This document shows, piece by piece, positions 1 to 64,000 of a stretch of DNA of 64,000 nucleotides (position 1 is the stretch's first letter; each line of letters starts with the position of its first letter). The notes beneath the pieces are model-generated. The model was not told where the DNA came from, did not search any database, and saw only the letters and a list, made by a program, of their open reading frames with translations. Source of the stretch: Myxococcota bacterium (GTDB lineage Bacteria; Myxococcota_A; Polyangia; Polyangiales; JANWZI01); contig JANWZI010000010.1 of the NCBI GenBank assembly GCA_025054695.1, positions 592 through 64,591 of the forward strand, read 5' to 3'. The translations under genes were made by a program, and so were the position numbers.

Positions 1-598
1 CGACGTCGTCGAAGTGTCGATCATGGAAATAGAAGCCCTCGACGAGTGCGCGCTCGCGCGGGTCGAGCCTTCCGACCGCGTCGTGCAGCCGACGCGCGGC
101 CTCCCGCTCCGCGACGATATCGTCCGGTTGTCGCGAGCGGGTCGCTTCGTCGTCCTGTCCGAGCGCCGAGAGCACGTACGCGGCCGTCAGGCGTCCCAGC
201 GTCGCGTCGAGGGCCGCGGCGGTCTCCTCGATGCCGCGCGCCCCCGGCGGGGCGGCGGCGCGCGTCTGCGCCGCCTCCTCGAGCACGGTGGTGGCCGACT
301 CGGCGATTCGGCGACGCGCGTGGACGTGGGCGGGCAGGCGCGCCATCTGCCGCACGCCGTCGATGATGGCGCCGCGGATGCGGTAATAAGCGAAGGTTCG
401 GAACTGAACGTTGCGGCTCGGGTCAAAGCGCCGATGGGCCTCGAGTAATCCCGACAAGCCGTACGCGACCAGGTCGTCGAGCTCGGTGGCCAGATCGAGC
501 TCGGCCATCAGCTTGCGCGCGATCGCCTCGACGAACCCCCGGTGCTGTTCGACGACTCGCCCCTCGTCGGACACGTCGCGTACCGCTATCACGTCCAC
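1..598 (-). CDS. RNA polymerase sigma factor, sigma-70 family (group-3, FliA/WhiG-like); 3' end cut by the window edge
   Basis: Absent from the ORF track because it runs off the left edge. My manual minus-strand translation from GTG 598 (alternative 592) reads VDVIAVRDVSDEGRVVEQHRGFVEAIARKLM...GLLEAHRRFDPSRNVQFRTFAYYRIRGAIIDGVRQMARLP (region 2 signature), then ...RERALVEGFYFHDRHFDDV (start of region 4). Confidence 0.6.
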   Translation of the reverse strand, partial: MDVIAVRDVSDEGRVVEQHRGFVEAIARKLMAELDLATELDDLVAYGLSGLLEAHRRFDPSRNVQFRTFAYYRIRGAIIDGVRQMARLPAHVHARRRIAESATTVLEEAAQTRAAAPPGARGIEETAAALDATLGRLTAAYVLSALGQDDEATRSRQPDDIVAEREAARRLHDAVGRLDPRERALVEGFYFHDRHFDDV

Positions 599-780
599 CC
601 CGCGAGCGCCATGGTCACGCAGCCGGCTGGAGCCCGGATGCGCTATTGACCGGGTGCCGGCCACGGTGTTATGGACGGCGGGCTCGAAGGCCACTGCGGC
701 GTTGCGGCGGATGCGGGCGGGTCGTGGCCGCGGCCGTCGGCGGCGGTGTGGGCCGGGGAGCCGGAACGAGGTGGCGGCCG

Positions 781-2265
781 ATGCGGCTCAAGATCATCGC
801 TGGCAATCTCGTCGCGCTGTTGCTCGTGGGCCTCGGCTCGTACTTCGTCGTGCGGGCGCAGCTTTCGAGTCGTCTCGAGGCGGACGTCGACGCCGAGATC
901 GCCAACGACGGGGTGTTGTTCGACCGATCGTGGCGGCTTTCGGGACGGGAGTTCCTCGAGCGCGTGGTCGCCCAGTCGATGACCCAGCAGGTGCGCGACG
1001 CGTTCGGGGGTCTGGACGACGATAGTCGGCGGCGCCGGGCCCATGAGGCCTCCAACGCCGTGGCCGAATGGTTTCGCAGCTCGGGTCAGGTGCGCGAGGG
1101 GGCGCCCGACGTCGTGCTGGTGACGGACGAGACGGGACGCGTGCTGGCGCGCAACCAGGATCCCAATCGAATGGTCGGTCATGCCCTGGGGGCCGAGCTG
1201 GGCGCGGTTCGCGACGTGCTCGCCGACGGCGTGCCGCGGCACGATGCGTGGGCGTACCGCGCGGAGGACAAGGTGCTCGAGGTCGGCATCGCCCCCATAC
1301 GCAATGCGCAGGGAGGGATCATCGGGGCACTCGTCGTGGCCTATGACCTGTCCAACGGGATCGCGCAGTCGGAGGGACGGCTCCTGGGTCGCGACGTCGC
1401 GTTCGTCACGGCGGACAAGGTCTACTCCGGGTCGATGTCACAGGACGTCAAGGCCGCCTTGCAGGCATTCCTGTTCGGTGAGAGGGCGGGACAGACGCGA
1501 GCCGTACTCGAGTCGGCTACGGTCGATCGTTGGGCGGCGCGACTGGGTGGCGCCGATTTCGTCGGAGTCACCGGAAGACTGCCTCTGTCCCCGAGCACGC
1601 CCGTGGGCTACGTCGTCCTCGCCAACAAGACGGCTGCGATGGATCTTGCGGGAAGCACGGCATCCATCCTTCTGTTTTTGATCGTCGGTGTCATCATCAC
1701 GGTCGCCTACGGCTTCTTCGTCGGGGGCGCGTGGGTTCGAGCGCTCGAGGAGATCGAGGAAGGTGTCCTTGCGGTGATCAACGGCAAGACCGAGACCCGT
1801 ATCGCCCTCGAGGGTGGCGAGCTGGGAGGCCTCGCGTATCGAATCAACCAGCTCATCAACGTGTTCACGGGCGTCTCGGAGTCGGACGAAGGAGGCGAGG
1901 GAGGCGGCACGGCATGGCGCGATGCCCCGTTCGCTGAGGGGGGAGCGGGCGGGGGTACGGCTCCCGCGGCGGTGGGGAGCAGCAGTGCGCCCTCGAGCGC
2001 AGAGCCCATCGACGACCCTGCCGTCGCGGCCAAGCTCGCCGCCGAGCCCGAAGACGCCTATTACGCGCGACTGTACCGCGAGTACGTCGCGGCCAAGCAG
2101 GCGGCAGGCGAGAACGTGGCTGGCATTCCCCAAGACCGCTTCGTTGCGCGCATACGCGGCAACGCCGAGGCGCTCGCCAAGAAGCACGGTGTGGCGGCGG
2201 TGCGTTTCCAGGTCGAGTCCGCGGGTGGCCAGGTGAGTCTGCGTCCGGTGCTGATCCGTCAGTAA
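781..2265 (+). CDS. Membrane sensor-like protein: N-terminal TM, periplasmic domain, second TM, HAMP-like segment and a C-terminal domain resembling the MXAN_5187-type domain
   Basis: Lies in ORF 646..2265. I chose ATG 781 (MRLKIIAGNLVALLLVGLGSYFVV), which has GAGGTGG upstream. A second TM reads ILLFLIVGVIITVAYGFFVGG. The C-terminus reads YYARLYREYVAAKQAAGE...VRFQVESAGGQVSLRPVLI. The domain name is from memory, not from a search. Confidence 0.6.
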   Translation: MRLKIIAGNLVALLLVGLGSYFVVRAQLSSRLEADVDAEIANDGVLFDRSWRLSGREFLERVVAQSMTQQVRDAFGGLDDDSRRRRAHEASNAVAEWFRSSGQVREGAPDVVLVTDETGRVLARNQDPNRMVGHALGAELGAVRDVLADGVPRHDAWAYRAEDKVLEVGIAPIRNAQGGIIGALVVAYDLSNGIAQSEGRLLGRDVAFVTADKVYSGSMSQDVKAALQAFLFGERAGQTRAVLESATVDRWAARLGGADFVGVTGRLPLSPSTPVGYVVLANKTAAMDLAGSTASILLFLIVGVIITVAYGFFVGGAWVRALEEIEEGVLAVINGKTETRIALEGGELGGLAYRINQLINVFTGVSESDEGGEGGGTAWRDAPFAEGGAGGGTAPAAVGSSSAPSSAEPIDDPAVAAKLAAEPEDAYYARLYREYVAAKQAAGENVAGIPQDRFVARIRGNAEALAKKHGVAAVRFQVESAGGQVSLRPVLIRQ

Positions 2266-2310
2266 TTCCCGCGACGGCGGTCGGGGGGAGCGATCAGGGC
2301 TCTGACGTCA

Positions 2311-2438
2311 GTCACAGCGGTTGACGTAACCAAGGGGCGTTGCGAGACCGAGACCGAGCTCGACTCCGAGACGGAGACCGAGACCGCGTTCGAGTACGAG
2401 CTGCAACCGCCGTCGATCAACCTGGCCCCCGCTGTGAC
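2311..2438. repeat. Hexamer-repeat element, copy 1: (GAGNCC)x10 core at 2344-2403 bracketed by an imperfect inverted repeat
   Basis: Units read gagacc gagacc gagctc gactcc gagacg gagacc gagacc... GTCACAGCGG (2311-2320) is the exact reverse complement of CCGCTGTGAC (2429-2438). The element is intergenic, between convergent genes. A degenerate tract in the opposite orientation continues at about 2490-2642. Confidence 0.85.
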
Positions 2439-2702
2439 CTCCGCGGTCGGATTGTTCGATGCAGGCTCCTGAACGCGATCGGTGTCGAATACCGTCTTGC
2501 TCTTCGGACTCGAACAACCCCTCGGCACTGGCAGCCGGAGCGCTCGGCACTGTGGCTTTGGCTCGGACGTCGGTGGGGGATCGGTGCCGCGACGGAGTCA
2601 CGCCCGACCGGCGCAACGGCCTTGGGCTCGAGCTCGGACGCCCCCCAAGGCGCGATCCTCAGGCGCCGTAGTACGCCCGGTCGAGTGCACCGAGGTCCGC
2701 CG

Positions 2703-3098
2703 TCAAGTGGCGACGAAGTCCTTCTCCTGTCGCTCCTGATCTTCTTTGCACCGGATGCAAAGCGTCGTTTCCGGGCGCGCCTCGAGCCGCTTGACGTGGA
2801 TATCTTCTCCGCAGGATTCGCAGATCCCGAAGGTTCCATCCTCGATCCGCTTGAGGGCCTTGTCGATCTTGGCGAGCAACCCCCGCTCGCGCCCACGCAG
2901 CCGAAACTCGAACGACTGGATGTACTCGCTCGACGCCAGGTCCATCTCGTCGGGAAGGTCGTTGGTGTCCAGCGTCATCGTTTCCTCGTTGAGCATCTCG
3001 CGCGCCCGTGCCAGCACTTCGGCTCGTCGCTCCTCGAGGATCTTCTTGAACCGCTTGAGGTCGGACTTCTTGATGGGCTCGCTCTTCTTGGTCGGCAT
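2703..3098 (-). CDS. dksA: DksA/TraR-family C4 zinc-finger transcription factor
   Basis: This is the 131-aa C-terminal part of ORF 2703..3818, starting at MPTKKSEP (ATG 3098). It has a coiled-coil region and CESCGEDIHVKRLEARPETTLCIRC. Confidence 0.85.
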   Translation of the reverse strand: MPTKKSEPIKKSDLKRFKKILEERRAEVLARAREMLNEETMTLDTNDLPDEMDLASSEYIQSFEFRLRGRERGLLAKIDKALKRIEDGTFGICESCGEDIHVKRLEARPETTLCIRCKEDQERQEKDFVAT

Positions 3099-3157
3099 CG
3101 AGGACTCCCGGAAACGACCAGCGGGAAGCCCAACAATGGAGGAGCGCGTCAACGTCG

Positions 3158-3952
3158 TCAAGAGCGTCGCGCACCCCGATGTGGCGCGCCGGGCGCCGCG
3201 TCGGAAGACGATTCGTTCCCGGCCGTCCGGTGCATCTCGGAGAGGAGTCGGAGGGCCGCGAGCGGGTCCAGGGGGAGCGTCCAGGGGCCGGATCGCGTGG
3301 GCGCTGCGAGCGCCTGGCCCAGGGCCTGCAAAAACCGGGGACGCGGCCATGGTTCCGCGCCGAATCGCGCCAGATGCTCGGTCGGGACCTGACAGTCGAC
3401 GAGGGAAAATCCCCAGTGCAGCAGATTGCCGACGAGCGTGACGAAAGCGACCTTGGAGGCGTCCGGCTCCAGGCTGAACATCGATTCCCCGAAAAAGACA
3501 CGGCCGAGGGACAGACCGTACAGGCCTCCGACGAGGCGGCCGCGTGACCACGCCTCGACGCTGTGCGCCAGACCGGCGCGGTGCAGCTCCAGGAACCCCA
3601 GACGCAACGATGTCGAGATCCACGTGCCCTGCTGCCCGGGACGTCGGACGGTCGCGCATCCGGCGATGACGCGATCGAACGCGGTGTCGGCACGCACCTC
3701 GAATCTCCCACGCCGAATGGTGCGCGCGAGCGAGCGGGAGACGTGCACGCGTTCGGGCACGAGCACGAATCGCGGGTCGGGCGAGAACCACAGCAGCTCC
3801 GCTCCCCGCGCGGGCCACGGAAAGATGCCGCTCGCGTACGCGAGGATCAGGCGCTCGGGCCTGAAATCTCCGCCGATGGCGACGAGGCCTTCCGGTCCGC
3901 CCGCGTCGGCGGGCGGGAAGCGCAGCTCCGGCCCGAGCCGGTAGACGGGCAC
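3158..3952 (-). CDS. aat: Leucyl/phenylalanyl-tRNA--protein transferase
   Basis: 264-aa ORF carrying GIFPWP, GGLYGLSLGRVFFGESMF and VDCQ motifs typical of Aat. It lies directly downstream of clpA. Confidence 0.85.
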   Translation of the reverse strand: MPVYRLGPELRFPPADAGGPEGLVAIGGDFRPERLILAYASGIFPWPARGAELLWFSPDPRFVLVPERVHVSRSLARTIRRGRFEVRADTAFDRVIAGCATVRRPGQQGTWISTSLRLGFLELHRAGLAHSVEAWSRGRLVGGLYGLSLGRVFFGESMFSLEPDASKVAFVTLVGNLLHWGFSLVDCQVPTEHLARFGAEPWPRPRFLQALGQALAAPTRSGPWTLPLDPLAALRLLSEMHRTAGNESSSDAAPGAPHRGARRS

Positions 3953-3956
3953 GCCT

Positions 3957-6239
<2,283 letters not shown>

Positions 6240-6250
6240 GGCTCGCTCTG

Positions 6251-6589
6251 CTAGCTTCGGTCGTCCGGCTCCATCGTCAAGAGCAGGGGGAACTCCTGCT
6301 CGCGCGCCAGACGGTGGACCGTCGCGATCTTGGTCTCGGCCACCTCGCGCGTGTAGACGCCCGCGACGCCCACCCCGTGGTTGTGGACCTGCAGCGTGAG
6401 CGTCCAGGCGTCCGTGTCGGACTTGTGGAAGACGGTCTTGAGGATCGCCACGACGAACTCGTGCGTGGTGTAGTCGTCGTTGTGGATGAGCACGCGGTAC
6501 ATTCGCGGTCGCTCGAGCCGCGTCGTCCGCTCCGGCTCGAGCACCGTCGCGTCACCGTCCTCGGGACGTGGCCTCGTTCGCTCCGCCAT
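6251..6589 (-). CDS. clpS: ATP-dependent Clp protease adaptor ClpS
   Basis: Contains MYRVLIHNDDYTTHEFVVAILKTVF...HNHGVGVAGVYTREVAETK. The start is uncertain: ATG 6589 overlaps the upstream ORF by 38 nt, and GTG 6544 is an alternative. Confidence 0.88.
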   Translation of the reverse strand: MAERTRPRPEDGDATVLEPERTTRLERPRMYRVLIHNDDYTTHEFVVAILKTVFHKSDTDAWTLTLQVHNHGVGVAGVYTREVAETKIATVHRLAREQEFPLLLTMEPDDRS

Positions 6590-7016
6590 CGGATGCCTCC
6601 AGCCGCCCGCGCGCGCGCTCGAGCACGCGGGCCAGATCGTACGCTCCGAGCGAAGCGTAGCAGGGCTCGAGCGGAAGGCAGCCGCCGCCGTGCAGCCACA
6701 GTCGGACGGTCAGTCGCTCCTCGTCGACCTCGATCGCGCGCAGCTCGGCCCAGCGAACCCGTTCGCGGCGCTCCCCGCGCGCGAGGACGATTCCGTCGGC
6801 GTCGACCTCGAGCCACGACGTCGAGGCGTGCCGGCGCAGGGCCCGCGCGAGCAGCGCGACCCCGCCGACGATGGCACCCGCGGCGCACAGGGCGACGGGC
6901 CACGGGGGCGGACCGATCCAGAGCGTCGCCGCGCCGCCAACCGCCGACAGGGCCCCGCACGCGATGCCCCAGGCTTGCTCGCCTCGTCGCGTCGGAGGAT
7001 CGGCGTCCAAGCGCAC
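6552..7016 (-). CDS. Hypothetical membrane protein (two predicted TM helices plus a small soluble domain)
   Basis: 154-aa ORF with a GTG start 6 nt after the hemB stop. Hydrophobic stretches are WGIACGALSAVGGAATLWI and VALCAAGAIVGGVALLA. I recognise no family. Confidence 0.5.
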   Translation of the reverse strand: MRLDADPPTRRGEQAWGIACGALSAVGGAATLWIGPPPWPVALCAAGAIVGGVALLARALRRHASTSWLEVDADGIVLARGERRERVRWAELRAIEVDEERLTVRLWLHGGGCLPLEPCYASLGAYDLARVLERARGRLEASDGGANEATSRGR

Positions 7017-7022
7017 GGGGGC

Positions 7023-8006
7023 TCAGCCCGCCAGCAGACGCGCGGCCACCGTCGCGTGGTACGTGACGACGAGATCCGCGCCGGCCCGACGAACACAGGT
7101 GAGCATCTCGAGCAGCACGCGGTCGCGCTCGATCCAGCCGGCTGCCGCGGCCGCCTCGATCATTGCGTACTCGCCGCTGACGCAGTACGCGGCCACCGGC
7201 ACGTCCACCGCCGCGCGCACCGCCGCGACCACATCCAGGTAGCCGAGCGCCGGCTTGACCATCACCGCGTCGGCGCCCTCGGCGACGTCGAGTCGCACTT
7301 CCCGCATCGCCTCGCGTCCGTTGGCCGGATCCATCTGATAGGTGCGCCGGTCGGGTGGCCCGTGGCGCGGCGCGCTGTCGGCGGCATCGCGGAACGGACC
7401 GTACAGGGCGCTCGCGTACTTGACCGCGTACGACAGGATCGCCACGTCGGTGAACCCCTCGGCGTCGAGCGCGCGCCGGATGGCGGCGACGCGGCCGTCC
7501 ATCATGTCGCTCGGAGCGACGAGGTCGGCGCCCGCGCGCGCGTGGCACAGCGCCTCGCGCTGCAGTCGCTCGACCGTGGCGTCGTTGTCGACGTCAAGCC
7601 GTCCGTCGCGTCGCGGCGCGAGCCAGCCACAGTGACCGTGATCGGTGTACTCGCACAGACACACGTCCGTGGCCACGACGAGCGAGGGAAGGGCGTCCTT
7701 GAGCGCGGCGACGGCCCGCGGGACCGGCCCATTCGCATCCCAACCGGAGCTGCCCTCCGCGTCCTTGTGCTCGGGGACGCCGAACAGCAGCACGGCGCGC
7801 ACGCCGGCCGCCGCCGCCTCGCGCGCCTCGCGGAGCGCCTCGTCGACGCTCGTCTGCGCGACGCCCGGCATCGAGGCGATCGGCCGGCGGACGCCGTGGC
7901 CGGGCACGACGAACAACGGCAGCACCAGCTGGTCGGGCCGCACGACGGTCTCGCGCACCATCGCGCGAAGGGCCTCGGTTCGACGCCATCGACGCGGGCG
8001 GATCAC
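7023..8006 (-). CDS. hemB: Porphobilinogen synthase (delta-aminolevulinate dehydratase), Zn-type
   Basis: This is the C-terminal 327 aa of ORF 7023..8801. I chose GTG 8006 ([19 protein letters not shown]), which overlaps the cobA/hemD stop as GTGA. Motifs are [14 protein letters not shown] and VMVKPA. Confidence 0.9.
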
Positions 8007-9547
8007 GGCGGCTGCCCGTAGCGCAGCCGTCGCAGCGCGTCGAGCAGGCCGTCCGCCGTGTGGGGATCGGCGGTCGCGTCGACGCGGATGCCCGACCGGA
8101 GGGCGCGATCCGTGGTGACCGGACCGATGGACACGACGCGTAGGGGCGCGAGCAAGCTCGCCGCGTCGGGGCCGAGCGCCTGCACCGTGTGCTGCACGGT
8201 CGAGGACGCGGTGAACAGCACGGCGTCGAGGGCGCCTCCCGACAGCAGCGCGCGCAGGCGGGCCGCGGCGGCTTCGTCCGGCGGCAGGCTGCGGTAGGCG
8301 TGGACGACGTCCACCTCGGCACCCGCCGCCCGCAGCGCTTCCGGCAGAACGTCGCGCGCGACGGCAGCCCGCGGAACGAGCACCCTGGCGCCGCACATCG
8401 AGCCCGTTTGCACGAGCGCCTCCGCGAGCGCCTCGCCGACGTGCTTCGGGGCGACGAGATCCGCTCGCAGCCGCTGCGCTTCGAGCGCCGCAGCGGTGCC
8501 CGGTCCGATGACCGCCAGTCGCGCGTGCCCGAGGCGGCGGGCGTCGGCTCCCTGCCGCGCGAGCTCCGCGAAGAAGCGCTCGACGCCATTGCGGCTCGTG
8601 AAGACGATCCAGTCGTATCGCGCGACGTTTGCGACGGCGCGCTCGAGCGGAGCGGGATCCTGCGGCGGTGCGATGCGGATGGCGGGCCACTCGATGGGCT
8701 CGGCGCCCGCGTCGCGCAGCGCGCGCACGAGCGATTCGGTCTGGCCCTCGGGGCGCGTGACCAGCACGCGCCAGCCGAACAGGGGCAGCCGTTCGTACCA
8801 CGCGATGTGCTCGCGCAGACGCACCACCTCGCCGACGAGGACGAGCGCGGGGGTCCGGAGATCGGCCTGCGCGGTCCGCTCCGCCACGTCGCCCAGCGTG
8901 GCGACGAGCACGCGCTGCGCCGGCAGCGTCCCCTGGGAGATGACCGCCACCGGCGTCGAGGCGGGGCGCCCGTGCTCGACGAGGCGGCGCGCGGTCTGTT
9001 CGAGCCGACCGAGGCCCATGAACAGCACGATCGTATCGGTCGCCGTCGCCAGCCGCGCCCAGTCGTGCGCCGAGCCGTCGCGTTCCGCCGATTCGGTTGC
9101 GGCGACGACGGCGAACGACGCGCTCAGCGTGCGATGGGTCGGTGAGATGCCCGCGTACGCGGGCACCGCGGTCAGCGAAGAGACGCCCGGGACGACCTCG
9201 AACGGGATACCTGCGGCGGCCAGCGCCTCGGCCTCCTCGGAGCCCCTGCCGAACAGGAACGGATCACCGCCCTTGAGCCGCACGACGCGCAGGCCGCGCC
9301 GCGCGGCCTCGATGAGCGCGTCGTGGATCGCCTGCTGCCGGATCGACGGTTGCCCGGCTCGCTTGCCCGCGAAGCGAATCTCGGCTCCGGGTCGCGCGCG
9401 CGCGAGCAATGCCGGGTGCACCAGCGCGTCGTGAACGACCACGTCGGCCTCGGCGAGCCGCCGCAGGCCACGCTCGGTGATGAGCTCGGGGTCGCCGGGT
9501 CCCGCGCCGACCAGAGAGACGAATCCGAGGGGCAACGTTCCGAGCAT
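8003..9547 (-). CDS. cobA: Fusion of uroporphyrinogen-III C-methyltransferase and uroporphyrinogen-III synthase
   Basis: 514 aa. The N-terminus has [12 protein letters not shown]...[15 protein letters not shown] (SAM methylase), and the C-terminal half is HemD-like. Confidence 0.88.
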
Positions 9548-9614
9548 AGCGTCCCGCAGGCAGCCGTCGCTCCGAATGGATACCGGGACGCCCGAAGCGC
9601 CTCGTGGCGCCTGC

Positions 9615-9725
9615 GCGTGTCTCGGGTGCGCGCTGCCGTCCGAGTGTCCGATTCGATCTCGGGTTCGGTTGCGGGGACCCGTCTCGGTCTCGCGATCGCG
9701 TTGTCGGATCGGCCCGAACCGTCAA
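9615..9725. repeat. Degenerate short copy of the hexamer-repeat element
   Basis: Sequence reads gtgtctcggg...gtccgagtgtccgattcgatctcgggttcgg...cgtctcggtctcgcg. It ends in GTCAA (reverse complement TTGAC) overlapping the stop codon of the 9722 gene. It is intergenic. Confidence 0.4.
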
Positions 9726-10336
9726 GGTTGCGTCGACGCGTCGCGCGAGCGCACGTACTCGAGGAAGTCGCGCACGTCGCGGCGCAGGCGCTCCTCGGCT
9801 TCGCGCGGGCCGACCGAGCCCATCCGGACGCGCTCGGGATCCGGATCGTAACGGTAGCTGGATTCGTCCAGGACGAGCACCTGGGCCCGCGCATCGTCGC
9901 GTGCGCCGGCGAGGATGCGCAGTGCGCCCGTCCGATCGGGTCGTGGAATCAGCTCTCCCCACTCGGCCCGATCCTGCGCGGTGACCCATTCGATCCCGAA
10001 GTGCGTCCCTTCGAGGCGAAGGTCCACCTCGAAGCGTCGCTCGGGATCCTGCGCGCCGATGTCGATGGCCCACCCCGCAGAGCACGCGACGCCCTGCTCC
10101 GAAGCCACCTCGCGTGCCAGCGCGAGCGCGGGACCCTCCCCGAGCACCCGCAGATCCTCTTCGCGTGCGATGCGCGGCGGGGGTGGCTGACCGCATGCCA
10201 GCGCGAAGAGGGCGGCGACCGACGCCCACAGCAGCGTCGAGCGCACCGCGATGCCGGCGCGCCGCGCGGAGCGTCGACGGACCCGAGGGTCGTTCGGGCC
10301 GAGGGTCGCGGTCCGCTGACGCTCATGCGCATGCAT
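9722..10336 (-). CDS. Hypothetical lipoprotein
   Basis: 204-aa ORF with signal and lipobox LLWASVAALFALAC. The true start is probably internal to the listed ORF. Confidence 0.6.
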   Translation of the reverse strand: MHAHERQRTATLGPNDPRVRRRSARRAGIAVRSTLLWASVAALFALACGQPPPPRIAREEDLRVLGEGPALALAREVASEQGVACSAGWAIDIGAQDPERRFEVDLRLEGTHFGIEWVTAQDRAEWGELIPRPDRTGALRILAGARDDARAQVLVLDESSYRYDPDPERVRMGSVGPREAEERLRRDVRDFLEYVRSRDASTQP

Positions 10337-10390
10337 CGCGCCGCGATCTCCCCATCACGGTCGCGTTGGGTCAAGTGGCACGTCGGGGGC

Positions 10391-10534
10391 GGCCTCGGGC
10401 TCGGCATCGGAATCGACCTCGGCCTCGGACTGGGTCTCGGTCTCGGAATCGAACTCGGACTCTGATTCGGACTCGGCCTCGGACTCGGGCTCCGTCTCGG
10501 CGTTGGCCTCGGTCTTGTTTTCGGGCTCTCGGCC
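10391..10534. repeat. Hexamer-repeat array (complement orientation, CTCGGN units)
   Basis: Sequence reads ggcctc gggctc ggcatc ggaatc gacctc ggcctc ggactg ggtctc ggtctc ggaatc... It is intergenic, with a flank CTTGGTT (reverse complement AACCAAG) at 10542-10548. Confidence 0.85.
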
Positions 10535-10591
10535 TTGCGCTCTTGGTTCCTCAGACTTCGCCCTGCGAATTGCGCTCTGCGACGGCCTCGG

Positions 10592-11191
10592 TCAATCGAG
10601 ATAGATCGGATAGCGCACCACCATCGGAGGACCATCGAACGACCGCCACCGCAACGATCGAACCGTCGCGCGCAGGCATTCACCGGCCTCGCCCCTGACG
10701 ACCGCGGCTGGGCCGCTCAGATTCACCCGCGAGACCGAGCCGGAGGGCTCGATGCGCATCCCGAGAATGAGCTCGCCGTGCACGGGCTCGTCACCGGCCG
10801 CGAGCACAAGACAGCGCCGGATGCGACCAAAGGAGGTGTCGACCACGCGATCGATCTCGTCGGTCGTGAGCTGTTCCTCTCCGCTGCTGGCGCCGAGGTC
10901 GAGGCTGCGAGCTTCCTGCTCGCCGAGGTCGTCCCCCGTGGACGCCGGCCCGTCGCGCGAGGTCGGCCTGGCCGCCGCCGTCGTCGCCGGCCGCGTTGCA
11001 CCGCGGACGTGGCGCCGGCGTCGTTTCCGGCTCGGCAGTTCCTCGGCGCCGGCGTCGGGAGTCGAGGTCGTCGTCGGCGCCGTCGTCGCCGCTTCGGGAG
11101 AGCTCCGGTCCTCTCTCCAGAGCATCCCGATCGCGATGCCACCGACCCACAGCAAGCTTGAGACCGCGAACCCGGCGACGAAGCCGCGCAT
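10592..11191 (-). CDS. Membrane-anchored protein with an AgmX/PglI-like (TonB-C-like) C-terminal domain
   Basis: 199 aa with an N-terminal TM (FAVSSLLWVGGIAIGMLW) and a low-complexity linker. The C-terminus reads IDRVVDTSFGRIRRCL...VHGELILGMRIEPSGSVSRVNL...ECLRATVRSLRWRSFDGPPMVVRYPIYLD. Confidence 0.6.
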   Translation of the reverse strand: MRGFVAGFAVSSLLWVGGIAIGMLWREDRSSPEAATTAPTTTSTPDAGAEELPSRKRRRRHVRGATRPATTAAARPTSRDGPASTGDDLGEQEARSLDLGASSGEEQLTTDEIDRVVDTSFGRIRRCLVLAAGDEPVHGELILGMRIEPSGSVSRVNLSGPAAVVRGEAGECLRATVRSLRWRSFDGPPMVVRYPIYLD

Positions 11192-11333
11192 CGGCCTTCA
11201 TATACCCCCAGGCGCCCGGCCGGTGGGCAGCAGCTACACGGCCCGCCGCCGTATCCGGTCGTCGGGTCCGTGCTGTGCATGGGCTCGGAGACGTTGGCCA
11301 CGGCCGAGTTCCTCATGCTAGCGTGCGCGCGCC

Positions 11334-12005
11334 GTGCGCCACGCATTGTTCGCCGGTTTGCTCCTCGCGACGGCCGTGCCGAACGTAGACGCGCAGCCCG
11401 AGGACGCGGAAACCCCGTGGTCGACGCGACGCTCGACGCAGGTCGATCCGTTCGAGCCCTTGGCGCCGCCGGAACCGGCGCGGATCGTCGTGCAGGTCGG
11501 GCTCGGCACCTCGTTGCGGCCCGTTCAGAACGTGGATTTCGAGTTCTCGCAGGGACTGTTCGCGCCGGGGTTCCTCGACGGGCACGTCGCGTACGTGCTG
11601 CCGACGGCGGCTGCATGGCGGCACGGATTCGGGGTCGACATCTCTGTGGGGTTGACGGGCGACGGCAACGTGCTGACCGGTGTCGACGGACTCGTCGAGA
11701 TTCTCACCGGGCAGGCGGTCCAGCCCCCCAACGGCCCACAGATGTCGATCGCGCCGACGTACCGTCTCTATCGGAGGCTCGAGGAGGACTGGGTCCTCGG
11801 CGCTAGAGCGGCCATGCCCGTGAACGTCACGCCGAATCTGTCGCCGGGACTTGAGCTGTCCGGGCAGGTCGCTCGAATGCTCACCGCGGGGCTCGGACCG
11901 TACGCGGAGTTGGGCGCCTCGGCGTGGCTGGGCTCGAGCGGGACGGTGCATCCCCTGCTCAGCGTGGAAGTCGGTCTGTTGCTCGATTACGAGGTGTTGC
12001 CGTGA
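11334..12005 (+). CDS. Secreted hypothetical protein (possibly an outer-membrane beta-barrel)
   Basis: GTG start with signal peptide MRHALFAGLLLATAVPNVDAQ. It is rich in alternating Gly and hydrophobic residues. Its stop overlaps the next start. Confidence 0.55.
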   Translation: MRHALFAGLLLATAVPNVDAQPEDAETPWSTRRSTQVDPFEPLAPPEPARIVVQVGLGTSLRPVQNVDFEFSQGLFAPGFLDGHVAYVLPTAAAWRHGFGVDISVGLTGDGNVLTGVDGLVEILTGQAVQPPNGPQMSIAPTYRLYRRLEEDWVLGARAAMPVNVTPNLSPGLELSGQVARMLTAGLGPYAELGASAWLGSSGTVHPLLSVEVGLLLDYEVLP

Positions 12006-12367
12006 TTCCGGCTCGACGCCTCGCGACGGCCGCCGGTCTGTGGGTCCTGCTGGTTGCTCCTGCACCGGGCGCGGTCGGTTCGTGCGACGCGGAAGACGTC
12101 GCGGCCGACCCGTACGACTTCTGTTACGAGATCAACGGCCTGAAGATCCAGCGCGACGACGCCGCGGGTCGCATCACCGAGGCGGAGGCCCGCGCCCGGC
12201 TCGCCATGCTCGACACGACGTGTCGCGCCTTCGCTTGGCCCGCCGACTGTGTGCCGCCGCCGACGCGTCTCGAACAACGCGCGTGCGCCGATGCGCTCTC
12301 GGACGTCTCGCGCCTGCACGAGCCGAGCGACGCCATCGCCGAGTGCCAGGATCTGTGCGGAGAATGA
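12002..12367 (+). CDS. Small Cys-rich hypothetical lipoprotein
   Basis: Lies in ORF 11924..12367. I chose GTG 12002 (VIPARRLATAAGLWVLLVAPAPGAVGSC), which overlaps the upstream stop as GTGA. The mature part has 7 Cys. Confidence 0.55.
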   Translation: MIPARRLATAAGLWVLLVAPAPGAVGSCDAEDVAADPYDFCYEINGLKIQRDDAAGRITEAEARARLAMLDTTCRAFAWPADCVPPPTRLEQRACADALSDVSRLHEPSDAIAECQDLCGE

Positions 12368-13734
12368 CCGTGCGCGTGGCGTCCGTGGCGCTGATTCTGA
12401 TGTCGACCGCCGGCTGCGCGGTGCTCGCGAGCAAGCGGGAGTACGCGGCCTACCGCGCGACGCGGCTGGCCCGCGATCCGATCGAGCGCCTCGAGGCGAT
12501 GCAGCGTTACATCGCCGAGTACCCCCGCGGGATGTGGGCACGCCGCGTCGGGCAGGAACGAGCGCGGATTGAGCCCGACTTCTACGCCGCGCATCGCGGG
12601 ACGCGCGACGGTCTCGCGCTGTACCTGCGACTGTTTCCCGATGGCCGCTTCGTCGAGGAAGCGCGCCCGAGGCTCGCGGCGCTCAGCGTTGTGCAGACCG
12701 GGCGCGATGTGGAGGCGGAGCGCGCCGCGGAGCTGGAACGACAGCGCCAGGCGGCCCTCGCCGAGCAGCGCCGCACGTGGCTGACGCGCGCCGCGCAGTA
12801 TTGGACGCGGACGCTCGTTTCCCTCGAGGGATGGGGCCAGCCGATCGCGGAGGTGGCCCGTCGGAATCCGAGCTTCTCGCGCGCATTCGGCGAGTCGCCC
12901 CGACCTCGGTGCAGCCGTGACGAGTGCATCAAGCACTACCACGCCGGCTACGCGATTCCCGTTCCCGGCGCCACGCGCATCGATCGCACCGTCCACATGA
13001 TCCTGCGCATCGCGATGCGCGCGGGCCGTGTCGAGCGCTTCGAGATGCTCCTGCCCCATCGAGGATTCTCGCGCTGGTACGAGCAAGAGAATCGCGTGCT
13101 CGTGGCCGACGAGGATCCGCAGGCGCGTCAGGCGGCCATTGAATGGGCCGTCGACCGCATCGTCGCGGCACTCCGCGAGGCGGCCCCCGAGGCGCGTCCG
13201 GTCGACGTGGTGCTCGACCCCATCATCCCGCCGCGCTTGGGGTCCACGGACGCGCAAGGTGCGGACCAGACGGGCGGGGCCGAGGTGGGCGGACAGGCGA
13301 GCGGTGGCCAGGCGGCCGCGGGCGCCGCCTCGTCTGCGACGCCGTCGCAGCCGACGGCGGGTGAGCCGTCCACGTCGCAGGCTCCGGCTGCTGCGGGCGG
13401 CACGGCCGGATCATCCCAGGGAAGCGGTGAGCCGACGATCGACGAGCTGCTGCGTCGCGCGGCGGGTGAGGAGCCGCTCTCGCCTCCTCCGGGAACGAAT
13501 GCATCGGCCGGTCAGCCCGCCGTCGTCGAGCCCACCACGGCCACCCTCGTCGTCCCGGTGACGCTACAGGGCTTCCGCGTCGGTCCGGTCCAGGTGGCGG
13601 TGTTCGCCGCGTCGGACGACGACACCGGCGAGGCGTACGACGGGGTGGTTCTGGAGCGAGTACAACCGGAGGCCGCCTCGTCGATGTCCGCGACGCCACA
13701 GACCGCCTCCCCACGCCGCCGTCGGCCGCGTTGA
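12364..13734 (+). CDS. Hypothetical lipoprotein with a low-complexity Gly/Ala/Ser/Pro linker
   Basis: Lies in ORF 11851..13734. I chose ATG 12364 (MTVRVASVALILMSTAGC), which overlaps the upstream stop as ATGA. Confidence 0.6.
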   Translation: MTVRVASVALILMSTAGCAVLASKREYAAYRATRLARDPIERLEAMQRYIAEYPRGMWARRVGQERARIEPDFYAAHRGTRDGLALYLRLFPDGRFVEEARPRLAALSVVQTGRDVEAERAAELERQRQAALAEQRRTWLTRAAQYWTRTLVSLEGWGQPIAEVARRNPSFSRAFGESPRPRCSRDECIKHYHAGYAIPVPGATRIDRTVHMILRIAMRAGRVERFEMLLPHRGFSRWYEQENRVLVADEDPQARQAAIEWAVDRIVAALREAAPEARPVDVVLDPIIPPRLGSTDAQGADQTGGAEVGGQASGGQAAAGAASSATPSQPTAGEPSTSQAPAAAGGTAGSSQGSGEPTIDELLRRAAGEEPLSPPPGTNASAGQPAVVEPTTATLVVPVTLQGFRVGPVQVAVFAASDDDTGEAYDGVVLERVQPEAASSMSATPQTASPRRRRPR

Positions 13735-13914
13735 ATGCGCCCACCGATTCGCCACATGCCGGCGCGGGTTTTCGAGTCGGCGTTCGAGGACGGGTGCGAG
13801 CCCGATTCGGCACCATGAACGCGAGTCGTTCCGGTCGCGAATCGGGCTCGGAGCCCCCTCGTCGCTTTCGAGCATCGCACTGGCTTGACGGGGGCGGCGG
13901 CCATCGGAGAAAGG

Positions 13915-15351
13915 GTGGACGTGCTCGGCGCCCTCATCGTGGTGGCGGCGGCGGTGGCGTGCGGTGGATCGAGCACGCCTCCGCGTGCGCGCGATGGCGG
14001 TCGGCCCGATCCGCCCGTGCTGATCGATCCCCCGGTGGCGTTCGAGGGTCACGAGCGGTTCGTCGCCGAGATCCGAGGGGCCGCTGAAGAGTTGACCGGA
14101 GCGAGCGTGACCGTGGAGACGGGCCCGCGGTCGTCGCTCGAGATCCTCGACGTCCAGTGCGACGCGGTTCGTTGCGGATTGCTCGCCCGCGTGCACGACC
14201 GTCGTCCCAACCTCGGCAAGCCGGTGCCCGCGCCCATCGACGGGCAGACCGAAGTGTTGCTCGTCACCACGGCCCGAGGAACGGTTCACCGGGGATTGCT
14301 GACGGTACTTCCGCTCGACGCGTTGCGGCTCGCTGGCGGTGCCGCCAACGCGACCGGTGGGGGGCTGCAGATGGCATCAAGCGTCGACGTCGCGTCGGGT
14401 ACGTCGCTGCGCGCTCGCGAGGACTCACGACCACTGCGGTGGCTACTGTTCGGACCGACGCGGATCGCGGGCGCCATCGACGTATTGGCGTCGGGCTCGC
14501 AGGGGCGTGCCGGTGGTCGGGGCGGCGGCGGCCCAGGCTCGGACGCGGCGGGTCCCGGAGGCGGACGTGGGGACCGTGCCGGCGGCGGAGGCGGTGGCGG
14601 CAACGCGGCGCCAGGAGAGAACGGCAGCGGGGCTGCGGGCGAGGAGGGTGCAGGGGCTGCAGGAGGCGAAAGGCGCGCGCCCTGCGCGACGGATTTCGAG
14701 GCCGACGATTGTGGTGGGGGCGGAGGCGGAGGTGCGGCGGGTCACGGCGGAGCAGGGGGAGGGACGGTCGTGCTCGCCTCGCTGCAGCCCATCGACCTGA
14801 GCGGTGGGCGGATCGTCGCGACGGGCTCCGGAGGGCTCGACGGGGGCGGCGGTGGAGCGGGCGGCAACGTGGTGCTGGCAGCGCCATCGATCGCCTGGCC
14901 CGAGCTCATCGACGTCGCGGGCGGAGAGGGGGGGACGTCGGGGGCCGTGCGCGGTGGGCGCGGCGGTGGAGGATTTCTTCGCGTCGACGTGCCCGGGGTC
15001 GTGCCCCTGGCCGGCGTGGTGCGCGGTCCCGCCGTGCGCGTCGACGCGCTGGATGCACTGACGAGCGCGGAACGCATGCGCCTCGAAGGCGTGGCGGAGC
15101 CGGGGGCCACCGTGGTGGCGGAGCGGATCGACGGCAGCGGTCGGGTGGAGGCGACGGCAGCGGACGACGGTGCGTTCACGCTCGAGTTCGCGCTTGTGCC
15201 CGGGCTCAACCGCGTGCGCGTTCGCTCGGCGGGGCCGTCGGGCCCGATGCAATCGCTGACCGGCACCTCCTTCGAGCTGGTCGTGCGCGAGGGGCGAACC
15301 GTGCCCGTCGGCGGGCTGCTGGACTGCGTGCGGCTCGCCGAGGGGAGCTGA
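13915..15351 (+). CDS. Glycine-rich hypothetical lipoprotein
   Basis: Lies in ORF 13885..15351. I chose GTG 13915 (VDVLGALIVVAAAVACGG) after GGAGAAAGG. It has long GGGGxG tracts, and the C-terminal part looks like an Ig or carboxypeptidase-regulatory fold (AFTLEFALVPGLNRVRVRS). Confidence 0.55.
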   Translation: MDVLGALIVVAAAVACGGSSTPPRARDGGRPDPPVLIDPPVAFEGHERFVAEIRGAAEELTGASVTVETGPRSSLEILDVQCDAVRCGLLARVHDRRPNLGKPVPAPIDGQTEVLLVTTARGTVHRGLLTVLPLDALRLAGGAANATGGGLQMASSVDVASGTSLRAREDSRPLRWLLFGPTRIAGAIDVLASGSQGRAGGRGGGGPGSDAAGPGGGRGDRAGGGGGGGNAAPGENGSGAAGEEGAGAAGGERRAPCATDFEADDCGGGGGGGAAGHGGAGGGTVVLASLQPIDLSGGRIVATGSGGLDGGGGGAGGNVVLAAPSIAWPELIDVAGGEGGTSGAVRGGRGGGGFLRVDVPGVVPLAGVVRGPAVRVDALDALTSAERMRLEGVAEPGATVVAERIDGSGRVEATAADDGAFTLEFALVPGLNRVRVRSAGPSGPMQSLTGTSFELVVREGRTVPVGGLLDCVRLAEGS

Positions 15352-15359
15352 GGGCAGCG

Positions 15360-15929
15360 GTGGCCTCACGCCGGATACGCGCGGACGACCCGCTCGAGCC
15401 GGCCGAACGGCTCGCCTGTGACGCGGTCGGCCAGCTCATGCAGTTCTGGGGCTTCAAGCGGGCGATGGGCCGGATGTGGACGCTGCTCTACCTGTCCGAT
15501 CGGCCGCTCGGCGCGCGCGAGATCGGACGGCGGCTCGGAATGTCGAGCGGGGCCGTGTCGATGACGAGCCGCGAGCTACTTCGCTGGGGCGTCATCCACC
15601 GCGTGTGGGTCCATGGCGCGCGCGGAGACCATTTCGTGGCCGAGGTCAATCTGTGGAAAATGATTTCGCGGGTGCTCGGCGAACGCGAGCGCGCCCAGAT
15701 CGTCGAAGCCATTGCGGCGCTCGAGGCTGCTCTGTCCGACGCGGATCGACGCGCGAAGGACGCGAGGCCCGAGCATCGGGCCCGTGGCCGTCTGCAGCGC
15801 GAGCGGATCGGAGCGCTGCTCGACCTCGCCCATCTCGGTCGCCGCTTGCTCGATGTGCTCGTGCGTAGCGGGCGCGTCGATGCCACGGCTCTTTCGCGCG
15901 CGTTGCTCGTGCGTCGAACGGACCGGTGA
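15360..15929 (+). CDS. GbsR/MarR-type winged-helix transcriptional regulator
   Basis: This is the C-terminal part of ORF 14157..15929, with an in-frame GTG at 15360. Contains FWGFKRAMGRMWTLLYLSDRPLGAREIGRRLGMSSGAVSMTSRELLRWGVI. Confidence 0.7.
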   Translation: MASRRIRADDPLEPAERLACDAVGQLMQFWGFKRAMGRMWTLLYLSDRPLGAREIGRRLGMSSGAVSMTSRELLRWGVIHRVWVHGARGDHFVAEVNLWKMISRVLGERERAQIVEAIAALEAALSDADRRAKDARPEHRARGRLQRERIGALLDLAHLGRRLLDVLVRSGRVDATALSRALLVRRTDR

Positions 15930-15969
15930 AGCGGTCGAACGGGCTCCCGCGCCCGACCGTGAAAGAAAA

Positions 15970-15998
15970 CGGCCCGGCAGAGGGGGGCTACCGGGCCG
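15970..15998 (+). terminator. GC-rich hairpin 41 nt downstream of the regulator stop
   Basis: CGGCCCGG-cagaggggggcta-CCGGGCCG, an 8-bp perfect stem. There is no U tract, which is usual for high-GC genomes. Confidence 0.4.
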
Positions 15999-16306
15999 TG
16001 GACGCCGTCGGTCGTGGGGGGCAGGGACCGACGGGTCGACGGGGAACGAAGCGAAAGTCGTGCCATCCGATTTCGCCAGCCTTCCCGCACTTCGGAACGC
16101 GTGCCCGTTGCGACGACGCAACGCGCCATTGCGAATCTGCAATGACCGTGAGCCACGCGGAGATGCACGGGGCGCAATCGCGCTCGCCGTGGGCGGGCCG
16201 TGAAGGGGAGTGCTCGCCGCGGGCTGACCTTGAAGGGAGCTCGCGCTGGGGGGGGGTGCCGCGCGCGGTTCGGCGCGAGGGCGTGCGCGCCGACCGGGTG
16301 AAACGG

Positions 16307-16741
16307 TCAGCCGTGCACGAACTTGTCGACGGATAGCGCCCAGCGGACCTCGTCGACGAGATCCTCGGGGCCGCGCACGGGCTTCTCGTAAACGATCTCG
16401 TACCACACGTCGAGGACGCGCGTCGCATCGGTGGGGTCGCGAACCTCGGTGCGTCTAGCGTCCTTCTCGACGTAGCCCCGCTCGCGTGCCTCTGGGCCGA
16501 CGCGAGCGCGTACGAGGTCGAACAGAGCGGGCTCCGGATCGTGGGGGTGGTCCGATCGCTGCGACCGAGCCGTGAACTCCACCGCGAGCCCGGCGTGCGC
16601 GCGGGTGACGCGCACGCCGGAGTCCATGATGTGGAGCCGGACTCGCTCGGCCAGAACGATCGTCTCGTCGTCGCCCCCGTACAGCTCGAGTCCCGCGGCT
16701 TCGAGAACCCGCCGAATCGCGGTCGGGTCGGATTGGGTCAC
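16307..16741 (-). CDS. Hypothetical cytoplasmic protein
   Basis: This is the C-terminal 144 aa of ORF 16307..17689, starting at GTG 16741 (VTQSDPTAIRRVLEAAGLELYGG...). The upstream part of the listed ORF is Arg/Ala-rich and antisense to the patatin gene. Confidence 0.5.
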   Translation of the reverse strand: MTQSDPTAIRRVLEAAGLELYGGDDETIVLAERVRLHIMDSGVRVTRAHAGLAVEFTARSQRSDHPHDPEPALFDLVRARVGPEARERGYVEKDARRTEVRDPTDATRVLDVWYEIVYEKPVRGPEDLVDEVRWALSVDKFVHG

Positions 16742-16852
16742 CTCGCTCGTTCCTCTCTCCCGCTCTCGCCCTCGCACGATAGCACAGGCGTGCCCGCAAG
16801 CCGGTCGAACCGGAACGTCGACAGGCCGCGGAGGCGCAGTACAGTCCTCCGC

Positions 16853-18358
16853 GTGAATACCGTGTTGCTCGTCTCGCGCCAGGCGACGGCGCTTCTCGAG
16901 GGCGTCGATGCCGTTCGGCTCGCGGACGGTTCGATCGCGGTCCAGGCGGGAGCCGCGGGGCCTACGCCCATTCGTTTGCTCGTGGCGAGCACGGCCACCG
17001 AGGCCATCGAGGCCCTGCGGAGCACGCCCGTCGCCGGACTGGTCCTCGACGTGCGCGATCACGGCGACCCGTTGCCCGCCGACACGCGCGAGGTGCTCGA
17101 TCGCGTGCAGGATGATTCGCTCGACGTTCTGGTCGCGCGCGACCGGATCTTCGGCCTCGTTCGTGGCCCCCACGCCACGGCCGCGGCGTTCGCGCTCGGC
17201 GCGAGCGGCGTCGGCCACGTTTTGATCGCGCCGAGCGGCCCCGAGCTCGTCGAGCGCCTGGGGCGGTTGTCGGCCCGACGCACCGGCCGTATCGCGCTGT
17301 GCCTGGCCGGCGGGGGCATCGAGGGGCTGCTCTACGAGCTCGGTGTGCTGCGGGCACTGGACGCGTTCCTCGTCAACCGCCCGGTGGTCGACTTCGATTT
17401 GTTCTGCGGGATCAGCGCCGGCGCGGTGATCGCGGCCTTGCTCGCCAATGGCCTCGGGCCGGACGAAATCGCGCGGGGGCTGGCCGAGGGGTCGGCACGC
17501 CTCGACGCCATCGGTCGCCGCGATCTGTTCGACCCGAACGTCGGCGAGGTGGGTGAGCGGCTCGTGGGGTTGTTGCGCGACGTGCTGCGCCGGGGTGGAG
17601 GGCCTAGGGCGCTCGCCGGTGCGTTGATGCGGGCCGTTCCGTCCGCGGCTTTCGCAGGCGATCGACTGCGCGCATGGCTCGCGCGCCAATTCGCGCGCCC
17701 GGGCATGTCCGACCGCTTCGAGACGCTACGGCGGCCGCTGTTCGTCGGGGCCACGGACCAAGACACCTCCGAGGCCGTCGTGTTCGGAATGCCCGGATTC
17801 GACCACGTGCCGGTGCATCGCGCGGTGCGGGCCTCGTGCGCGCTCATTCCCTTCTATCGGCCCGAGGTCATCGACGGCAGGCGTTACATCGACGGGGCGT
17901 TTTCGCGCACGACCAACATGCGCGTGGCGGTCGATCAAGGTGCCACGCTGGTCGTCCTGGTCGATCCGCTCGTGCCCGTCCATGCGGACGAGCCGGGGCA
18001 CGTCTACCGACGCGGCGGCGTCTTCTGCACGATGCAGGGCCTCAAGGCGCTCATTCACCAGCGCTTCGGCAAGGCCCACGTGGCGATCCGACGCATGTTC
18101 CCCGACGTGGCCTTCCATCTGTTCCGGCCCGAGGGCCGCGAGATGCGCGTGCTGTCCGGCTCTCCGATGAAGTACTTCTACCGACCCGAGATCGCGGAGA
18201 TGGCTTACGAGGCGACCGTGCGCCGGCTGCGGACCGCTGGTCGCGAGCTCGTCCGCGACTTCGCCGCGCACGGGGTGATCGTGCGCGACCCGCTGGACCG
18301 CGCGTCGCGACCCGCTTCCGCGGCGCCGATGCGCTCGACGGCGCTGGGGCTGGCCTGA
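16853..18358 (+). CDS. Patatin-like phospholipase with an N-terminal receiver-like (probably pseudo-receiver) domain
   Basis: Lies in ORF 16541..18358, starting at GTG 16853 (VNTVLLVSRQ). Patatin motifs are CLAGGGIEG, GISAGA and YIDGA. The N-terminus has IRLLVASTATEAIEAL...AGLVLDV. Confidence 0.8.
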   Translation: MNTVLLVSRQATALLEGVDAVRLADGSIAVQAGAAGPTPIRLLVASTATEAIEALRSTPVAGLVLDVRDHGDPLPADTREVLDRVQDDSLDVLVARDRIFGLVRGPHATAAAFALGASGVGHVLIAPSGPELVERLGRLSARRTGRIALCLAGGGIEGLLYELGVLRALDAFLVNRPVVDFDLFCGISAGAVIAALLANGLGPDEIARGLAEGSARLDAIGRRDLFDPNVGEVGERLVGLLRDVLRRGGGPRALAGALMRAVPSAAFAGDRLRAWLARQFARPGMSDRFETLRRPLFVGATDQDTSEAVVFGMPGFDHVPVHRAVRASCALIPFYRPEVIDGRRYIDGAFSRTTNMRVAVDQGATLVVLVDPLVPVHADEPGHVYRRGGVFCTMQGLKALIHQRFGKAHVAIRRMFPDVAFHLFRPEGREMRVLSGSPMKYFYRPEIAEMAYEATVRRLRTAGRELVRDFAAHGVIVRDPLDRASRPASAAPMRSTALGLA

Positions 18359-18363
18359 CCGCC

Positions 18364-19221
18364 GTGGGCTGCGTCGAGGCCATCGACGCGCTCGGCCACC
18401 GCGTGCGCCTCGCACGACCCGCGCGGCGCGTGGTCTCGCTCGTGCCGAGCGAGACGCTTTCGGTCTGCACGATCGCGGGGGTCGAGCGCCTCGTCGGGCG
18501 CACCCGCTATTGCGTCGAGCCGGCCGACGCGCTCGGCTCGGTGCCCGTCGTGGGCGGTACCAAGGACGTCGACGTCGATGCGGTGCTCGCGCTCGAGCCG
18601 GATCTCGTGCTCGCCAATCAGGAGGAGAACACGCGGCGGGTGGTGGAGGCGCTGCGGGCTCGCGGAATCGCGGTCCACGTCAGCTTTCCATGCTCGGTCG
18701 CCGCGTCCAACGCCTACCTGGAATCGCTTGGCCGGCTGCTGGGCGCAGACGTCACGGCATATCGCGCGTCCGTGGAGCCGACGCCGATTCGCGCGCGCGC
18801 CTTCGTGCCGATCTGGCGCGACCCGTGGATGACGTTCGACGGGCGCACGTTTGCCGACGACGTACTGCGGGCCGCGGGGATCGCCAACGCGTTCGCCGAT
18901 CGGGCGCGTCGCTACCCCCTGTCGGCCGACCTGGGCCACGCCCCAGCCGTCGACCCGGGCGAGCGGGACACGCGCTATCCGCGCATCACGCTCGACGAGG
19001 TGGTCGCGCGGGCGCCCGACCTCGTGCTGCTGCCCGACGAGCCGTACGCGTTCGGGCCCTCGGATGTCGCGGAGTTGCGCGCGCTGGACGTGCCGGCCGC
19101 TCGCGCCGGGCGAGTGCTGACCGTGTGCGGCGCAGACCTGTTTTGGTACGGGGTGCGGACGCGTGCGGGCATCGAACGGCTTCGGGCGCTGCTCGACGTG
19201 CTGCCCGCGCCGGACCGCTGA
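18364..19221 (+). CDS. Periplasmic-binding-protein fold, BtuF / helical-backbone metal-receptor-like
   Basis: This is the C-terminal part of ORF 17674..19221, starting at GTG 18364. Contains RVVSLVPSETLSVCTIAG...VGRTRYC...LEPDLVLAN...PDLVLLPDEPY. Confidence 0.65.
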   Translation: MGCVEAIDALGHRVRLARPARRVVSLVPSETLSVCTIAGVERLVGRTRYCVEPADALGSVPVVGGTKDVDVDAVLALEPDLVLANQEENTRRVVEALRARGIAVHVSFPCSVAASNAYLESLGRLLGADVTAYRASVEPTPIRARAFVPIWRDPWMTFDGRTFADDVLRAAGIANAFADRARRYPLSADLGHAPAVDPGERDTRYPRITLDEVVARAPDLVLLPDEPYAFGPSDVAELRALDVPAARAGRVLTVCGADLFWYGVRTRAGIERLRALLDVLPAPDR

Positions 19222-19317
19222 ATCGGGCGCGGGGAGCTGCGCCGCGGTCAACCGCACGGCGAGAGAAGAGGGCGAGGACGCACGGCGCACCTCGGCTTGC
19301 TGCACGGTGGGGGAGGG

Positions 19318-19570
19318 GTTGGGCTCGGAGTCAGGCTCGGGCTCGGACTCGGACTCTGGCTCGGACTCTGGCTCGAACTCGGTCTCGGACTCGGTCCCGG
19401 ACTCGGACTCGGACTCGGTCTCGGACTCGGGCTCGGACTCGGGCTCGGAGTCGGGCACCGACTCGGCCTCGGTCTCGGCCTCGGCCTCGGACACAGACAC
19501 GGAGTCAGGCTCGGGCTCGGACTCTGGCGCGGACTCGGTCTCGGTCCGGGAGTCGGCCTGGGGCTCGGCC
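19318..19570. repeat. Hexamer-repeat array (complement orientation), about 40 units; the largest in the window
   Basis: Sequence reads gggctc ggagtc aggctc gggctc ggactc ggactc tggctc ggactc... It is intergenic between two plus-strand genes. The right flank contains GCGACCGTGTCCCGG. Confidence 0.9.
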
Positions 19571-19673
19571 ACGCCGCGCCGTCGTCTGGAATCGCGCGAC
19601 CGTGTCCCGGACCGATGCGCGTGCACCGGCTGCCCGTCGACGGGGCGCGCCGTGGCGCCTATGCTGCGCGGCG

Positions 19674-20369
19674 ATGAACCGTCGTGAGATCCTGCGCGCC
19701 GCCCGGGACTATCTCCGCCGCCATCCCGAGGAAATCGGGCGCATCGTGCGCAGCGCCTTCGGGCTGCGCCTGGGCGTGCCTATCGACGCGCTGCGGTGGT
19801 TGGCGTCCCGACTCGCGGACGGAGTGCGCGCGCAGGACGTGCGGATCGAGGCCGTTCCGCCGGGATTGCGCCTGGAGGCCACCGTCGCGCTGATGGGGAC
19901 GAGCGTGCGCGCGGGTGCGGTGGTGCACGTCGAGCGCGTGATCGCGACCGGGGGCGCGCTTCGCGTCGAATTGCGTCTGGAGGACGTGCGCCTGCGCCTG
20001 ATCGACGAGACGGCGTCGACGCCCGTCGCGATGCTGATCCGCTCCGGCGCGCTCGACCTGTCGCGACCGGGCGATTTGATCCGACACCTGCCGCGACTGC
20101 CGCCGTGGCTCGTCGAGGCGTCGGGACGTCGCGTCGTGCTCGATTTCGCTCGCCACCCCGCCATCGCCGAGCACCCCGGAGCGCGGGCCGCCGTCGAGCT
20201 GTTGACGTCCCTGGTGACGGTTCACGGCGTCGAGACCGACGAGGAGCACCTCGACGTCTCGCTGCGCGCGTTGCCGAGCGGTCTGCGGGTGGCCGCGCGC
20301 AACGTGCGCCAGCACGTCTTGCGCCCGGGCCTGCGACGCGCGCGCCTGCTGCTCACGGCGGGCCGCTGA
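19674..20369 (+). CDS. Hypothetical protein
   Basis: This is the C-terminal 231 aa of ORF 18510..20369, starting at ATG 19674 ([20 protein letters not shown]). The upstream part of the listed ORF crosses the repeat array. Confidence 0.5.
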
Positions 20370-20423
20370 CCGGCGGTCGCGGTCGCGCCCGTCGGCGGGC
20401 ACCGTCGAGCTTGACCGTTGCCG

Positions 20424-21005
20424 TCAGAGGTCGAGCCCGCCGAGCCCGTCGTCGGATCCCGGCGACGAGCTTCCTGTCTGCCCGGACGCCTCGCGGTCCC
20501 AGTCGCTCGGACCGTCGCCGTCCGAGTCGTCGCGTGCCGATCCGTCGGGATTGATGTTGGGGCGCCGGTTGCGTAGACGGTAGGCATTCCACGGCCCGCC
20601 TCCCGTCTCCTGGTCGTCGAGTCCCCACTCGCCGAGCAGGTTGTGCCGTCCGTCGGCGCCCACGACGTACCGGAAGACGCCGCGACCGCGCGTGACGGTC
20701 GGTCGGCCGCCCACGAGCTCCCGCCGCTCCTCCCACTGAAAGCGCAGGATGCGCCCCGAGGCGGTGCCTTGGATCCGACCGCGGCGCTCGTCCTTGCGGT
20801 ACAGGCCCACGACGTTCGCGCCCGACTGGACCATGTGCATTTCCCCGTACTGGGGGGAGAACCAGACACCGGTGAAAGTGCCACCCGGAGGCATCGGGCC
20901 AGGTTCGTAGCTGCCGCTGCCCGATGCGGTCGAACCGCCACAGGCGGGCGAGGATACGAGCAGCGCGAACGAGGCGGCGAATGCGGCTCGAAGATGGGGG
21001 CGCAT
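20424..21005 (-). CDS. Hypothetical lipoprotein
   Basis: Lies in ORF 20424..21245. I chose ATG 21005 (MRPHLRAAFAASFALLVSSPAC). The C-terminal tail is acidic. Confidence 0.6.
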   Translation of the reverse strand: MRPHLRAAFAASFALLVSSPACGGSTASGSGSYEPGPMPPGGTFTGVWFSPQYGEMHMVQSGANVVGLYRKDERRGRIQGTASGRILRFQWEERRELVGGRPTVTRGRGVFRYVVGADGRHNLLGEWGLDDQETGGGPWNAYRLRNRRPNINPDGSARDDSDGDGPSDWDREASGQTGSSSPGSDDGLGGLDL

Positions 21006-21079
21006 GGCAGTTCCTGCGGCGCGCGACAATAGACGAGCCCACGGCCCGGCGGCAACGCGGCGTACGAACGGTCGCGTCG

Positions 21080-21697
21080 CTACGCGGAGCCTCGGCGCGT
21101 CGTTGCACCCCGACGGGCCGCGCCCGGACGGCCGACCGCGGCGAGCAGGTCCGCCCGAACCGCGGGGTCGTTCACGGCAGGGCCCGACCACGCAATCGAG
21201 ACGGCACGGGCGCGGTGACGTCGCTCGCCTCGCGCGACGACGCATCCCGGTCGCAGTTCAAGCACGCAGACGGCGGCGCGGGCGTGCGCGTGTTGCACCA
21301 GCGCCTTGCAGACGCTCGCGGCGAGGTCCTCCTGGAGCACGAGCCGTCGCGAGAGGCAGTCGAGCAGCCGCCCGAGCGCGCCCAGCCCCACCACGTAGCG
21401 GCCGGGGGCATAGGCCACGTGCGCGGTTCCCGTGGCTACCATGAGGTGGTGCGGACACGTCGTAACGACGTCGACGTCGCGGAGCGCGACGATGCCGCGA
21501 GCGCGGCTCGCGGTGCGCTCTGCGAGGATGGCCGCCGGATCCTGGTCGTAGCCGGACAGCAGCTCGTGAAGCAGGGCGCGTGCGACGCGCTCGGGCGTGT
21601 CGGCCAGTTCGGGATCGCTCGCGGGGTCCAGTCCCGCCGCCTCGAGGAGCGAGGCGACCGCGCGCGCGGCCCGCTCTAGATCCGGCGTGCGGCGCAC
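21080..21697 (-). CDS. folE: GTP cyclohydrolase I
   Basis: 205 aa containing DTPERVARAL...VVTTCPHHLMVATGTAHVAYAPGRYVVGLGALGRLL. Confidence 0.8.
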   Translation of the reverse strand: MRRTPDLERAARAVASLLEAAGLDPASDPELADTPERVARALLHELLSGYDQDPAAILAERTASRARGIVALRDVDVVTTCPHHLMVATGTAHVAYAPGRYVVGLGALGRLLDCLSRRLVLQEDLAASVCKALVQHAHARAAVCVLELRPGCVVARGERRHRARAVSIAWSGPAVNDPAVRADLLAAVGRPGAARRGATTRRGSA

Positions 21698-21704
21698 GAC
21701 CGGT

Positions 21705-22220
21705 TCAACTCCACAATAGCCGCACGGCGCGCGGCACGTCGGTGTGACAGACGACCTCGCAGTCCTTGCACCCGTGCGGGAAGCGTTCGTCCTCGCAGCT
21801 ACCGCACTCGCGCAACCGGCCGAGCGTACGCACGAGCTCGTCGCGCAGACCCCGCAACCTCGCGATCCGGTGCTGGAGCTGCTCGATCCGCTCCTCCAGA
21901 ATGGCCGTCATTCGGCGGCTGGCCTCCTCGGGTCGGTCGCAACCCGACTTGAGCCCGAACAGGTCGCGGATCTCGGAGAGCGACAGCCCCGCTTCGCGCA
22001 GATCGAGGATGAGGCGGAGCCTGTCCAGCTCGGTGCGCTCGAAGAGCCGGTGCCCGCCGTCGCTTCGACCCACGGGGCGCAACAGCCCCGCCTCCTCGTA
22101 GAAACGCACCGTGCGCAGCGTGCTCTTCGACAGCCGCGCGAGCTCGCCCGTCGTCAACAGGCGATCGTCGCCCACGTCCTGCTCATATAGGGACGACGGC
22201 TCGACGGCGCAACGAGGCAA
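21705..22220 (-). CDS. MerR-family transcriptional regulator with a C-terminal Cys cluster
   Basis: Contains LTTGELARLSKSTLRTVRFYEEAGLL. The C-terminus reads RECGSCEDERFPHGCKDCEVVC. Its stop lies 7 nt before the folE start. Confidence 0.8.
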   Translation of the reverse strand: MPRCAVEPSSLYEQDVGDDRLLTTGELARLSKSTLRTVRFYEEAGLLRPVGRSDGGHRLFERTELDRLRLILDLREAGLSLSEIRDLFGLKSGCDRPEEASRRMTAILEERIEQLQHRIARLRGLRDELVRTLGRLRECGSCEDERFPHGCKDCEVVCHTDVPRAVRLLWS

Positions 22221-22230
22221 GCGTGCCCGT

Positions 22231-22366
22231 CCGACACCGAGACCGAGCCCGAGTCCGAGCCTGAGTCCGAGTCCGAGTCCGAGTCCGAGCTGGAGCGCGA
22301 GCCCGAGCCTGAGGCCGAGTCCGAGACCGAGAGCGAGACAGAGACAGAGACGGTGACGGAGTCCGG
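22231..22366. repeat. Hexamer-repeat array (GAGNCC orientation)
   Basis: Sequence reads gacacc gagacc gagccc gagtcc gagcct gagtcc gagtcc gagtcc... It is intergenic and ends 5 nt before the stop of the 22371 gene. Confidence 0.85.
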
Positions 22367-22370
22367 CCCG

Positions 22371-25034
22371 TCAGCGGCGGAAGAAAATCGGATTGGTGAC
22401 CCCGAAGGGCTTTCGTCCCGGATGGACCGGGCTGAGGTCCATGTCGCCGTCGGCGACGAAGACCGCGAAGCTTCCGGCGGGCGAGACGGGCACGCGCACC
22501 TCGCGGTCGAAGCGCACGACGGGGTTGCCCGGGTCGGCGAGCTCGGGGCCGAGCGCGATCGTCTCGACGAGATCGCCGTCGACGAAGACGCGCAGCCGGT
22601 CCACGTCGATCCAACGGGCGGCCTGGACGGTGACGCGAACGAGCTCCTCGGAAGCGGCTCCCGTCAACGTGCCGCCGAGCCGAATGCCGCCACGCGCCAC
22701 CGCGTCGACGTAGACGCCGCCGGACACCGAATGACGCCCGGCCTCCATCGCATCGCGTACCACGCCCGCGCCCATCGCGCGCAGCGCCTCGGGCTCGTCG
22801 ACGCCGAGCAGGATGCAGGTGCGGGGATAGCCCACGGGCGAGCCGCGAATGTGGTGGCTGTCGCTCGAGCCGACGGCGAAGACGGGACGCCCGGCGCGCA
22901 GCAGGCCGAACCAGTCGACGACGGTGCGCGTCTCGACGAGGTTCGATTCGAAGTCGCTGTCGTTGAACACCTCGACGAGCCGGAACTGCTCGTCCCAGTG
23001 GTCTCGGCGCATGACCATGCCCGTGCTCGGGTCGAATCCCGCCGCGACGAAGTAGGCGCCGGGCGTCCCGCCGGAGCGCGGATGGTTGATGATGATCGTG
23101 CTGCGTCCGTGCCGGCCTTCGCGTGCGCGGACCTCCGCGAACACTTCGGGGGGTAGCTTGCCCGGCCAGAAGAAGACCCCATCGTTGGTCATCGCGTCGA
23201 CGGGCTCGAGGGGAAAGACGCCGAAGTGTCCCCACGTGAACGTCGTCAGCTCGAGCGAGCCAATCCCGTACAAGTGACGCCCCAGCCCGAGCGCGGCGAT
23301 GGCCGGCTCGAAGTCGGCGACGAACTCGTGGTCGCTGCGCACGGGGATTTCGAGCCCGTCCGCCGCCGCGCTGCGCAGCTTGTCGCGGACGTGGTCGCCC
23401 GAATCGGGCGAGCGGTGCGTGTGGATGTGGAAGTCGCCGCACAGGATGCCCGGGGTCTGGACGGTGTGCTCGAGCGTCGCGTCCCACGAGGCCGTCTCCC
23501 CGGCGCGCACGTGCACGTCCTCGTCGACGAGCTCGTATTCGTAGCCACGCGAGACGACGAGGCGGTGCGTGCCGACGAACGCACGCAAGGTCACTTCGCC
23601 CTCGGTCACGAAGGCCACGTGCAGCCGGTCGTCGGGCCCCGGCGAGGGTTCCCCCATGGCGGGGGTGGGGCGCATCCATCCGCTGCGCGGCAGCAGTTGC
23701 ACGCGCGCGGGCAGGGGCTCGCCCGCCGTGTCGCGGATGCGCACGCGGACGAATCCCGAAGGCGGCAAGGCGAGGTCCCGCCGGTTCTCGTCGACCGCGA
23801 CGCGTTGGGGACCGACGAGCGGCTCGCCGCGGCGGAACGCGTACAGATCGACCGGTTCCATCGGGACGTGCAGGATGTACCGTCCCGTCTCGTCGGTCGG
23901 CTCGCTTCGCGTCACGTAGGAGCCGTCGGCGCCGACGGCGTGCACGCGCACGCCCGACGCCGGCATGCCCGAGCCGTCGCGCACGATCCCGGAGATGGGG
24001 CGCAAGGTCTCGCCCTCGGAGCGAGCGCGCGCGACGCGCAGGCCGTCGACCCCTGGACCGCCGACGTACACGCGCGCCATCGGGCGTTCGGTCAGCGCGC
24101 AGGCGGGAAGCGTGAACGGTCCCGCCGTGTATACGCTTGCGCCGCTCATCTCGAGCAGCAGCGTGAGCGGACCATCGGGGCTCGCCCACGCGTAGCTCGC
24201 GGCGCCATCCTCGACGAAGGCGATCCACGCGGAGGACTCCTCTCCGGCTCCCGCGAAGCCACGGCCAGGCCAGAAACCCGGCATGCGGCTCGACTGCATG
24301 AAGAAGTGCAGCGGAAGCTGCACGTGGACCGGTCGATTGCGCTCGTTGGCGAACGCATAGCGGATCTCGAAGTGATCGCGCTCGGGCTCGAGCACGTAGT
24401 CGACGGCCAGCTGCATCCCGCCGAAGTCGCCGGGCACGAGCGAGCGCGCGAAGTCGTCGATGAACGGAATCGGGCTGAGCCGTCCGATGACGCGGACGAC
24501 GGCGGGGCCGCCGCCGCGACCGTCACGAGTGACGGTGACGCTCGTCGGCTCGACGGTGAAGCGGCCGATCCCGATGATGGCCTCGGAAAAGTCGGCCGGT
24601 CGAACGATGCGACCCGACTCGACGAGACCGAGGCCGACGAGCTTTCCACCGTACGGGTCATACAGGTCGCTCGGCCGTGCGTCCTCGACGAGGACGGCGA
24701 TGCGACCGTTGGAGAGTACGAAGTCCCCCGGTTTCCAGACGGCCAGTCCGTCGGGGTCGTCCGGAAGCTCGGCTCCTTCGATGCGTCCGGCACGGGCCTC
24801 GCCGAGCGTTGCCCCGAGCGGTTCGGGATGGCCGTCCGGGTCGCCGGGCTCGATGCGGAAGTCGGGGATGCAGGGGGGCGGGCCATCGGGCGCGGCGTCG
24901 GTCGGGGCGCTCGCGTCGCGGTGAGGGCCTTCGTCGTCGCATCCGGCTGCGATGGCCACGGTGGCGAGCGTCGAGGCGAGTGACGAGCATGTAACGAACG
25001 GGCGTCGTAGCCGCAGCATTCCGGTGACGAGCAT
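22371..25034 (-). CDS. Large secreted PHP-domain (CehA/McbA-like) metallohydrolase lipoprotein
   Basis: Lies in ORF 22371..25217. I chose ATG 25034 (MLVTGMLRLRRPFVTCSSLASTLATVAIAAGC; alternative ATG 25019). Contains GDFHIHTHRSPDSGDH, SSDSHH and a carboxypeptidase-regulatory-like segment (ISGIVRDGSGMPASGVRVHAV). Confidence 0.7.
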   Translation of the reverse strand: MLVTGMLRLRRPFVTCSSLASTLATVAIAAGCDDEGPHRDASAPTDAAPDGPPPCIPDFRIEPGDPDGHPEPLGATLGEARAGRIEGAELPDDPDGLAVWKPGDFVLSNGRIAVLVEDARPSDLYDPYGGKLVGLGLVESGRIVRPADFSEAIIGIGRFTVEPTSVTVTRDGRGGGPAVVRVIGRLSPIPFIDDFARSLVPGDFGGMQLAVDYVLEPERDHFEIRYAFANERNRPVHVQLPLHFFMQSSRMPGFWPGRGFAGAGEESSAWIAFVEDGAASYAWASPDGPLTLLLEMSGASVYTAGPFTLPACALTERPMARVYVGGPGVDGLRVARARSEGETLRPISGIVRDGSGMPASGVRVHAVGADGSYVTRSEPTDETGRYILHVPMEPVDLYAFRRGEPLVGPQRVAVDENRRDLALPPSGFVRVRIRDTAGEPLPARVQLLPRSGWMRPTPAMGEPSPGPDDRLHVAFVTEGEVTLRAFVGTHRLVVSRGYEYELVDEDVHVRAGETASWDATLEHTVQTPGILCGDFHIHTHRSPDSGDHVRDKLRSAAADGLEIPVRSDHEFVADFEPAIAALGLGRHLYGIGSLELTTFTWGHFGVFPLEPVDAMTNDGVFFWPGKLPPEVFAEVRAREGRHGRSTIIINHPRSGGTPGAYFVAAGFDPSTGMVMRRDHWDEQFRLVEVFNDSDFESNLVETRTVVDWFGLLRAGRPVFAVGSSDSHHIRGSPVGYPRTCILLGVDEPEALRAMGAGVVRDAMEAGRHSVSGGVYVDAVARGGIRLGGTLTGAASEELVRVTVQAARWIDVDRLRVFVDGDLVETIALGPELADPGNPVVRFDREVRVPVSPAGSFAVFVADGDMDLSPVHPGRKPFGVTNPIFFRR

Positions 25035-25302
25035 ACAGGCTGGCCGATCGGGCGGCGATGGGCGAGTAGGGTGAGTGTGATCCGGATGACAATCACAGAA
25101 CATCCACAGCTTGCTCTCTCGCGCGGCGCGACGCGGAGAGACATTGGAAGTGATGGATATCATTGTGGATATTCGAGCATGTCCGCCGTGGAACGGCAGG
25201 CGTCGGCCACGATTCATCCACAGCCCGTGTGAGCTTTGAGGGCGCAGGTTGCTCGTCGCGCGACGCGGCGAGTTTCCCGAACGGCCACGCCCGACGAACG
25301 AA
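25035..25302 (-). promoter_or_regulatory. Low-GC upstream region with composite direct repeats (candidate promoter/operator of the PHP lipoprotein gene)
   Basis: CATCCACAGC occurs at 25101-25110 and 25215-25224. Each copy is followed by TTGCTC..GCGCGACGCGG.GAG. TGGATAT occurs at 25154-25160 and 25166-25172 inside an AT-rich patch. Confidence 0.4.
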
Positions 25303-26631
25303 TCAGGGAGGCGTCGACCGCGTGAGGGTGCGGTAGCGCCGTAGCAACGCGCTCTGCCGCGTCTCGAGGGAGACGGTGCGGCCGCGGATGAGCAAATTCA
25401 CCAAGTACGTGGTGGTCTCGAACGGATCGCCCGACCAGATCGCGACGTTGGCGAGCTGACCCGGCGCGATGCGACCGCGGTCCGCCTCCATCCCGAACAC
25501 GCGGGCGGGCTCGACGGTCACGGCCCGCAACGCCGCCGCCGGGTCCATGCCGAATCGCACGGCGTTGCCCGCTTCCTGGCGCAGGTTTCGCAAGTTGTGC
25601 ACGTCGGGCGTCGCGAGCACGACGCGGACGCCGGCGCGCGAGAGCAGCGCCGCATTGTCGTGCCGACTCGCGAGCGCGTCGAACGAGACCGGCAGATTGT
25701 GCAGCGGGGTGACGATCACCGGGACGTTCTCGGCCGCGATGCGCTCGGCCAAGCGCCAGCCCTCCTCGGCGCCGGCCAGCACCAGGCGCAAGCGCTCGCG
25801 CCGCGCGAGCTCGAGCACCCGGTCGATGTCGCTCGCGCGCGAGACGCGGACGACGAGGGGCACCCGACGCGTGAGCACGGCTTGCATGCGCTCCAGGTCG
25901 AGCCGGCTCACCCGGCTCTCGCGCATCGCACGACGGTCGTAATCGGCTCGGCGGCGCGCGTAGAGCCGTGCGTCGTCGAGCAGCTCGCGCAATCGAAGCA
26001 TGGCCGAAGGCAGCGCACCTCCGGCCGCATCGACGCCCGCTTCGGTCACGTCGGCGTGCACGGCGAGCACCGGTTGGACCACGGCCTCGGTGACGCGCTC
26101 CCCGTCGAGATCGACCCAGGCGCTGGTGCCGCTGACGAGGCCGCCGGTCGGCGTGCTCACTGCGCTCGTGATGCCCCCGGTGCGCGCGATGGCGACGAGC
26201 GTCGAGCGCGGGTCGTAGCCGTCGGCCGCGGAGAACGCCGCGCGGATCGGATCGTCCGTGCCGGCGGACGCATCGACCGTGGACGGCTCCAGGTCGATCT
26301 CGAGCAGGCCGAGGGGCGCCTGCACCGCGACGAGCCCCGGGGTGACGATGAGGCCCTGGGCATCGATGACCCGTGCGCCCGTCGGTACGACGACATCGGG
26401 GCCGACGGCGGCGATGCGTTCGCCGCGCACGACGATCGTGGCGCGGGGCAAATCCGGTCCCTCACCGGTGCGGACCGTTCCGCCGACGATGGCGAGGACC
26501 GGCGGCGATTCGGCCTGCGCTTGGGCGCGGGTGCCCGCGAGGATCGCGGCGAGCAACAGTGCGGCGCGGATGGTGCGCCGGAATCGAAGAACCCGATGGC
26601 GCCTTGCTGCGGCGTGTGCCCACCGGCTCAC
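25303..26631 (-). CDS. Amidohydrolase-family protein (secreted)
   Basis: Lies in ORF 25303..27054. I chose GTG 26631, which overlaps the upstream stop as GTGA. The signal is RTIRAALLLAAILAGTRAQA, followed by LAIVGGTVRTG...VTPGLV. Confidence 0.7.
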   Translation of the reverse strand: MSRWAHAAARRHRVLRFRRTIRAALLLAAILAGTRAQAQAESPPVLAIVGGTVRTGEGPDLPRATIVVRGERIAAVGPDVVVPTGARVIDAQGLIVTPGLVAVQAPLGLLEIDLEPSTVDASAGTDDPIRAAFSAADGYDPRSTLVAIARTGGITSAVSTPTGGLVSGTSAWVDLDGERVTEAVVQPVLAVHADVTEAGVDAAGGALPSAMLRLRELLDDARLYARRRADYDRRAMRESRVSRLDLERMQAVLTRRVPLVVRVSRASDIDRVLELARRERLRLVLAGAEEGWRLAERIAAENVPVIVTPLHNLPVSFDALASRHDNAALLSRAGVRVVLATPDVHNLRNLRQEAGNAVRFGMDPAAALRAVTVEPARVFGMEADRGRIAPGQLANVAIWSGDPFETTTYLVNLLIRGRTVSLETRQSALLRRYRTLTRSTPP

Positions 26632-28223
26632 GGGGCGGGCTCCGTCAGACCCAGCTCGAAGTCGCGCACGAGCGATGGATCGGGTCGGGTTCGATCGTAG
26701 ACGAGGACGCCGTCGAGGAAGACGAGATCGACGTGGCTGTAGACGCTGAACGGGTGGCCCGACCAGACGACGACGTCGGCCATCTTGCCCGGTTCGAGCG
26801 TCCCGGTGCGCGACTCGATCCCCAGCGCCCAGGCCGCCTCGGCCGTGATCCAGCGCAGGGCCTGGTCCTCGTCGATCGCGACACCGGCCCGCCGCCCGGC
26901 CGCCAGGGCCTTGCCGGCTTCCTGACCGAGCCGCTGCGCGTACTGCGCGCTGTCCGAGTGCAGCACGGCGTGGACGCCGGCCTCCGTCAGCAGCGCGAGG
27001 TTCTCGACGATCGCGTCGAACGCTTCGAGCTTGAAGCCCCACCAGTCGGCCCACGTCGCGACACCGATGCCCTCGCGCGCGAGCACGTCGCGCACCTTGT
27101 AGGCCTCGACGGCGTGGTGGAAGACGCGGATGCGCAGCCCGAGCTGGCGTCCCAGTTCGATCATCCGCAGCATCTCGTCGGCGCGATAGCAGTGCATCTG
27201 GACGAGCACGCGGCCTTCGAGCGCGCCGAGCAGTGCCTCCTTGCCGAAATCACGGGCAGGAGGTGCGGGCGCGGGACCGGGATCGTCCGGTGGCGACGCG
27301 ACGCCTCCGTCGGGGCTCGCCGCGATGCCGGCGTCGAGCGCGCGCTCGTAGCGCAACCGTTTCTGGTGCCACAGCCGGTATTGGTGCTGCCAGTCGCGCC
27401 ATTGGCGGCCGTACTCGGCGGCGCCCTGGAACGCCGCGCGATAACCGGCGACGTTGCCCATGCGCGTGCTTGGCGCGGTGTTGCGCTCGCCGTAGACGCG
27501 ACGCGGATTCTCGCCGCAGGCCATCTTGAGCGTGTCGGGCGCGCCGTGGAACAGCATCTCGCCGACGCTGCGGCCCGGCCGCAGGCGCAGCGTGACGCCG
27601 CGGCCCCCGATGAGATTGGCCGAGCCTGGCAGCACGAGGATCGTCGTGACGCCGGCGGCCAGCAGCCTCGAGATCGCCGGATCCTGCGGCCAGAACGAGT
27701 CGCCGGCCCAGACATGGGCCGTCACGGGGTTCGTCGCCTCGTTGCCGTCGGCCGTCGCGCGCAACGCGGGCACGGCGTACACGCCCACGTGGGAGTGGGC
27801 GTCGATGAGGCCCGGGGTCACCCACCGGCCCGTCGCATCGACGCGTCGGGCTCCTTGGGGAATCGGGGTCCGATCGCGCGGCCCGACCGCGACGAGCCGA
27901 CCGTCCTCCATGATCACGACGCCGTCGACGAAGGTTTCTCCGGCGGCGGTCATCACGGTGCCGCCGACGATCGCGATCAGGGGTGAGTCGATCGGTGGCG
28001 GGCTGGCTGGGGGCTGCTCCCAGGGCAGGGGCGGAGGTTCCGGCGGTGGCTCCGACGGTACGGGGGCTGGGCGAGGGATGACGGACGGTGCAGTGGCCGT
28101 GCTCCCGCAAGAGGCCACGACGAGCGCGACGCTCGACGCGAGCGCGGCCGCCACGGTCCGGCGTGGCGCGCTCGACGATGGGAGCGGTAGCCCGTCGCGT
28201 TGCGTCGTGGAGCGATTCGTCAC
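26628..28223 (-). CDS. Amidohydrolase-family lipoprotein (metal-dependent, HxH type)
   Basis: 531 aa with lipobox LVVASC. Contains IAIVGGTVMT...VTPGLIDAHSHVG. Its GTG start overlaps the upstream stop. Confidence 0.75.
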   Translation of the reverse strand: MTNRSTTQRDGLPLPSSSAPRRTVAAALASSVALVVASCGSTATAPSVIPRPAPVPSEPPPEPPPLPWEQPPASPPPIDSPLIAIVGGTVMTAAGETFVDGVVIMEDGRLVAVGPRDRTPIPQGARRVDATGRWVTPGLIDAHSHVGVYAVPALRATADGNEATNPVTAHVWAGDSFWPQDPAISRLLAAGVTTILVLPGSANLIGGRGVTLRLRPGRSVGEMLFHGAPDTLKMACGENPRRVYGERNTAPSTRMGNVAGYRAAFQGAAEYGRQWRDWQHQYRLWHQKRLRYERALDAGIAASPDGGVASPPDDPGPAPAPPARDFGKEALLGALEGRVLVQMHCYRADEMLRMIELGRQLGLRIRVFHHAVEAYKVRDVLAREGIGVATWADWWGFKLEAFDAIVENLALLTEAGVHAVLHSDSAQYAQRLGQEAGKALAAGRRAGVAIDEDQALRWITAEAAWALGIESRTGTLEPGKMADVVVWSGHPFSVYSHVDLVFLDGVLVYDRTRPDPSLVRDFELGLTEPAP

Positions 28224-29065
28224 GGTGGATCGGATCGGAAGATCACCATGCCCACGTCATCGCCGAAGATGGGCAGCGGGACCACCCCGAAGGCGTAGGC
28301 GCGTCCGAACTGCTGCACCTGACCTGTGTACCCACCGGGGCTCGCTGCAAGGCCGCGGGCGCGCGCCGCCGCATCGGGCACGAGCTTCTCGAGGTCGAGC
28401 CCCACCTCGGGCGCGAAGAGCCGCTCGCCGCGATACAGCCACACCCAGAGGATCGCGCCGCGCTGCCGCTCGGCCGCATGGTCGACGACGAGCTGGCGTG
28501 AGAGCCGTCGCGCCATTTTCCAGAGGGGAATGCCGGCGAGCATCGCTCCGACGATCCGCTCGTCCCTGCGGACGGGCTCGACCAGCAGCAGCGAAACACT
28601 CGGCGGCCCCTCCGCGGCCGGGAACTCGACGAGCTGTCGGCCGGCGCGTCCCTCGCGCAGCGCGCGCGCGACGACCTCGTAGCGCTCGGCGAACGGCTCG
28701 CCGCGCATGCGATCCTCGTTCTGGGGCACGTCGCGCGCGATCACGCGGCCGTCGGCGCCCACGGCGGCGAGGAAGCTGGCCGGCGTGGCCACCAGCTCGG
28801 AGATGGCGATTCCGCGCGCGGTCGGATCCTGGATGCGGCGCAGCCCTGCGCGGATCTGGCGTTCGCGATCGTCCGCATCCTCGATCGCGAAGCCCGGTGC
28901 GAAGCGCGTGGCGGCGACGCGCAGGCCACGCGTGATGCGCGCGATGTCTTCGCGAACGATGCGCAGGCATGCGGGTGCGTGCTCTTCGACGATGCGGCGC
29001 TCGGCCGCCGAGGCATCGGCCGCGCACGCGGCGAGCGACGTCAGAAGCGCAGCAGCCCGGCTCAC
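28220..29065 (-). CDS. Hypothetical lipoprotein (periplasmic sensor-like), first gene of the amidohydrolase operon
   Basis: Lies in ORF 28220..29275. I chose GTG 29065 (VSRAAALLTSLAAC); ATG 29137 is an alternative, but that extension overlaps a repeat-element flank box. Confidence 0.5.
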   Translation of the reverse strand: MSRAAALLTSLAACAADASAAERRIVEEHAPACLRIVREDIARITRGLRVAATRFAPGFAIEDADDRERQIRAGLRRIQDPTARGIAISELVATPASFLAAVGADGRVIARDVPQNEDRMRGEPFAERYEVVARALREGRAGRQLVEFPAAEGPPSVSLLLVEPVRRDERIVGAMLAGIPLWKMARRLSRQLVVDHAAERQRGAILWVWLYRGERLFAPEVGLDLEKLVPDAAARARGLAASPGGYTGQVQQFGRAYAFGVVPLPIFGDDVGMVIFRSDPP

Positions 29066-29174
29066 GCGGCCGCAGCCTACACCGGAACGGGCGCCCGTGC
29101 CCTCGCGGGCGTCGTCGGCAAACGTTGACGAGCCCATGGGACGCGTCGGCGCCCATGCAAGGCCAACTCCCCTT

Positions 29175-29267
29175 CGAGCCCGAGCTCGAGTCCGAGCCTG
29201 AGTCCGCGCCGGAGTCGGAGTCCGAGCTCGAGTCCAAGTCGGAGCCGGATTCGGAGCGGAGTCCGAG
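29175..29267. repeat. Hexamer-repeat array (GAGNCC orientation)
   Basis: Sequence reads gagccc gagctc gagtcc gagcct gagtcc gcgccg gagtcg gagtcc gagctc gagtcc aagtcg... An upstream box TTGACGAGCCCATGGGACGCGTCGGCG lies at about 29124-29150. Confidence 0.8.
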
Positions 29268-29315
29268 TGCGTCACTCGGGGCGCGTGGTCTTGGAGGGCA
29301 CGCGTACGCGTGCCG

Positions 29316-30194
29316 TCAACGTCCGGTCAAGGCGGTCGGCTCGCGGTAGACGTGCACGGCGGGCCCCAAGGTGGTCGGTCCCGACAGCGGCCAGACGCGA
29401 GACCAGGGGCGATCCTCGCTTCCGACGAGCAACTCGTCGCGCTTGGTGAGCACCTCGCAACCGTCGCGGGTGACGAGCACGGTGTGCTCGAACTGGGCCG
29501 AGAGCGAGCGATCCTTCGTCAGAACGGTCCAACCGTCCGGGGCGAGCTCGGTCTGCCAGCCGCCCAGGTTGATCATCGGTTCGATGGTGAAGGTGAGCCC
29601 GGCGCGCAGCCGCTCGCGTACTTCGTTTTGCTTGTAGTGGGGAATCTGCGGGTCCATGTGGAACAAGCGCCCGACGCCGTGACCGACGTACTCGCGCACG
29701 ACGGAGCAGCCTTCCGATTGCGCGTACTCCTCGATGACCGCGCCGATCTCGTTGATGCGCACGTTGTGTCGGACGACCTGCAGGGCGAGCTCGAGACAGC
29801 GTCGCGCGACCTCGGTCACGTGCCGCGCCTCGTCGGAGGGCTCGCCGATGTAGAAGGTCGCACTCGTGTCCCCGTGGTAGCCGTGTTTCGCGGGCCACTG
29901 CGTCGTGACGTCGACGTTGATGATGTCCCCCTCGCGCAGGACGCGCTTGCCGGGAATGCCGTGGCAGACGACCTCGTTGACGCTCGTGCATACGCTGCGG
30001 GGGAAGCCACGGTAGCCCAGCGGGGACGGATGGGCCCCGCGCGAGGTGATGTACTCGTGGACGAACCTATCAATCTCCTCCGTGGTCATTCCCGGGCGCA
30101 GGATGCGCCCAACCGCGCAGAGGGTCTCGGCCGCCAGGCGGCAGGACCGACGCATCGTCTCGAGTGTCGCGGGTGTGTGCAGCTCCTGCGGCAC
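29316..30194 (-). CDS. map: Type I methionine aminopeptidase
   Basis: 292 aa containing VCHGIPG, DIINVDVT, GHGVGRLFH, FTIEPM and AQFEHTVLVT. Confidence 0.9.
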   Translation of the reverse strand: MPQELHTPATLETMRRSCRLAAETLCAVGRILRPGMTTEEIDRFVHEYITSRGAHPSPLGYRGFPRSVCTSVNEVVCHGIPGKRVLREGDIINVDVTTQWPAKHGYHGDTSATFYIGEPSDEARHVTEVARRCLELALQVVRHNVRINEIGAVIEEYAQSEGCSVVREYVGHGVGRLFHMDPQIPHYKQNEVRERLRAGLTFTIEPMINLGGWQTELAPDGWTVLTKDRSLSAQFEHTVLVTRDGCEVLTKRDELLVGSEDRPWSRVWPLSGPTTLGPAVHVYREPTALTGR

Positions 30195-30372
30195 GGCTCA
30201 CCCGCCCTCGTAGCGACCGTGCGTCGTGGTCGCAAGCGGACCCGCTTCGGTGTCGGCAGCGCCCCATGGGGGCCAATGGGCGCGGGCACGATGGAGTGCT
30301 GAGCGCCGTGGCGCGGGACCGAATCTGCGACGAGGGGCGTCCGAGCTCCAGCTCGCGACCCAGACGAGTGCC

Positions 30373-30579
30373 CTACGGGAGCAGGAACGCGTCGAAGGGA
30401 ACGATCGCGCTCGTCGACGCCATCGCGTACAGAATCGCGATCGAGATGCCCAGTGTGACCAGGGTCAGCGCGACCAGGCGCGGGCCGGTCCAGCGCTGGT
30501 CGGCCTGCCGGATCGCGCGTTCCTCTTGCTCCGTGACGGGCACGTTCACCGGGACCTGCGAGGGATCGAGGATGGCCAT
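30373..30579 (-). CDS. Small hypothetical membrane protein (68 aa)
   Basis: This is the C-terminal end of the spurious ORF 30373..32112, starting at ATG 30579 ([15 protein letters not shown]...). It has one TM ([20 protein letters not shown]) and is divergent from hutH. Confidence 0.4.
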
Positions 30580-30693
30580 CGCGCGCGCTTCGTAGCCAGC
30601 GCGTCCCCTGCGGTCAATCGAGGCCGTCACGTCGTGGGCCTCCGGCACGGTTGCCCGCGCTGTTCGCGACTGCCTACAGTGCGCCACGTCGCG

Positions 30694-32247
30694 ATGCATT
30701 CGGATGCGGTACGTCTGGGGGGCCCCCTCCGCCTTGAGGACGTCGAGGACGTGGCCGTCGGCAGGCGACGGGCCGAGTTGCCGGAGCCGTCGCGCGTGGT
30801 GATGGAGCGGAGCCGTCACGCCATCGAGTCGCTGTGCGAGGCGGCAGACCAGGCTCCCGCCATCTACGGCGTCAACACCGGCTTCGGCGCGCTCGCCGAG
30901 ACGCGGATCGCCGCCGCGGACGTCGAGCGACTGCAGCTCAACCTGCTGCGGAGCCACGCCGTCGGGGTCGGCCCTCCGCTTTCGCGCGAGCAGGTGCGTG
31001 CGATGATGCTTCTGCGCGCGCAGGCCCTCGCGCTCGGCCGCTCGGGGGTGCGGCCGGCGCTCGTCGAGACGCTGCTCGCGATGCTCGATCGCGACGTCGT
31101 GCCGGTCGTTCCGGCTCAGGGCAGCGTCGGCGCATCGGGCGACCTGGCGCCGCTCGCCCACCTCGCTCTGGTGCTCGTGGGAGAAGGGGAGGCCCTGTTC
31201 GAGGGTCGGCGACTCGACGGCGCCGAGGCGTTGCGACGAGCCGGGCTCGAGCCGTTGCGTCTGGGGCCCAAGGAAGGGCTCTCGCTCGTCAACGGCACGC
31301 AGATGATGCTGGCCGTCGGCGCCCTTGCGCTGCTCGAAGCGGAGCGGCTGTGCGCGCTGGCGGACGTGACCGGCGCGATGTCCTTGGATGCGCTCGAGGG
31401 CAGCGGCCGGCCCTTCGATCCGCGCATCGCGGAGTGTCGCCCGCACCCCGGGCATCGGGCGAGCGCGGACAACCTGCGCGTCCTGCTCGACGACAGCGCC
31501 ATCATGGAGAGCCACCGCGACTGCAAAAAGGTCCAGGACCCCTATTCGCTGCGCTGCATGCCCCAGGTGCACGGGGCCAGCCGCGACGCCTTGGCCTGGG
31601 CCCGCGGCGTGCTCGAGCGCGAGACGGTCGCGGCGACCGACAACCCCCTCGTCTTCGTCGACGACGGCGGCCGCGTGGACGTGCTCAGCGGTGGCAACTT
31701 CCACGGACAGCCCCTCGCCCTCGCGCTCGACCTGGCCGCGATGGCCGTCGCGGAGCTGGGCGCCATCGCCGAGCGGCGCATCGAGCAGCTCGTCAATCCG
31801 GCGCTCTCGAGCGGTTTGCCGCCGTTCCTCGCGCCCCGCACCGGGCTCGACTCGGGCTTCATGATGGCGCAGGTGACCGCCGCGGCGCTGGTCAGCGAGA
31901 ACAAGGTGCTGTGCCATCCCGCCTCGGTCGACTCGATTCCGTCGAGCGCCGGCAAGGAGGATCACGTCTCGATGGGCAGCATCGCCGCGCGCAAGCTCGC
32001 GCGTGTGGTCGAGCACGTGCGCGTCGTGCTCGCCATCGAGGCCCTGGTCGCCGCGCAAGGGCTCGACCATCGATTGCCCCGCCGCGGAGGGCGGGGCGTG
32101 CGGGCCGCGCACGATGCGATCCGGTCGGTCTGTCCGCCGCTACAAGAGGATCGCGCGCTGCACCGGGACGTCGAGGCCGCCGTCCGCCTGTTCGAGTCGG
32201 GCGCGCTGCGCTCCGCGGTCGAGGCTGCCACCGGCCCACTTCGTTGA
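30694..32247 (+). CDS. hutH: Histidine ammonia-lyase family (MIO-dependent aromatic amino acid ammonia-lyase)
   Basis: Lies in ORF 30226..32247, starting at ATG 30694 ([10 protein letters not shown]). Contains [15 protein letters not shown] and the MIO triad [14 protein letters not shown]. Confidence 0.85.
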
Positions 32248-32257
32248 GTGCGCTTGG

Positions 32258-32326
32258 TCGGGAGTCGGTCTCGGACCCGGCCTCGGACTTGGGCTCAGGT
32301 TCGGACACAGAACCGGGCTCGGGATC
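32258..32326. repeat. Hexamer-repeat array (complement orientation)
   Basis: Sequence reads tcggga gtcggt ctcgga cccggc ctcgga cttggg ctcagg ttcgga... It begins 11 nt after the hutH stop. The right flank contains GCGACCCATGTGATCCGCG. Confidence 0.75.
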
Positions 32327-32431
32327 GAAACAATCGCCGGCGGCTGCGACCCATGTGATCCGCGCGGTCGGGACCGCGTTCCGACGTGGGCTCGGGTCGG
32401 CACGCGGCCTCGCGTCGCGGCGCGGTCGCGA

Positions 32432-33037
32432 TCAATCGTCGGGCCCGTTCGCTTCGAACGCCGAGCTGATCTCTTCCCACGACGGCACGAGGCTGCTCGG
32501 CGCGACGGTCGCGACGTGTAGTCGCAGCACGACGCGCGCGACCGGGGACGTCTGCGAGAAATTGCCGCGGCGGCCCCGGGGATTCTCGAAGACCGCCTCG
32601 GAGCCGGGACGGGGAAATGGATACGAGATCTCGATGCGGTCGCCGCTTCGGTGCTGGCCGCCCACCAGGCGCAGCCCAAGCATCGGATGGCGACGCACAA
32701 CCCGGCGCGTGGTCCGGTCGAGCACCTCGACGCACGTCATCTGCGGGTCGAGCACGTAGACGTGATTCTGCGTCCAGATCTCGAAGACCTTCCACGGCGT
32801 CTCGAGGCTCGGCGACGGCCCGTGCGAATGGACGACCTCGACCTCGAGCATGGGCTTGCCCCGCGCGCGACGCGGGGAAAGCGACGGCGACGGGGGACGA
32901 AGAGCCATGTCGGTGGTCGTGATCGAGGCGTCGATGGGAACCGAGACGCGCTGCTCGACCGGGCGCGGGTCGGCAATGCCGACCAGGGTCGTCGGGGTGC
33001 GCCGCTGACTCACGCGCTGACCGTACAACGATTCCAC
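32432..33037 (-). CDS. Hypothetical protein
   Basis: 201-aa ORF with a GTG start and non-repetitive composition (WKVFEIWTQNHVYVLDPQMTCVEVLD). I recognise no family. Confidence 0.5.
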   Translation of the reverse strand: MESLYGQRVSQRRTPTTLVGIADPRPVEQRVSVPIDASITTTDMALRPPSPSLSPRRARGKPMLEVEVVHSHGPSPSLETPWKVFEIWTQNHVYVLDPQMTCVEVLDRTTRRVVRRHPMLGLRLVGGQHRSGDRIEISYPFPRPGSEAVFENPRGRRGNFSQTSPVARVVLRLHVATVAPSSLVPSWEEISSAFEANGPDD

Positions 33038-33084
33038 TGCGGGTGTCTCGCCGCAACCGTGATCCGGTGCGATTCGCTCCAGGG

Positions 33085-33286
33085 CCCGAGACCGAGCCCG
33101 ACTCCGAGACCGAGACCGAGTTCGAGTCCGGGTCCGAGCCCGAGCCCGAGCCCGAGTCCGGGTCCGAGCCCGAGACCGAGACCGAGACCGAGTCCGAGTC
33201 GGAGTCCGGGACCGAGTCCGAGACCGAGTCCGGGTCCGAGACCGAGTCCGAGCCCGAGCCGGAGTCCGAGACCGAGACCGAGCTCG
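33085..33286. repeat. Hexamer-repeat array (GAGNCC orientation), about 33 units
   Basis: Sequence reads cccgag accgag cccgac tccgag accgag accgag ttcgag tccggg tccgag... It is intergenic. The left flank is GCAACCGTGATCCGGTGCGATTCGCTCCAGGGC. Confidence 0.9.
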
Positions 33287-33313
33287 TCCGTCGAGGCGAT
33301 CGAGCGGCCCTCG

Positions 33314-34075
33314 CTACGTCGCCGACCAGCCCCCGTCGACGACGAGGACGGATCCCGTGACGTACGAAGCCTCGTCGGAAGCGAGGAAGACCGCCGCGGG
33401 CGCGACCTCCTCGGGCTTGCCGACGCGGCCGAGCGCCGTGCGCGAGACGACACGCTCGACAATCGCGGGGTTGTTCGTGAGCGCCGCGGAGAACCGCGTG
33501 TCGATGAGACCTGGGGCGATGGCATTGACGCGGATTCCGAGCGGGCCCAGCTCGACGGCCAGCGTGCGCGTCATCGAGACGATGGCGGCCTTGGTCATGC
33601 CGTAGATGCCCTGCATGGGCGCGGCCATCGCGCCGAGCACGCTGGTGACGTTGACGATGGCTCCGCCGCCGCCCCGTCGCTGCACGTGCGCGGCCAGCGC
33701 GCGGCAAAGCGCGAAGGGACCTTCGAGGTTGACCTCGAAGGTCTTGCGCCAGACGGCCTCGTCCGCGCCGCACAGCGCTCCGAAATACGGATTGGTCGCC
33801 GCGTTGTTGACGACGACGTCGAGCCGGCCGAAGCGCTCGATTGCCGTTTCGACGAGTCGGGTGGCCTCTTCGGGTCGGCCCGCATGCGCGGCCACGGCCA
33901 TGGCCTCTCCGCCTTCCGCTCGAATGGCGCCGGCGGCCTGCTCGAGGGCCTCGAGCTTGCGCGCGGACATCAGCACGCGCGCTCCTTCGCGCGCGAACGC
34001 TCGGGCGATCGCGAGCCCGATGCCCCGGCTCGCGCCCGTCACGACGGCGACCTTGTCGGTGAGTCGGCGAGTCAT
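33314..34075 (-). CDS. Short-chain dehydrogenase/reductase (SDR) family oxidoreductase
   Basis: 253 aa containing VTGASRGIGLAIA, NNAA and YGMTKAA. Confidence 0.88.
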   Translation of the reverse strand: MTRRLTDKVAVVTGASRGIGLAIARAFAREGARVLMSARKLEALEQAAGAIRAEGGEAMAVAAHAGRPEEATRLVETAIERFGRLDVVVNNAATNPYFGALCGADEAVWRKTFEVNLEGPFALCRALAAHVQRRGGGGAIVNVTSVLGAMAAPMQGIYGMTKAAIVSMTRTLAVELGPLGIRVNAIAPGLIDTRFSAALTNNPAIVERVVSRTALGRVGKPEEVAPAAVFLASDEASYVTGSVLVVDGGWSAT

Positions 34076-34151
34076 CCGACGCGCACGCTAGCACGCGCGT
34101 CGCGACCCCGAACGGGTCGGATGGCGCCGGCCGAGTTGGTTGATCGCGCCT

Positions 34152-34184
34152 TCGACTCGGTCTCGGACTCGAGCTCGAGCTCGC
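34152..34184. repeat. Short hexamer-repeat tract in a divergent gap
   Basis: Sequence reads tcgact cggtct cggact cgagct cgagct cgc. Confidence 0.5.
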
Positions 34185-34300
34185 AGTACCCGTCGGCCAC
34201 GTCAAGCCACGTGACCGCCGCTGCGAGGGGTCATTGCACCTGAGCGAGAGGCGAGCTCGGGTGCGAGCGTTGACGATCCCTGGGACGTCGCACGACGATC

Positions 34301-35395
34301 GTGGGCGTCGTGGTCGCGCGCGCTCGAGGAACTTGGTCCCGTGGGCGCGTGGGCCGGTCCGTCCGGTTCTGCCCCGTCGCATGGTTCGTTCTGATCGCCG
34401 ACGGCTGCGCGACGCACTCCGCGGTGGGGCCCGACGCCGGGTCGTTCGATTCGCCTGGAAACCCGGGCGACGGTGACGCGGACGGCGGGCATCGGCTCGA
34501 GCCGTGGCCGAGCGCGGCATGCGCGGCGAGCTCGGGAGGCGCGTACGAGGTGGGCTCGCGCGGCGGCACGCTGACACACGGTGGTCGCGAGCGCACGTTC
34601 CTCGTCCGGGTGCCACCCGGGGCGCGGGCGGGCGAGCCGTTGCCCGTCGTCGTCGTACTGCACGGAGGCTTCGGCAGCGGAGCCGGAATCGCATCGACGA
34701 GCGGCTTCGACGACCTCGCGGACCGCGAGGGGTTCGTCGCCGTCTTTCCGGATGGTACGGGTGCGATTCGCACGTGGAATGGCGGGGTGTGCTGCGGTTC
34801 GGCGGTGCGAGAGAACGTGGACGACGTGGGCTTCCTCGTGGCGTTGGTCGAGCACCTCGGCGAGACGCTGTGCCTCGATCGGCGTCGGGTCTACGCGACG
34901 GGCATTTCGAATGGCGGCTTTCTCGCCCATCGAGTCGGCTGCGAGGCCTCCCATCGGTTTGTTGCGATCGCGGCCGTCGCCGGGCCGGAGGGATCGCCGC
35001 GTTGCGAACCGACGCGTCCGGTGGGCGTCTTGCACATCCACGGAACGCGCGACGCGCACGCGCCGTGGGACGGCGGCGAGGGGTGCGGACGAGCGGGGAT
35101 CGTGTTTCCGTCGGTTCCCGACACGATGGAGCGCTGGCGGCGGCGCAATGGCTGCTCTGTGGCGACGCGGCGCGTCCTCGAACAGGGCAACGGCCGCTGT
35201 GACGCGTACGAGGGCTGCGCCCCGGGCGGCGCGACGGTTCTGTGCGCCGTCGTGGACGGCGGCCACAGCTGGCCGGGTGGCGACCCACCACCCGCACGGA
35301 GCGACGAACGCTGCCCGGACGACGGGCCGCACAGCACGACGTTCGACGCGACGGCCGTGATATGGAGCTTCTTCCGAGACCAGTCGATGCCGTGA
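34301..35395 (+). CDS. Secreted esterase of the PHB-depolymerase / LpqC family
   Basis: 364 aa containing VVVLHGG, DDVGF and the GISNGG nucleophile elbow, plus HGTRD. It has many Cys. The start codon is uncertain. Confidence 0.7.
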   Translation: MGVVVARARGTWSRGRVGRSVRFCPVAWFVLIADGCATHSAVGPDAGSFDSPGNPGDGDADGGHRLEPWPSAACAASSGGAYEVGSRGGTLTHGGRERTFLVRVPPGARAGEPLPVVVVLHGGFGSGAGIASTSGFDDLADREGFVAVFPDGTGAIRTWNGGVCCGSAVRENVDDVGFLVALVEHLGETLCLDRRRVYATGISNGGFLAHRVGCEASHRFVAIAAVAGPEGSPRCEPTRPVGVLHIHGTRDAHAPWDGGEGCGRAGIVFPSVPDTMERWRRRNGCSVATRRVLEQGNGRCDAYEGCAPGGATVLCAVVDGGHSWPGGDPPPARSDERCPDDGPHSTTFDATAVIWSFFRDQSMP

Positions 35396-35400
35396 ATCCG

Positions 35401-35490
35401 CGCGGACTCGGCCTTGCCCACGGACCCCGCGCTCGGCTCAACCCCCGTCACGGATGCGGGTGTGGACCTGGACTCCGACTCGGTCGCGGG
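35401..35490. repeat. Degenerate remnant of the hexamer-repeat element
   Basis: Sequence reads gcggactcggcc...GTCACGGatgcGGGTGTggacctggactccgactcggtcgcgggc. It lies in a convergent gap. Confidence 0.35.
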
Positions 35491-35540
35491 CGTCGACGCG
35501 ACGCGTCCTGAATTGCCCTCGGTCGGCCCAATCGGCGCCG

Positions 35541-38426
35541 TCAGCCCGGTCCGATCTCGGCGAGCGTGCGTTCGACCTGCTCGAGCTCCGGCAACCCGAG
35601 CGGGCGCAACAGCGCGCGCGCCTCGCGCAGCCGCTCGCGTGCCGTTTCCAGGTCTCCGCGCTCGACCAGATGGCGACCGAGCGCGATCAGCGACCGGGCG
35701 ACCTCCTTGTCGTTGCCGAGCTCGCGGAAGATGTCGATGGAGGCTAGGTAGCTGTCCTCGGCGCGGCGGTCGACGTCGCCGCTCGCATCGAACAGCGTCC
35801 GCGCGCGCAGGTCTCCGAGCGCACGATGGGCGAGCGCGATGGCCTCGCGCCCTCCGTACTGGGTCGCCAAGGCGAGCGCGTTGCGAAGCGTCGCTTCGCT
35901 GGCCTCGTCGCCCAGGCGCATCAGCACCAGGCCGAGGTTGCGCTCAACCTCGGTCGCGGCGCGCAGATCGCCCAGGCTCTCGGCGAGCCGCCGGGCCTCG
36001 AGCAGGCGTGCGCGTGCCTCCTCGAGGCGGCCGTCGCGCGCGAGCGCCTCGCCCACGTTGTTGTGCAGGAAGCACTGCGTACGTCCATCGCCCACCGATC
36101 GCGCTCCTTGCAGCGCCTGCTCCCAGCGCTCGATGGCCGCGGCGATGTCGCCGCGCTCGAAGGCGAAGATGCCGAGCGCGTTGAGGGACTCGACCGTTCC
36201 CTCGAGATCGCCGAGCTCGTGTCGAATGGCGAGCGCCTCGCCGCACAGTCGCTCGGCCTCGGGCAGCGCACCGCGCGCATAGCGCACCATCCCCAGCGTG
36301 TGCAGCGAGACGGCCTCGCCGCGGCGGTCGGCCTGTGCCCGGCGCAGGGCGAGGGCCTCGTTCGCCGCGTGCTCGGCCGCCTCCAGCTCGCCGCGCACAC
36401 GCAGTACCTGGGCCAGGTCGTCGAGCGTGGCCGCCACCCCCCGTGCGTCGGCGGCTCCGCGGAACAGCTCGAGGGCGCGCTCGAGCAGGACGCGTGCCCG
36501 CTCGTCCTGACCGCGCCGGCGGTGCACCCGCGCGATGCGGTTGAGCGCGGCCGCCGCCTTGCCGCGGGCGCCGAGCCGCCATGCCAGGCGCAACATGCGG
36601 TCGAACGAAGCGAGCGCCTCGTCGTAGCGACCCAGGGTGGTCAGCAACGAACCGTGCTCGTGCAGGGCGTCGAGACGGCGCGCGACGTCGTCCTCGGCGA
36701 GCAGACCGAGCGCTGCCGTCACGTACGCAAGCGCGGTCTCGGTTCGCAAGCGGGCGCGTTCCTCGTGCGCTGCCTCGAGGTAGGCGCGACCGGCGCGCTC
36801 GCGCAGCCCGGCGCGCTCCAGGTGCGGAGCGATGAGCGCCGCGACGCCCTGCCAGCCCGTCTCTGCCGCGACCGCGAGCCATCCGGCAACGGCGGCGTGG
36901 CGGGCGACGCGCAGCGCGGGGTCCATGCGGTCGTAGAGCAGATCGCGCACGCGGCTCGAGGCGAATGCGTACTGGCGCATCGCGGGAAGCTCGCAGGGCT
37001 CGTAGACGAGCACGAAACCCCGACGCACGAGCCGCCCGAGGACCGCGTCCAGCATGGCCACGTCGTCGTCCGTCCAGATCGCAGTCGGATCGGTCTCCGT
37101 GTCGGGTGGTGCACGCTCGGTGCGCATCTGGGCGAGCAGCGCGCCGTCCCAGAAGGTCTCGCCGACGACCGCGGCGCGTTCGAGCGTGGCGCGATCGAAC
37201 GGGTCGAGTCGCTCGAGCCGACTGAGCACCGCGTCGTCGGCCGTCACGGGCAAATCCCCGCGGTCCAGGCGCCCCAGGTCGACGCGAAGGCTCGCGTCGT
37301 CGCCCGCGACGAACAAGCCGGCTTCGACGAGCTCCTCGACGAGTTGCACGACGGCGGCCGGTCGACCCCCCGACCGGTGCGCGATCGCGGCGCCGAGGGC
37401 TTCGGGCACCGCGTCGAGGGCCGGAAGCAGGACGCGCACCATCGCGGCGACCTCGGCCTCGTCGAGCGGCGGCAGCGGAACGACGGACTGCATGCGATGG
37501 GGGGGGATCGGGCCCAGCCGCTCCGCGACGGAAGGTTCGCCGGTCACGACGATGGCCACGTGCGCCTCGATGCCGAGCAGCTCGCGCAGCATCTCGAGGG
37601 CGACCTCGCTCGCGCGGTGCAGATCGTCGAGCAGCACGAGCAGGGGACGGGCGCGCGCGTCGGCCTCGAACAGCTCCCGCAGCGCGCGGCGGGTGCGGCG
37701 GCGCAGTTCCTCGGGGCGTCCCGCGAGCGAGGTCAGAAACGGGCTGTCCGGGAACGGAACGCCCGCGAGATGCCCGAGCAGGTGCGTGGCTTCGGCCACC
37801 GCGGCTGCCTCCGAGGTGCCCAGTGCTTCGGCCACGGCCGTGGCCATCTGCGCGCGCACCGAGGCCGGGCTGCGCGTGGGGACGATGTCGAAGCGATCGA
37901 GCAGAAGTCGGGAGAACGGCGCGTGCTCGTCGTCGCCCTCGCGACACGCGCCGTACAGCACCCGCGTGGAGGGATCGAGCGCGGCCGCGACCTCGCTGGC
38001 ATGCACGAGCAGTCGCGTCCGCCCCGAGCCGCGTTCTCCGATGACGAGCACGACGGCGGGGCGACCGACCGAGAATGCCGCCTCGATGGCCGACGAGATG
38101 GCGGATGCGGCCTCGACGCGCCCGACCAGGGGCGGCTCGGCTCGATCCGCGGCGCCGAAGGAGCTTGGCGCGGCGTCCGAAGACGCCGGCTCCGCCTCGA
38201 TCGAGGGCGGCGGGGCATGCTCGTCGGTCATCTCCGGAGCGCCGGTGACCTCCGTGCGCTCCTCGGGCTCCGACGTCGGGGGCGAACCGGACGGGAGCCC
38301 GAGCGACCACGATCGGCTCCACGGCGTGGCGCTGCCGAGCGGCCGGCCACATCGGGCGCAGCCCCGCCACGCGCGCGGGTTGACGAACCCGCAGGCGCGA
38401 CATCGACCGTCCGCAGACCCCGTCAC
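35541..38426 (-). CDS. STAND-like ATPase (AAA_16-type P-loop) with an N-terminal zinc ribbon and a C-terminal TPR array
   Basis: 961 aa. The N-terminus has CRACGFVNPRAWRGCARCG, the Walker A is VIGERGSGRTRLL, and the C-terminal half has more than 8 TPR-like repeats (LGDLRAATEVERNLGLV...). Confidence 0.75.
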   Translation of the reverse strand: MTGSADGRCRACGFVNPRAWRGCARCGRPLGSATPWSRSWSLGLPSGSPPTSEPEERTEVTGAPEMTDEHAPPPSIEAEPASSDAAPSSFGAADRAEPPLVGRVEAASAISSAIEAAFSVGRPAVVLVIGERGSGRTRLLVHASEVAAALDPSTRVLYGACREGDDEHAPFSRLLLDRFDIVPTRSPASVRAQMATAVAEALGTSEAAAVAEATHLLGHLAGVPFPDSPFLTSLAGRPEELRRRTRRALRELFEADARARPLLVLLDDLHRASEVALEMLRELLGIEAHVAIVVTGEPSVAERLGPIPPHRMQSVVPLPPLDEAEVAAMVRVLLPALDAVPEALGAAIAHRSGGRPAAVVQLVEELVEAGLFVAGDDASLRVDLGRLDRGDLPVTADDAVLSRLERLDPFDRATLERAAVVGETFWDGALLAQMRTERAPPDTETDPTAIWTDDDVAMLDAVLGRLVRRGFVLVYEPCELPAMRQYAFASSRVRDLLYDRMDPALRVARHAAVAGWLAVAAETGWQGVAALIAPHLERAGLRERAGRAYLEAAHEERARLRTETALAYVTAALGLLAEDDVARRLDALHEHGSLLTTLGRYDEALASFDRMLRLAWRLGARGKAAAALNRIARVHRRRGQDERARVLLERALELFRGAADARGVAATLDDLAQVLRVRGELEAAEHAANEALALRRAQADRRGEAVSLHTLGMVRYARGALPEAERLCGEALAIRHELGDLEGTVESLNALGIFAFERGDIAAAIERWEQALQGARSVGDGRTQCFLHNNVGEALARDGRLEEARARLLEARRLAESLGDLRAATEVERNLGLVLMRLGDEASEATLRNALALATQYGGREAIALAHRALGDLRARTLFDASGDVDRRAEDSYLASIDIFRELGNDKEVARSLIALGRHLVERGDLETARERLREARALLRPLGLPELEQVERTLAEIGPG

Positions 38427-38516
38427 GGGGGCGATTTACGCACGAGGTCGTGCGCGCGACAACGGCGGTGTTTCCCGTGCGCGCGCAGGCTATTCTCACG
38501 CGACGGAGGCGAGACG

Positions 38517-40991
38517 ATGCGGGGTCGGACGCACGGCTGGGCGTGGATCGTCGCGGTTGCCGTCGGCGCCGGCGGTTGCGAGGCGTGCAAGGACTTCTTC
38601 GACGCCGGCGACGACGGCGACGACGACTCTCCTCGAAACCTCGGCGTCGGGGACGCATGCCGGCGCGCCAGCGAATGCCGCGTCGGGCTCGGCTGCATCG
38701 GGGGCACGTGTCAGCCCCAGGGGCTCGGCGTCGAGGGCTCGACGTGTCAGCTCACGGGCGACTGCGGGGCGGGGCTGTACTGCGCGCGCTCGCGAACGTG
38801 CGAGCGCGCCGGCGACGCGATGGCCGGGGACGACTGCCGTGCGACGGCGGACTGCGCTCCGGGACTCGTCTGCACGCTCGAGGGGCTCGGCGGGCGGTGC
38901 AGACCCGCCGGCAGCGCCGACATCGACGAGCCGTGCACGCGCCTGCTCGATTGCCTGGCCGGCCTCGAATGCAGGCCGGGTCGGGACGGACGCCCGGGTC
39001 ACTGCATCAATCCCGCGCCGGTGGCCTCCGGGGACGGCGGGTCCGGAGGGCTCGTTCCGGGGCTTCCGTTCTGGCCCGGGGAGCGGTGCACGGACGAAGG
39101 CGCACCGGCGCGCGCGTTGTTCGAGGTACCGCGCTTCGACGGCAGCGACGGCGACTTCTACCGGTTGCCATTCCCGAACGACATCCGGCGCAGACCCGAC
39201 GGACTCGACCTGCGCGGGCATCCGTCGCCCGCGACCGTGCTCGAGGTCGACATCATCGACCGGTATCTACGCGCTTCCGAGCGCGACCTGCGCGGCTTCT
39301 CGCTCAATCCCACGATTTACTTCCGCTTCAGCGAGCCGTACGACTGGGCGAGCGTCGAGGGGCAGCTTCGCATCGTCGACGTGACGCCGGGCTCGCCCGA
39401 TTACGGGCGGACGATGGCGCTGGCGTGGCTGACGACCGCCGGGCCCATCACGCGTTATCTGTGCGAGGACTGGCTCGCGTTGCGCGTCCCCCACGGCGCT
39501 CCGTTGCGCCCCGCGACCACGTACGCGGCCATCGTCGGCTCCGGCGTGCGCCCCGCGCCGTCGGTCGGCGGGCGCTTCGCGCGCTCGCCCGACCTCGACG
39601 CCGTGCTCGGGTCGACCGCTCCGTCCGACCCGGTGCTCGCGGCGGCCCACGCCGCGTATGCGCCGCTGCGCGCCTGGCTCGCCGATTCGGGTACCGATCC
39701 CGGCGAGGTGCTCAACGCGGCCGTCTTCACGACGCAGCCGCTCGGCGCGCTCGTGCCCGCGTTGCGCGAGGTCATCCGTGGCCGGCCGGCTCCGGCCGTC
39801 GGCGAGGCCGTGCTGTGCGACGGCAGCCGCCGCTCGCCGTGCGACGACGGGACGCCGCAGCGCGCGTGCGGCACGCCCGTCTCCGGGATCCGCGAGATCC
39901 ATGGGCGGATCGAGCTACCCATCTTTCAGCATGGTCGCGCGCCGTACGAGGAGCCCGACGACGGCGGCGGGCTCCAGCTCGACGCGAGTGGCCGACCCGT
40001 GGTCGCTCGGACCGAGGCCGTTTGCTTCGGGCTCGCGTTGCCCGACGGTCCGACGCCTGCCGGCGGATGGCCCCTGCTGATCCACGCGCACGGCACCGGC
40101 GGCAGCTTCCGCGACGGTTTGTCGTGGTCCGCCGACCTGAACGCCGCGGTGCTGGGCATCGATTTGCCGCAGCACGGAGCGCGACGCGGGGGCAGCCGTC
40201 GCTCGCCGGACGTGCTGTTCTTCAACTTCGTCAATCCGCCGGCCGCGCGCGACAACGTGACCCAGGGGGCGGCCGACCTGCTCGCGCTCGTCCACTTCGC
40301 CGTCTCCGGCCGGATCGAGGCCAGCGCGAGCCCGACCGGGGAGGCCATCGCGTTCGACCGGAGTCGCATCGTGCTGTTCGCGCATTCGCAGGGCGCGACG
40401 CACGCGGCGCTGATCGTGCCGCACGAGCCCGACTTGCGCGCGGTCGTGTTCAGCGGCCTGGGCGGCGACCTGACGCAGTCGCTGCTGCACAAGCGCGAGC
40501 CGGTGGACATCGCCGCGCTGCTGCCGTTCGCGCTGCTGGACCCGGATGCGTCCGGAGCGCTCGCGGCCGGGGACTTCCATCCCGCGCTCGCGCTGTTCCA
40601 GGGCTACTTCGACGCGGTCGACGCGGTCAATCACGCCGCCGCGCTCGTGCACCGCAGACCGATGGCCGGCGGCGCGCCGCACGTGTTCATGACGTACGGC
40701 CTCGGCGACAGCTTCTCGCCCGAGCCGACCATGCAGGCGTACGCGCTGGCGGCGGGACTGACGGCCGTGCGCCCGGTGCACGTCGAGTTCGGTCTGCGCG
40801 CCGCCGACCCGCCGCTCCGGGGCAACGAAATGGCGGCGAGCGGACCGCGCACCGTCGGGCTTCGGCAGTACCGGCCCGAATCGGGGGCCGACGGGCACTT
40901 CGTCGCGACGAGCGGACCGGGACGCGCCGACGTGGAGGCCTTCTTGCGCGCGGCGCTCGCGGGCGACGTCCCGTCGATCGGCACGCCATGA
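38517..40991 (+). CDS. Secreted lipoprotein: N-terminal Cys-rich repeats plus an alpha/beta-hydrolase domain
   Basis: Lies in ORF 35826..40991. I chose ATG 38517 after GGAGG (MRGRTHGWAWIVAVAVGAGGC). Repeated C-x-C modules include GDACRRASECRVGLGCIGGTC, GSTCQLTGDCGAGLYC and GDDCRATADCAPGLVC. Hydrolase motifs are LIHAHGTGGS and FAHSQGA. Confidence 0.7.
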   Translation: MRGRTHGWAWIVAVAVGAGGCEACKDFFDAGDDGDDDSPRNLGVGDACRRASECRVGLGCIGGTCQPQGLGVEGSTCQLTGDCGAGLYCARSRTCERAGDAMAGDDCRATADCAPGLVCTLEGLGGRCRPAGSADIDEPCTRLLDCLAGLECRPGRDGRPGHCINPAPVASGDGGSGGLVPGLPFWPGERCTDEGAPARALFEVPRFDGSDGDFYRLPFPNDIRRRPDGLDLRGHPSPATVLEVDIIDRYLRASERDLRGFSLNPTIYFRFSEPYDWASVEGQLRIVDVTPGSPDYGRTMALAWLTTAGPITRYLCEDWLALRVPHGAPLRPATTYAAIVGSGVRPAPSVGGRFARSPDLDAVLGSTAPSDPVLAAAHAAYAPLRAWLADSGTDPGEVLNAAVFTTQPLGALVPALREVIRGRPAPAVGEAVLCDGSRRSPCDDGTPQRACGTPVSGIREIHGRIELPIFQHGRAPYEEPDDGGGLQLDASGRPVVARTEAVCFGLALPDGPTPAGGWPLLIHAHGTGGSFRDGLSWSADLNAAVLGIDLPQHGARRGGSRRSPDVLFFNFVNPPAARDNVTQGAADLLALVHFAVSGRIEASASPTGEAIAFDRSRIVLFAHSQGATHAALIVPHEPDLRAVVFSGLGGDLTQSLLHKREPVDIAALLPFALLDPDASGALAAGDFHPALALFQGYFDAVDAVNHAAALVHRRPMAGGAPHVFMTYGLGDSFSPEPTMQAYALAAGLTAVRPVHVEFGLRAADPPLRGNEMAASGPRTVGLRQYRPESGADGHFVATSGPGRADVEAFLRAALAGDVPSIGTP

Positions 40992-41025
40992 CGGATCCGC
41001 ATCGACCCGACCCGGTGCGAAGCAC

Positions 41026-41925
41026 GTGAAAGAAGTCGGATTCGACCTCGGCCTGCTCGGAGGGCGCCGGGTCTGGTCCGGGCTCATCGACGCGGTCTGC
41101 GCTGCCGGGGACCGAGCGCTCGCGCTGCAGCGGGCAGGCGCGGCGCGCCGTGCGCGGAGCAAGGCGGACCGCTCGCCGGTGACGGAAGCGGACGAGGCGG
41201 TCGAGCGCATGCTCGCCGAGTACGTGGCGCGTCGCTGTCCCCAGGCCGGATTCGTCGGCGAGGAGACGGGCGCTCGCGGCGCACGACGTCGGTTGCGCTT
41301 CGTCGTGGACCCTATCGACGGAACGCGCGCGTTCGTCCGCGATCTGCCCGGATGGTCGATCCTGGTCGGCGTGGAGCTCGACACACGGCCCGTTGCGGGC
41401 GTGGCGCTGATGCCGGCGCGCGGCGATCTGTTCGTCGGCGTGGTGGGCGAGGGAGCGAGCTGCAACGGCCGACCGGTGCGGCTCTCGCGCACGAGGCGGC
41501 TCGATCGAGCGGCGGTGGGACACGGAGGGCTCGCGCAGTTCGTCGAGGTGGGCGCGACGGGACTGCTCGAGGTGCTCGGCCGCGCGACGTGGTTGCAGCG
41601 TGGGTTCGGGGACTTCGATGGTTATCGAATGCTGCTGCTCGGCCACTTGGACGCGCTGGTCGAGCCTGCCGTGCGACGCTGGGACCTGAGCGCGCCGGCG
41701 GCCCTGCTGCGCGCCGCGGGCGGAAGGCTCACCGCTGCGGACGGTAGTGACGATCTGGACGCCGGCTGGTCCGTCGCGAGCAACGGGCCCCTGCATCGGC
41801 CGTTACTCGAGCTGCTTCGGAGTCGGACCCCGGGCGCCGAGTATTCGAAGCGCAACCGACGACCGCCGTTGGCGCTGCACGAAGGAATCGAGCCCGGCGG
41901 GGGGCGACCGCCGGGCTCGCGGTGA
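41026..41925 (+). CDS. Inositol monophosphatase family protein
   Basis: GTG start. Contains SPVTEADEAVE, VVDPIDGT and RWDLSAPAALL. Confidence 0.8.
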   Translation: MKEVGFDLGLLGGRRVWSGLIDAVCAAGDRALALQRAGAARRARSKADRSPVTEADEAVERMLAEYVARRCPQAGFVGEETGARGARRRLRFVVDPIDGTRAFVRDLPGWSILVGVELDTRPVAGVALMPARGDLFVGVVGEGASCNGRPVRLSRTRRLDRAAVGHGGLAQFVEVGATGLLEVLGRATWLQRGFGDFDGYRMLLLGHLDALVEPAVRRWDLSAPAALLRAAGGRLTAADGSDDLDAGWSVASNGPLHRPLLELLRSRTPGAEYSKRNRRPPLALHEGIEPGGGRPPGSR

Positions 41926-42027
41926 GCGCGCGGGCGGCTGCACGGCGGGATGCGGGCGTCCCGGGGAGGGGCCGGGAAGGTACCGTGCGAAACCGTCGAC
42001 CGCGCGCGAAGCCTGAAGCGAGACGCG

Positions 42028-42201
42028 TCAGAAATCGAAGTCCGGATCGCGGCGCTCCTCGAACGGGTTGTCCTCTGGAGCGTGGAAGGTGGCCTCGTTG
42101 AACAGATCGTCCAGGCTGAATCCGCACTTCTGGTAGACGCGGATCTCCTCGCGTTCGAACTCTTCGATCGACCGGTAGCGGCGTGGCGACCCGTGAGTCA
42201 T
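42028..42201 (-). CDS. Small acidic hypothetical protein (57 aa), absent from the ORF track
   Basis: My manual translation: MTHGSPRRYRSIEEFEREEIRVYQKCGFSLDDLFNEATFHAPEDNPFEERRDPDFDF. ATG 42201 is preceded by TAGGAGGATTC. It is divergent from parA. Confidence 0.5.
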   Translation of the reverse strand: MTHGSPRRYRSIEEFEREEIRVYQKCGFSLDDLFNEATFHAPEDNPFEERRDPDFDF

Positions 42202-42285
42202 GAATCCTCCTACCTAGAACTACATCCACCGACACAGTATCACCTCGGACCCTGCACGCCAAAAAGGTGATAAGGAGAGAATGCA

Positions 42286-43053
42286 GTGGGCCACGTCGTC
42301 GCCGTCGCCAATCAAAAGGGCGGGGTCGGCAAGACCACGACGGCGGTGAACCTGTCGGCGAGCCTCGCGGTGACCGACCAGCGGGTCCTGCTGGTGGACG
42401 TCGATCCGCAGGGCAACGCGACCAGCGGCCTCGGGCGCTCGCCCCGGCGGCTGCAACGCGGGACGTACGAGGTGCTCGTCGAGGGTCTTCCGATCGCCGA
42501 GGCGGAGCTCGCGACCGAGCTGCCCGCGCTGCGGCTCGTGGGCGCGAGCCACGACCTGGCGGGAGTCGAGCTCGAGCTGTCTTCGGCGCCGGATCGAGCG
42601 GAGCGGTTGCGTGCGGCGCTGCGTCCGCGTCGGGACGCGTACGATTTCGTCGTCATCGACTGTCCCCCGTCCCTCGGTCTGCTCACGCTCAACGCGCTGG
42701 TCGCCGCCGATCTCGTGCTCGTGCCGATGCAGTGCGAGTACTACGCGCTCGAGGGGCTCTCGCAGCTCGTCGAGACGGTCGAACGGGTGCGCGCGACGCT
42801 CAACCCCGCGCTTCGGATCCACGGGGTGCTGCTGACGATGTACGACGCGCGCAACAACCTCGCGTTGGAGGTCGCCGCCGAGGTGCGCCGCCACTTCCCG
42901 GTCTACGAGACGACCATTCCGCGCAACGTGCGCCTCGCCGAGGCGCCCTCGCACGGCAAGCCGGTGCTGCTGTACGACGCCTCGTCGCGCGGCAGTTACG
43001 GATACCTGAGCCTGGCGCGCGAGCTGCTCGGCGCGCTTCCGGGAGGGCCGTGA
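42286..43053 (+). CDS. parA: Chromosome partitioning ATPase ParA (Soj)
   Basis: GTG start after AAGGAGAG. Contains VANQKGGVGKTTTAVNL and DCPPSLG. Confidence 0.92.
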   Translation: MGHVVAVANQKGGVGKTTTAVNLSASLAVTDQRVLLVDVDPQGNATSGLGRSPRRLQRGTYEVLVEGLPIAEAELATELPALRLVGASHDLAGVELELSSAPDRAERLRAALRPRRDAYDFVVIDCPPSLGLLTLNALVAADLVLVPMQCEYYALEGLSQLVETVERVRATLNPALRIHGVLLTMYDARNNLALEVAAEVRRHFPVYETTIPRNVRLAEAPSHGKPVLLYDASSRGSYGYLSLARELLGALPGGP

Positions 43054-43919
43054 GCAGTCCGGAGTCGCGTCGTCCGCGCCTCGGGCGGGGTCTCGATGCG
43101 ATTCTGCCGGTTCCGGCCGGCTCCTCGGGCCATGGCGGAAGCGGCGGCGCGCTCGAGTTGCCCATCGAGGAGCTGCATCCGAATCGGGCCCAGCCGCGTC
43201 GTCGTTTCGACGAGGCCGCACTCGACGAACTGGCTCAGTCGATCCGGTCGGTGGGCGTGCTCGCGCCCATCGTCGTGCGGCGACGCCCCGCTGGAGGCTA
43301 CGAGATCGTCGCGGGCGAGCGCCGCTGGCGTGCGGCGCAACGCGCGGGGCTGCGCGCGGTGCCCGTTGTGATCCGCGAGCTGACGCCGGCCGAAGCGCTC
43401 GAGGCCGCGCTCGTCGAGAACGTCCAGCGCGAGGACCTCGAGCCGCTTGAGCTCGCGCGGGCCTACCAGCAGATGATCGAGTCGCACGGCTACACGCAGG
43501 AGCGCCTGGCGGCGCGTGTCGGTCGCGACCGCTCGACGATTGCCAACGCCCTTCGACTGCTTCGCCTTCCGCCGGAGGTGCTGGCGCTGCTCGAGGAGCG
43601 GCGCATCGACGAGGGCCACGCCCGCGCGCTGCTGCAGGCCGCAAGCCCCGCCGAGATGATTCGTCTGGCACGCATGGCGGCCGAGCGCGGGCTGTCGGTG
43701 CGTCAGGTCGAGGCGCTCGCCCGCGCCTCGCGTCAATCCGAACGCCCCGCCTCGCGCGCGGAGCGCACCCCGAGCGCGAACGTGCGCGACCTGGAGAACC
43801 GACTGCGGCGCTCGCTGGGGGTGCAGGTGCGCGTGGTCGACCGCAAAGGCCGCGGTCGCATCGAGCTCAACTACGGCAGTCTCGACGAACTGGACCGGTT
43901 GCTTGCGCGCCTGCTTTGA
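43050..43919 (+). CDS. parB: Chromosome partitioning protein ParB (Spo0J)
   Basis: This is the C-terminal part of ORF 42267..43919, starting at GTG 43050, which overlaps the parA stop as GTGA. Contains LGRGLDAIL, GERRWRAA and an HTH (QERLAARVGRDRSTIANALRLL). Confidence 0.9.
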   Translation: MSSPESRRPRLGRGLDAILPVPAGSSGHGGSGGALELPIEELHPNRAQPRRRFDEAALDELAQSIRSVGVLAPIVVRRRPAGGYEIVAGERRWRAAQRAGLRAVPVVIRELTPAEALEAALVENVQREDLEPLELARAYQQMIESHGYTQERLAARVGRDRSTIANALRLLRLPPEVLALLEERRIDEGHARALLQAASPAEMIRLARMAAERGLSVRQVEALARASRQSERPASRAERTPSANVRDLENRLRRSLGVQVRVVDRKGRGRIELNYGSLDELDRLLARLL

Positions 43920-43921
43920 GG

Positions 43922-44554
43922 ATGGGGGCCGTCGCGTCGCGCGCGCGACGGCGCACCACCGTTAAGCTTGGGGCTCCGGTGACGTCGCCGTACCGTTCCG
44001 AGCTGCTCGCGCTGGCGCGGCGCGCCGTGCGGGCCGCCGCCGAGAACGCGCCCGCGCCGCGCGCGGACCCGAGTCGGCTCGAGGCCTGGATGCGCGAGCC
44101 CGGATGTTGCTTCGTGACCCTTCGCACGCTTGACGGCCGACTGCGCGGCTGCATCGGAAGGCTCGAGCCGGATCTGCCGCTGCACGAATGCGTCGTACAG
44201 TCCGCGATCGCGGCTGCGTCGCGCGATCCGCGCTTCGAGCCGGTGCGACCCGACGAGGTGGACGCCCTGCGGATCGAGATCCACGTGCTCGGCCCAACGC
44301 GGCGCGTGCACGGGCCGTCCGAGGTCGAGGTGGGTCGGCACGGCGTGGTCCTTCGGGCGGCTGGACGACGCGGGGTGCTGCTTCCCTCGGTCGCGGTCGA
44401 GCACGGACTGGACGCGACCCGCTTCGTCGAGGCCGTCTGTCACAAAGCGGGCTTGCCGGTGGATGCGTGGCGCCGTTCCGACGCGGTTCTCGAGGTGTTC
44501 GAGACCCTTTCGTTCGCGGAGCCGGAGTGCGGCGCTGTGGATGCCGGCGGGTGA
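43922..44554 (+). CDS. AMMECR1-domain protein
   Basis: ATG 43922 (the track uses TTG 43916). Contains CCFVTLRTLDGRLRGCIGRLEP. Confidence 0.75.
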   Translation: MGAVASRARRRTTVKLGAPVTSPYRSELLALARRAVRAAAENAPAPRADPSRLEAWMREPGCCFVTLRTLDGRLRGCIGRLEPDLPLHECVVQSAIAAASRDPRFEPVRPDEVDALRIEIHVLGPTRRVHGPSEVEVGRHGVVLRAAGRRGVLLPSVAVEHGLDATRFVEAVCHKAGLPVDAWRRSDAVLEVFETLSFAEPECGAVDAGG

Positions 44555-44591
44555 CGCCACCGGCCGCGTTCGATCCGGGCGTCGGGTCGCG

Positions 44592-44957
44592 TCAGGTTTC
44601 GGCGGTTTCGGCCTGGCTCGCCTCGCGCAGCCGCGCGGCCTTGCCGGCGCGCTCCCGCAGGAAATAGAGGCGTGCGCGGCGCACGTGGCCCCGCGAGACG
44701 ATCTCGAGCTTCTCGATGCGTGGGCTGTGCAACGGATAGATGCGCTCGACCCCCACGCCGAACGAGATCTTTCGCACGGTGAATGTGCCGCCCAGACCGG
44801 CCCCACGACGCCGGATGACCGTCCCCTCGAAGACCTGGATGCGTTCCTTGTCGCCCTCGCGGATGCGGTAGTGGACGCGAACCGAGTCGCCCACGCGGAA
44901 AGCGGGAAGCTGCCGCCGATACGGCGCCTCGACGGCTGCGATGCGGGGGTGCTTCAT
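44592..44957 (-). CDS. rplS: 50S ribosomal protein L19
   Basis: Lies in ORF 44592..45047, starting at ATG 44957 ([11 protein letters not shown]). Contains [29 protein letters not shown]...[25 protein letters not shown]. Confidence 0.9.
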
Positions 44958-45108
44958 GACGTCCTCGGGGCTGCGAGAGGGGGGTCGAGTCGCTAGCACG
45001 TCGGCCTCGATGTCGCAACGAGTCTCGATCGCGTGGAGCGAGGACACGCTCGCGCGCGGCGGTGCCGTTCGAAGCCGGTGACCAAGGGCTCAGGAAGCGT
45101 GCGGGTCG

Positions 45109-45264
45109 GAGCCAGAGCCCGAGTCCGAGCCCGAGCTCGAGCCCGAGCCCGAGTCCGAGTCCGAGCTCGAGCCCGAGTCCGAGCTCGAGTCCGAGCTCGA
45201 GCCCGAGCCCGAGTCCAAGTCCGAGACCGAGACCGAGTCCGAGTCCGAGTCTGAGTCCGAGTCC
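45109..45264. repeat. Hexamer-repeat array (GAGNCC orientation), 26 units, in the rplS/uppP divergent gap
   Basis: Sequence reads gagcca gagccc gagtcc gagccc gagctc gagccc gagccc gagtcc gagtcc gagctc... The left flank is GTGACCAAGGG (45078-45088), and the right flank contains GTGATCGATGC. Confidence 0.92.
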
Positions 45265-45376
45265 GTGATCGATGCTTTCGCCCCACGGCGCCCGCGGTCG
45301 TGATCGAGATTCACGGGAGCCACCTGCCAGACAACCGCGTGCTTGATTCGTGTGGGGAGCGGGATAGAAGGCGCAC

Positions 45377-46213
45377 GTGGACGCGGCCGTTGTCGTGGGC
45401 CTCGCCGTGGTTCAGGGACTCACCGAGTTCCTCCCGGTTTCGAGCGACGGTCACCTGGCGATCGGCGGCTGGCTGTTCGGCCTGCGGGCGCCGTCGCTGC
45501 CCGTGGTGGTCCTTCTGCACGCGGGGACGCTTCTCGCGACGCTCGTCGTGCTGCGCAACGAGGTGGCCTCGCTCGGCCGCGCGGCGGCGAGTCTACTGTT
45601 GGGGCCCCGACGTGGGCTTACCGACGACGAGGGCCGCCTTCTGGTCGGGGTGCTTGTGGCGACGGCTCCCACGGCCCTAGTCGGTTGGTGGCTCGAGCCC
45701 CACGTCGAGGCGCTCTCCGCGCGTCCCCTGGCCGTCGGGCTGGGGCTGCTCGGTTCGGCTGCGGCGGTCCTGCTCACGCATCGATCGAGGGGCGACCGCG
45801 AAACGCTCGGGGCCGGTCGATGTCTGCTCGTGGGGCTCGCGCAGGGCCTGGCCGTTCTGCCCGGGCTATCCCGGAGCGGCACGACGATCGCCGCGTGCAT
45901 GCTGCTCGGCCTGCACGCGCGTGCGGCCTTCCGGTTCTCGTTCCTGCTCTCAATGCCTGCGATCCTCGGCGCGCTGATTCTGGAGGCGCGCCGCGTCGAC
46001 GAGATCGGCGCGCTCGGATGGCTCGCGTGGATCGGCGGCCTGGTCGCGTTCGCGACCGGCGCGGGCGCCTTGCTCGTGCTCCGAGGGCTCGTCGAGCGCG
46101 GGCGGCTGGGCTGGTTCGCGGCCTATCTGATCCCGGTCGGGCTCGCCCTGCTCGCGTGGGACGTGATGGGCGAGCCTTCGGCGACGTCGCCGCACGGGGG
46201 GGTCGGTCCGTGA
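45377..46213 (+). CDS. uppP: Undecaprenyl-diphosphate phosphatase
   Basis: 278 aa with a GTG start. Contains TEFLPVSSDGHL and PGLSRSGTTI. It is polytopic. Confidence 0.9.
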   Translation: MDAAVVVGLAVVQGLTEFLPVSSDGHLAIGGWLFGLRAPSLPVVVLLHAGTLLATLVVLRNEVASLGRAAASLLLGPRRGLTDDEGRLLVGVLVATAPTALVGWWLEPHVEALSARPLAVGLGLLGSAAAVLLTHRSRGDRETLGAGRCLLVGLAQGLAVLPGLSRSGTTIAACMLLGLHARAAFRFSFLLSMPAILGALILEARRVDEIGALGWLAWIGGLVAFATGAGALLVLRGLVERGRLGWFAAYLIPVGLALLAWDVMGEPSATSPHGGVGP

Positions 46214-47280
46214 CGGGGCGGTCCGTCTGGGCGGTGCTGCTCGCGGGAGGGGCCGGGACGCGATTTTGGCCTCTGTCGCGCGCGCACAGGCCCAAGCAGA
46301 TGCTCGCGCTCGTCGGCGGGCAGCAGCCGTTGCTCGTGCGCACCGCGGCGCGCATCCGGCCCTTGGTCCCCGATGCCCGCATGATCGTGGTGACCGCGGC
46401 GCACCTGGTGGAGGCGACGCGCGCGTTGCTGCCCGCGGTGCCCTCGTCCCAGGTGCTCGGGGAGCCGGTGGGCCGCAACACGGCTGCGGCGGTGGCTCTG
46501 GCCGCGTGGTTCGTCGTGCGGCGCGATGCGGACGCGCTGCTTGCGGTGTTCCCGGCCGATCACCACGTCGGCGACGAGCCCGCTCTGCGCGATGCGGTCG
46601 CGCGCGCGCTGTCCGTGGCGGCGCAAGGCGAGCTGGTGACCCTCGGGCTGCGACCGACCCGCGCCGAGACGGGCTACGGATACATCGAGGTAGGCGAGCC
46701 GCTGGCCGACGGCGCGCACCGCGCGCGCGCATTCGTCGAAAAGCCCGACGCGGAGCGCGCGGCCCGCTTCGTCGCGGCCGGCACGCACCTGTGGAACAGC
46801 GGCATGTTCTTCTTCTCGGCGCGCGCGATCCTCGACGCCATCGACCGGCATCTGCCCGTGCTCGGGACGGCGCTGCGCGAGCTGCAGGGCACGGGCGATC
46901 CCGTCGATCCGACGTGGTTCGAGGGGTGCTGGCGCGCGCTGCCGTCCGTATCGATCGACCACGGCGTGTTCGAGAAGCACGACCGGGTTGCGGTCGTCCC
47001 CGTCGATCCGGACTGGAGCGACGTGGGGAGCTACCAGACGGCGTGGGAGCTGGAGTCGCGCGACGCGCAGGGCAACGCGGCGCCATCGGACGCGGTGTTG
47101 CTCGACGCGCACGGCAACTACGTGCGCGCGCCGCAGGGCAAGCTGGTCGCGCTCGTGGGCGTCGACGACCTCGTCGTCGTCGACACCGAGGACGCCCTGC
47201 TCGTCGTCCCCCGCGCGCGTGCGCAGGACGTGCGGCTGGTCGTGGAGCGTCTGCGCGCAAGAGGCGACCGGCGGATCTAG
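46210..47280 (+). CDS. Mannose-1-phosphate guanylyltransferase-like nucleotidyltransferase
   Basis: This is the C-terminal part of ORF 45343..47280, starting at GTG 46210, which overlaps the uppP stop as GTGA. Contains LAGGAGTRFWPLSR and GYGYIE. Confidence 0.85.
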   Translation: MTGRSVWAVLLAGGAGTRFWPLSRAHRPKQMLALVGGQQPLLVRTAARIRPLVPDARMIVVTAAHLVEATRALLPAVPSSQVLGEPVGRNTAAAVALAAWFVVRRDADALLAVFPADHHVGDEPALRDAVARALSVAAQGELVTLGLRPTRAETGYGYIEVGEPLADGAHRARAFVEKPDAERAARFVAAGTHLWNSGMFFFSARAILDAIDRHLPVLGTALRELQGTGDPVDPTWFEGCWRALPSVSIDHGVFEKHDRVAVVPVDPDWSDVGSYQTAWELESRDAQGNAAPSDAVLLDAHGNYVRAPQGKLVALVGVDDLVVVDTEDALLVVPRARAQDVRLVVERLRARGDRRI

Positions 47281-47433
47281 GTCCGGGACGACGCTTGGAC
47301 CGCGGCGCACGTGCCCCGCTCCGCGCATTTCGGATCGGCGGGCGACGGGCCGTCGGGTGCGAGCGAACGGCGCACCCTGGTGGCGCACCACGTCCGCGCG
47401 ACGCACGTCCGCATCCGGTGTTACGCTCGCCGC

Positions 47434-49023
47434 ATGCGTCGCTTCGCTTGGTGTGCGGCCGCCGCGGCACCGTTCGTCTCGACTTCGTGCGTCGACCCGA
47501 ATCCCGTGGGACGCCTCGAGGCACCCGCGGTCTATGGAGAGGACGACAGGCGGGACGTGTTCGAGCACGACGACGCGTCGCTGCGTGCGCGTACGGACGG
47601 CTCCATCGTCGCGCTGATGCAAGCCGAGGCGTTGATGCCGGACGGCGACGGAAGCTACGTGCCCCTGGCTCCCACGCTCGGCGAGGCGCAGCGACTGTGT
47701 GCGGGACAGCGATTCGCCGAGCAGCCGACCGCCGCATTCTGCTCGGGCACGCTGATCGACGACGATCTGGTGCTGACCGCCGGTCACTGCGTCGAGGCGT
47801 CGGGCGACTGTTCGGACGTCCGGCTCGTGTTCGACTATTACTTCGTCGCCCCGGGGCGGCTCGCGCGCATCGAGCGTGAAGACGTATTTGCCTGCCGCCG
47901 CATCGTGACGCGGCGACTCGAGGAGAGCGGACTCGACTACGCCGTCATGCAGCTCGACCGGCCGGCGACGCCGAGCGGACGCAGCGTCGCTCCGGTACGC
48001 CTCGAGGACCGGCCGCTTGAACGGGACCGGCGCGTCGTGGTCATCGGGTTCGGAAGCGGGCTGCCGGCGAAGATCGACGACGGCGGTCGCGTCGTCGACC
48101 CGCGCGCGAGCCGTCTCGACTACTTCCATGCGACGACCGACACGTTCGGCGGCAACAGCGGCTCGGGCGTATTCGACGAGGAGGGAAGGATCGTCGGCAT
48201 CCTGGTGCGGGGGGAAACCGACTACGTACCCGCGGGCTCGTGCTACGTGGTCAACGAGCTGCCCGACTCGGGCACGGGGGGCGCAGAGGACGTCGTATAC
48301 GTGCGGCGCGCCATCGACGCGCTGTGCCGCGAGGGCTGGCCGAGCGAACGGCTCTGCGGGCGCGGGTCCTCGTGCGGTGACGGAATCTGCAGCGGCATGG
48401 AAACCCCGGAGGACTGTCCAGACGACTGCGCGGCCGCGGCCTGTCCGGATGGCCTGTGTCAGCTCACCGAGGACGAGTCGAGCTGTCCCGCCGATTGCGC
48501 GGGCGGCGCGAGCTCGGGGCCGCCGTCCGGCTGGACCTGCCCGGCCGGGTGGTATGACGCGCGGGAGGGCTGCGACTGCGGTTGCGGGGTGCGCGATCCG
48601 GATTGCGACGTGCCGGGACAGCGCGTGTACGGTTGCACCGAGGGGCAGAGCTGTGACGCGTCGGGGCGCTGCACCGACGCGCCGGCAGGCGGCGGCGTCT
48701 GGCTCTGTTCCCCCGAGTACTACGGAACGTCGGACGGATGCGACTGCGAGTGCGGCACACGCGATCCCGACTGCGACGATCCCTCGCAACCGGTGCTCAA
48801 CTGTCCCGATGGCTATCTGTGCGGCGGGCCGTCCGGCACGTGCGTCGACGAGTCCGGAATGCCGCCCGGCGCGAGTGGCGGCGACGCGACGTGCGCCGTG
48901 ATGGGTACGGCGGGCCCGGCGATGACCGTCGTGCTCGCGGCCTGGATCGCGATGGCGCGGCGTCGTCGAGCCCGGCGCCGCGGCACGCCGCGGACCGCGC
49001 ATGGCAGGCCCGGAGCGAACTGA
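47434..49023 (+). CDS. Secreted trypsin-like serine protease with duplicated Cys-rich modules and a MYXO-CTERM-like tail
   Basis: Lies in ORF 47311..49023, starting at ATG 47434. Contains LTAGHC and FGGNSGSGVF. Two modules read W.C...Y....GCDC.CG.RDPDCD. The tail is CAVMGTAGPAMTVVLAAWIAMARRRRARRR. Confidence 0.75.
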   Translation: MRRFAWCAAAAAPFVSTSCVDPNPVGRLEAPAVYGEDDRRDVFEHDDASLRARTDGSIVALMQAEALMPDGDGSYVPLAPTLGEAQRLCAGQRFAEQPTAAFCSGTLIDDDLVLTAGHCVEASGDCSDVRLVFDYYFVAPGRLARIEREDVFACRRIVTRRLEESGLDYAVMQLDRPATPSGRSVAPVRLEDRPLERDRRVVVIGFGSGLPAKIDDGGRVVDPRASRLDYFHATTDTFGGNSGSGVFDEEGRIVGILVRGETDYVPAGSCYVVNELPDSGTGGAEDVVYVRRAIDALCREGWPSERLCGRGSSCGDGICSGMETPEDCPDDCAAAACPDGLCQLTEDESSCPADCAGGASSGPPSGWTCPAGWYDAREGCDCGCGVRDPDCDVPGQRVYGCTEGQSCDASGRCTDAPAGGGVWLCSPEYYGTSDGCDCECGTRDPDCDDPSQPVLNCPDGYLCGGPSGTCVDESGMPPGASGGDATCAVMGTAGPAMTVVLAAWIAMARRRRARRRGTPRTAHGRPGAN

Positions 49024-49033
49024 CGGCCCTCGC

Positions 49034-49158
49034 GTTGCTTGACGTGGCCGACGGGTGTCGCGAGCCCGAGTCCGAGGCAGAGTTCGCGCCCAAGTCCGAG
49101 CCCGAGCCCGCGTCCGAGTGGGCGCCCCGGTCAACCACCTTCCCACGCGCCGTGACAC
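49034..49158. repeat. Hexamer-repeat element: flank box, (GAGNCC)x10 core at 49062-49121, and an inverted right arm
   Basis: The left flank is GTTGCTTGACGTGGCCGACGGGTGTCGCGAG. On the right are GTCAACC (49130-49136) and CGTGAC (49151-49156). The element starts 11 nt after the protease stop. Confidence 0.8.
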
Positions 49159-49285
49159 GCGCCGGTGCCGCCGCAAGCGCCCCGAGCGCCGACGACGGGG
49201 TCTCGGGCAGGCGTTCGGGCTCGTGACGTCCCGGTCGCCGGGTCGGAGCGAAGCGGGGTCGACCCAGGCGTCCGATGCCGGGAAG

Positions 49286-52183
49286 ATGCGCGTGTGCGTT
49301 GACGTGATCATGCTCCGGTTCGTGAGCTCGTCACGCGGCCGGACCGCTCGACGTGTCGTGTGCCTGTCTGCGGCGATGCTGCTGGGCGGAGTACCGGACT
49401 CAATCGCGCAGGCACCGGACGGAGAGCCGGAGGCGATCTTGCGGGCCTTGCGTGCGGATCGGCCCGCGGGCGTACCGGAGGGTGCGCTCGTGTCGATCGA
49501 GTACACGCTCGAGGTCGCCGCGCGGATCGAGCGCGCGTTCCCGACACAGGCGGCGGCGTGGCGTGCGCGCGCCGTGCGGTATCTGAGACGGGCGCGCGCC
49601 GGCGTCGATCCGTACCCCGAAGAACGCGGGCGGATCGTGCCGCGCGGTTACCGCTCGCCGCTGTCGACCGTATTGCAGGGCTACGCGGTGTATCTCCCGC
49701 CCGACTACGACGCGACGCGCCCCTGGCCGCTGATGGTGGTCCTCCACGGCGGCTCGTCGAATGGAAACCTCTTCCTCGGCGTCGTCCTCGGCAACAACCT
49801 CGACTGGGAGGCCTATCCGCGGCACTTGTGGGACGAGTTCGAGCCGCGATGGAGGCCCGCGTGGATCGTCGTCGCGCCGACGGGATTCGGGCAGGTCATG
49901 TGGCGATGGATGGGCGAGCGCGACGTGCTCGACGTGATCGACGACGTGCGACGTCACTACCACGTCGATCCGGACCGCATCGTGCTTGGGGGCCTGAGCA
50001 ACGGGGGCGTCGGTGCCTACGCCATCGGCTCGCGGCACGCCTGGCGGTTTTCGGCCGTGATGGCGATGGCGGGCGCGCCGAGCTGGCTGCAGTACGTCGG
50101 CGGCCGTCCCACGGAGGCCGAGCGTGCGGCCATCGTTGCTTGGTCGGGCCTGCATCTGCTCGCCAACACGAGCGGCACGGATTTCCGGGCGTGGCACGGG
50201 CGCGTCGATCCCGGGCCCATGCGGCCGGCGTTCTTCGCGGAATACGAGGCGGCGGTGCGGGCGGCCGGGTTGCCTGCGCGCCTGCGTTGGCTCGATGCGG
50301 GCCACGACATCCTCTATCTCGTGCATCGTCACGGTCGCATCTACGACGAACTGGCCGCGATTCGTCGCCAGCCGAGCCCCGCGCGGGTCAGTCTCGTCAG
50401 TGGCGACTACCGCGCGGCGCGACAGCACTGGCTCGAGGTGCGGCGCATCGAGCCGTTCCCCGGCCTCGCCGAAGTGCAAGCCGAGGTGAACGCGGAGCGA
50501 ATCGACGTGCGGGCTCGGGGCGCGACGGCGCTGTGTGTGGACCTTCGCACGGCGCCCGTCGTCGGCGAATCGGTCGTCGTGCAGGTCGATCAACAACGCG
50601 TGCTCGAAGAACGACGCGATCGACTCGGTCATCAGATCTGCTTGGTTCGACGCGAAGGGCGTTGGACCGCGGGCTTCCCGGAGGAAACGGCCGAGGCGCC
50701 GGTCAAGCGTTCCGGTTCGTCCGGGCCCATCACGGACGCGTACTACGAGCCGATGGTTCACGTATACGGCACGCTGCGGGCCGAGCGCATCGATGCGTTG
50801 CGGCGCGCGGCCGAGCGCGGTGCACGTGGCTGGCCGTTGTGGTTGTGGGACTTCCGCCAGCCGGTGCTCGCCGACCACGAAGTGGACGCCGCGACGATGC
50901 GTCGCGCCAACCTCGTCCTGTACGGAACACCGCAGGACCATGCCCTGATCGCGCGGATCGCCGAGCGACTGCCGATTCGCGTCGAGGGCGATGCCCTCGT
51001 CGCGGGCGGCCGGCGCTGGACGGGTCGAGACGTGGGCGCGCGGTTCATCTACCCCAATCCCTTGCAGCCGGATCGCTACGTGATCGTGCAGACCGGCGTC
51101 AGTCCCCAGGCCGTCGATGCCGGCAATCGACTCCCGGACTTCTTGCCGGACTGGATCGTGTACGACGCGCGGACCACCGCGGCGCGCGAGCGGCTCATCA
51201 CGGGACGCCGTCCCGCCCTGGCGATGGGCTGGTTCGACGAGCGCTGGCGGCTGGTCGAATCGCCGGCCCGGGGCGTCGGAGACCCGCAGTCGGCCGATCC
51301 GACCTCGTCGGACGCGCGGCGAGCCGGCGGAGACGCAGCCCCCGCCGAGTCGCTCGTTTCACCGTCGCGTGGGGAGGCCGTCGAGGCGGTCACCCGCTGC
51401 GAGGACGGCGGTGGGTGCGGGTCGAGCCCTTCGGTTCCGTCAGGCGCCATGCCGCTATCGGTCGCTGCGGCGCCGCCCTTGCCGCCGGCGCCGGCCACGG
51501 TGCTGCCTCCGCGCGGAGATCCCGCGCACGCGATCGCGCGAGAGATCGCGCGGCGCGTGGTCCGGTTTCCGAACCTTCGGGCCGAGGCATACGGCGGGCG
51601 CTGGGTCGTCGAGCCCGAGCGCGTGTGGCGCGTGCGCGGAACGCGAGCCTGCTTCGCGGCGCTGCGCGCGGCGGGGATCCGCGCGACGCCGTGGACCGAC
51701 CCGTTGTCCACACCGGTTCCCGCGCCCGTCCGAATGCCCTCAAAGGTGGGTGCCGTTCGTTTCCACGGTCGGGCCGCGGCTGATCCGCTCGTGGTGGCGT
51801 GCGAGCTCGCGGCGCGGCTGCCGGCTCTGTCCGCGGTGCTGCAGCGCCACGGCATCGAGGCGGTCGCGATCAGCTCGGCGTGGAGGCCGACGCCGTGGAC
51901 CAGCTTCCACACGTTCGGGCTCGCGCTGGACGTGCCGCGGATGTGGTCCCGGACCCTCGGGCTGCTCGAGCTCGAACGGGACTTCGTGACGACGCCCTCG
52001 ACGCCGACGTGCGAAGGACCGGCTCCAACGGAGCCTCGGGCCGCGCTGCTGCGCGAGATCGCCTGCGATCTGTGGCAGGAGCGCGTCTTCAACACCGTGA
52101 TCACGCCCAACTACAACGAGGGCCACCGCGATCACTTCCACTTCGACATCCGGCCCGACGATCCGCGCTTCTTCGTGCGCTGA
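49286..52183 (+). CDS. Secreted two-domain protein: N-terminal alpha/beta-hydrolase (esterase/peptidase-like) and C-terminal extensin-like domain
   Basis: Lies in ORF 49055..52183, starting at ATG 49286 or 49310. Contains [11 protein letters not shown] and GGLSNGG. The C-terminus has [10 protein letters not shown]...[18 protein letters not shown]. Confidence 0.65.
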
Positions 52184-52228
52184 TCGCGACGTGCCGGAAC
52201 CGATCGAACTGGCAACACGGAGAGGCCA

Positions 52229-52321
52229 TCGGACTTGCACTCGCGATCGGCCTCGGTCTCGGGTCTCGGCCTCGGTCTCGGGCACGGTCTCGGGACCAGG
52301 CCCGGAGTCCGGCTCGGCTCC
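52229..52321. repeat. Hexamer-repeat array (complement orientation)
   Basis: Sequence reads tcggac ttgcac tcgcga tcggcc tcggtc tcgggt ctcggc ctcggt ctcggg cacggt ctcggg... It is intergenic. Confidence 0.75.
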
Positions 52322-52547
52322 AGCACGGTGGATGACGCGCGTCACGCGGATCGCGCCGTTAGCGTGCGTCGCGGCCCGGGACATGCGCGACGCATTCGTC
52401 GGGATCGGAGCTGGCCCTGTGTACAACGCTTCTCGCTTCCGCTATGTGCGATGGGGTGACCGTCGATCGGTCGATGTCGTCGCTGCCGAGGCGCAGCGGA
52501 GCGCATGGTGCGCCTGTTTCGTGCGAGCCGCCCTCGAGGTCCGTGCC

Positions 52548-53333
52548 GTGACCGGCGCGAGCGGCGAGCGATTCGTCCGGCTCGTTCACCAGGATCGCGC
52601 CTATCACGCGCGGCTCGTCGACGAGGCCACGGCGCGCCTGTGGACGGGTGCGCCGTGGGCCGGGGGCGACGAGACGGATCGTCTCGTGCCCGTGGAACGC
52701 TGCAAGCTGCTTGCGCCGGTCGTGCCGGGCAAGATCGTCGGAATCGGGCGCAACTACCGCGCACACGCCGCCGAGCTCGGCAACGAGGTTCCGTCCGAGC
52801 CGCTGATCTTCCTCAAGCCGCCGTCGGCGTTGATCGGTCCGGACGAGCCGATCGTGCTGCCGGCCTCGTCCGAACGCGTCGAGCACGAGGGCGAGCTCGC
52901 CGTCGTGATCGGCCATCGGCTGCGCCACGCCACCGACGTTGCGGGCGCGCTCGCGTGCGTCTTCGGCTGGACGGCGGCCAACGACGTGACGGCGCGCGAT
53001 CTGCAGCGCCGCGACGTCCAGTTCACCCGCGCCAAGGGGTTCGACACGTTCTGCCCGCTGGGCCCGGCGATCGTGACCGCGCTCGATCCCGACGACCTCG
53101 GGCTCGAGGTGCGGGTCAACGGTGCGCGGCGCCAGCACGCGCGCACCTCGGCGATGGTCTTCGACGTCGGGACGCTGCTCGCGTTCGTCTCGCGTGTCAT
53201 GACGCTCGAGCCCGGCGACGTCCTGCTCACGGGCACGCCGGAGGGTACCGGTCCGCTTCGCGCCGGCGATGTCGTCGAGGTCGAAATCGAGCGAATCGGC
53301 ACCCTTCGCAATCCGGTGGTGGCCTCGTCTTGA
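52548..53333 (+). CDS. Fumarylacetoacetate hydrolase (FAH) family protein
   Basis: Lies in ORF 52191..53333. I chose GTG 52548; ATG 52383 is possible. Contains [37 protein letters not shown] and [13 protein letters not shown]. Confidence 0.8.
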
Positions 53334-53624
53334 GATGGCACGTGCATGCGCCGAATCGTTCGTTCGCGCGCAGACGTTGGGGTTCCAATCCGCGCTCCGG
53401 GTCGGCCTCGGGGCCGGCGTCGGGCGGGGTTCCGCGAGATGGTTCGAGCTCGCGAGCTCGCTCGCATCCGGCGTTCGGTCCGCCCGGGCCGCCGCGTACG
53501 GAAGGTCGCGTCACGACGGCGTAAGAAACCTGACGGGTGGGTCACGAACGTCTCCCTGCGTCGCGCGAATCGTGCGCGCACCGGGGCGGAATGCTGGCAC
53601 GGACATTGATGATGGGGGCGAGGC

Positions 53625-55724
53625 GTGAGCGGCCGTGGCGCGTGCGTACTGGGCCTGATGGCCTGCTGGAACGTGGCGGGCTGCTACCGGTCCCACCTCG
53701 AGCCCCGTCCGTCGGGCGACGCGGGCGACGAGGGGACGACCGAGGCCGACGCGGGTTTGGACGCGGCGCCGCTGGATGCCGTCTTCGACGCGAGCCCCGA
53801 CGCAGCGGCCGAGGCGGCGCTCGATGGCTCGCTCGACGCCGGCCCCGACGCCCCGGACGCGGATGCGGGGATCGACGCGCCGCCGGACGTGGGGCCGCCA
53901 CCCGTACCCGGGCGTTGCAGGACCGAGCCCGTGGCCCATCCGTTCGAGGACCCCGTTCAGGAGGCACGCTGGCCGGACGGCCCGGTGGAGCACCCGCAGG
54001 CGGTGCACGTCTGCTCGACTCCGGTCGTCATCGATCTCGAGCCGCCCGCGTCCGGCCCCCTCATGCCCGAGATCGTGTTCGTCTCGTACCCGCCGCTGAC
54101 GGCGGACGAGCCGCCCGGCGTGCTGCGCATCTGGGATCCGCGTAATCGGACGACGCGGAGCTATCCGCCGTCGGTGGAGGAGCCCGGCGTGCTCGAGCCG
54201 ACGACGAACCTAGCGGCTGGCGATCTCGATGGCGACGGGCGCAACGAGATCGTGGGCATCGGACGCTTTTCGGGAACGTACGCGTTCCGTAGCGATGCGT
54301 CGCTGATGTGGGAGTCGGCGCATCCGACGGTCTCCGAACGCGGACACCGCTGGGCGCGTTCGGTCTCGGGCGCGGTCACGCTGGCCGATCTCGAGGGGGA
54401 CGGACACGTCGACGTCGTCGTCGGACGCACGGTGCTCGATGGCCGGACGGGCGCGCATCGCTGGACGGGGCCCGAGGGCACGGGGCGCGCGGTCAACCAG
54501 TTCCTCGGGCCGATCTCGTGCGTGGCCGACCTCGACGACGACGGCGTCCAGGAGGTCATCGCCGGGCACACGGCGTTCCGCGCCGACGGCACCGTGATGT
54601 GGAACGTGCCCGAGGAGGGCGACGGGTTCTGCGCGGTGGCGGACGTCTTCCTCGACGAGCCGGGCCCGGAAGTCGTGCTCGTCGCCAATGGCTTCATCCG
54701 GATTCTCGAGGAACGGAGCGGCCGGCGGTTGTGGCTGCGCGCCATCGAGGGTCGCGTGCGCGACTCGCTCGGCGGAGCGCCGACGGTGGGCGACTTCGAC
54801 GGCGACGGACGCGTCGAGATCGGCGTGGCGCACGGGGCCGCGTATGGAGTGTACGACCCCGAGTGCACGGCACGCGGGCGTCCGCGCGGCTGCACCGGCG
54901 ACGGACTGCTCTGGAAGGCCGAGATCGGAGACGATTCGTCGTCCGGCACCGGAAGCAGCGTCTTCGACTTCAACGGCGACGGTCGCGCCGAGGTCATCTA
55001 CAACGACCAGTATCACTTCCGCGTGTACGACGGCACCACGGGTCGCGTGCTCTTCCAGCACCGCAGTTCGTCGCGCACGCGTACCGAGAATCCCGCGATC
55101 GCCGACGCGGACGGCGACGGCGAGGCGGAGATCGTCTTCACGTCGAACGCCGAGGCCAACTTCATCCGCATGTTCTGGACGGACCCCGGCGTGGAGATCT
55201 GGGGCGACCGGCGCGGGCGCTGGGTCGGCGCGCGGCGTATCTGGAACCAGCACGCGTACCACGTCACCAACGTCGAGGAGAACGGGTCGATTCCGGCGCG
55301 TGAGACGCCCGGATGGACCGTGCTCAACGCGTATCGGCAGAATCTCCGTGAAGGCGGAGATGTCCTCGCCGCACCGGATCTTTGGGGCGGTCGGGGCCGC
55401 TGGACGTGCACGGGCCCAGGGCGCGCGCGCCTGACGGTCGACGTGCAGAACTGGGGCCTGGAGCGCGTCGGACCGGGGGTCTCCGTGCGCCTCTATCGCG
55501 ACGCACGCCCCGAAGACGGGGGGCGGTTCGTGGCGGCCGCGTCGACGACGAGCATCCTCGAGCCGTCGGGCGGGCGGGAGCGCGTCGTCTTCGACGTCGC
55601 GGTCGACTCGGTGACCGACTTCTACGCGATCCTCGACGATCCGGCCGATCCGGAGAGCGGCGATCGCGTCGCCGAGTGCCTCGAGGACAACAACTGGGTT
55701 CTCTTCTGGCGTGTGGCGTGCTGA
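53625..55724 (+). CDS. FG-GAP/VCBS-repeat beta-propeller lipoprotein
   Basis: 699 aa with a GTG start and lipobox WNVAGC. Repeats are GDLDGDGRNEIV, ADLEGDGHVDVV, ADLDDDGVQEVI, GDFDGDGRVEI, FDFNGDGRAEVI and ADADGDGEAEIV. Confidence 0.8.
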   Translation: MSGRGACVLGLMACWNVAGCYRSHLEPRPSGDAGDEGTTEADAGLDAAPLDAVFDASPDAAAEAALDGSLDAGPDAPDADAGIDAPPDVGPPPVPGRCRTEPVAHPFEDPVQEARWPDGPVEHPQAVHVCSTPVVIDLEPPASGPLMPEIVFVSYPPLTADEPPGVLRIWDPRNRTTRSYPPSVEEPGVLEPTTNLAAGDLDGDGRNEIVGIGRFSGTYAFRSDASLMWESAHPTVSERGHRWARSVSGAVTLADLEGDGHVDVVVGRTVLDGRTGAHRWTGPEGTGRAVNQFLGPISCVADLDDDGVQEVIAGHTAFRADGTVMWNVPEEGDGFCAVADVFLDEPGPEVVLVANGFIRILEERSGRRLWLRAIEGRVRDSLGGAPTVGDFDGDGRVEIGVAHGAAYGVYDPECTARGRPRGCTGDGLLWKAEIGDDSSSGTGSSVFDFNGDGRAEVIYNDQYHFRVYDGTTGRVLFQHRSSSRTRTENPAIADADGDGEAEIVFTSNAEANFIRMFWTDPGVEIWGDRRGRWVGARRIWNQHAYHVTNVEENGSIPARETPGWTVLNAYRQNLREGGDVLAAPDLWGGRGRWTCTGPGRARLTVDVQNWGLERVGPGVSVRLYRDARPEDGGRFVAAASTTSILEPSGGRERVVFDVAVDSVTDFYAILDDPADPESGDRVAECLEDNNWVLFWRVAC

Positions 55725-55851
55725 TCGAGCGCATGGGTGTGGCACGGCTTCGTCGTTCCGCGATGCGCGTGGCGGCTTGGCCGACGCGCGCGACGCGACG
55801 GCGATCCTGGTTGCCTACCGCACGCCGGCGCTGAGATAGTCTGCGTTGAAG

Positions 55852-56811
55852 ATGCGGCAGCCTCGGGCGTCCAAGCGTCGAGCGGCCGTGGTCTGGAGAA
55901 CGACATCCGTCGCGGTTCGTCTTGGATCGTTCCTCGTCTTCGTCGTTACTTCGTTGGCGGCGTTCGGGGTCTCGACGGCGGCGGCCCAGGGCGACCCGCG
56001 CACGGAGTACCTCACGCGTTTGTTGACGACCTCGACCTCGTTCCGCGTTCGCGCCCAGGCCGCGCTCTCGCTCGGGCGACTCCAAGGCAACACGGCGGCG
56101 TCCCGGGCGCTCGCGATCGCGCTCCGCGAGGACGAGCACCCGGCCGTGCGGACGGCCGCGGCCGCCGCGCTCGAGCAAGTCGGTGACACGAGTCCGCAGG
56201 TTCTCTCAGCTCTGGAGACGGCCGTGCGCGAGGAGCGGGATCGAGCCGCGCGGGATGCGGCCTCGCGCGCGCTTGCGTCGTTGCGGCGTCTCGCCCGCAT
56301 GCGCCCCCCGGCGAGCCCGTCGCCGGCCAGCGGTGCTGCGTCCGTCGATCCGTCGCCACCGCCGGCGTCGTCGGGACCGGCGCGGTACTACGTTGGAATC
56401 GGCGTGCCCGGCACCCGTGTGGCCAGCATCGACCGCGAAACGCTCGAGCGTGCGCGCGCGTTCATCGAGCGGAACGTCGCGGCGATGGAGGGCGTCCGAC
56501 TCGCGCCGGCGAACGAGTCGAACGAGGCAGCGCGGCGCGTGCTGTCACGGGACCGGCTCACCGGGTACTACCTCGACAGCTCGATCGTGAGCCTCGAGCA
56601 GTCACCAGCAGGCACGCGCGCGGTCGTCTCGGTCATCGTGGGGACGTACCCGGGAAGGGATATGCGCGTGATTCTGCAAGGAGCCGCGACGGTCCAGGGT
56701 GGCAGCTCGGGGCCGACGATCCGGCAGCAGGCCATCGAGGGGGCGCTCTCCGGGGCGCTGCGACGGCTGCCTCAGGCATTCGCGGCCGGTGACGCCCGCG
56801 GTGGTGGGTGA
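55852..56811 (+). CDS. Secreted HEAT-repeat protein
   Basis: ATG 55852 (the track uses TTG 55846). The signal is LVFVVTSLAAFGVSTAAAQG. HEAT-like repeats read SFRVRAQAALSLGRL / HPAVRTAAAAALEQVGD. Confidence 0.6.
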   Translation: MRQPRASKRRAAVVWRTTSVAVRLGSFLVFVVTSLAAFGVSTAAAQGDPRTEYLTRLLTTSTSFRVRAQAALSLGRLQGNTAASRALAIALREDEHPAVRTAAAAALEQVGDTSPQVLSALETAVREERDRAARDAASRALASLRRLARMRPPASPSPASGAASVDPSPPPASSGPARYYVGIGVPGTRVASIDRETLERARAFIERNVAAMEGVRLAPANESNEAARRVLSRDRLTGYYLDSSIVSLEQSPAGTRAVVSVIVGTYPGRDMRVILQGAATVQGGSSGPTIRQQAIEGALSGALRRLPQAFAAGDARGGG

Positions 56812-56890
56812 ACGGAGACGGTCGACTGCCCTGCAACGGCGGGCATTGGACACGGAGACAAACGCCGGCGTACGATTTGCAAGGAGAGCC

Positions 56891-57505
56891 ATGGCCGCCG
56901 AAGCACACAGCCTGCCCCAGCAGGATGCGCGCCCGGAACCGCCGAAGCGTCGCCTGCGGAATTTCCTGCTCGATGCGCGCTTCCAGCTCAAGTACACGGG
57001 CATGGTCGTCCTGGTGACGGCCATCACCGGGGGCGTGCTCGGCTACTTCGCGTACGACTTTTCCGTCGGGCAGACAGAGATGATGACGATAGGCTGGGCG
57101 ATGGACGGTCGTGCGGAGCAGGAAATCGTCGAGATGGCGAGGGCGCACGACCGAAAGGTGCTGCTTTCCATCGTGGCCGGGATCGGGATCTTGGTGGTCG
57201 CGCTGGGGCTCACGGGAATCGTCGTCACCCACCGCGTCGTCGGCCCCGCCTACAAGATGAAGAAGCTCTTGCAGGAGGTGCAGCAGGGGCATCTCCGCGT
57301 CTCCGGCAGGCTCCGCAAGGGCGACGAATTGCAGGATCTGTTCGAAGCGTTCAGCACCATGCTCGCCTCGCTGCGGGAACGCCAGCAGGCCGAAGTCGCC
57401 CAGCTTGACGCGGCGCTCGAGCGCGCGCGCGCCGAGGGGGTCTCGAGCGAGGCGCTTCGCGACATCGAACGCGTGCGCGACCGGATGCGGGCCGAGCTGG
57501 AGTGA
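56891..57505 (+). CDS. Membrane protein with a HAMP domain
   Basis: Lies in ORF 56699..57505, starting at ATG 56891 after AAGGAGAG. It has two TM helices, then VVTHRVVGPAYKMKKLLQEVQQGHLRVSGRLRKGDELQDLFEAFSTM. Confidence 0.65.
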   Translation: MAAEAHSLPQQDARPEPPKRRLRNFLLDARFQLKYTGMVVLVTAITGGVLGYFAYDFSVGQTEMMTIGWAMDGRAEQEIVEMARAHDRKVLLSIVAGIGILVVALGLTGIVVTHRVVGPAYKMKKLLQEVQQGHLRVSGRLRKGDELQDLFEAFSTMLASLRERQQAEVAQLDAALERARAEGVSSEALRDIERVRDRMRAELE

Positions 57506-57521
57506 CCGTGCGTCGAGGTCC

Positions 57522-58193
57522 TTAACGCGGTGCAGGCGCTCCGCACGAAGGACACGTGGTGTCGTAGATCGCCATCGACTTGCCGCAGAACCGGCAGGCG
57601 ACGGTGCCCGGCGCGGATCCTGCCCGGAGCGGTGTGAGGGTTCGGGCCGACCGATCGCTCGAAGGAGCGAGGATCCACACGCGCGCGTCGTGGAGATCGT
57701 CGTCGCGCGCGGAGCCGATCGTGCGAAGCGCCACGGCGATCGCATCGGCGACGGACGCGGCCGCCGTCGCGAACAGCGCTCGTCGCGCACGCACGGCGAA
57801 GCCGACGAGCAGCGCGCGCGGGTCGTCGACCGGCGCCACAAGGGGCTCGGGCTCGGTGCCGATCCAGCCATGCGTCGCCTCGGGCAGCGCGCGCAGCAGT
57901 TCCAGGGCCGCGTCGCGCGCCGATCCGCGGTGTCCCATCCGGCCCGCCAGGGCCTGCACGCTCGCGCGCACGCCCGGTGCGTGATCCGGACCGAACGCGA
58001 GCACGACCGTGACGGTCGTGCTCGATGCAGGCGTGATCGCCCCGACGGGGCGCTCGCCGTCAGTCGCGTTTTCGGCTCGACGTTCGCGGCCGCGACGCAG
58101 CAGGCCGAGTACCGCGAATGCGCCGAGCAACACAAGGACCAACGCGACGCACGCGCAGGCGAGGACGACGGCGCTGCCGCCGTGGGCCTCCAT
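57522..58193 (-). CDS. Hypothetical membrane protein with a C-terminal zinc ribbon
   Basis: 223 aa with an N-terminal TM (VVLACACVALVLVLLGAFAVLGLL). The C-terminus reads CRFCGKSMAIYDTTCPSCG. Confidence 0.5.
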   Translation of the reverse strand: MEAHGGSAVVLACACVALVLVLLGAFAVLGLLRRGRERRAENATDGERPVGAITPASSTTVTVVLAFGPDHAPGVRASVQALAGRMGHRGSARDAALELLRALPEATHGWIGTEPEPLVAPVDDPRALLVGFAVRARRALFATAAASVADAIAVALRTIGSARDDDLHDARVWILAPSSDRSARTLTPLRAGSAPGTVACRFCGKSMAIYDTTCPSCGAPAPR

Positions 58194-58333
58194 GGACGTG
58201 GCTGCTTACCTCGAAGTCCACGTCACGGTCCACGGTTCGGTGGGGGTTGCAGGCGCGGCGGGGCACGCGCTCGTGCATGAAGCGATGATGCGTCTCGCAC
58301 GGGGCGAACGCGGTCTCAGCGTTGCCCTGGGTT

Positions 58334-58552
58334 TCGGAGTGTGTCTCGGGCTCGGACTCGGACTCGGGCTCGGACTCGGTCTCGGACATGGACACGGACA
58401 CGGACTCAGACACGGTCTCGGACTCGGAATCGGACTCGGTCTCGGTCTCGGGCTCGGGCTCGGGCTCGGACTCGGTCTCGCGCTCCGACTCCGGCTCCGA
58501 CTCGGGCTCGGGCTCGGTCTCCGACTCGGACTCGGTCTCGGGCTCGGACTCG
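58334..58552. repeat. Hexamer-repeat array (complement orientation), about 36 units; the full element is about 58320-58626
   Basis: Sequence reads ctcggg ctcgga ctcgga ctcggg ctcgga ctcggt ctcgga... The right flank is CTCGCAACTCTCCTCGGCTACGGCAAGCAAC (58549-58579). CCCTGGGTTTCGG (58325-58337) is repeated as CCCTGGccagGTTTCGG (58610-58626). Confidence 0.92.
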
Positions 58553-58671
58553 CAACTCTCCTCGGCTACGGCAAGCAACGTGACAGCCGCGATCAGAGTC
58601 GGGTCCGAACCCTGGCCAGGTTTCGGGCTCACGGATCCGAGCGCCAGAACGGCAGGACGGCCTCGACGCGC

Positions 58672-59115
58672 TCACGGCGCGCCCGCGTCGATCCAGCGCG
58701 CGAGCAGGCGCCGCTCCTCGCAGGTGGGGAAGCCCTCGGGAGGCGTTCGGTTGACATCCGGCATGAAGTTGGTGACGGCGACGGTCTCGCGAATTCGCCG
58801 CAGTACGTCCGCGGAACGGACGACGGCCTCGACGTCGAGCAGGATCGAAGGCGGCGCACCAAGGCGATCGTCGCCGTGCACGTCGCTGCCGTGGCAGCGC
58901 GTGCAATAACGCGCGAAGAACGGCGCGGCGAACGAGACATAGTCGTGTCCGTCGATGGAATCGCCCGGAGCGGCGAGCGGATGCGGATGCGTCGGACACC
59001 CGTTGACGAGGCCGCCATCGGATGGCCCGGACGGACCGTCGTCGCCACAGGCGATCGTCGCGATCGCCGCGATGGGCACCCATGAGCCGCGCCGACGCGC
59101 TGCGCGCGGGGGCAT
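58672..59115 (-). CDS. Lipoprotein with a c-type haem-binding motif
   Basis: Lies in ORF 58672..59250, starting at ATG 59115 (MPPRAARRRGSWVPIAAIATIAC). Contains a CxxCH motif in FFARYCTRCHG. Confidence 0.6.
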   Translation of the reverse strand: MPPRAARRRGSWVPIAAIATIACGDDGPSGPSDGGLVNGCPTHPHPLAAPGDSIDGHDYVSFAAPFFARYCTRCHGSDVHGDDRLGAPPSILLDVEAVVRSADVLRRIRETVAVTNFMPDVNRTPPEGFPTCEERRLLARWIDAGAP

Positions 59116-59207
59116 ATGGTTCCAATGTAGCGTCCGTCCGTGGTCGCGCAGCACGCTCGGGCTTCCTGGCGCACCGGTCGGCTCGTGCTCGCGCCGCATC
59201 GCACGGG

Positions 59208-60359
59208 ATGACGGCTGGCCCCGCGCTTCTGTTCGATCTCGTCCCCGCACTCCGTCGGGGCCCGCCGTGGCCTTCGCTCGGTCGGTGGCCCACGGCGATC
59301 GAGCCGATCGACGGGCTCGGCCGGAGCTGCGGCCTGCCGTCCGGGGAGCTGTGGATCAAGCGAGACGACGCGAGCGCCCCGGAATACGGCGGGAACAAAA
59401 TCCGTACGCTCGAGCCGTTGCTGGGCGAGGCCCTCGCGTGCGGGGCGCGCGTCGCGTGCGCGACGGGCGCGTTCGGCAGCAATCACGCGGTGGCCACCGC
59501 ATGGCACGCTCCCCGGCTCGGCCTGCAGCCCGACGCAGTGCTCTTTTCGCAGCCGCCGTCGGCGACCGCGCGCGACAACGTGCTCGCCTTGCTCGCGCTG
59601 GGGGTTCGTCCGTGGATCGTGCCGATGCTCGCGCTTCCGCTCGCCATGCTCGCGGCGCGCAGACGTCGCCCGGCGCGTGAGGCCGGCGTTTTCGTGATGC
59701 CTCCGGGCGGCGCGACGCCGCGAGGCGCGCTCGGTTACGTGGCGGCGGGCCTCGAGCTCGCCGCACAGGTGCGCGCCGCGCACGCGCCGCGCCCGCGTAC
59801 GATCGTGCTGCCCGTCGGCTCGACGTGCACGACGGCAGGCCTGATCGTGGGCATCGCGCTCGCACGTGCGCGAGCGCTTGGCTTCGAGGGCGACCCGCCG
59901 CGAATCGTCGCCGTGCGGGTGACGCCGTGGCCCGTCACGGCGCGCGCGCGCATCCTGCGGCTCGCCGGGCGCACGGCCCGCGCGCTCGAGGCCTGGGGCG
60001 CGGGCGGCGCGTTGCTGGACGAGGTTCGACGGGTGGGCCGGGCCGTCGCGATAGACGGACGCCAGCTCGGTGCTGGCTACGGACGCACCACCGAGGCGGG
60101 ATTGCGCGCGCGGGAGCGTTTCGAGGCATGCGGCTTGCCGCCCCTCGACACGACGTACTCGGCGAAGGCCGGGGCGGCGTTGCTCGAACGAGCCTCGTCG
60201 CTGCCGCGTCCGATCTTCTTCTGGGCGACGAAGTCGAGCGCCCCGCTCCCCGTACCGAACCCGGACATCGTTCACGCGGCGCCCCGCGCGTTGCGCCGTT
60301 TCCTCGATCGTTGCGCGAGGTGCGAGCCGCTACTGCATCCCCGTGGCACGGCCCGGTGA
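59208..60359 (+). CDS. PLP-dependent enzyme of the ACC deaminase / D-cysteine desulfhydrase family
   Basis: Lies in ORF 59022..60359, starting at ATG 59208. Contains LWIKRDDASAPEYGGNKIRTLEPLL and GSTCTTAGL. Confidence 0.7.
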   Translation: MTAGPALLFDLVPALRRGPPWPSLGRWPTAIEPIDGLGRSCGLPSGELWIKRDDASAPEYGGNKIRTLEPLLGEALACGARVACATGAFGSNHAVATAWHAPRLGLQPDAVLFSQPPSATARDNVLALLALGVRPWIVPMLALPLAMLAARRRRPAREAGVFVMPPGGATPRGALGYVAAGLELAAQVRAAHAPRPRTIVLPVGSTCTTAGLIVGIALARARALGFEGDPPRIVAVRVTPWPVTARARILRLAGRTARALEAWGAGGALLDEVRRVGRAVAIDGRQLGAGYGRTTEAGLRARERFEACGLPPLDTTYSAKAGAALLERASSLPRPIFFWATKSSAPLPVPNPDIVHAAPRALRRFLDRCARCEPLLHPRGTAR

Positions 60360-61823
60360 CGCGCCCGGGCCCTGCGGGGCGCTCGGAAGGGCCTCGCCGG
60401 GTGCCGGCCGGTCGATGGAGTTAATGTCGCGCAGCTTGCCGCCGAGCCCACCGCCGGTCGTCCGACGCAGACCGAGTTGCTCGCGCAACCGGTCGATCAT
60501 CGGCGCGGGCAGCTTGAGCGCCGGCGGAGCGATGTTCTCGCGAGCGATGGGCGCTTCGGCCTGCGGCAGCGCGGCGGCGGCCGCCGGGTCGACGAACTGC
60601 AGACGCGCGAAGCGGTCGGGCACGTGGAAATCCCCGACGCGCGGCGCGGCAAGCGAGACGGCACGTTGGCTGCCGTCGGCGCGCGTGTCCATCACGTACA
60701 GATTGAATCGCCACTCGGTCCCATGCGCGGGGCGCTGGGCGGGTGGCTCACCCACGGCGAACGCGGTCCAGGGAATGGCCAGTTCGACGACGTAGCCCTG
60801 GTCGGGCTGGTCGTCGTTGGCCCGTCCCGTGCGTTGCACGGCCGAGCGCAGCTCCGGGTTCCAGTCGACGTGGCCGAATGGCTGCGGCTGCCGCCGCGAG
60901 TCGTAGCGGGTCTCGAAGGTCACGTTCTGGGGCGAGATCTGGATTTCGAAGTAGTTGCGCCCATCTCCGTCCGGATCGAGCATGACCTCGACGCAGTCCT
61001 GCTCCCACAGGTGCTCGTCGCGGTTGCGGAACGTCGAGCGCAGGTGATCGTCGGCGACCTCGAAGCCGACGTACAGATGCCGGTCGTCCCACAGCACGCG
61101 CGCGACCGTCGTCGGCGCGGCCTCGACGCCCGACAGTGTGTCGACGAAACGGGGGGTGGGCTGCGCCGACGTCCATGCCGCGTCGTCGAGCCGTCCGTCG
61201 ATGCGAGGCGCGGTCGTGGCGCGTGGTGCGCGGAGCACGGCCAGGGGCGGTGGCTCGACCGGCGCGGGCGCCTCGGCGGCTGGCTCGGTGCGCTCGACGG
61301 GGACGTCGAGGACGCGCGCCCGGTTGTCCCCGTCGTTGGGACCGCGGGTGATCTGCAGCCGGTGCGGTCCGTTCCAGACGCCGACGAAGAAGACGGCGCG
61401 CTCGCTGTTCCAGTCGGCGGGCAGCGTGATGCGTTGCACATCGCGGACGAACTCCCCGGCCTTCCAGCGACCCGGCGGGTAGAGGCGACGGATGTCGCTT
61501 CCCCCGTCGGCGTTCAGGCGGCTCGTCCCCGAGGCATCCGCCACGTGCGTGAACAGCAGCCACCCCTCCTCGAGCGCACGGTTGCACTTCCAGTACCACG
61601 TGACCGTCAGCTCGGCGCCGGGGCGCCATGTCGAAGGCTCGACGTCGTACCCGATGAGCTCGATCTTGTCCTCGAAGGACACGTCGAGGGTGTGGGCAGG
61701 CCGAGGCCGTTGCGTCGAGACGTAGGGGCGGATCTGTTCGCGTTCGGCCGCGGTCAGCTCCACCGACCGTTCGACACACGCGGGGACGAGCAGGGGCATC
61801 CAGGCGAGATGCGCGAGCGACAT
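60330..61823 (-). CDS. Lipoprotein with a carbohydrate-binding family 9-like (DOMON-like) domain
   Basis: This is the C-terminal 497 aa of ORF 60330..63020, starting at ATG 61823 after GAGGTG (MSLAHLAWMPLLVPAC). Contains IDGRLDDAAW and WEQDCVEVMLDPDGDGRNYFEIQISPQN. Confidence 0.65.
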   Translation of the reverse strand: MSLAHLAWMPLLVPACVERSVELTAAEREQIRPYVSTQRPRPAHTLDVSFEDKIELIGYDVEPSTWRPGAELTVTWYWKCNRALEEGWLLFTHVADASGTSRLNADGGSDIRRLYPPGRWKAGEFVRDVQRITLPADWNSERAVFFVGVWNGPHRLQITRGPNDGDNRARVLDVPVERTEPAAEAPAPVEPPPLAVLRAPRATTAPRIDGRLDDAAWTSAQPTPRFVDTLSGVEAAPTTVARVLWDDRHLYVGFEVADDHLRSTFRNRDEHLWEQDCVEVMLDPDGDGRNYFEIQISPQNVTFETRYDSRRQPQPFGHVDWNPELRSAVQRTGRANDDQPDQGYVVELAIPWTAFAVGEPPAQRPAHGTEWRFNLYVMDTRADGSQRAVSLAAPRVGDFHVPDRFARLQFVDPAAAAALPQAEAPIARENIAPPALKLPAPMIDRLREQLGLRRTTGGGLGGKLRDINSIDRPAPGEALPSAPQGPGASPGRATGMQ

Positions 61824-61837
61824 GGCGGTCACCTCGA

Positions 61838-63418
61838 TCACCGATTCTTTCGACGGGCCTTCTTCTGTAGCTTGCGAAGGTGCTTCTTGCGATCGCGTTC
61901 CAGGCGGCGCGCTGCCGGCAGGGCGCGTGCGCTCGTCGGTCGGCCGTCGTCTGCGACGGCGGCCTCGAGAAGTTGTTCGGCCAGGCCCGCCATCAGCGGG
62001 TTGTGCTCGAGGCCCGTGGTGCGCACGGCCTCGCGGAGTCGGCGCGCCATCGCGAGCTGCTTCATCCCCGGCAGCTTGCCGAGCAGGCCGGCCTGCTGTC
62101 CGATGTCGCCCATCATGCGCCGCATGAACAGGAAGCGGTTGAGCAGGTCGACGACGTCCTTCTCGCTGCGGCCGGAGCCCCGGGCCACGCGGCGGATGCG
62201 ACCCGGCTGCGTGCGGAACAGCTCGACGTCGCGTCGCTCCGCGCGCGTCATCGACGAGACGATGGACTTCGTCTTGATGAGCTCGCGCTCGTCGAGCTGG
62301 AAACCCTGCGGCAGCTCGCCGGCGAACGGAAGCTTCTCGAAGATGTCCTTCAGCGGGCCCATCTTCTGCAGCGTTTCGATCTGGGTGAGGAAATCCTCGA
62401 GGGTGAAGCGTCCCTCGAGCATGCGGCGCGCGTCCTGCTCGGCCTTGTCGGCGTCGACGACCTGCTCGAACTCCCGCATCAGACCGACGATGTCGCCGAA
62501 GCCCAGGATGCGGCTCGCCATCCCGTCCGGGCGGAACGTTTCGAGCCGATCGAGCCCTTCGCCCGTGCCCACGAAACGGACGGGCGCGCCGGTCACCTCG
62601 CGGATCGAGAGCGCCGCGCCGCCGCGCGCGTCGCCGTCGAGCTTGGTGAGCACGACGCCGGTCAGGCCGAGCCGCTCGTGGAAGGCGCGCGCGGTGCGGA
62701 CCGCGTCCTGGCCGATCATCGCGTCGACGACGAGCAGGACGTTCTCGGGCTGCACCCGCGCCTTGATCTCGGCCAGCTCCTGCATCAGCGGCTCGTCGAT
62801 CGCGAGTCGCCCCGCCGTGTCGTAGATGATCACGTCGCGCTTGAGCTTGCGCGCGTGCTCCCGTGCCTGCTCGCAGATGTCGACCGGCCGCCCCCCGGGG
62901 ATCGCGAACACCGGAACCCCAATGCGCTCGCCGAGCACGCGCAGCTGCTCGATTGCGCCCGGCCGCTGCACGTCGGCGGCCACCAACAGGGGCTTCATGC
63001 GCTTGTCGCGTTCGCACCATCGCGCGAGCTTGGCGGCCGTCGTCGTCTTGCCCGAGCCTTGAAGGCCCACGACCATCACGCCCGTTGCGCGAGGCTTGCG
63101 CGCCACGACGAGGGCCGGGCCGTCGTGGCGCATGGTGGCCTCGAGCTCGTCCTGGCAGATCTTGATGAATTTCTCCGCTGGCCCGATGCGGAACTTGCGA
63201 CCGGAGCGGGTTTCGGCCCGCGTCTGGACGATTTGCCCGATCGCGCGTTGCTTGACCGTTTCGAGGAAGCGCTTGACGACCCCGAGCTCAACGTCGGCCT
63301 CGAGCAGCGACAGGCGCACGTCGCGCAGCGCCTGATCGATGTTCTCCTCGGTCAGCTCCGTCAGGCCGGCCAGGCGGTTCTTGGCCGCCCGGAAGCCCTT
63401 GCTGAGAGCCTCGAACAT
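61838..63418 (-). CDS. ffh: Signal recognition particle protein Ffh
   Basis: Lies in ORF 61838..63748, starting at ATG 63418 (MFEALSKGF). Contains GLQGSGKTTTAAKLA, DTAGR, TKLDGDARGGAALS, a Met-rich M domain and a basic C-terminal tail. Confidence 0.93.
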   Translation of the reverse strand: MFEALSKGFRAAKNRLAGLTELTEENIDQALRDVRLSLLEADVELGVVKRFLETVKQRAIGQIVQTRAETRSGRKFRIGPAEKFIKICQDELEATMRHDGPALVVARKPRATGVMVVGLQGSGKTTTAAKLARWCERDKRMKPLLVAADVQRPGAIEQLRVLGERIGVPVFAIPGGRPVDICEQAREHARKLKRDVIIYDTAGRLAIDEPLMQELAEIKARVQPENVLLVVDAMIGQDAVRTARAFHERLGLTGVVLTKLDGDARGGAALSIREVTGAPVRFVGTGEGLDRLETFRPDGMASRILGFGDIVGLMREFEQVVDADKAEQDARRMLEGRFTLEDFLTQIETLQKMGPLKDIFEKLPFAGELPQGFQLDERELIKTKSIVSSMTRAERRDVELFRTQPGRIRRVARGSGRSEKDVVDLLNRFLFMRRMMGDIGQQAGLLGKLPGMKQLAMARRLREAVRTTGLEHNPLMAGLAEQLLEAAVADDGRPTSARALPAARRLERDRKKHLRKLQKKARRKNR

Positions 63419-63500
63419 CGGGGGGCTGGCCAGTATCACGGCGATTCGCGCAGGCGCAAGCCGCGCCTTCGACGCGAGCCGAGCGCCGGGCGCCCTGGTA

Positions 63501-64000
63501 GTGTCGCGTGCGGTGCGCGAACGTTCCGCGGGGGCCGAGCTGCCCGACCCGTCGCAAGGCACGGTCGCCGATTCGAGCCTCGACGACACGGTCGCCGACG
63601 TCTCGACGTCGCGGGAGCGCGGGACCGAGCCCCCGATGGATGGGTTCCCCGACGATCGGTATCGCGTGCTGCGCGAGATCGGCCGCGGGGGCATGGGACG
63701 CGTGGTGCTCGTCGAGGACGTCCGACTGGGCCGCGCGGTGGCGCTCAAGACGCTGCTCGACGATCGCGATCAGGCTCGTACGCGACGGCGATTCCTCGAG
63801 GAGGCGCGGGCCACGGCCCAGCTCGAGCATCCGAGCATCGTGCCGGTCTACGACCTCGGCGAGACGACCGGGGGGCGACCGTATTTCACGATGCGGGCGC
63901 TCGACGGCCGGTTGCTCTCGGACGTGCTCGTCGCGCTGCGCGCGGGCGACCGCGAGGCCCAGCGACGATGGGATCAGGCGGAGCTACTCCTGGCGTTCCT
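63501..64000 (+). CDS. Ser/Thr protein kinase; 3' end cut by the window edge
   Basis: Absent from the track because it is open to the right edge. My manual translation starts at GTG 63501, immediately after an in-frame TAG (alternative ATG 63636), and reads ...YRVLREIGRGGMGRVVLVEDVRLGRAVALKTL...EARATAQLEHPSIVPVYD. Confidence 0.75.
   Translation, partial: MSRAVRERSAGAELPDPSQGTVADSSLDDTVADVSTSRERGTEPPMDGFPDDRYRVLREIGRGGMGRVVLVEDVRLGRAVALKTLLDDRDQARTRRRFLEEARATAQLEHPSIVPVYDLGETTGGRPYFTMRALDGRLLSDVLVALRAGDREAQRRWDQAELLLAF

Follow-up and report, generated by a model that had tools for sequence, protein, structure and literature searches.

A Hexamer Array Between Convergent Genes

The DNA analyzed here is a 64,000-nt window of chromosomal DNA (71% G+C) from an uncultured Myxococcota bacterium. 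Near the left end of the window, a gene for a hypothetical protein that weakly matches PAS (MCS6797583.1; 781-2265, + strand) faces a convergent gene of the DksA/TraR family (2703-3098, - strand; Pfam DksA_N and zf-dskA_traR). The TAA stop codon of the former lies 79 nt 5' of a tandem hexamer array, referred to as a1 (2344-2403, + strand), which consists of ten GAG-N-CC units, the final three of them degenerate. The array is preceded by a 5' head (2307-2343, + strand) containing the motif GTCAC and, from position 2321, TTGACGT, and it is followed by a 3' tail (2404-2438, + strand) with a TCAACC box at 2417-2422. Farther downstream, a terminator-like hairpin (2480-2494) and the T-rich run behind it (2480-2504 as a whole, + strand) were identified by a consensus match only. 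Given this candidate terminator downstream of a1, the array is likely part of the 3' UTR of the upstream gene.

The initial annotation had described 2303-2438 as a hexamer core bracketed by terminal inverted repeats and had likened this architecture to that of MITE and REP elements. All nine strings that it quoted are exactly where it placed them, as is the hexamer core (2344-2403). We also confirmed an exact 10-nt inverted repeat, made up of GTCACAGCGG (2311-2320), inside the head, and its reverse complement CCGCTGTGAC (2429-2438), at the end of the tail, with 108 nt separating the two arms. The 395-nt gap that holds a1 has another perfect 10-nt inverted repeat, which is unrelated to the first.

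Distribution and Composition of the Arrays

The window contains 12 tandem GAG-N-CC arrays of 5 to 41 units, and a search for runs of four GAGNCC units that tolerated up to two mismatches returned 140 matches, compared with 0.01 expected. Besides a1 and the arrays a8, a10, and a12, which are described in the next section, the - strand carries a2 (10391-10516; 21 units, intergenic by the gene calls), a3 (19321-19566; 41 units), a6 (32261-32296; 6 clear units, with degenerate units continuing to approximately 32320), and a11 (52247-52293; about 7 units, one of them 7 nt long). On the + strand are a4 (22233-22352; 20 units, flanked by a MerR-family gene and a gene of the CehA/McbA metallohydrolase family), a5 (29176-29268; about 15 units, one of them 5 nt long), a7 (33082-33285; 34 units, ending 29 nt from the stop codon of a glucose 1-dehydrogenase gene), and a9 (45109-45264; 26 units, between the divergently oriented rplS and uppP). 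When the contig was extended by approximately 9 to 10 kb in both directions, five further arrays appeared, for a total of 17 in approximately 83 kb, the stretch on which our census of this genome rests.

All 12 arrays of the window lie between genes according to a GC3-based gene model, with which the deposited gene calls agree, and none of the 17 arrays is located inside an annotated gene. The accessions of the CDS flanking a3, a5, a7, and a8 are consecutive. Of the 27 gaps that measure 100 nt or more, 12 (44%) contain an array, and the arrays make up 15% of the intergenic DNA, or 2.2% of the window. The occupied gaps include convergent, tandem, and divergent ones. We observed no orientation bias: each strand of the window carries six arrays, and there is no preference with respect to neighboring genes, nor to the GC skew (leading strand), which rises steadily. 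The density of 2.18 arrays per 10 kb is approximately 30-fold that found in 137 kb from the nearest available relatives (0.07 per 10 kb). The nearest other protein homologues, from Sandaracinaceae and Polyangia MAGs, are 45 to 57% identical, with 57% for the best UppP homologue. One of the arrays is also the place where a Logan contig terminates.

The profile of 226 units (G 96%, A 91%, G 93%, N, C 90%, C 84%) leaves only the fourth position nearly free, with T at 42%, C at 30%, A at 21%, and G at 7%; its entropy is 1.78 bits, compared with 0.3 to 0.9 bits at the other five positions. TRF reported a period of 6 and its multiples 12, 18, and 30, with approximately 0% indels, and the arrays are imperfect (67 to 87% matches). 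The units abut directly and no spacers were seen, so the arrays are not CRISPR. Nor are they contingency loci, as they are imperfect, their 6-nt unit preserves the reading frame, and all types of gap are used. The array starts have a feature of their own: 8 of the 17 arrays begin 0 to 2 codons after an in-phase TG[CT] (background of 5 to 7%, p ~1e-5 to 7e-7), which suggests either a constraint on the boundary or a common origin. The word GCGT(T)GC recurs at this boundary and is out of phase in array b5, which argues for a feature of the DNA rather than of the codons.

With five of the six positions held at 84 to 96% and position 4 nearly free, the unit profile speaks against arrays that are simply neutral, and such constancy calls for a constraint or for a special founder. 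If the constraint were a present one, the arrays could be functional platforms, on which selection would hold five positions and leave the fourth free, either because a protein or an RNA-binding factor reads the CCGAG/CTCGG pentamer every 6 bp or because the arrays, once transcribed, offer unstructured RNA with regularly spaced YC dinucleotides as a landing pad (e.g., for Rho). Ribbon-helix-helix partition proteins are known to bind arrays of 6-7 bp repeats. The position-specific conservation of the unit, its strict phase, and the occupation of 44% of the larger gaps are all consistent with platforms, as are two observations presented below, namely the conserved head in fixed register and the same unit shape in a second lineage. 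Against platforms, the arrays differ greatly in length (5 to 41 units), we identified no candidate for a binding protein, and the lack of orientation bias relative to transcription argues against a role as RNA. In addition, an ancient polymorphism at position 4 in one founder would yield the same profile without selection.

A Conserved Head in Four Arrays

Four arrays have a 37-nt 5' flank in common, the head, which aligns ungapped and in exact register with the first unit (first units at 2344, 34182, 49062, and 58551). The heads are found at 2307-2343 for a1 (+ strand; GTCAGTCACAGCGGTTGACGTAACCAAGGGGCGTTGC), 34183-34219 for a8 (- strand; GGCGGTCACGTGGCTTGACGTGGCCGACGGGTACTGC), 49025-49061 for a10 (+ strand; GGCCCTCGCGTTGCTTGACGTGGCCGACGGGTGTCGC), and 58552-58588 for a12 (- strand; GGCTGTCACGTTGCTTGCCGTAGCCGAGGAGAGTTGC), and in each of them TTGACGT or TTGCCGT begins 23 nt 5' of the first GAG. 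Their ungapped pairwise identity ranges from 23 to 30 of 37 positions, and an exact 20-mer is common to the heads of a8 and a10. Behind its head, element a8 (34138-34219, - strand) has a 5-unit array (34153-34182) and a TCAACC box (34138-34143). Element a10 (49025-49136, + strand), which corresponds to the second locus of the initial annotation, has a 10-unit array (49062-49121) and a TCAACC box (49131-49136), and its extended head overlaps the TGA stop codon (49021-49023) of a trypsin-like peptidase gene. Element a12 (58342-58588, - strand) combines the TTGCCGT variant of the head with a 35-unit array (58342-58551).

On the 3' side, a TCAACC box is located 12 to 17 nt from the array in three of the four head-bearing copies (a1, a8, and a10), and array b2 has CGACCAACC. 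A model of the tail failed in leave-one-out nhmmer searches, the TCAACC box alone being shared. The final array units are similar in a1 (GCGTTCGAGTAC) and a10 (GCGTCCGAGTGG), and all four head-bearing copies point the same way as an adjacent gene, which would not be predicted for a neutral repeat.

When heads were left out one at a time from an nhmmer model searched against 833 kb, the omitted head was always the top match outside the training set, with E-values of 7e-4 to 7e-3 for a8, a10, and a12 and of 1.1 for a1. A pattern distilled from the four heads had four matches (0.00 expected) and occurred nowhere else in the window, a count that is circular as a measure of significance and shows the specificity of the pattern. 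We also scanned metagenome contigs for five perfect units, which returned at least 120 contigs; among the matches listed (120 loci), the arrays of other organisms lack the head.

These four elements being copies of one dispersed head-array-tail element accounts for the resemblance of 2303-2438 to 49034-49158. This resemblance had been recognized before, and it represents true homology, with a shared head in register. The shared flanks had been taken for inverted termini; they are instead related by direct homology in the same orientation.

The arrays could also be plain independent microsatellites, each grown in place from chance proto-repeats, with flanks that look alike by coincidence or through promoter-like words such as TTGAC. 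Several observations agree with independent growth: 13 of the 17 arrays have no head, k-mer enrichment in the flanks was only marginal after correction for multiple tests, TTGAC is generally more common near arrays and in intergenic DNA, and the flanks of arrays in other lineages are unrelated. What it leaves unexplained is the exact 20-mer in identical register at two unlinked arrays (a8 and a10), together with the leave-one-out E-values of three heads, the four matches of the head pattern, the similar last units of a1 and a10, and the in-phase TG[CT] boundary, for which p is below 1e-5. We regard independent microsatellites as distinctly unlikely. The previous statement that the unit is not a bare microsatellite is correct for the a1 copy, which belongs to a head-array-tail element present in four or more copies.

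Inverted Repeats and Folding

On the reading of the initial annotation, each array would form the core of a MITE- or REP-like mobile element that is bounded by imperfect terminal inverted repeats and folds, as ssDNA or RNA, into a long hairpin. The exact inverted repeat at 2311-2320 and 2429-2438 exists, and four dispersed copies with conserved ends fit a mobile element. Moreover, TTGAC in the head faces GTCAA/TCAACC in the tail of a1, a8, and a10, and the flanks of a5 contain a 9-nt inverted repeat (ACGTTGACG/CGTCAACGT). As a family trait, the terminal inverted repeats do not hold up, since a flank repeat of at least 10 nt was found in only 1 of the 17 arrays, namely a1. Exact inverted repeats of this length between 60-nt flanks occur at 1.6% of control positions of the same geometry in the window. 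Taken as a single locus, a1 gives p ~0.01-0.016, and the control rate translates into a chance of 0.18 that at least one of 12 arrays has such a repeat. Across the 17 arrays of the studied genome and 23 intergenic arrays of other contigs, inverted repeats in the flanks were not longer than at control positions (mean of 6.24 vs. 6.42 nt; Mann-Whitney p = 0.87).

The head and tail themselves offer little pairing, their complementarity being limited to approximately 4 to 6 nt (TTGA/TCAA plus one or two bases). Head GTCAC and tail GTGAC co-occur in a1 only, and the outer arms of a1 are not conserved in a8, a10, or a12. RNAalifold, applied to the four elements with trimmed arrays, predicted neither a head-tail helix nor covariation (-9.8 kcal/mol; covariation term, +0.19). 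The folds do not support the long hairpin either: as RNA, neither 2303-2438 (z = -1.3 and -1.7) nor 49034-49158 (z = +1.0) folds better than shuffled sequences, and as ssDNA only the + strand of 2303-2438 stands out (z = -2.65). The z-scores of other copies as ssDNA were +1.4 for 49020-49160 and -1.4 for 34105-34235. We found no palindromic unit of 20 to 40 nt of the REP/BIME type: the consensus helix is absent and the fold z-scores are non-significant except for that of a1 as ssDNA.

Target-site duplications were not evident by eye at a1 and a10, whose boundaries are approximate and fuzzy, and no transposase or RAYT was present among the gene calls of approximately 83 kb of the genome. Like MITEs, the four elements are dispersed, short, and non-coding and have a conserved end (four heads and three TCAACC boxes). 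The inverted termini or palindrome that define a MITE- or REP-like architecture are not features of this family, and with flanks that show no enrichment, arms that are private to one copy, and other copies that fold no better than shuffles, we consider a mobile element of this kind very unlikely. The 10-nt inverted repeat is private to a1; it overlaps the GTCAC head motif of the family and is otherwise coincidental. It is not the organizing principle of these repeats.

Coding, Promoter, and RNA Readings

The unit has the shape of codons in its GAG-NCC frame, where GAG codes for Glu and NCC for Ser, Pro, Thr, or Ala. The arrays could be translated as acidic E-S/P/T/A repeats belonging to small proteins or lipoprotein N-termini missed by annotation, the latter with a signal peptide, a Cys, and a linker in this order. 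The second most variable unit position is position 6, and the in-phase TG[CT] preceding 8 of the 17 arrays is a Cys codon in this frame. The heads read as ...LLDVADGC followed by ESEP..., which resembles the end of a lipoprotein signal peptide. Among the matches listed for other contigs, arrays inside genes are on the sense strand by 21 to 1 and encode EP/ES linkers. Against translation, no ATG, GTG, or TTG is found between the preceding in-frame stop codon and the array in a1, a8, a9, a4, and b1, so a signal peptide cannot fit at these sites. The frame of the TCAACC box differs between a1 and a10, and the variable columns of the head fall on 9 first, 4 second, and 5 third codon positions (direct count from the alignment). 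In addition, the frame closes 12 to 35 codons past most arrays, and the downstream genes have N-termini and signal peptides of their own. We consider translation of the arrays scarcely credible.

Other coding arrangements were rejected as well. The GGN-CTC (Gly-Leu) frame of the opposite strand was attractive because it would turn position 4 and most of the variable columns of the head into wobble positions. In a8 and a10, a stop codon closes it three codons ahead of the array, and past the head the sequence is junk. The arrays are not lost N-termini of the downstream genes, which keep their own. An in-frame continuation past the upstream stop codon was seen for three of four sense arrays, which is non-significant (p ~0.11).

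For the TTGACG of the head, a sigma-70 promoter was rejected, as a scan found no -10 element, and matches to sigma-54 or to a direct-repeat operator in the head were by eye only and not conserved across copies. Rfam gave no match at the gathering threshold in the window; at E-values up to 1, there was a single chance lncRNA match around a1 and none around a10.

Variation and Arrays in Other Lineages

Two assemblies of the studied organism, which are 99.9% identical, showed no difference in unit number or sequence at a1, a2, and a9 to a12. Elsewhere, intergenic arrays occur in high-GC contigs (among the matches listed). One of these contigs belongs to a second Myxococcota lineage, with homologue names including Myxococcales and Kofleriaceae, and one of its genes has arrays on both sides. 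Two strains of the same species in this second lineage, L139 and L140, are 99.26% identical overall; an array that occupies the entire space between two convergent stop codons has 23 units in one of them and 24 in the other, and approximately 14 of 23 units differ. The orthologous gaps of relatives with 77% and 73% protein identity measure 82-117 nt and 11 nt and hold no array. The arrays of the second lineage are VNTR-like with empty sites, and by extension we infer that the same dynamics may operate in the studied genome.

These data also bear on the functional platforms considered above. The same unit shape in two lineages is compatible with a reading factor, whereas the absence of arrays at the orthologous sites of relatives and the fast turnover of composition between strains of the second lineage are not what would be expected of one. 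Together with the variable lengths and the lack of orientation bias, this makes platforms unlikely in our view, if still worth weighing.

Comparison with Known Repeats

Mycobacterial MIRUs are dispersed at many intergenic loci of operons, and their units are 46-101 bp long with small overlapping ORFs. The small, non-coding, intergenic elements of the MITE, REP/BIME, ERIC, and Correia types resemble the family described here in having several dispersed copies with a conserved end. They differ from it in that its core is a tandem array of variable length and that it has no family-wide terminal inverted repeats or palindromic unit. With bacterial SSRs and VNTRs, the arrays share head-to-tail units, an intergenic location, and the gain and loss of whole units (shown in the second lineage). 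Unlike contingency loci and MLVA markers, they are imperfect, neutral to the reading frame, and not tied to phase-variable surface genes, and compared with SSRs and VNTRs their density is extreme, at 15% of the intergenic DNA.

The short tandemly repeated repetitive (STRR) sequences of cyanobacteria, usually 7-bp repeats, have a function that is still not known (PMC2670836). As with STRR, very short units have been amplified in tandem at many intergenic sites of one lineage. STRR are a fixed heptamer of heterocystous cyanobacteria, whereas the unit in this Myxococcota genome has 6 nt with one free position. Furthermore, a subset of the arrays carries a conserved non-repeat head and tail, and a hairpin tendency was not seen. 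The tandem repeats of Borgs are pervasive in intergenic DNA and ORFs, rapidly evolving, recent, and nearly absent from relatives, and those in genes encode disordered repeats (bioRxiv 10.1101/2022.05.18.492195). Borg repeats are perfect and A-rich with their own unit at each locus, whereas here one GC-rich imperfect hexamer is reused everywhere, on a bacterial chromosome and with no array in a gene. The acidic EP/ES linker repeats found in genes have an identical DNA unit (e.g., GAGCCC/GAGTCC), which lies on the sense strand in the other metagenome contigs. By comparison, the arrays of the studied genome use both strands, have an E frame lacking start codons, and are genic in 0 of 17 cases.

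Searches of the literature yielded no description of this hexamer, of hexanucleotide repeats in myxobacteria, or of tandem repeats in Sandaracinus, which is not proof of absence. The GAG-N-CC head-array-tail family appears to be undescribed. It is a lineage-amplified, non-coding head-array-tail repeat family and is neither a MITE nor a REP family.

Origin and Significance

On balance, we read 2303-2438 as a copy of a lineage-amplified, non-coding, intergenic family of GAG-N-CC arrays, minisatellite- or VNTR-like and with no orientation-dependent function, an account that we hold with slightly better than even confidence. Its starting points are direct observations, namely the arrays, their unit profile, strictly intergenic position, and high density, and the four shared heads. 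In this genome, the arrays would gain, lose, and reshuffle whole units through slipped-strand mispairing or unequal recombination and would be tolerated between genes only. The head-array-tail element would have spread by copying rather than by independent origin at each site, and the arrays would have no dedicated function. The constancy of the unit would fit a founder, one element, perhaps derived from a coding fragment with a Cys followed by an acidic linker, that was copied around the genome; a present-day constraint on CCGAG is the alternative.

The five constant positions, the strict phase, the in-phase TG[CT] start, and the 37-nt head in fixed register would also fit a bolder possibility, in which the arrays would not be inert and would belong to a dedicated system, consisting of either a factor reading CCGAG every 6 bp or a head-directed addition or copying of hexamer units. 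We hold this to be a long shot.

The main value of this follow-up is negative with respect to the inverted-repeat claim, which is largely refuted; the repeat family itself is real, unusually dense, and of moderate interest. Microsatellites are normally scarce in bacterial chromosomes. In the studied DNA, a single hexamer takes up approximately 15% of the intergenic sequence and is present in almost half of the larger gaps, with a density about 30-fold that of relatives. In practice, such arrays break short-read assemblies and tempt gene callers into false ORFs, and they would be suitable as strain markers. If the arrays were platforms, approximately 15% of the intergenic DNA would be a structured platform, and if units were added under the direction of the head, this would be a new way of building bacterial intergenic DNA. 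Should the same density extend genome-wide, this lineage would provide a natural system for studying how short tandem repeats originate and spread in compact genomes, for testing if the arrays influence 3' and 5' UTRs, and for learning if a head-array-tail unit is able to spread when it lacks inverted termini.

Reading Frame and Flanks of the Hexamer Arrays

Four arrays of tandem GAG-N-CC hexamers are co-oriented with their upstream gene, and in three of them the GAG-NCC frame is open, in frame, straight from the stop codon of that gene (window positions 2266-2472, 10355-10591, and 58060-58671). Since three such run-ons out of four would be expected by chance with p ~0.11, this continuity is probably a coincidence. 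The conserved 37-nt 5' flank, or head, of array a1 (2344-2403, plus strand) is adjoined by a perfect 10-nt palindrome, CTGACGTCAG (2302-2311), which is CRE-like (TGACGTCA). TGACGT words were found again near by, at 2322, 49040, 49224, and 49300.

Comparison With the Sister Assembly and Other Contigs

When the window was compared over 20.8 kb with its sister, a second assembly of the same organism, we observed 23 mismatches, all within four tight clusters (35853-35871, 36705-36768, 43957-43962, and a group at 54212, 54218, 54224, and 54230, positions exactly 6 nt apart in a gene with FG-GAP repeats), and none inside a hexamer array. Rather than scattered SNPs, these clustered mismatches look like the result of strain mixing or of internal repeats undergoing gene conversion with one another. 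The region 35541-40991 contains two very long, overlapping ORFs on opposite strands; the GC3 model selected a single 1721-aa ORF on the plus strand, whereas the deposited annotation has a 961-aa AAA/TPR gene (minus strand) and an 824-aa gene (plus strand).

At the site of a hexamer array in the second Myxococcota lineage, a relative (L142) harbored a different tandem repeat (11588-11820), in which a 30-nt unit, CAGCCACGCGCCGCCGCCGCGGTCCAGGAT, occurs four times and across which a 61-aa ORF was called. A metagenome contig with 78.7% GC (L068, Ga0068876_10001114) carried two oppositely oriented arrays of 35 and 23 units abutting head to head (2902-3249), which jointly make up an intergenic, palindrome-like block ~350 nt long, as well as a third hexamer array at the contig end. 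In the two strains of the second Myxococcota lineage (L139/L140, 11578-11727), an array extends all the way from one convergent stop codon to the other, leaving no spacer, and is the stretch of greatest divergence between these strains, which are 99.26% identical.

A Logan short-read contig from SRR15826901 (L015, 1-144), corresponding to window 45233-45376, ends inside a9, the 26-unit array of the rplS-uppP gap (45109-45264, plus strand), which is consistent with hexamer arrays breaking short-read assemblies.

Follow-up and report, generated by a model that had tools for sequence, protein, structure and literature searches.

In the genome of an uncultured myxobacterium (Myxococcota), tandem arrays of a hexamer, GAGNCC or its complement GGNCTC, are scattered through a 64,000-nt stretch of contig JANWZI010000010.1 (the window), and the locus raises the question of what these arrays are and how they came to lie where they do. 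They look like an apparently undescribed, lineage-specific family of bacterial microsatellites, and translation, mobility and function in transcripts or in protein binding have to be weighed as other accounts of them.

Extent and placement of the arrays

An earlier note on the window had listed 12 arrays, all of which are real: Tandem Repeats Finder (TRF) reports arrays of period 6, 12, 18 or 30 at every listed site, and a four-unit GAGNCC pattern with at most 2 mismatches gives 140 matches, all within the 12 sites, against 0.01 expected from shuffles. The arrays, their recognisable ends and the degenerate copies, with the strand on which GAGNCC is read, are as follows.

2344-2403, +: array of ~10 units in the convergent gap 2266-2702 (TRF, pattern matches)
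~2306-2343 and ~2404-2440: head and tail of array 2344-2403 (head and tail alignments)
2594-2642, -: degenerate relic array in the same gap as the 2344 array, in opposite orientation
10391-10534, -: array of ~20 units in a tandem (-) gap, GAGNCC on the sense strand (TRF, pattern matches)
19318-19570, -: ~40-unit array in the tandem (+) gap 19222-19673, higher-order period 12 nt, GGNCTC on the sense strand, between the stop codon 19219-19221 and the following ATG at 19674 (TRF score 242; six-frame view)
22231-22366, +: array of ~21 units filling most of a 195-nt tandem (-) gap, beginning 5 nt past the upstream stop codon
29175-29267, +: array of ~12 units in a tandem (-) gap (TRF, pattern matches, called genes)
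32258-32326, -: short degenerate array of ~8-10 units in a convergent gap (TRF, pattern matches)
33082-33286, +: 33-unit array, higher-order period 30 nt, most of a 276-nt tandem (-) gap (TRF score 247 at period 30)
34152-34184, -: short GAGCTC-rich array of ~5 units in a divergent gap (TRF, pattern matches)
~34185-34222: head of array 34152-34184, holding the exact 18-mer 34188-34205
35401-35490, -: possible decayed array, marginal (4 of 8 in-phase units, P ~0.02 against coding-sequence nulls)
45109-45264, +: 25-26-unit array, higher-order period 30 nt, in the divergent gap that separates the L19 gene from uppP
49062-49121, +: array of ~10 units in a tandem (+) gap (TRF, pattern matches)
~49024-49061 and ~49122-49160: head (with the exact 18-mer 49039-49056) and tail of array 49062-49121
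52229-52321, -: degenerate array of ~15 units with one indel, most of a 148-nt tandem (+) gap, ending 10 nt short of the next start codon
53385-53425, -: possible decayed array, marginal (4 of 8 in-phase units, P ~0.01)
58334-58552, -: array of ~36 units in the tandem (-) gap 58194-58671 (TRF score 213)
~58553-58590: degenerate head of the 58334 array

The arrays range from 5 to 40 units without a preferred size, those at 32258-32326 and 34152-34184 being short and weak (5-8 units), and their period-6 match is only 67-87% (TRF), with a unit divergence of 13-33%. Every array that scores at least 80 in 73 kb of the genome is of the GAGNCC type. The arrays are no assembly artefact: run SRR15826901 has an independent Logan assembly that matches array 2344-2403 exactly, flanks included. 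Among the degenerate copies proposed earlier, only 2594-2642 held up, as the sole supported part of a range given as 2490-2642: it has 5 of 8 in-phase units with at most 1 mismatch, a score reached by no null segment, and makes inverted-repeat pairs with the 2344 array. The copies at 35401-35490 and 53385-53425 are marginal, and 9615-9725 was found to have no in-phase support.

The density is ~1 array per 5 kb. In agreement with the previous hand counts of a third to a half of the gaps and about 1.5 kb, arrays occupy 12 of the 35 gaps of at least 50 nt and total 1,521 nt of 8,283 nt of intergenic DNA; when an uncalled aat gene is counted, the denominator is ~7,490 nt and the arrays stand at the upper end of an 18-20% share. 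The gene map used here combines the gene calls of the source contig (GCA_033577305.1, a Sandaracinaceae-like MAG) with a GC-frame map for 30-41 kb. As had been claimed, every copy is intergenic: 12/12 window arrays lie in gaps between called genes, and the genome holds no in-frame copy inside a conserved CDS. Five further arrays in 19 kb flanking the window are likewise between genes, giving 17/17 in 82.7 kb of contig, where intergenic DNA is only ~12-13% and the chance of all-intergenic placement is ~0.13^17. All gap types are used (in the window 8 of the 21 tandem gaps, 2 of the 5 convergent and 2 of the 9 divergent ones; 9 tandem, 5 convergent and 3 divergent for the 17 arrays), and both orientations are present, 6:6 on the + strand of the window. 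Among the arrays in tandem gaps, 6 have GGNCTC on the sense strand and 3 have GAGNCC. The arrays are strictly intergenic and unbiased in orientation.

A preference for gene 3' ends is possible: ~5 of 8 convergent gaps hold arrays and 7 of 9 tandem-gap arrays lie closer to the upstream stop codon, small numbers that do not reach significance. This trend would suit arrays that act as transcript elements in the manner of REP or STRR repeats, being co-transcribed with their neighbours and forming long imperfect hairpins that would shield upstream mRNA against 3' exonucleases or reduce read-through. We consider such a role unlikely. It is favoured by folding better than that of shuffles on both strands, by terminator-like sites at shuffle level (4 vs 4.1 and 6 vs 4.7) in a genome without canonical hairpin-plus-U terminators, by the filling of short same-strand gaps that may belong to operons (e.g. 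22176-22370 and 52184-52331), and by the same role, as transcript stabilisation or translational coupling, having been proposed for cyanobacterial STRR arrays (PMC2670836). However, divergent gaps contain no 3' ends and yet house three of the arrays, the positional trends fall short of statistical significance, and relatives do without arrays.

Coding potential

The arrays are untranslated. In none of the reading frames does a start codon precede all 12 arrays; it is missing from the E-x frame in 5/12 and from the [DGV]-S frame in 3/12. The previous statement that the arrays have no stop codon in any frame applies to perfect units and fails for the actual arrays, in which the x-R frame of the GAGNCC strand is stopped in 6/12 and two further frames are each interrupted in a single array. 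The ETEPES, SDSDSG, GLGLGL and PSPSPS pseudo-ORFs do derive from the arrays, as was suggested.

A coding role, with acidic or Ser-rich low-complexity peptides made from small ORFs or as unannotated linkers at the N or C terminus of neighbouring proteins, or an origin as decayed remnants of such coding repeats, is very improbable. The E-x and antisense [DGV]-S frames are open in 12/12 arrays, their third codon positions being G or C throughout, and position 6 of the unit, a third codon position in either frame, varies more than the other four kept positions. Comparable arrays of other genomes, at loci L102 and L113, are plausibly N-terminal extensions of real proteins, and a genome scan found GAGNCC or its complement in coding arrays of Streptomyces, Nocardia, Halomonas and others, with uniform EPEP, EAEA and GSGS arrays inside genes of Streptomyces and other phyla. 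These (EP)n, (EA)n and (GS)n linkers employ the same DNA motif, but their units are largely uniform and in frame inside genes, whereas the mixed-unit Myxococcota arrays lie outside genes: 11/44 arrays are CDS-internal in other phyla vs only 1/34 mixed-unit arrays of Myxococcota loci. Also against translation, several E-x ORFs of 68-78 codons from stop to stop have no ATG, GTG or TTG ahead of the array, the frames that run on from neighbouring genes are, by third-position GC, not the coding frames of those genes, no array is preceded by a signal peptide or lipobox, and the contig's gene caller called none of the arrays.

Unit composition, growth and spread

The 222 units include 53 GAGTCC, 38 GAGCCC, 32 GAGACC, 9 GAGGCC and 8 GAGCTC; position 4 is T in 44%, C in 29%, A in 21% and G in 6%, and non-consensus bases occur in 5-16% of units at each of the other five positions. 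The heterozygosity calculated from these counts is 0.68 at position 4 vs 0.10-0.28 elsewhere. The units are non-identical, and the arrays are therefore not plain microsatellites. TRF scores at periods of 12, 18 or 30, varying among arrays, exceed those at period 6, and unit order is locus-specific with a higher-order block structure (12-30-nt periods). The longest string common to two arrays is 37 nt, within the 27-44 nt obtained from unit-order shuffles, so no array is a recent copy of another. Of the 110 departures from the higher-order consensus, 57 are at position 4, and variants at this position have been amplified 5-10 times more than single-base variants of the other five positions. The positional asymmetry seen in the earlier note is thus real; the constraint on the GAG..CC frame that it was taken to indicate is only suggested, because whole-unit indels in arrays of three unit types also confine apparent mismatches to position 4.

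The nearly free position 4 among five kept positions, and its share of the consensus departures, would also be consistent with a binding platform, in which each GAG..CC unit is a putative site for a lineage-specific DNA- or RNA-binding protein that leaves position 4 uncontacted. Candidates would be a nucleoid-associated protein that polymerises on the array, or a ring- or filament-forming protein that recognises GAG triplets at 3-nt spacing, much as Bacillus TRAP reads (G/U)AG repeats. Such a platform is unlikely. Arrays persist despite their unit divergence, a DNA-level site is consistent with orientation independence, and the same frame with a different position-4 mix occurs in several other Myxococcota MAGs, a conservation that is partly by construction since the cross-genome sample was retrieved by the GAGNCC pattern itself. 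On the other hand, relatives are without arrays, no length is favoured, whole-unit indels alone can focus apparent variation on position 4, no candidate protein was identified, and an RNA-level reader is hard to square with both orientations relative to transcription.

A mobile origin is raised by the sequences that border some arrays. Arrays 2344, 34152, 49062 and 58334 have in common a ~33-nt head directly 5' of the first GAG (76% mean column identity over 70 columns, including the first 2-3 array units; head-to-head alignment scores of 23, 19 and 15.5 vs a null 99th percentile of 12), and the array at L123:2801 has a more degenerate one. The exact 18-mer is found twice, both times adjacent to an array, a tail G[AG]TCAACC...GCGCCGTGAC can be discerned by eye in four arrays, and head and tail hold short inverted motifs (TTGAC/GTCAA and GTCAC/GTGAC). 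Together with a lineage-specific burst typical of mobile DNA, these features could indicate a small non-autonomous element of head, array and tail, with the array as variable core, mobilised by a transposase or a RAYT-like enzyme; where no ends can be recognised, the array would be an old copy. This origin is distinctly unlikely, with ends on only 4-5 of the 17 arrays, flanking inverted repeats not longer than random, no target-site duplication seen, and common unit order among arrays not above that of shuffled arrays. The head motif is missing at the other 124 loci, Kofleriaceae arrays have no common flanks, and TTGACG may be the organism's -35 promoter box.

The best explanation, in which our confidence is about even, is that the arrays are imperfect hexanucleotide microsatellites without coding function, which originated and expanded in their present positions. 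A short GAGNCC proto-repeat would have expanded by slipped-strand mispairing or unequal recombination, often in 2-5-unit blocks, aided by the partial self-complementarity of the motif (GAG[C/T]CC folded back would pair at 4 of 6 positions, like CNG triplet repeats). Arrays in coding sequence would be purged by selection, and those between genes would stay as spacer DNA and decay slowly; proliferation would have taken place in the source lineage and, independently or with other unit mixes, in a few other Myxococcota lineages. We infer that the arrays grew by slippage, that the fold-back hairpin drives this process and that the arrays have no required function. RNA folding z-scores of the arrays range from -0.9 to -5.1, with periodic stems of 2 pairs plus a mismatch, and in Myxococcus xanthus tandem-repeat unit changes make up 69% of spontaneous indels (PMC11069108).

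Growth by slippage accords with the intergenic-only placement, the lack of translation and of any orientation or gap-type rule, block duplication, locus-specific unit order, decayed relics, absence in relatives and fold-back potential. Other observations speak against it. Plain slippage leaves the expansion of one motif unexplained, as it does the 5-10-fold excess of position-4 variants. The common units GAGTCC (the top unit) and GAGACC are weaker folders than GAGCCC and GAGCTC, so hairpin strength does not rank the units. The arrays look old by their period-6 match and, because useless DNA is usually deleted from bacterial genomes, their persistence may indicate maintenance. The head and tail kept on 4-5 arrays are not predicted by in-place slippage, and the possible 3'-end preference also counts against it.

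Relatives and comparable repeat families

No arrays were found in ~105 kb from five relatives with 50-58% protein identity, including the complete genome of Sandaracinus amylolyticus, in which the orthologous gap holds a REP-like 43-nt hairpin repeat instead. Mixed-unit GAGNCC arrays, nearly always outside genes, do occur in several other Myxococcota MAGs. The arrays have no Rfam or tRNA matches, and no description of a GAGNCC array family was found in the literature searched, in line with the earlier failure to recognise a named family; REP/BIME, ERIC and CRISPR, dismissed at that time, indeed do not fit, their defining features being unmatched.

The closest analogue is the STRR heptamer arrays of heterocystous cyanobacteria, which likewise have very short tandem units at many dispersed intergenic sites and are lineage-specific, hairpin-capable and without established function. 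STRR units, whose copy number and distribution were reportedly described by Mazel et al. in 1990, have a length of 7 nt, which three does not divide, and come in a few fixed sequences, whereas GAGNCC units are 6 nt with one free position, G+C-rich, codon-like and found in Myxococcota, with no sequence relationship to STRR. The REP/BIME repeats of Enterobacteria and Pseudomonas are also high-copy, extragenic, hairpin-capable and present in both orientations, and tend to adjoin gene 3' ends. REPs are individual imperfect palindromes of 20-40 nt that RAYT transposases mobilise; the GAGNCC unit is in contrast not palindromic, array length is open-ended, and there is no evidence of a RAYT.

The MIRU/VNTR loci of Mycobacterium tuberculosis have units of 40-100 nt at ~40 loci per genome, and small ORFs overlapping the neighbouring stop and start codons have been proposed for them. 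GAGNCC arrays differ in their 6-nt unit and density and have no such overlapping ORFs. The two are alike as intergenic tandem repeats of a high-G+C genome, often between same-strand genes, with a unit length that is a multiple of 3 and open reading frames; for MIRU, the intergenic position, often between same-strand genes, and the open frames were reportedly noted by Supply et al. in 1997 and 2000. Hairpin-driven expansion is an established mechanism for CNG triplet repeats, and a folded-back GAGNCC strand similarly has 2 of every 3 positions paired, which would make slipped intermediates more stable and promote expansion. The CNG repeats are, however, eukaryotic, disease-associated and built of uniform triplets, whereas the GAGNCC arrays are mixed hexamers in which GAGTCC and GAGACC pair weakly.

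Composition and placement of the hexamer arrays

Tandem Repeats Finder (TRF) recovers arrays with a period of 6, 12, 18 or 30 at 12/12 primary coordinates in the window, and period-6 repeats of 7-35 copies, that is, head-to-tail units of no more than 6 nt, are present at all 12 sites; the GAGNCC arrays are simple sequence repeats, or microsatellites, as defined by a tandem unit of 1-6 nt. Every repeat in the window with a TRF score above ~70 is of the GAGNCC type. A search for four consecutive GAGNCC units with at most two mismatches yielded 140 matches, all within the twelve sites, against 0.01 expected from dinucleotide-preserving shuffles, which bears out the twelve arrays listed in an earlier note made by reading the sequence. 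Of the degenerate copies that the note had added, one (2594-2642) clearly exceeds background, two (35401-35490 and 53385-53425) do so only marginally, and 9615-9725 finds no support.

GAGNCC lies on the + strand in six arrays and on the - strand in six. Among 222 phased units, GAGTCC (53), GAGCCC (38) and GAGACC (32) prevail, followed by GAGGCC (9) and GAGCTC (8), and position 4 is occupied by T in 44%, by C in 29%, by A in 21% and by G in 6% of them. At positions 1, 2, 3, 5 and 6 of the same units, the non-consensus share is 5, 10, 8, 9.5 and 16%, respectively, and unit divergence within arrays amounts to 13-33% in a window with a G+C content of 71%. Array 2344-2403, together with 290 nt of flanking DNA, is reproduced base for base in an independent Logan assembly (run SRR15826901), which rules out an assembly artefact; GAGNCC arrays are also present in the genomes of isolates, Sorangium sp. 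So ce1014 among them.

Genes were called on the 136.6-kb contig JAVQYH010000004.1 (MAG GCA_033577305.1), in which exact protein matches place the window at bases 62,719-126,718, and for the 30-41 kb region our own gene map based on third-position GC was employed. According to these calls and this map, 12/12 arrays are located in gaps between genes, as the earlier note had claimed. In the window, arrays occupy 12 of the 35 gaps that measure 50 nt or more and 1,521 of 8,283 intergenic bases, a share that comes to ~20% once an uncalled transferase gene in an 858-nt 'gap' is counted. Beyond the window, there are four further arrays in 9.2 kb upstream and one in 10 kb downstream, giving a total of 17 in 82.7 kb, none of which overlaps a called gene. 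Because only ~13% of this DNA is intergenic and yet all 17 arrays are found there, the placement cannot be due to chance. Nine of the 17 are in tandem gaps, five in convergent and three in divergent ones; roughly 5/8 of the convergent gaps in the window and its flanks are occupied, although the numbers are small. In tandem gaps, the sense strand carries GGNCTC in six arrays and GAGNCC in three, and no orientation bias is apparent either on the window strands (6:6) or relative to transcription in these gaps.

Long microsatellites are rare in bacteria; in this window, one hexamer family accounts for about a fifth of intergenic DNA and is found only between genes. If the density of ~1 array per 5 kb is extrapolated, and not measured, to a genome several megabases in size, the copies would number roughly a thousand or more. 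In a survey of short tandem repeats across the tree of life, prokaryotic hexanucleotide repeats were enriched in genes rather than in intergenic regions (PMC12699852), so that an exclusively intergenic hexamer family is atypical.

Several observations on the gene context were made along the way:
3158-3952, - strand: clear ORF for a Leu/Phe-tRNA-protein transferase (Pfam PF03588, E = 7e-71) inside the 858-nt 'gap' of the contig annotation, a gene call that this annotation missed
3957-6239 and 6251-6589: ClpA and ClpS, adjoining the transferase ORF in an N-end-rule cluster
35826-40991, + strand: 1,721-aa ORF with good coding signal and no Pfam domain at E <= 0.001
42286-43919: parA-parB
L126:1-5588, contig DNA just past the right end of the window: recC-recB
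19674-20369, 32432-33037, 57522-58193 and 58672-59115: array-flanking genes without a Pfam match, among several such genes

The cumulative GC skew climbs steadily over the entire window, which therefore lies within one replichore, and the parAB genes suggest that it may be near the origin.

Coding capacity of the arrays

The repeat mimics high-G+C coding sequence: the frame GAG-NCC reads as Glu-Ser/Pro/Thr and the antisense frame GNC-TCG as Asp/Gly/Val-Ser, with G or C at all third positions. The claimed absence of stop codons from every frame holds for perfect units only; in the actual sequences, one frame has stops in 6/12 arrays, and the Glu-x frame and the antisense x-Ser frame are open through all of them. 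Translation would have to start from codons that are often missing. In 5/12 cases, the open Glu-x stretch contains no ATG, GTG or TTG ahead of the array, which rules out standalone Glu-x ORFs; in the x-Ser frame, a start codon upstream of the array is lacking in 3/12, and no frame has a start codon in all 12 arrays. Where arrays are open into a neighboring gene, the frame is never the coding frame of that gene, and neither a signal peptide nor a lipobox was found ahead of any array in the window, so linkers of lipoproteins or secreted proteins in the [DG]-S frame are excluded for this genome. The Gly-Leu frame, in which position 4 would be synonymous, is rejected because start codons are lacking and the preferred Gly codon, GGC, corresponds to the rarest form. 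Low-complexity linkers within proteins are likewise rejected, since the contig gene caller places no array inside a gene. Our conclusion for this genome is that the arrays do not encode protein, and translation, to which the two fully open frames would lend themselves, is scarcely credible.

Such stop-free pseudo-ORFs with high third-position GC can mislead gene callers and falsely extend N-termini. In Myxococcales MAG ACE_MYX12, two Asp/Glu-Ser hexamer arrays follow an ATG in frame at the protein N-terminus:
L102:153-260: array in a probable Xaa-Pro aminopeptidase (host identified by eye only)
L113:3221-3292: array in a probable RND-type transporter (host identified by eye only)

Intergenic arrays may on occasion be taken up as N-terminal extensions, which would be unsurprising for a repeat free of stop codons; otherwise, the repeats may mislead gene callers.

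Flanking motifs and comparison with known repeat families

Four arrays in the window share a head of ~33 nt (consensus GTCACGTTGCTTGACGTGGCCGACGGGTGTTGC) that abuts the first GAG, and an array in the upstream contig DNA (L123:2801) has the same head with a looser match:
2306-2343: head of array 2344-2403
34188-34205, - strand: 18-mer TTGACGTGGCCGACGGGT in the head of array 34152-34184
49039-49056, + strand: the same 18-mer in the head of array 49062-49121
58553-58590: head of array 58334-58552, which lies on the - strand
L123:2760-2800: head of array L123:2801

The two 18-mers are identical, and each ends 5-6 nt before its array. Head-to-head alignments score 23, 19 and 15.5, compared with 12 for the 99th percentile of random 60-mers. 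On the other side of four head-bearing arrays, a tail, G[AG]TCAACC...GCGCCGTGAC, is present. Head and tail, carried by 4-5 of the 17 arrays, both contain short mutually inverted motifs, and the head holds T(G/C)ACGT repeats spaced ~10 nt apart that resemble a regulator binding site. The hallmarks of a MITE or other small non-autonomous transposon are terminal inverted repeats and a target-site duplication around a conserved body. Inverted repeats flanking the arrays are generally no longer than random, no target-site duplication was seen at the arrays, the pattern GTCAC-N-TTGACG is not enriched, and no conserved RNA pairing of head with tail is predicted, the head forming only a weak small hairpin. 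The head motif is absent from all other loci, the Kofleriaceae arrays share no common flanks, and no transposase is found among the genes called in 82.7 kb of the contig. Head and tail may have been left by a seeding or mobile element, or they may represent a recurrent promoter or operator that arrays happen to adjoin; that head, array and tail together form a mobile element appears quite improbable.

Comparison with established families, based on their defining features, agrees with the statement of the earlier note that the arrays are not REP/BIME, ERIC or CRISPR. REP/BIME elements, which are associated with the RAYT (tnpA-REP) transposase, are discrete imperfect palindromes of 20-40 nt; here the unit is 6 nt, and arrays are quasi-palindromic only as a whole. 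The 6-nt periodicity does not fit the imperfect palindrome of ~127 nt that constitutes ERIC/IRU, and no such unit was found; nor does a period of 6-30 nt without spacers fit CRISPR arrays, with their repeats of 23-47 nt and unique spacers of like length. MIRU-type VNTRs have units of 40-100 nt and an ORF overlapping stop and start codons, as opposed to a 6-nt unit here, and in no frame does a start codon occur at the upstream stop throughout the arrays; the search for MIRU-like coupling ORFs across gaps was itself uninformative, as stop codons are scarce in every gap. Contingency (phase-variation) loci are uniform repeats in a promoter spacer or 5' coding region whose unit changes switch a gene on or off; the arrays do not fit, as their units are mixed, the unit length is a multiple of 3 and five arrays lie in convergent gaps, where promoters and start codons are absent. 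G-quadruplexes, which need at least four runs of 3 or more G with short loops, and i-motifs were dismissed by inspection of the unit spectrum: only GAGCCC (17%) yields a complementary GGG, and four consecutive runs are rare. No match to Rfam 15 covariance models at the gathering score and no tRNA or tmRNA gene was detected in the window, and a full-text literature search yielded no account of arrays of this kind in myxobacteria.

The closest analogue in behavior is the cyanobacterial STRR family, which consists of hairpin-prone tandem 7-nt units at many intergenic sites, with unknown function (PMC2670836). The GAGNCC arrays are hexamers rather than heptanucleotide repeats and belong to Myxococcota rather than cyanobacteria, so they are not members of this family, but by analogy they may work like STRRs.

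Growth, folding and distribution

For most arrays, the TRF score at 12, 18 or 30 nt exceeds that at 6 nt, with the best period varying from array to array, which points to the duplication of blocks of several units. The longest exact string common to two arrays is 37 nt, within the 27-44 nt obtained when the order of units is shuffled within arrays; recent copying between arrays is therefore excluded, and they must have grown in situ. In Myxococcus xanthus, indels arise mainly from slippage at tandem repeats (PMC11069108). When 150-nt slices were folded as single strands, either strand proved more stable than its dinucleotide shuffles (z from -0.9 to -5.1), and the predicted folds are long stems in which two pairs and one mismatch recur, because in folded-back GAG[C/T]CC positions 1-6 and 3-4 pair and A mismatches C. 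CNG triplet repeats have the same two-in-three pairing geometry.

The reading that we favor, at about an even chance, treats the arrays as imperfect, non-coding hexanucleotide microsatellites growing where they sit. Slipped-strand mispairing or unequal exchange would drive the expansion, fold-back pairing of the repeat strand would favor it, and arrays arising within genes would be purged, whereas those between genes would be tolerated and slowly decay. This reading does not account for the expansion of GAGNCC alone, for a free base at position 4 and nowhere else, or for the persistence of arrays despite 13-33% unit divergence.

Three further explanations are each compatible with slippage-driven growth. 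The arrays might serve as a platform for a putative DNA- or RNA-binding protein. Departures from each array's own higher-order consensus fall at position 4 in 57 of 110 cases, which does not prove constraint, since indels of whole units would produce the same pattern. TRAP, an MtrB-family protein, binds leader RNA at 9-11 GAG or UAG triplets set 2-3 nt apart; the arrays have GAG triplets at 3-nt spacing but reach 40 units, in both orientations and also in convergent gaps. A binding platform seems unlikely. Alternatively, the predicted stems could act in transcripts as a REP- or STRR-like hairpin element at 3' ends. Arrays in tandem gaps are closer to the upstream stop codon in 7/9 cases (median 46 nt, versus 104 nt to the next start codon), which together with the occupancy of convergent gaps gives a weak tendency toward 3' ends that is not significant at these small numbers, and neither consensus sigma-70 promoters nor hairpin-plus-U terminators exceed shuffles anywhere in the region, arrays included; we regard such an element as distinctly unlikely. 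The third of these explanations is the mobile head-array-tail element.

A scan of 185,579 species-representative genomes with six perfect units as the query retrieved at least 118 loci. Among the matches listed, about half are Myxococcota by record title, and the repeatedly matched MAGs include Kofleriaceae Gw_SlAct_bin_340 (at least 13 loci), TH-Jun18-119, ACE_MYX12 and HK-STAS-MYXO-49. Also among the matches listed, multiple mixed-unit arrays of the myxobacterial type occur in 'Planctomycetota' CA_2019_TPBS_156 (L009, L013, L030, L098), and likewise in 'Rickettsiales' binchicken_co141_42 (L041, L071, L074, L075, L093, L117), whose G+C content of 67-75% is implausible in that order and casts doubt on the label; either the labels of these bins are wrong or the family extends beyond Myxococcota. 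By a flank-coding test, the matches listed fall into two classes: of the mixed-unit arrays at Myxococcota loci, 1/34 lies inside a CDS; in other phyla, 11/44 do, typically as uniform EPEP, EAEA or GSGS linkers. The mix at position 4 is genome-specific, T > C ~ A >> G in the window genome and A > G > T > C in the Kofleriaceae bin. The apparent conservation of GAG..CC across lineages is partly circular, because the loci were retrieved with the GAGNCC motif itself.

For a 957-aa extensin-family protein, the best homologues, from MAGs of Sandaracinaceae and other Myxococcota, reach at most 58% identity (51% in Sandaracinus amylolyticus), which makes the window organism a deep, uncultured relative of Sandaracinus; JGI data contained no relative nearer than ~55% identity. 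In five relatives, including the complete S. amylolyticus chromosome, no GAGNCC array is present in ~105 kb around the orthologous extensin-family gene, which makes the arrays a lineage-specific bloom rather than an ancestral feature conserved in position.

A bolder and rather unlikely reading is that Myxococcota possess a sequence-specific repeat system, the GAG-N-CC arrays, which needs a putative trans-acting protein. Such a protein would either recognize the five kept bases and coat intergenic DNA or RNA, or else make and spread the arrays, with head and tail marking the seeding site. If true, this would explain the proliferation of a sole motif, the free position 4 and the separate blooms in several lineages, and a five-base frame that reflects binding or dedicated spreading would define a new class of bacterial genome-organizing repeat with a REP-like copy number. 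The arrays belong among the dispersed intergenic short tandem repeats and are notable for their density, motif specificity and recurrence in Myxococcota, and they make it possible to ask, in a clean bacterial setting, why a single motif expands when others do not. They likely break short-read assemblies and would make excellent loci for strain typing.

Other tandem repeats are found in related genomes. In S. amylolyticus (CP011125), the gap that follows the orthologous extensin-family gene, where the window genome has a hexamer array, contains instead (L120:12894-13230) 7.6 tandem copies of a 43-nt unit with a hairpin (CACCCGTC...GACGGGTG), a REP-like repeat that differs from the hexamer array. 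Tandem families with units of 12, 13 and 15 nt, such as GCGGTGATCGATGGC, TGCCCCTGCCCT and GAGGAGGATGGCC, are found in other Myxococcota MAGs, so that tandem-repeat proliferation in the phylum is not limited to GAGNCC:
L052:1167-1230: site of the 12-/13-/15-nt families
L006:2213-2357: site of the same families
L083:2489-2625: site of the same families
L113:7442-7812: site of the same families

Follow-up and report, generated by a model that had tools for sequence, protein, structure and literature searches.

Shared leader and tail modules of GAGNCC hexamer arrays in a Myxococcota genome suggest a family of composite interspersed repeats

The window (i.e., the whole 64-kb stretch of DNA analysed here) has a G+C content of 71% and carries twelve arrays of the hexamer GAGNCC, with both strands represented. 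A pattern of three consecutive GAGNCC units (≤2 mismatches) matched 181 times in the window, compared to 1.7 matches expected. The arrays make up 2.2% of the window, with about one array per 5 kb, and the number of units per array varies from 2 to about 40. Units are imperfect, with the three commonest GAGNCC units representing 128 of all 237 units, and position 4 of the unit is occupied by T, C, A, and G at frequencies of 0.42, 0.30, 0.22, and 0.07, respectively. Based on gene calls taken from contig JAVQYH010000004.1 (GCA_033577305.1), which span the entire window plus about 17 kb of adjoining sequence, all arrays are located between genes, and tandem, convergent, and divergent gaps are occupied in either orientation. 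Arrays are present in 12 of the 45 intergenic gaps, and in 12 of the 25 gaps that are at least 100 nt long. Within tandem gaps, the array usually lies closer to the upstream stop codon than to the downstream start, as would be expected if promoters are spared.

Four of these arrays (copies A–D) share a strong leader box that adjoins the first GAGNCC unit, always in the same register. The fourth copy was found from the 45 nt preceding every array, taken in the GAGNCC orientation. In the ungapped 46-column alignment of the leaders, similarity spans about 40 nt, with the approximate consensus GCGGC.GTCACGTTGCTTGACGTRGCCGASGGG...TGC (about 40 nt), and TTGAC is positioned exactly 23 nt before the first unit in the strong copies (TTGCC in copy C). 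Copy A, in a convergent intergenic region, consists of a leader box at 2304–2343 (+), which carries the variant AACCAAGGGG, and an array of 9 units at 2344–2397 (+). Copy B, which contains 49034–49064, has its leader box at 49022–49061 (+) and an array of about 11 units at 49062–49127 (+), and lies between two co-oriented genes. The strong leader box of copy C (58552–58591, −) precedes an array of about 37 units (58330–58551, −). Copy D, absent from the earlier note, has a leader box at 34183–34222 (−), reading gtcacgtggcttgacgtggccgacgggtactgc followed by GAG, and an array of 5 units at 34153–34182 (−) in the divergent region between an SDR gene and an esterase gene. Copies B and D have an exact 20-nt core in common (GCTTGACGTGGCCGACGGGT). 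The comparison of 49034–49064 with the reverse complement of 58549–58579, on which the first description of the box was built, proved correct in its letters and in its count of 25 identical positions out of 31. Likewise, the box had been said to adjoin the first GAGNCC unit, and every box ends exactly there; the third version of the box, proposed at 2319–2346, does lie within copy A.

For profile tests, the sequence was extended to about 81 kb with DNA of contig JAVQYH010000004.1. A 19-mer consensus of the box (≤3 mismatches) gave three matches, compared to 0.05 expected from dinucleotide shuffles. When each copy was left out in turn and scored with a position weight matrix built from the others, it ranked 4th among ~161,000 positions, right behind the three training copies. 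Leave-one-out searches with nhmmer returned E-values of about 1e-4 for copies B, C, and D, and 0.17 for copy A (the copy at 2319). Background scores did not exceed about 10 bits, compared to 27–40 bits for the box copies, and because the background never rises above this level, no box exists apart from an array: profile scans found no solo box away from an array in about 81 kb. The box is thus far beyond chance and tied to the arrays. The possibility that flank similarity is a chance product of GC-rich composition, which had been named as a condition against the box, is contradicted by these shuffled controls and leave-one-out ranks and E-values, by the identical register at the array boundaries, and by an independent tail module that is also shared (see below), and we consider its probability negligible. 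One part of the original description does behave as this explanation predicts, namely a second, minor flank motif described as CGTGATCC-like, which has 33 matches against 32.4 expected and is thus at chance level.

Beyond the four strong copies, leader preservation is graded, ranging from well kept to barely recognisable. A degenerate leader box (copy F, 32327–32362, −; CGGATCACATGGGTCGCAGCCGCCGGCGATTGTTTC), absent from the box list of the earlier note, lies in register (p = 9e-5) before the array at 32261–32326 (−). Copy E, whose array is located just outside the window, has a leader that also scores in register (p = 2.3e-4). A decayed leader box (copy G, 45057–45108, +) precedes the array at 45109–45264 (+) between the divergent genes rplS and uppP; aligned by eye, it reads GCGGCGGT...GTGACCAAGGG, followed by an insertion of ~8 nt and then GCGTGC. 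Among the weaker box versions that had been listed, the one at 45078 within copy G is credible, because the exact string GTRACCAAGGG occurs only there and at 2326, in both cases 5' of an array and in the same orientation, whereas those at 10542–10548 and 29124–29150 do not stand out from chance (best p-values of 0.04–0.06 over 25 offsets). A probable array-poor copy (copy H, 9648–9745, −) was aligned by eye, and its MAFFT alignment with A, B, and D was poor. Its leader (9692–9745, −) contains two insertions (TTGACG-gttcg-GGCCGA-...-TCGC) and is followed by two units, GAGACC GAGACG, at 9691–9680 and then by a tail-like GCAACCG..GATCGAATC.

About half of the arrays have no detectable box when their flanks are scored in register. 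These include the arrays at 10391–10528 (−) and 29176–29268 (+), which lack a significant box, and those at 33082–33285 (+) and 22233–22364 (+), which lack a box, the latter ending 6 nt from the stop codon of an 862-aa gene. The short array at 52231–52291 (−) is also without a box, and the array at 19321–19572 (−) has no box in register, with only a weak resemblance involving indels. In tandem gaps, the boxed copies B and C are co-oriented with the genes, and the unboxed arrays are antisense in five of six cases; these counts are too few to decide anything. Elsewhere, the orientation of an element relative to its neighbours is uninformative because the gap is convergent or divergent.

A second module was found on the 3' side of the arrays. 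Copies A, B, D, and E have in common a tail of ~35–40 nt (approximately GC-GATCAACC-AAC.CGG.C.GCGCCGTSA). This tail is located at 2407–2444 (+) in copy A, 49122–49161 (+) in copy B (CCCCGGTCAACCACCTTCCCACGCGCCGTGAC; the weakest among the four tails), and 34111–34152 (−) in copy D (GCGCGATCAACCAACTCGGCCGGCGCCATCCGAC), and no tail module was recognised at copy C. In a leave-one-out tail search, the omitted copy was the best non-training match for A, D, and E, and was weak for B. Because 5' and 3' modules are both shared, the unit comprises a leader, (GAGNCC)n, and a tail.

Element ends also coincide with gene ends. In five cases, the gene that reads into the element ends, by annotation, at the TGA of the terminal TGACG/TTGA motif: a trypsin-like peptidase gene at copy B (49021–49023, included in the outermost TGACG of the leader box), a 174-aa gene at copy H (TGA at 9724–9722), an aromatic amino acid lyase gene on the tail side of copy F (32245–32247, within TTGAG), and, at the two ends of copy E, an aldehyde dehydrogenase gene and a convergent 835-aa gene. 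Overlap of the box with stop codons had been proposed at two places; at 9722–9724 the overlapping TTGACG is part of a box-like sequence as claimed, whereas at 32245–32247 the overlap is real but lies on the tail side of the array. A stop context of TGA-CG or TGA-TCG was found in 10 of 18 genes with a downstream array and in 14 of 47 genes without one. The suspected enrichment of the box at stop codons is therefore visible in the counts, but because TGA-CG/TGA-TCG is a general stop context in this genome, which largely explains the coincidence, the enrichment is only suggestive.

An SDR protein encoded in the window shares 99% identity with one from a MAG labelled Myxococcales bacterium, and the window itself differs from contig JAVQYH010000004.1 (136,581 bp) by 64 substitutions and one indel (99.9% identity). 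The substitutions are clustered inside genes between 23,314 and 54,554; a single one falls within an array (22314) and none within a box. Array lengths are all equal in the two records, and hence no ongoing instability is seen. The Ffh protein has one identical homologue, from a second assembly, and the next best homologues are 72–75% identical. No arrays were present at the loci of the two nearest SDR homologues (66% and 64% identity; not syntenic), and no comparable arrays were found in ~0.95 Mb of unrelated high-GC loci, where the match in Enhygromyxa is a coding (ES)n linker. The strict box pattern gave three chance matches in JGI metagenomes, all at the start of a transhydrogenase-like gene, and no match in viral contigs, in which the array pattern matched only coding (EP)n/(ES)n linkers. 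In a genome collection, the pattern GMCGTNNCCN10GCGAGNNCGAGNNCGAG matched at least 120 times by chance, in GAG-rich coding sequences from many phyla, with no true box among the matches listed. Within the 81 kb, there were no close paralogues. A literature search on the hexamer strings and on myxobacterial hexanucleotide repeats returned nothing relevant.

Shared leaders, shared tails, and graded decay are expected if whole units were copied, unlike in the case of independent births of arrays. Based on these features, the box is probably, if by a modest measure, the 5' leader of a lineage-restricted, non-coding, composite interspersed-repeat family. The sample behind this reading is small: a single contig of one species supplied four strong leaders, three or four weaker ones, and four tails. 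Copying of whole units (leader, array, and tail) into intergenic DNA would have involved either transposition-like movement or else ectopic recombination or gene conversion. Slippage or unequal exchange would then have lengthened or shortened the hexamer core, and decay of leaders and tails would have left older copies that now resemble bare arrays. Whole-unit copying, which we infer from the flanks, followed by decay, fits the flank pattern and is supported to this extent. The units would presumably be mainly selfish or neutral rather than functional. The earlier note had taken the shared flanks as an argument for a common origin by mobility or recombinational spread; the sharing is genuine, linked to the arrays, and extends to a second module, whereas this agreement does not reach the route of spread.

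By eye, leader and tail look inverted relative to each other (GTCAC..TTGAC on the left, GTCAA..GTGAC on the right). In copy A, the end of the tail, CCGCTGTGAC, is a perfect 10-nt inverted copy of GTCACAGCGG in the leader (p about 0.01 by a rough estimate), and the ends of B and D match, again by eye, at 8 of 10–11 positions. The leader profile had no match in the tails on the opposite strand, and a 10-mer matrix found no inverted match; terminal inverted repeats are therefore attractive by eye and unsupported by the profile and matrix tests. Inspection of the outer borders of A, B, D, and E by eye revealed no target-site duplication, and no transposase was called on about 81 kb of the contig. 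Mobility of the elements is thus putative. The leaders of B and D have nine differences in 40 nt, with none in the 19 central columns (p about 0.02 by a rough estimate). This identical core with diverged edges hints at selection or gene conversion acting on the core, against uniform decay.

Several known bacterial repeats have a comparable structure. BrickBuilt elements of Porphyromonas gingivalis consist of a leader, spacer-less 23-nt tandem repeats, and a tail, and are always intergenic; among their 19 copies, 11 have both flanks, 3 only the leader, 2 only the tail, and 3 neither, with no solo flanks (Klein et al. 2015, PMC4596501). The GAGNCC elements resemble them in the leader-array-tail build, variable numbers of imperfect units, intergenic position, species restriction, and the presence of partial copies (here, both modules are present in four copies and the leader alone in several, about half have neither module, and a solo box never occurs). 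They differ in having a 6-nt unit with one free position rather than a 23-nt unit, in a leader and tail of about 40 nt compared to up to about 300 nt, and in density (12 arrays in 64 kb vs. 19 per 2.3 Mb). In addition, BrickBuilt has small terminal inverted repeats, whereas none are demonstrable in GAGNCC elements. The pneumococcal BOX element has the structure boxA-(boxB)n-boxC, is intergenic, does not extend beyond one species and its nearest relative, is able to overlap gene ends or modify them, and has been interpreted as largely parasitic (Croucher et al. 2011, PMC3049150). Like the GAGNCC elements, it has constant modules at its ends and, between them, a module repeated in tandem a variable number of times. 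However, the length of the boxB unit far exceeds 6 nt, boxA and boxC form an extensive stem-loop whereas no leader-tail pairing is predicted here, and the terminal inverted repeats of BOX resemble those of ISSpn2. Homology to BOX or BrickBuilt modules is unlikely because the repeat units differ in length (6 nt vs. 23 nt and longer), and the likeness is one of architecture.

Other known families match in fewer respects. GGGNATC heptamers of Xanthomonas and Nostoc are dispersed and over-represented in non-coding DNA, and the repeats in these genera often lie within 50 bp of a stop codon (Rehm et al. 2015, PMC4692102). They have a similarly short unit (6–9 nt, one degenerate position) in runs of 2–26 units, but form G-quadruplexes and prefer four units, whereas GAGNCC has no G-tract (GAGCCC units alone give GGG on the opposite strand); the abstract of that study makes no mention of a shared leader or tail. 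REP/REPIN sequences are short and extragenic, lie mostly downstream of genes between tandem or convergent ORFs, are often arranged as inverted pairs, are lineage-specific, and take the form of palindromes of 20–40 bp that bear a GTAG or CGTC tag (Di Nocera et al. 2013, PMC3733652). In contrast, the GAGNCC leader box shows neither a conserved palindrome nor a consistent tag, and it is linked to a tandem array of hexamers. By analogy of architecture, the GAGNCC elements are best read as composite repeats of the BOX/BrickBuilt kind that would be distinguished by a 6-nt core, short flanks, and very high density.

An unlikely, although not trivial, alternative is that the box is a protein-bound DNA site, and that box, array, and tail constitute a selected gene-boundary module. 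The bound protein would act on, or spread along, the adjacent hexamer array, and the module would insulate, would provide a termination or roadblock site, or would organise the nucleoid. Consistent with this, the box contains two or three T[CG]ACGT.GC motifs at a spacing of 10 nt, that is, direct repeats one helical turn apart (TCACGTGGCT / TGACGTGGCC in copy D), although the 10-mer repeat is poor in copy A (3/10 positions). The identity of the 20-nt core between B and D, with different edges, and the occupation of about half of the larger intergenic gaps by arrays point in the same direction. No box occurs without an array, but half of the arrays occur without a box. Element ends that double as stop codons (of the peptidase, the lyase, the 174-aa gene, and both convergent genes at copy E) would suit such a module, but this coincidence largely follows from the general stop context described above. 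Moreover, the box is seen in one species, which leaves no conservation to test against, and no candidate binding protein is at hand. We regard as quite improbable the more specific proposal of a lineage-specific gene-boundary device, in which a protein would recognise the leader repeats, and also a tail motif related to T[CG]ACGT.GC on the other strand, would organise the (GAGNCC)n array, and would thereby end or insulate transcription units in either direction. Such a device would explain why about half of the larger gaps are filled, why elements often start exactly at the stop codon of the gene reading into them, and why the 20-nt core is identical in distant copies.

Transcription-related and coding roles fare worse. 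It had been suggested that TTGAC of the box could act as a −35 element, and the TTGACG in A, B, and D does match a −35 element well, with the SDR gene and a 965-aa gene lying downstream of copies D and B, respectively. However, the −10 position, 16–18 nt downstream, is occupied by the invariant GC|GAGNCC, a scan of the four box regions found no sigma-70-like site, copy C has TTGCC, and copies A, E, and F face convergent genes, leaving nothing downstream to transcribe. Sigma-54 and ECF promoters were excluded by spacing and by the lack of a conserved GG/GC; as read from the sequence, the sigma-54 spacing is 2 nt too long, and A and C have no GG. A promoter directed into the array or the downstream gene is thus highly improbable. 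It is very unlikely, too, that the box is an RNA element acting through a hairpin, as the 5' part of a small RNA or as a stabiliser or processing site in a 3'-UTR. Copies A, B, C, E, F, and H lie 0–80 nt 3' of a co-oriented stop codon, a 6-bp hairpin (columns 2–7 with 19–24) is 78% paired compared to 22–61% in slid controls, with one pair varying between AU, GC, and GU, copy D has a 9-bp local hairpin, and a terminator-like hairpin follows at 2480–2504, beyond element A. Nevertheless, orientation is uninformative in convergent gaps, so that only the boxed copies B and C lie in informative tandem gaps, where the unboxed arrays are mostly antisense to their neighbours (see above), and copy D lies in a divergent promoter region. 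Neither of two candidate box hairpins (78% and 62% paired) showed covariation above shuffled controls (86/500 for the former), and elements fold no more stably than shuffled sequences (z = +0.6, −1.0, +1.1). The box had no match in Rfam 15; at the gathering score there were no Rfam 15 families in the whole window, and no tRNA or tmRNA. Terminator activity, which had also been raised for the box, lost its ground in that no intrinsic terminator was predicted at any box. Finally, box and array could be coding sequence, marking the start of small acidic (Glu-Ser/Pro/Thr)n proteins or left over from lipoprotein signal peptides: the GAG frame of the box reads ..VT.LDVADG.C followed by E-x repeats, similar peptides with Cys just ahead of the repeat are found in A, C, and D, and an Enhygromyxa lipoprotein as well as viral proteins do contain (ES)n and (EP)n linkers encoded by GAGTCC or GAGCCC units. 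We judge this extremely improbable. Copy A lacks an in-frame start and has a stop 27 codons upstream, the frame of copy D is closed by a stop 17 codons upstream, B and D lack a hydrophobic signal region, and the tail frame of A differs from that of B and D. Furthermore, indels of 1 nt and 4 nt are present in arrays outside the window, the order T > C > A > G at unit position 4 is unlike the codon bias at 71% GC, and no array was called as a gene on contig JAVQYH010000004.1.

If the composite-repeat reading is true, this uncultured Myxococcota lineage would carry a very dense and previously undescribed family of composite repeats, and the shared leader and tail would turn otherwise puzzling GAGNCC microsatellites into copies of one element. 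The two profile models (leader and tail) provide a handle for genome-wide annotation of the element, and such models may help to prevent false gene calls and assembly errors at the arrays. Should the gene-boundary role hold instead, for which we see a small chance, the elements would represent a new kind of bacterial genome punctuation. As composite repeats, they would give a starting point for studying how tandem repeats with short units are disseminated in the genomes of bacteria.

Across the window and its flanks, TGA is the stop codon in 55 of 65 genes, and in 24 of these 65 genes the stop codon is directly followed by CG or TCG (TGACG or TGATCG). This short motif is also a recurrent feature of the leader box, the ~40-nt segment that opens each boxed element ahead of its (GAGNCC)n array and, where one is present, its tail module. 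The leader box may be derived from this usual gene-end context or may have been selected as a mimic of it. Copy E, which lies just outside the window (L132 19229–19560, corresponding to window positions of about −6461 to −6130), occupies a convergent intergenic gap that is filled exactly by the element. At one end, an aldehyde dehydrogenase gene with a 72-aa extension past its Pfam domain terminates at a TGA within the leader; at the other, the 835-aa gene that runs in from the opposite side stops at a TGA in the tail's inverted end.

Downstream of element A (2304–2444, plus strand) there is a terminator-like hairpin followed by a T run (2480–2504: CGGTGTCGAATACCG TCTTGCTCTT), the only one near any element; given its position beyond the element, element A would form part of the 3' untranslated region of a PAS-domain gene. 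About 170 nt downstream of the copy B array (copy B: 49022–49161, plus strand), TTGACGTGATC (49299–49309) nearly matches the box core TTGACGTGGCC and is directly followed by an ATG (49310), close to where a 965-aa esterase-like gene begins. With one mismatch or fewer, the box core has 8 matches against 2.8 expected, and the likeness of TTGACGTGATC to it could be due to chance. A putative 193-aa gene (32432–33013, minus strand), called without a Pfam match, is flanked by two arrays (32261–32326, minus strand; 33082–33285, plus strand) whose 5' ends face each other.

In four separate arrays (2344–2400, 29175–29267, 33086–33282, and 45109–45255), Tandem Repeats Finder detected a higher-order repeat of five hexamers (30 nt), and in others periods of 12 or 18 nt, which suggests that the arrays grew by duplication of multi-unit blocks in addition to single-unit slippage. 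Runs of the GAGCCC unit (e.g., 33136–33153 and 58450–58467) read as GGGCTC repeats on the opposite strand, with G3 tracts and 3-nt loops, and judged by this pattern could be candidate G-quadruplex formers; long runs are rare because most arrays contain mixed units.

A total of 64 substitutions and one indel separate the window from the near-identical NCBI contig JAVQYH010000004.1 (GCA_033577305.1). Between 23,314 and 54,554, the stretch listed in full, the substitutions form tight intragenic clusters, with many spacings being multiples of 3; substitution sites in the window include 4350–4413, 33332–33587, 35853–35871, 36705–36768, and 54212–54230. The clustered substitutions look like strain-level recombination tracts or a mixed-strain consensus. 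Array lengths are equal in the two sequences, with a single substitution in the arrays (at 22314) and none in the leader boxes.

Both parA and parB are found in the window (42286–43919), which also shows a steady rise in cumulative GC skew throughout; it may lie close to the origin of replication and within a single replichore. The boxed elements show no strand bias (four plus, three minus). Another Myxococcota genome, a Kofleriaceae MAG (JACKDR010000006.1), carries a hexamer array with a different unit, (GTGCCC)8, at L014 7288–7336, starting ~15 nt past a TAG triplet. Arrays of hexamers between genes, built from differing units, may occur more widely in Myxococcota.
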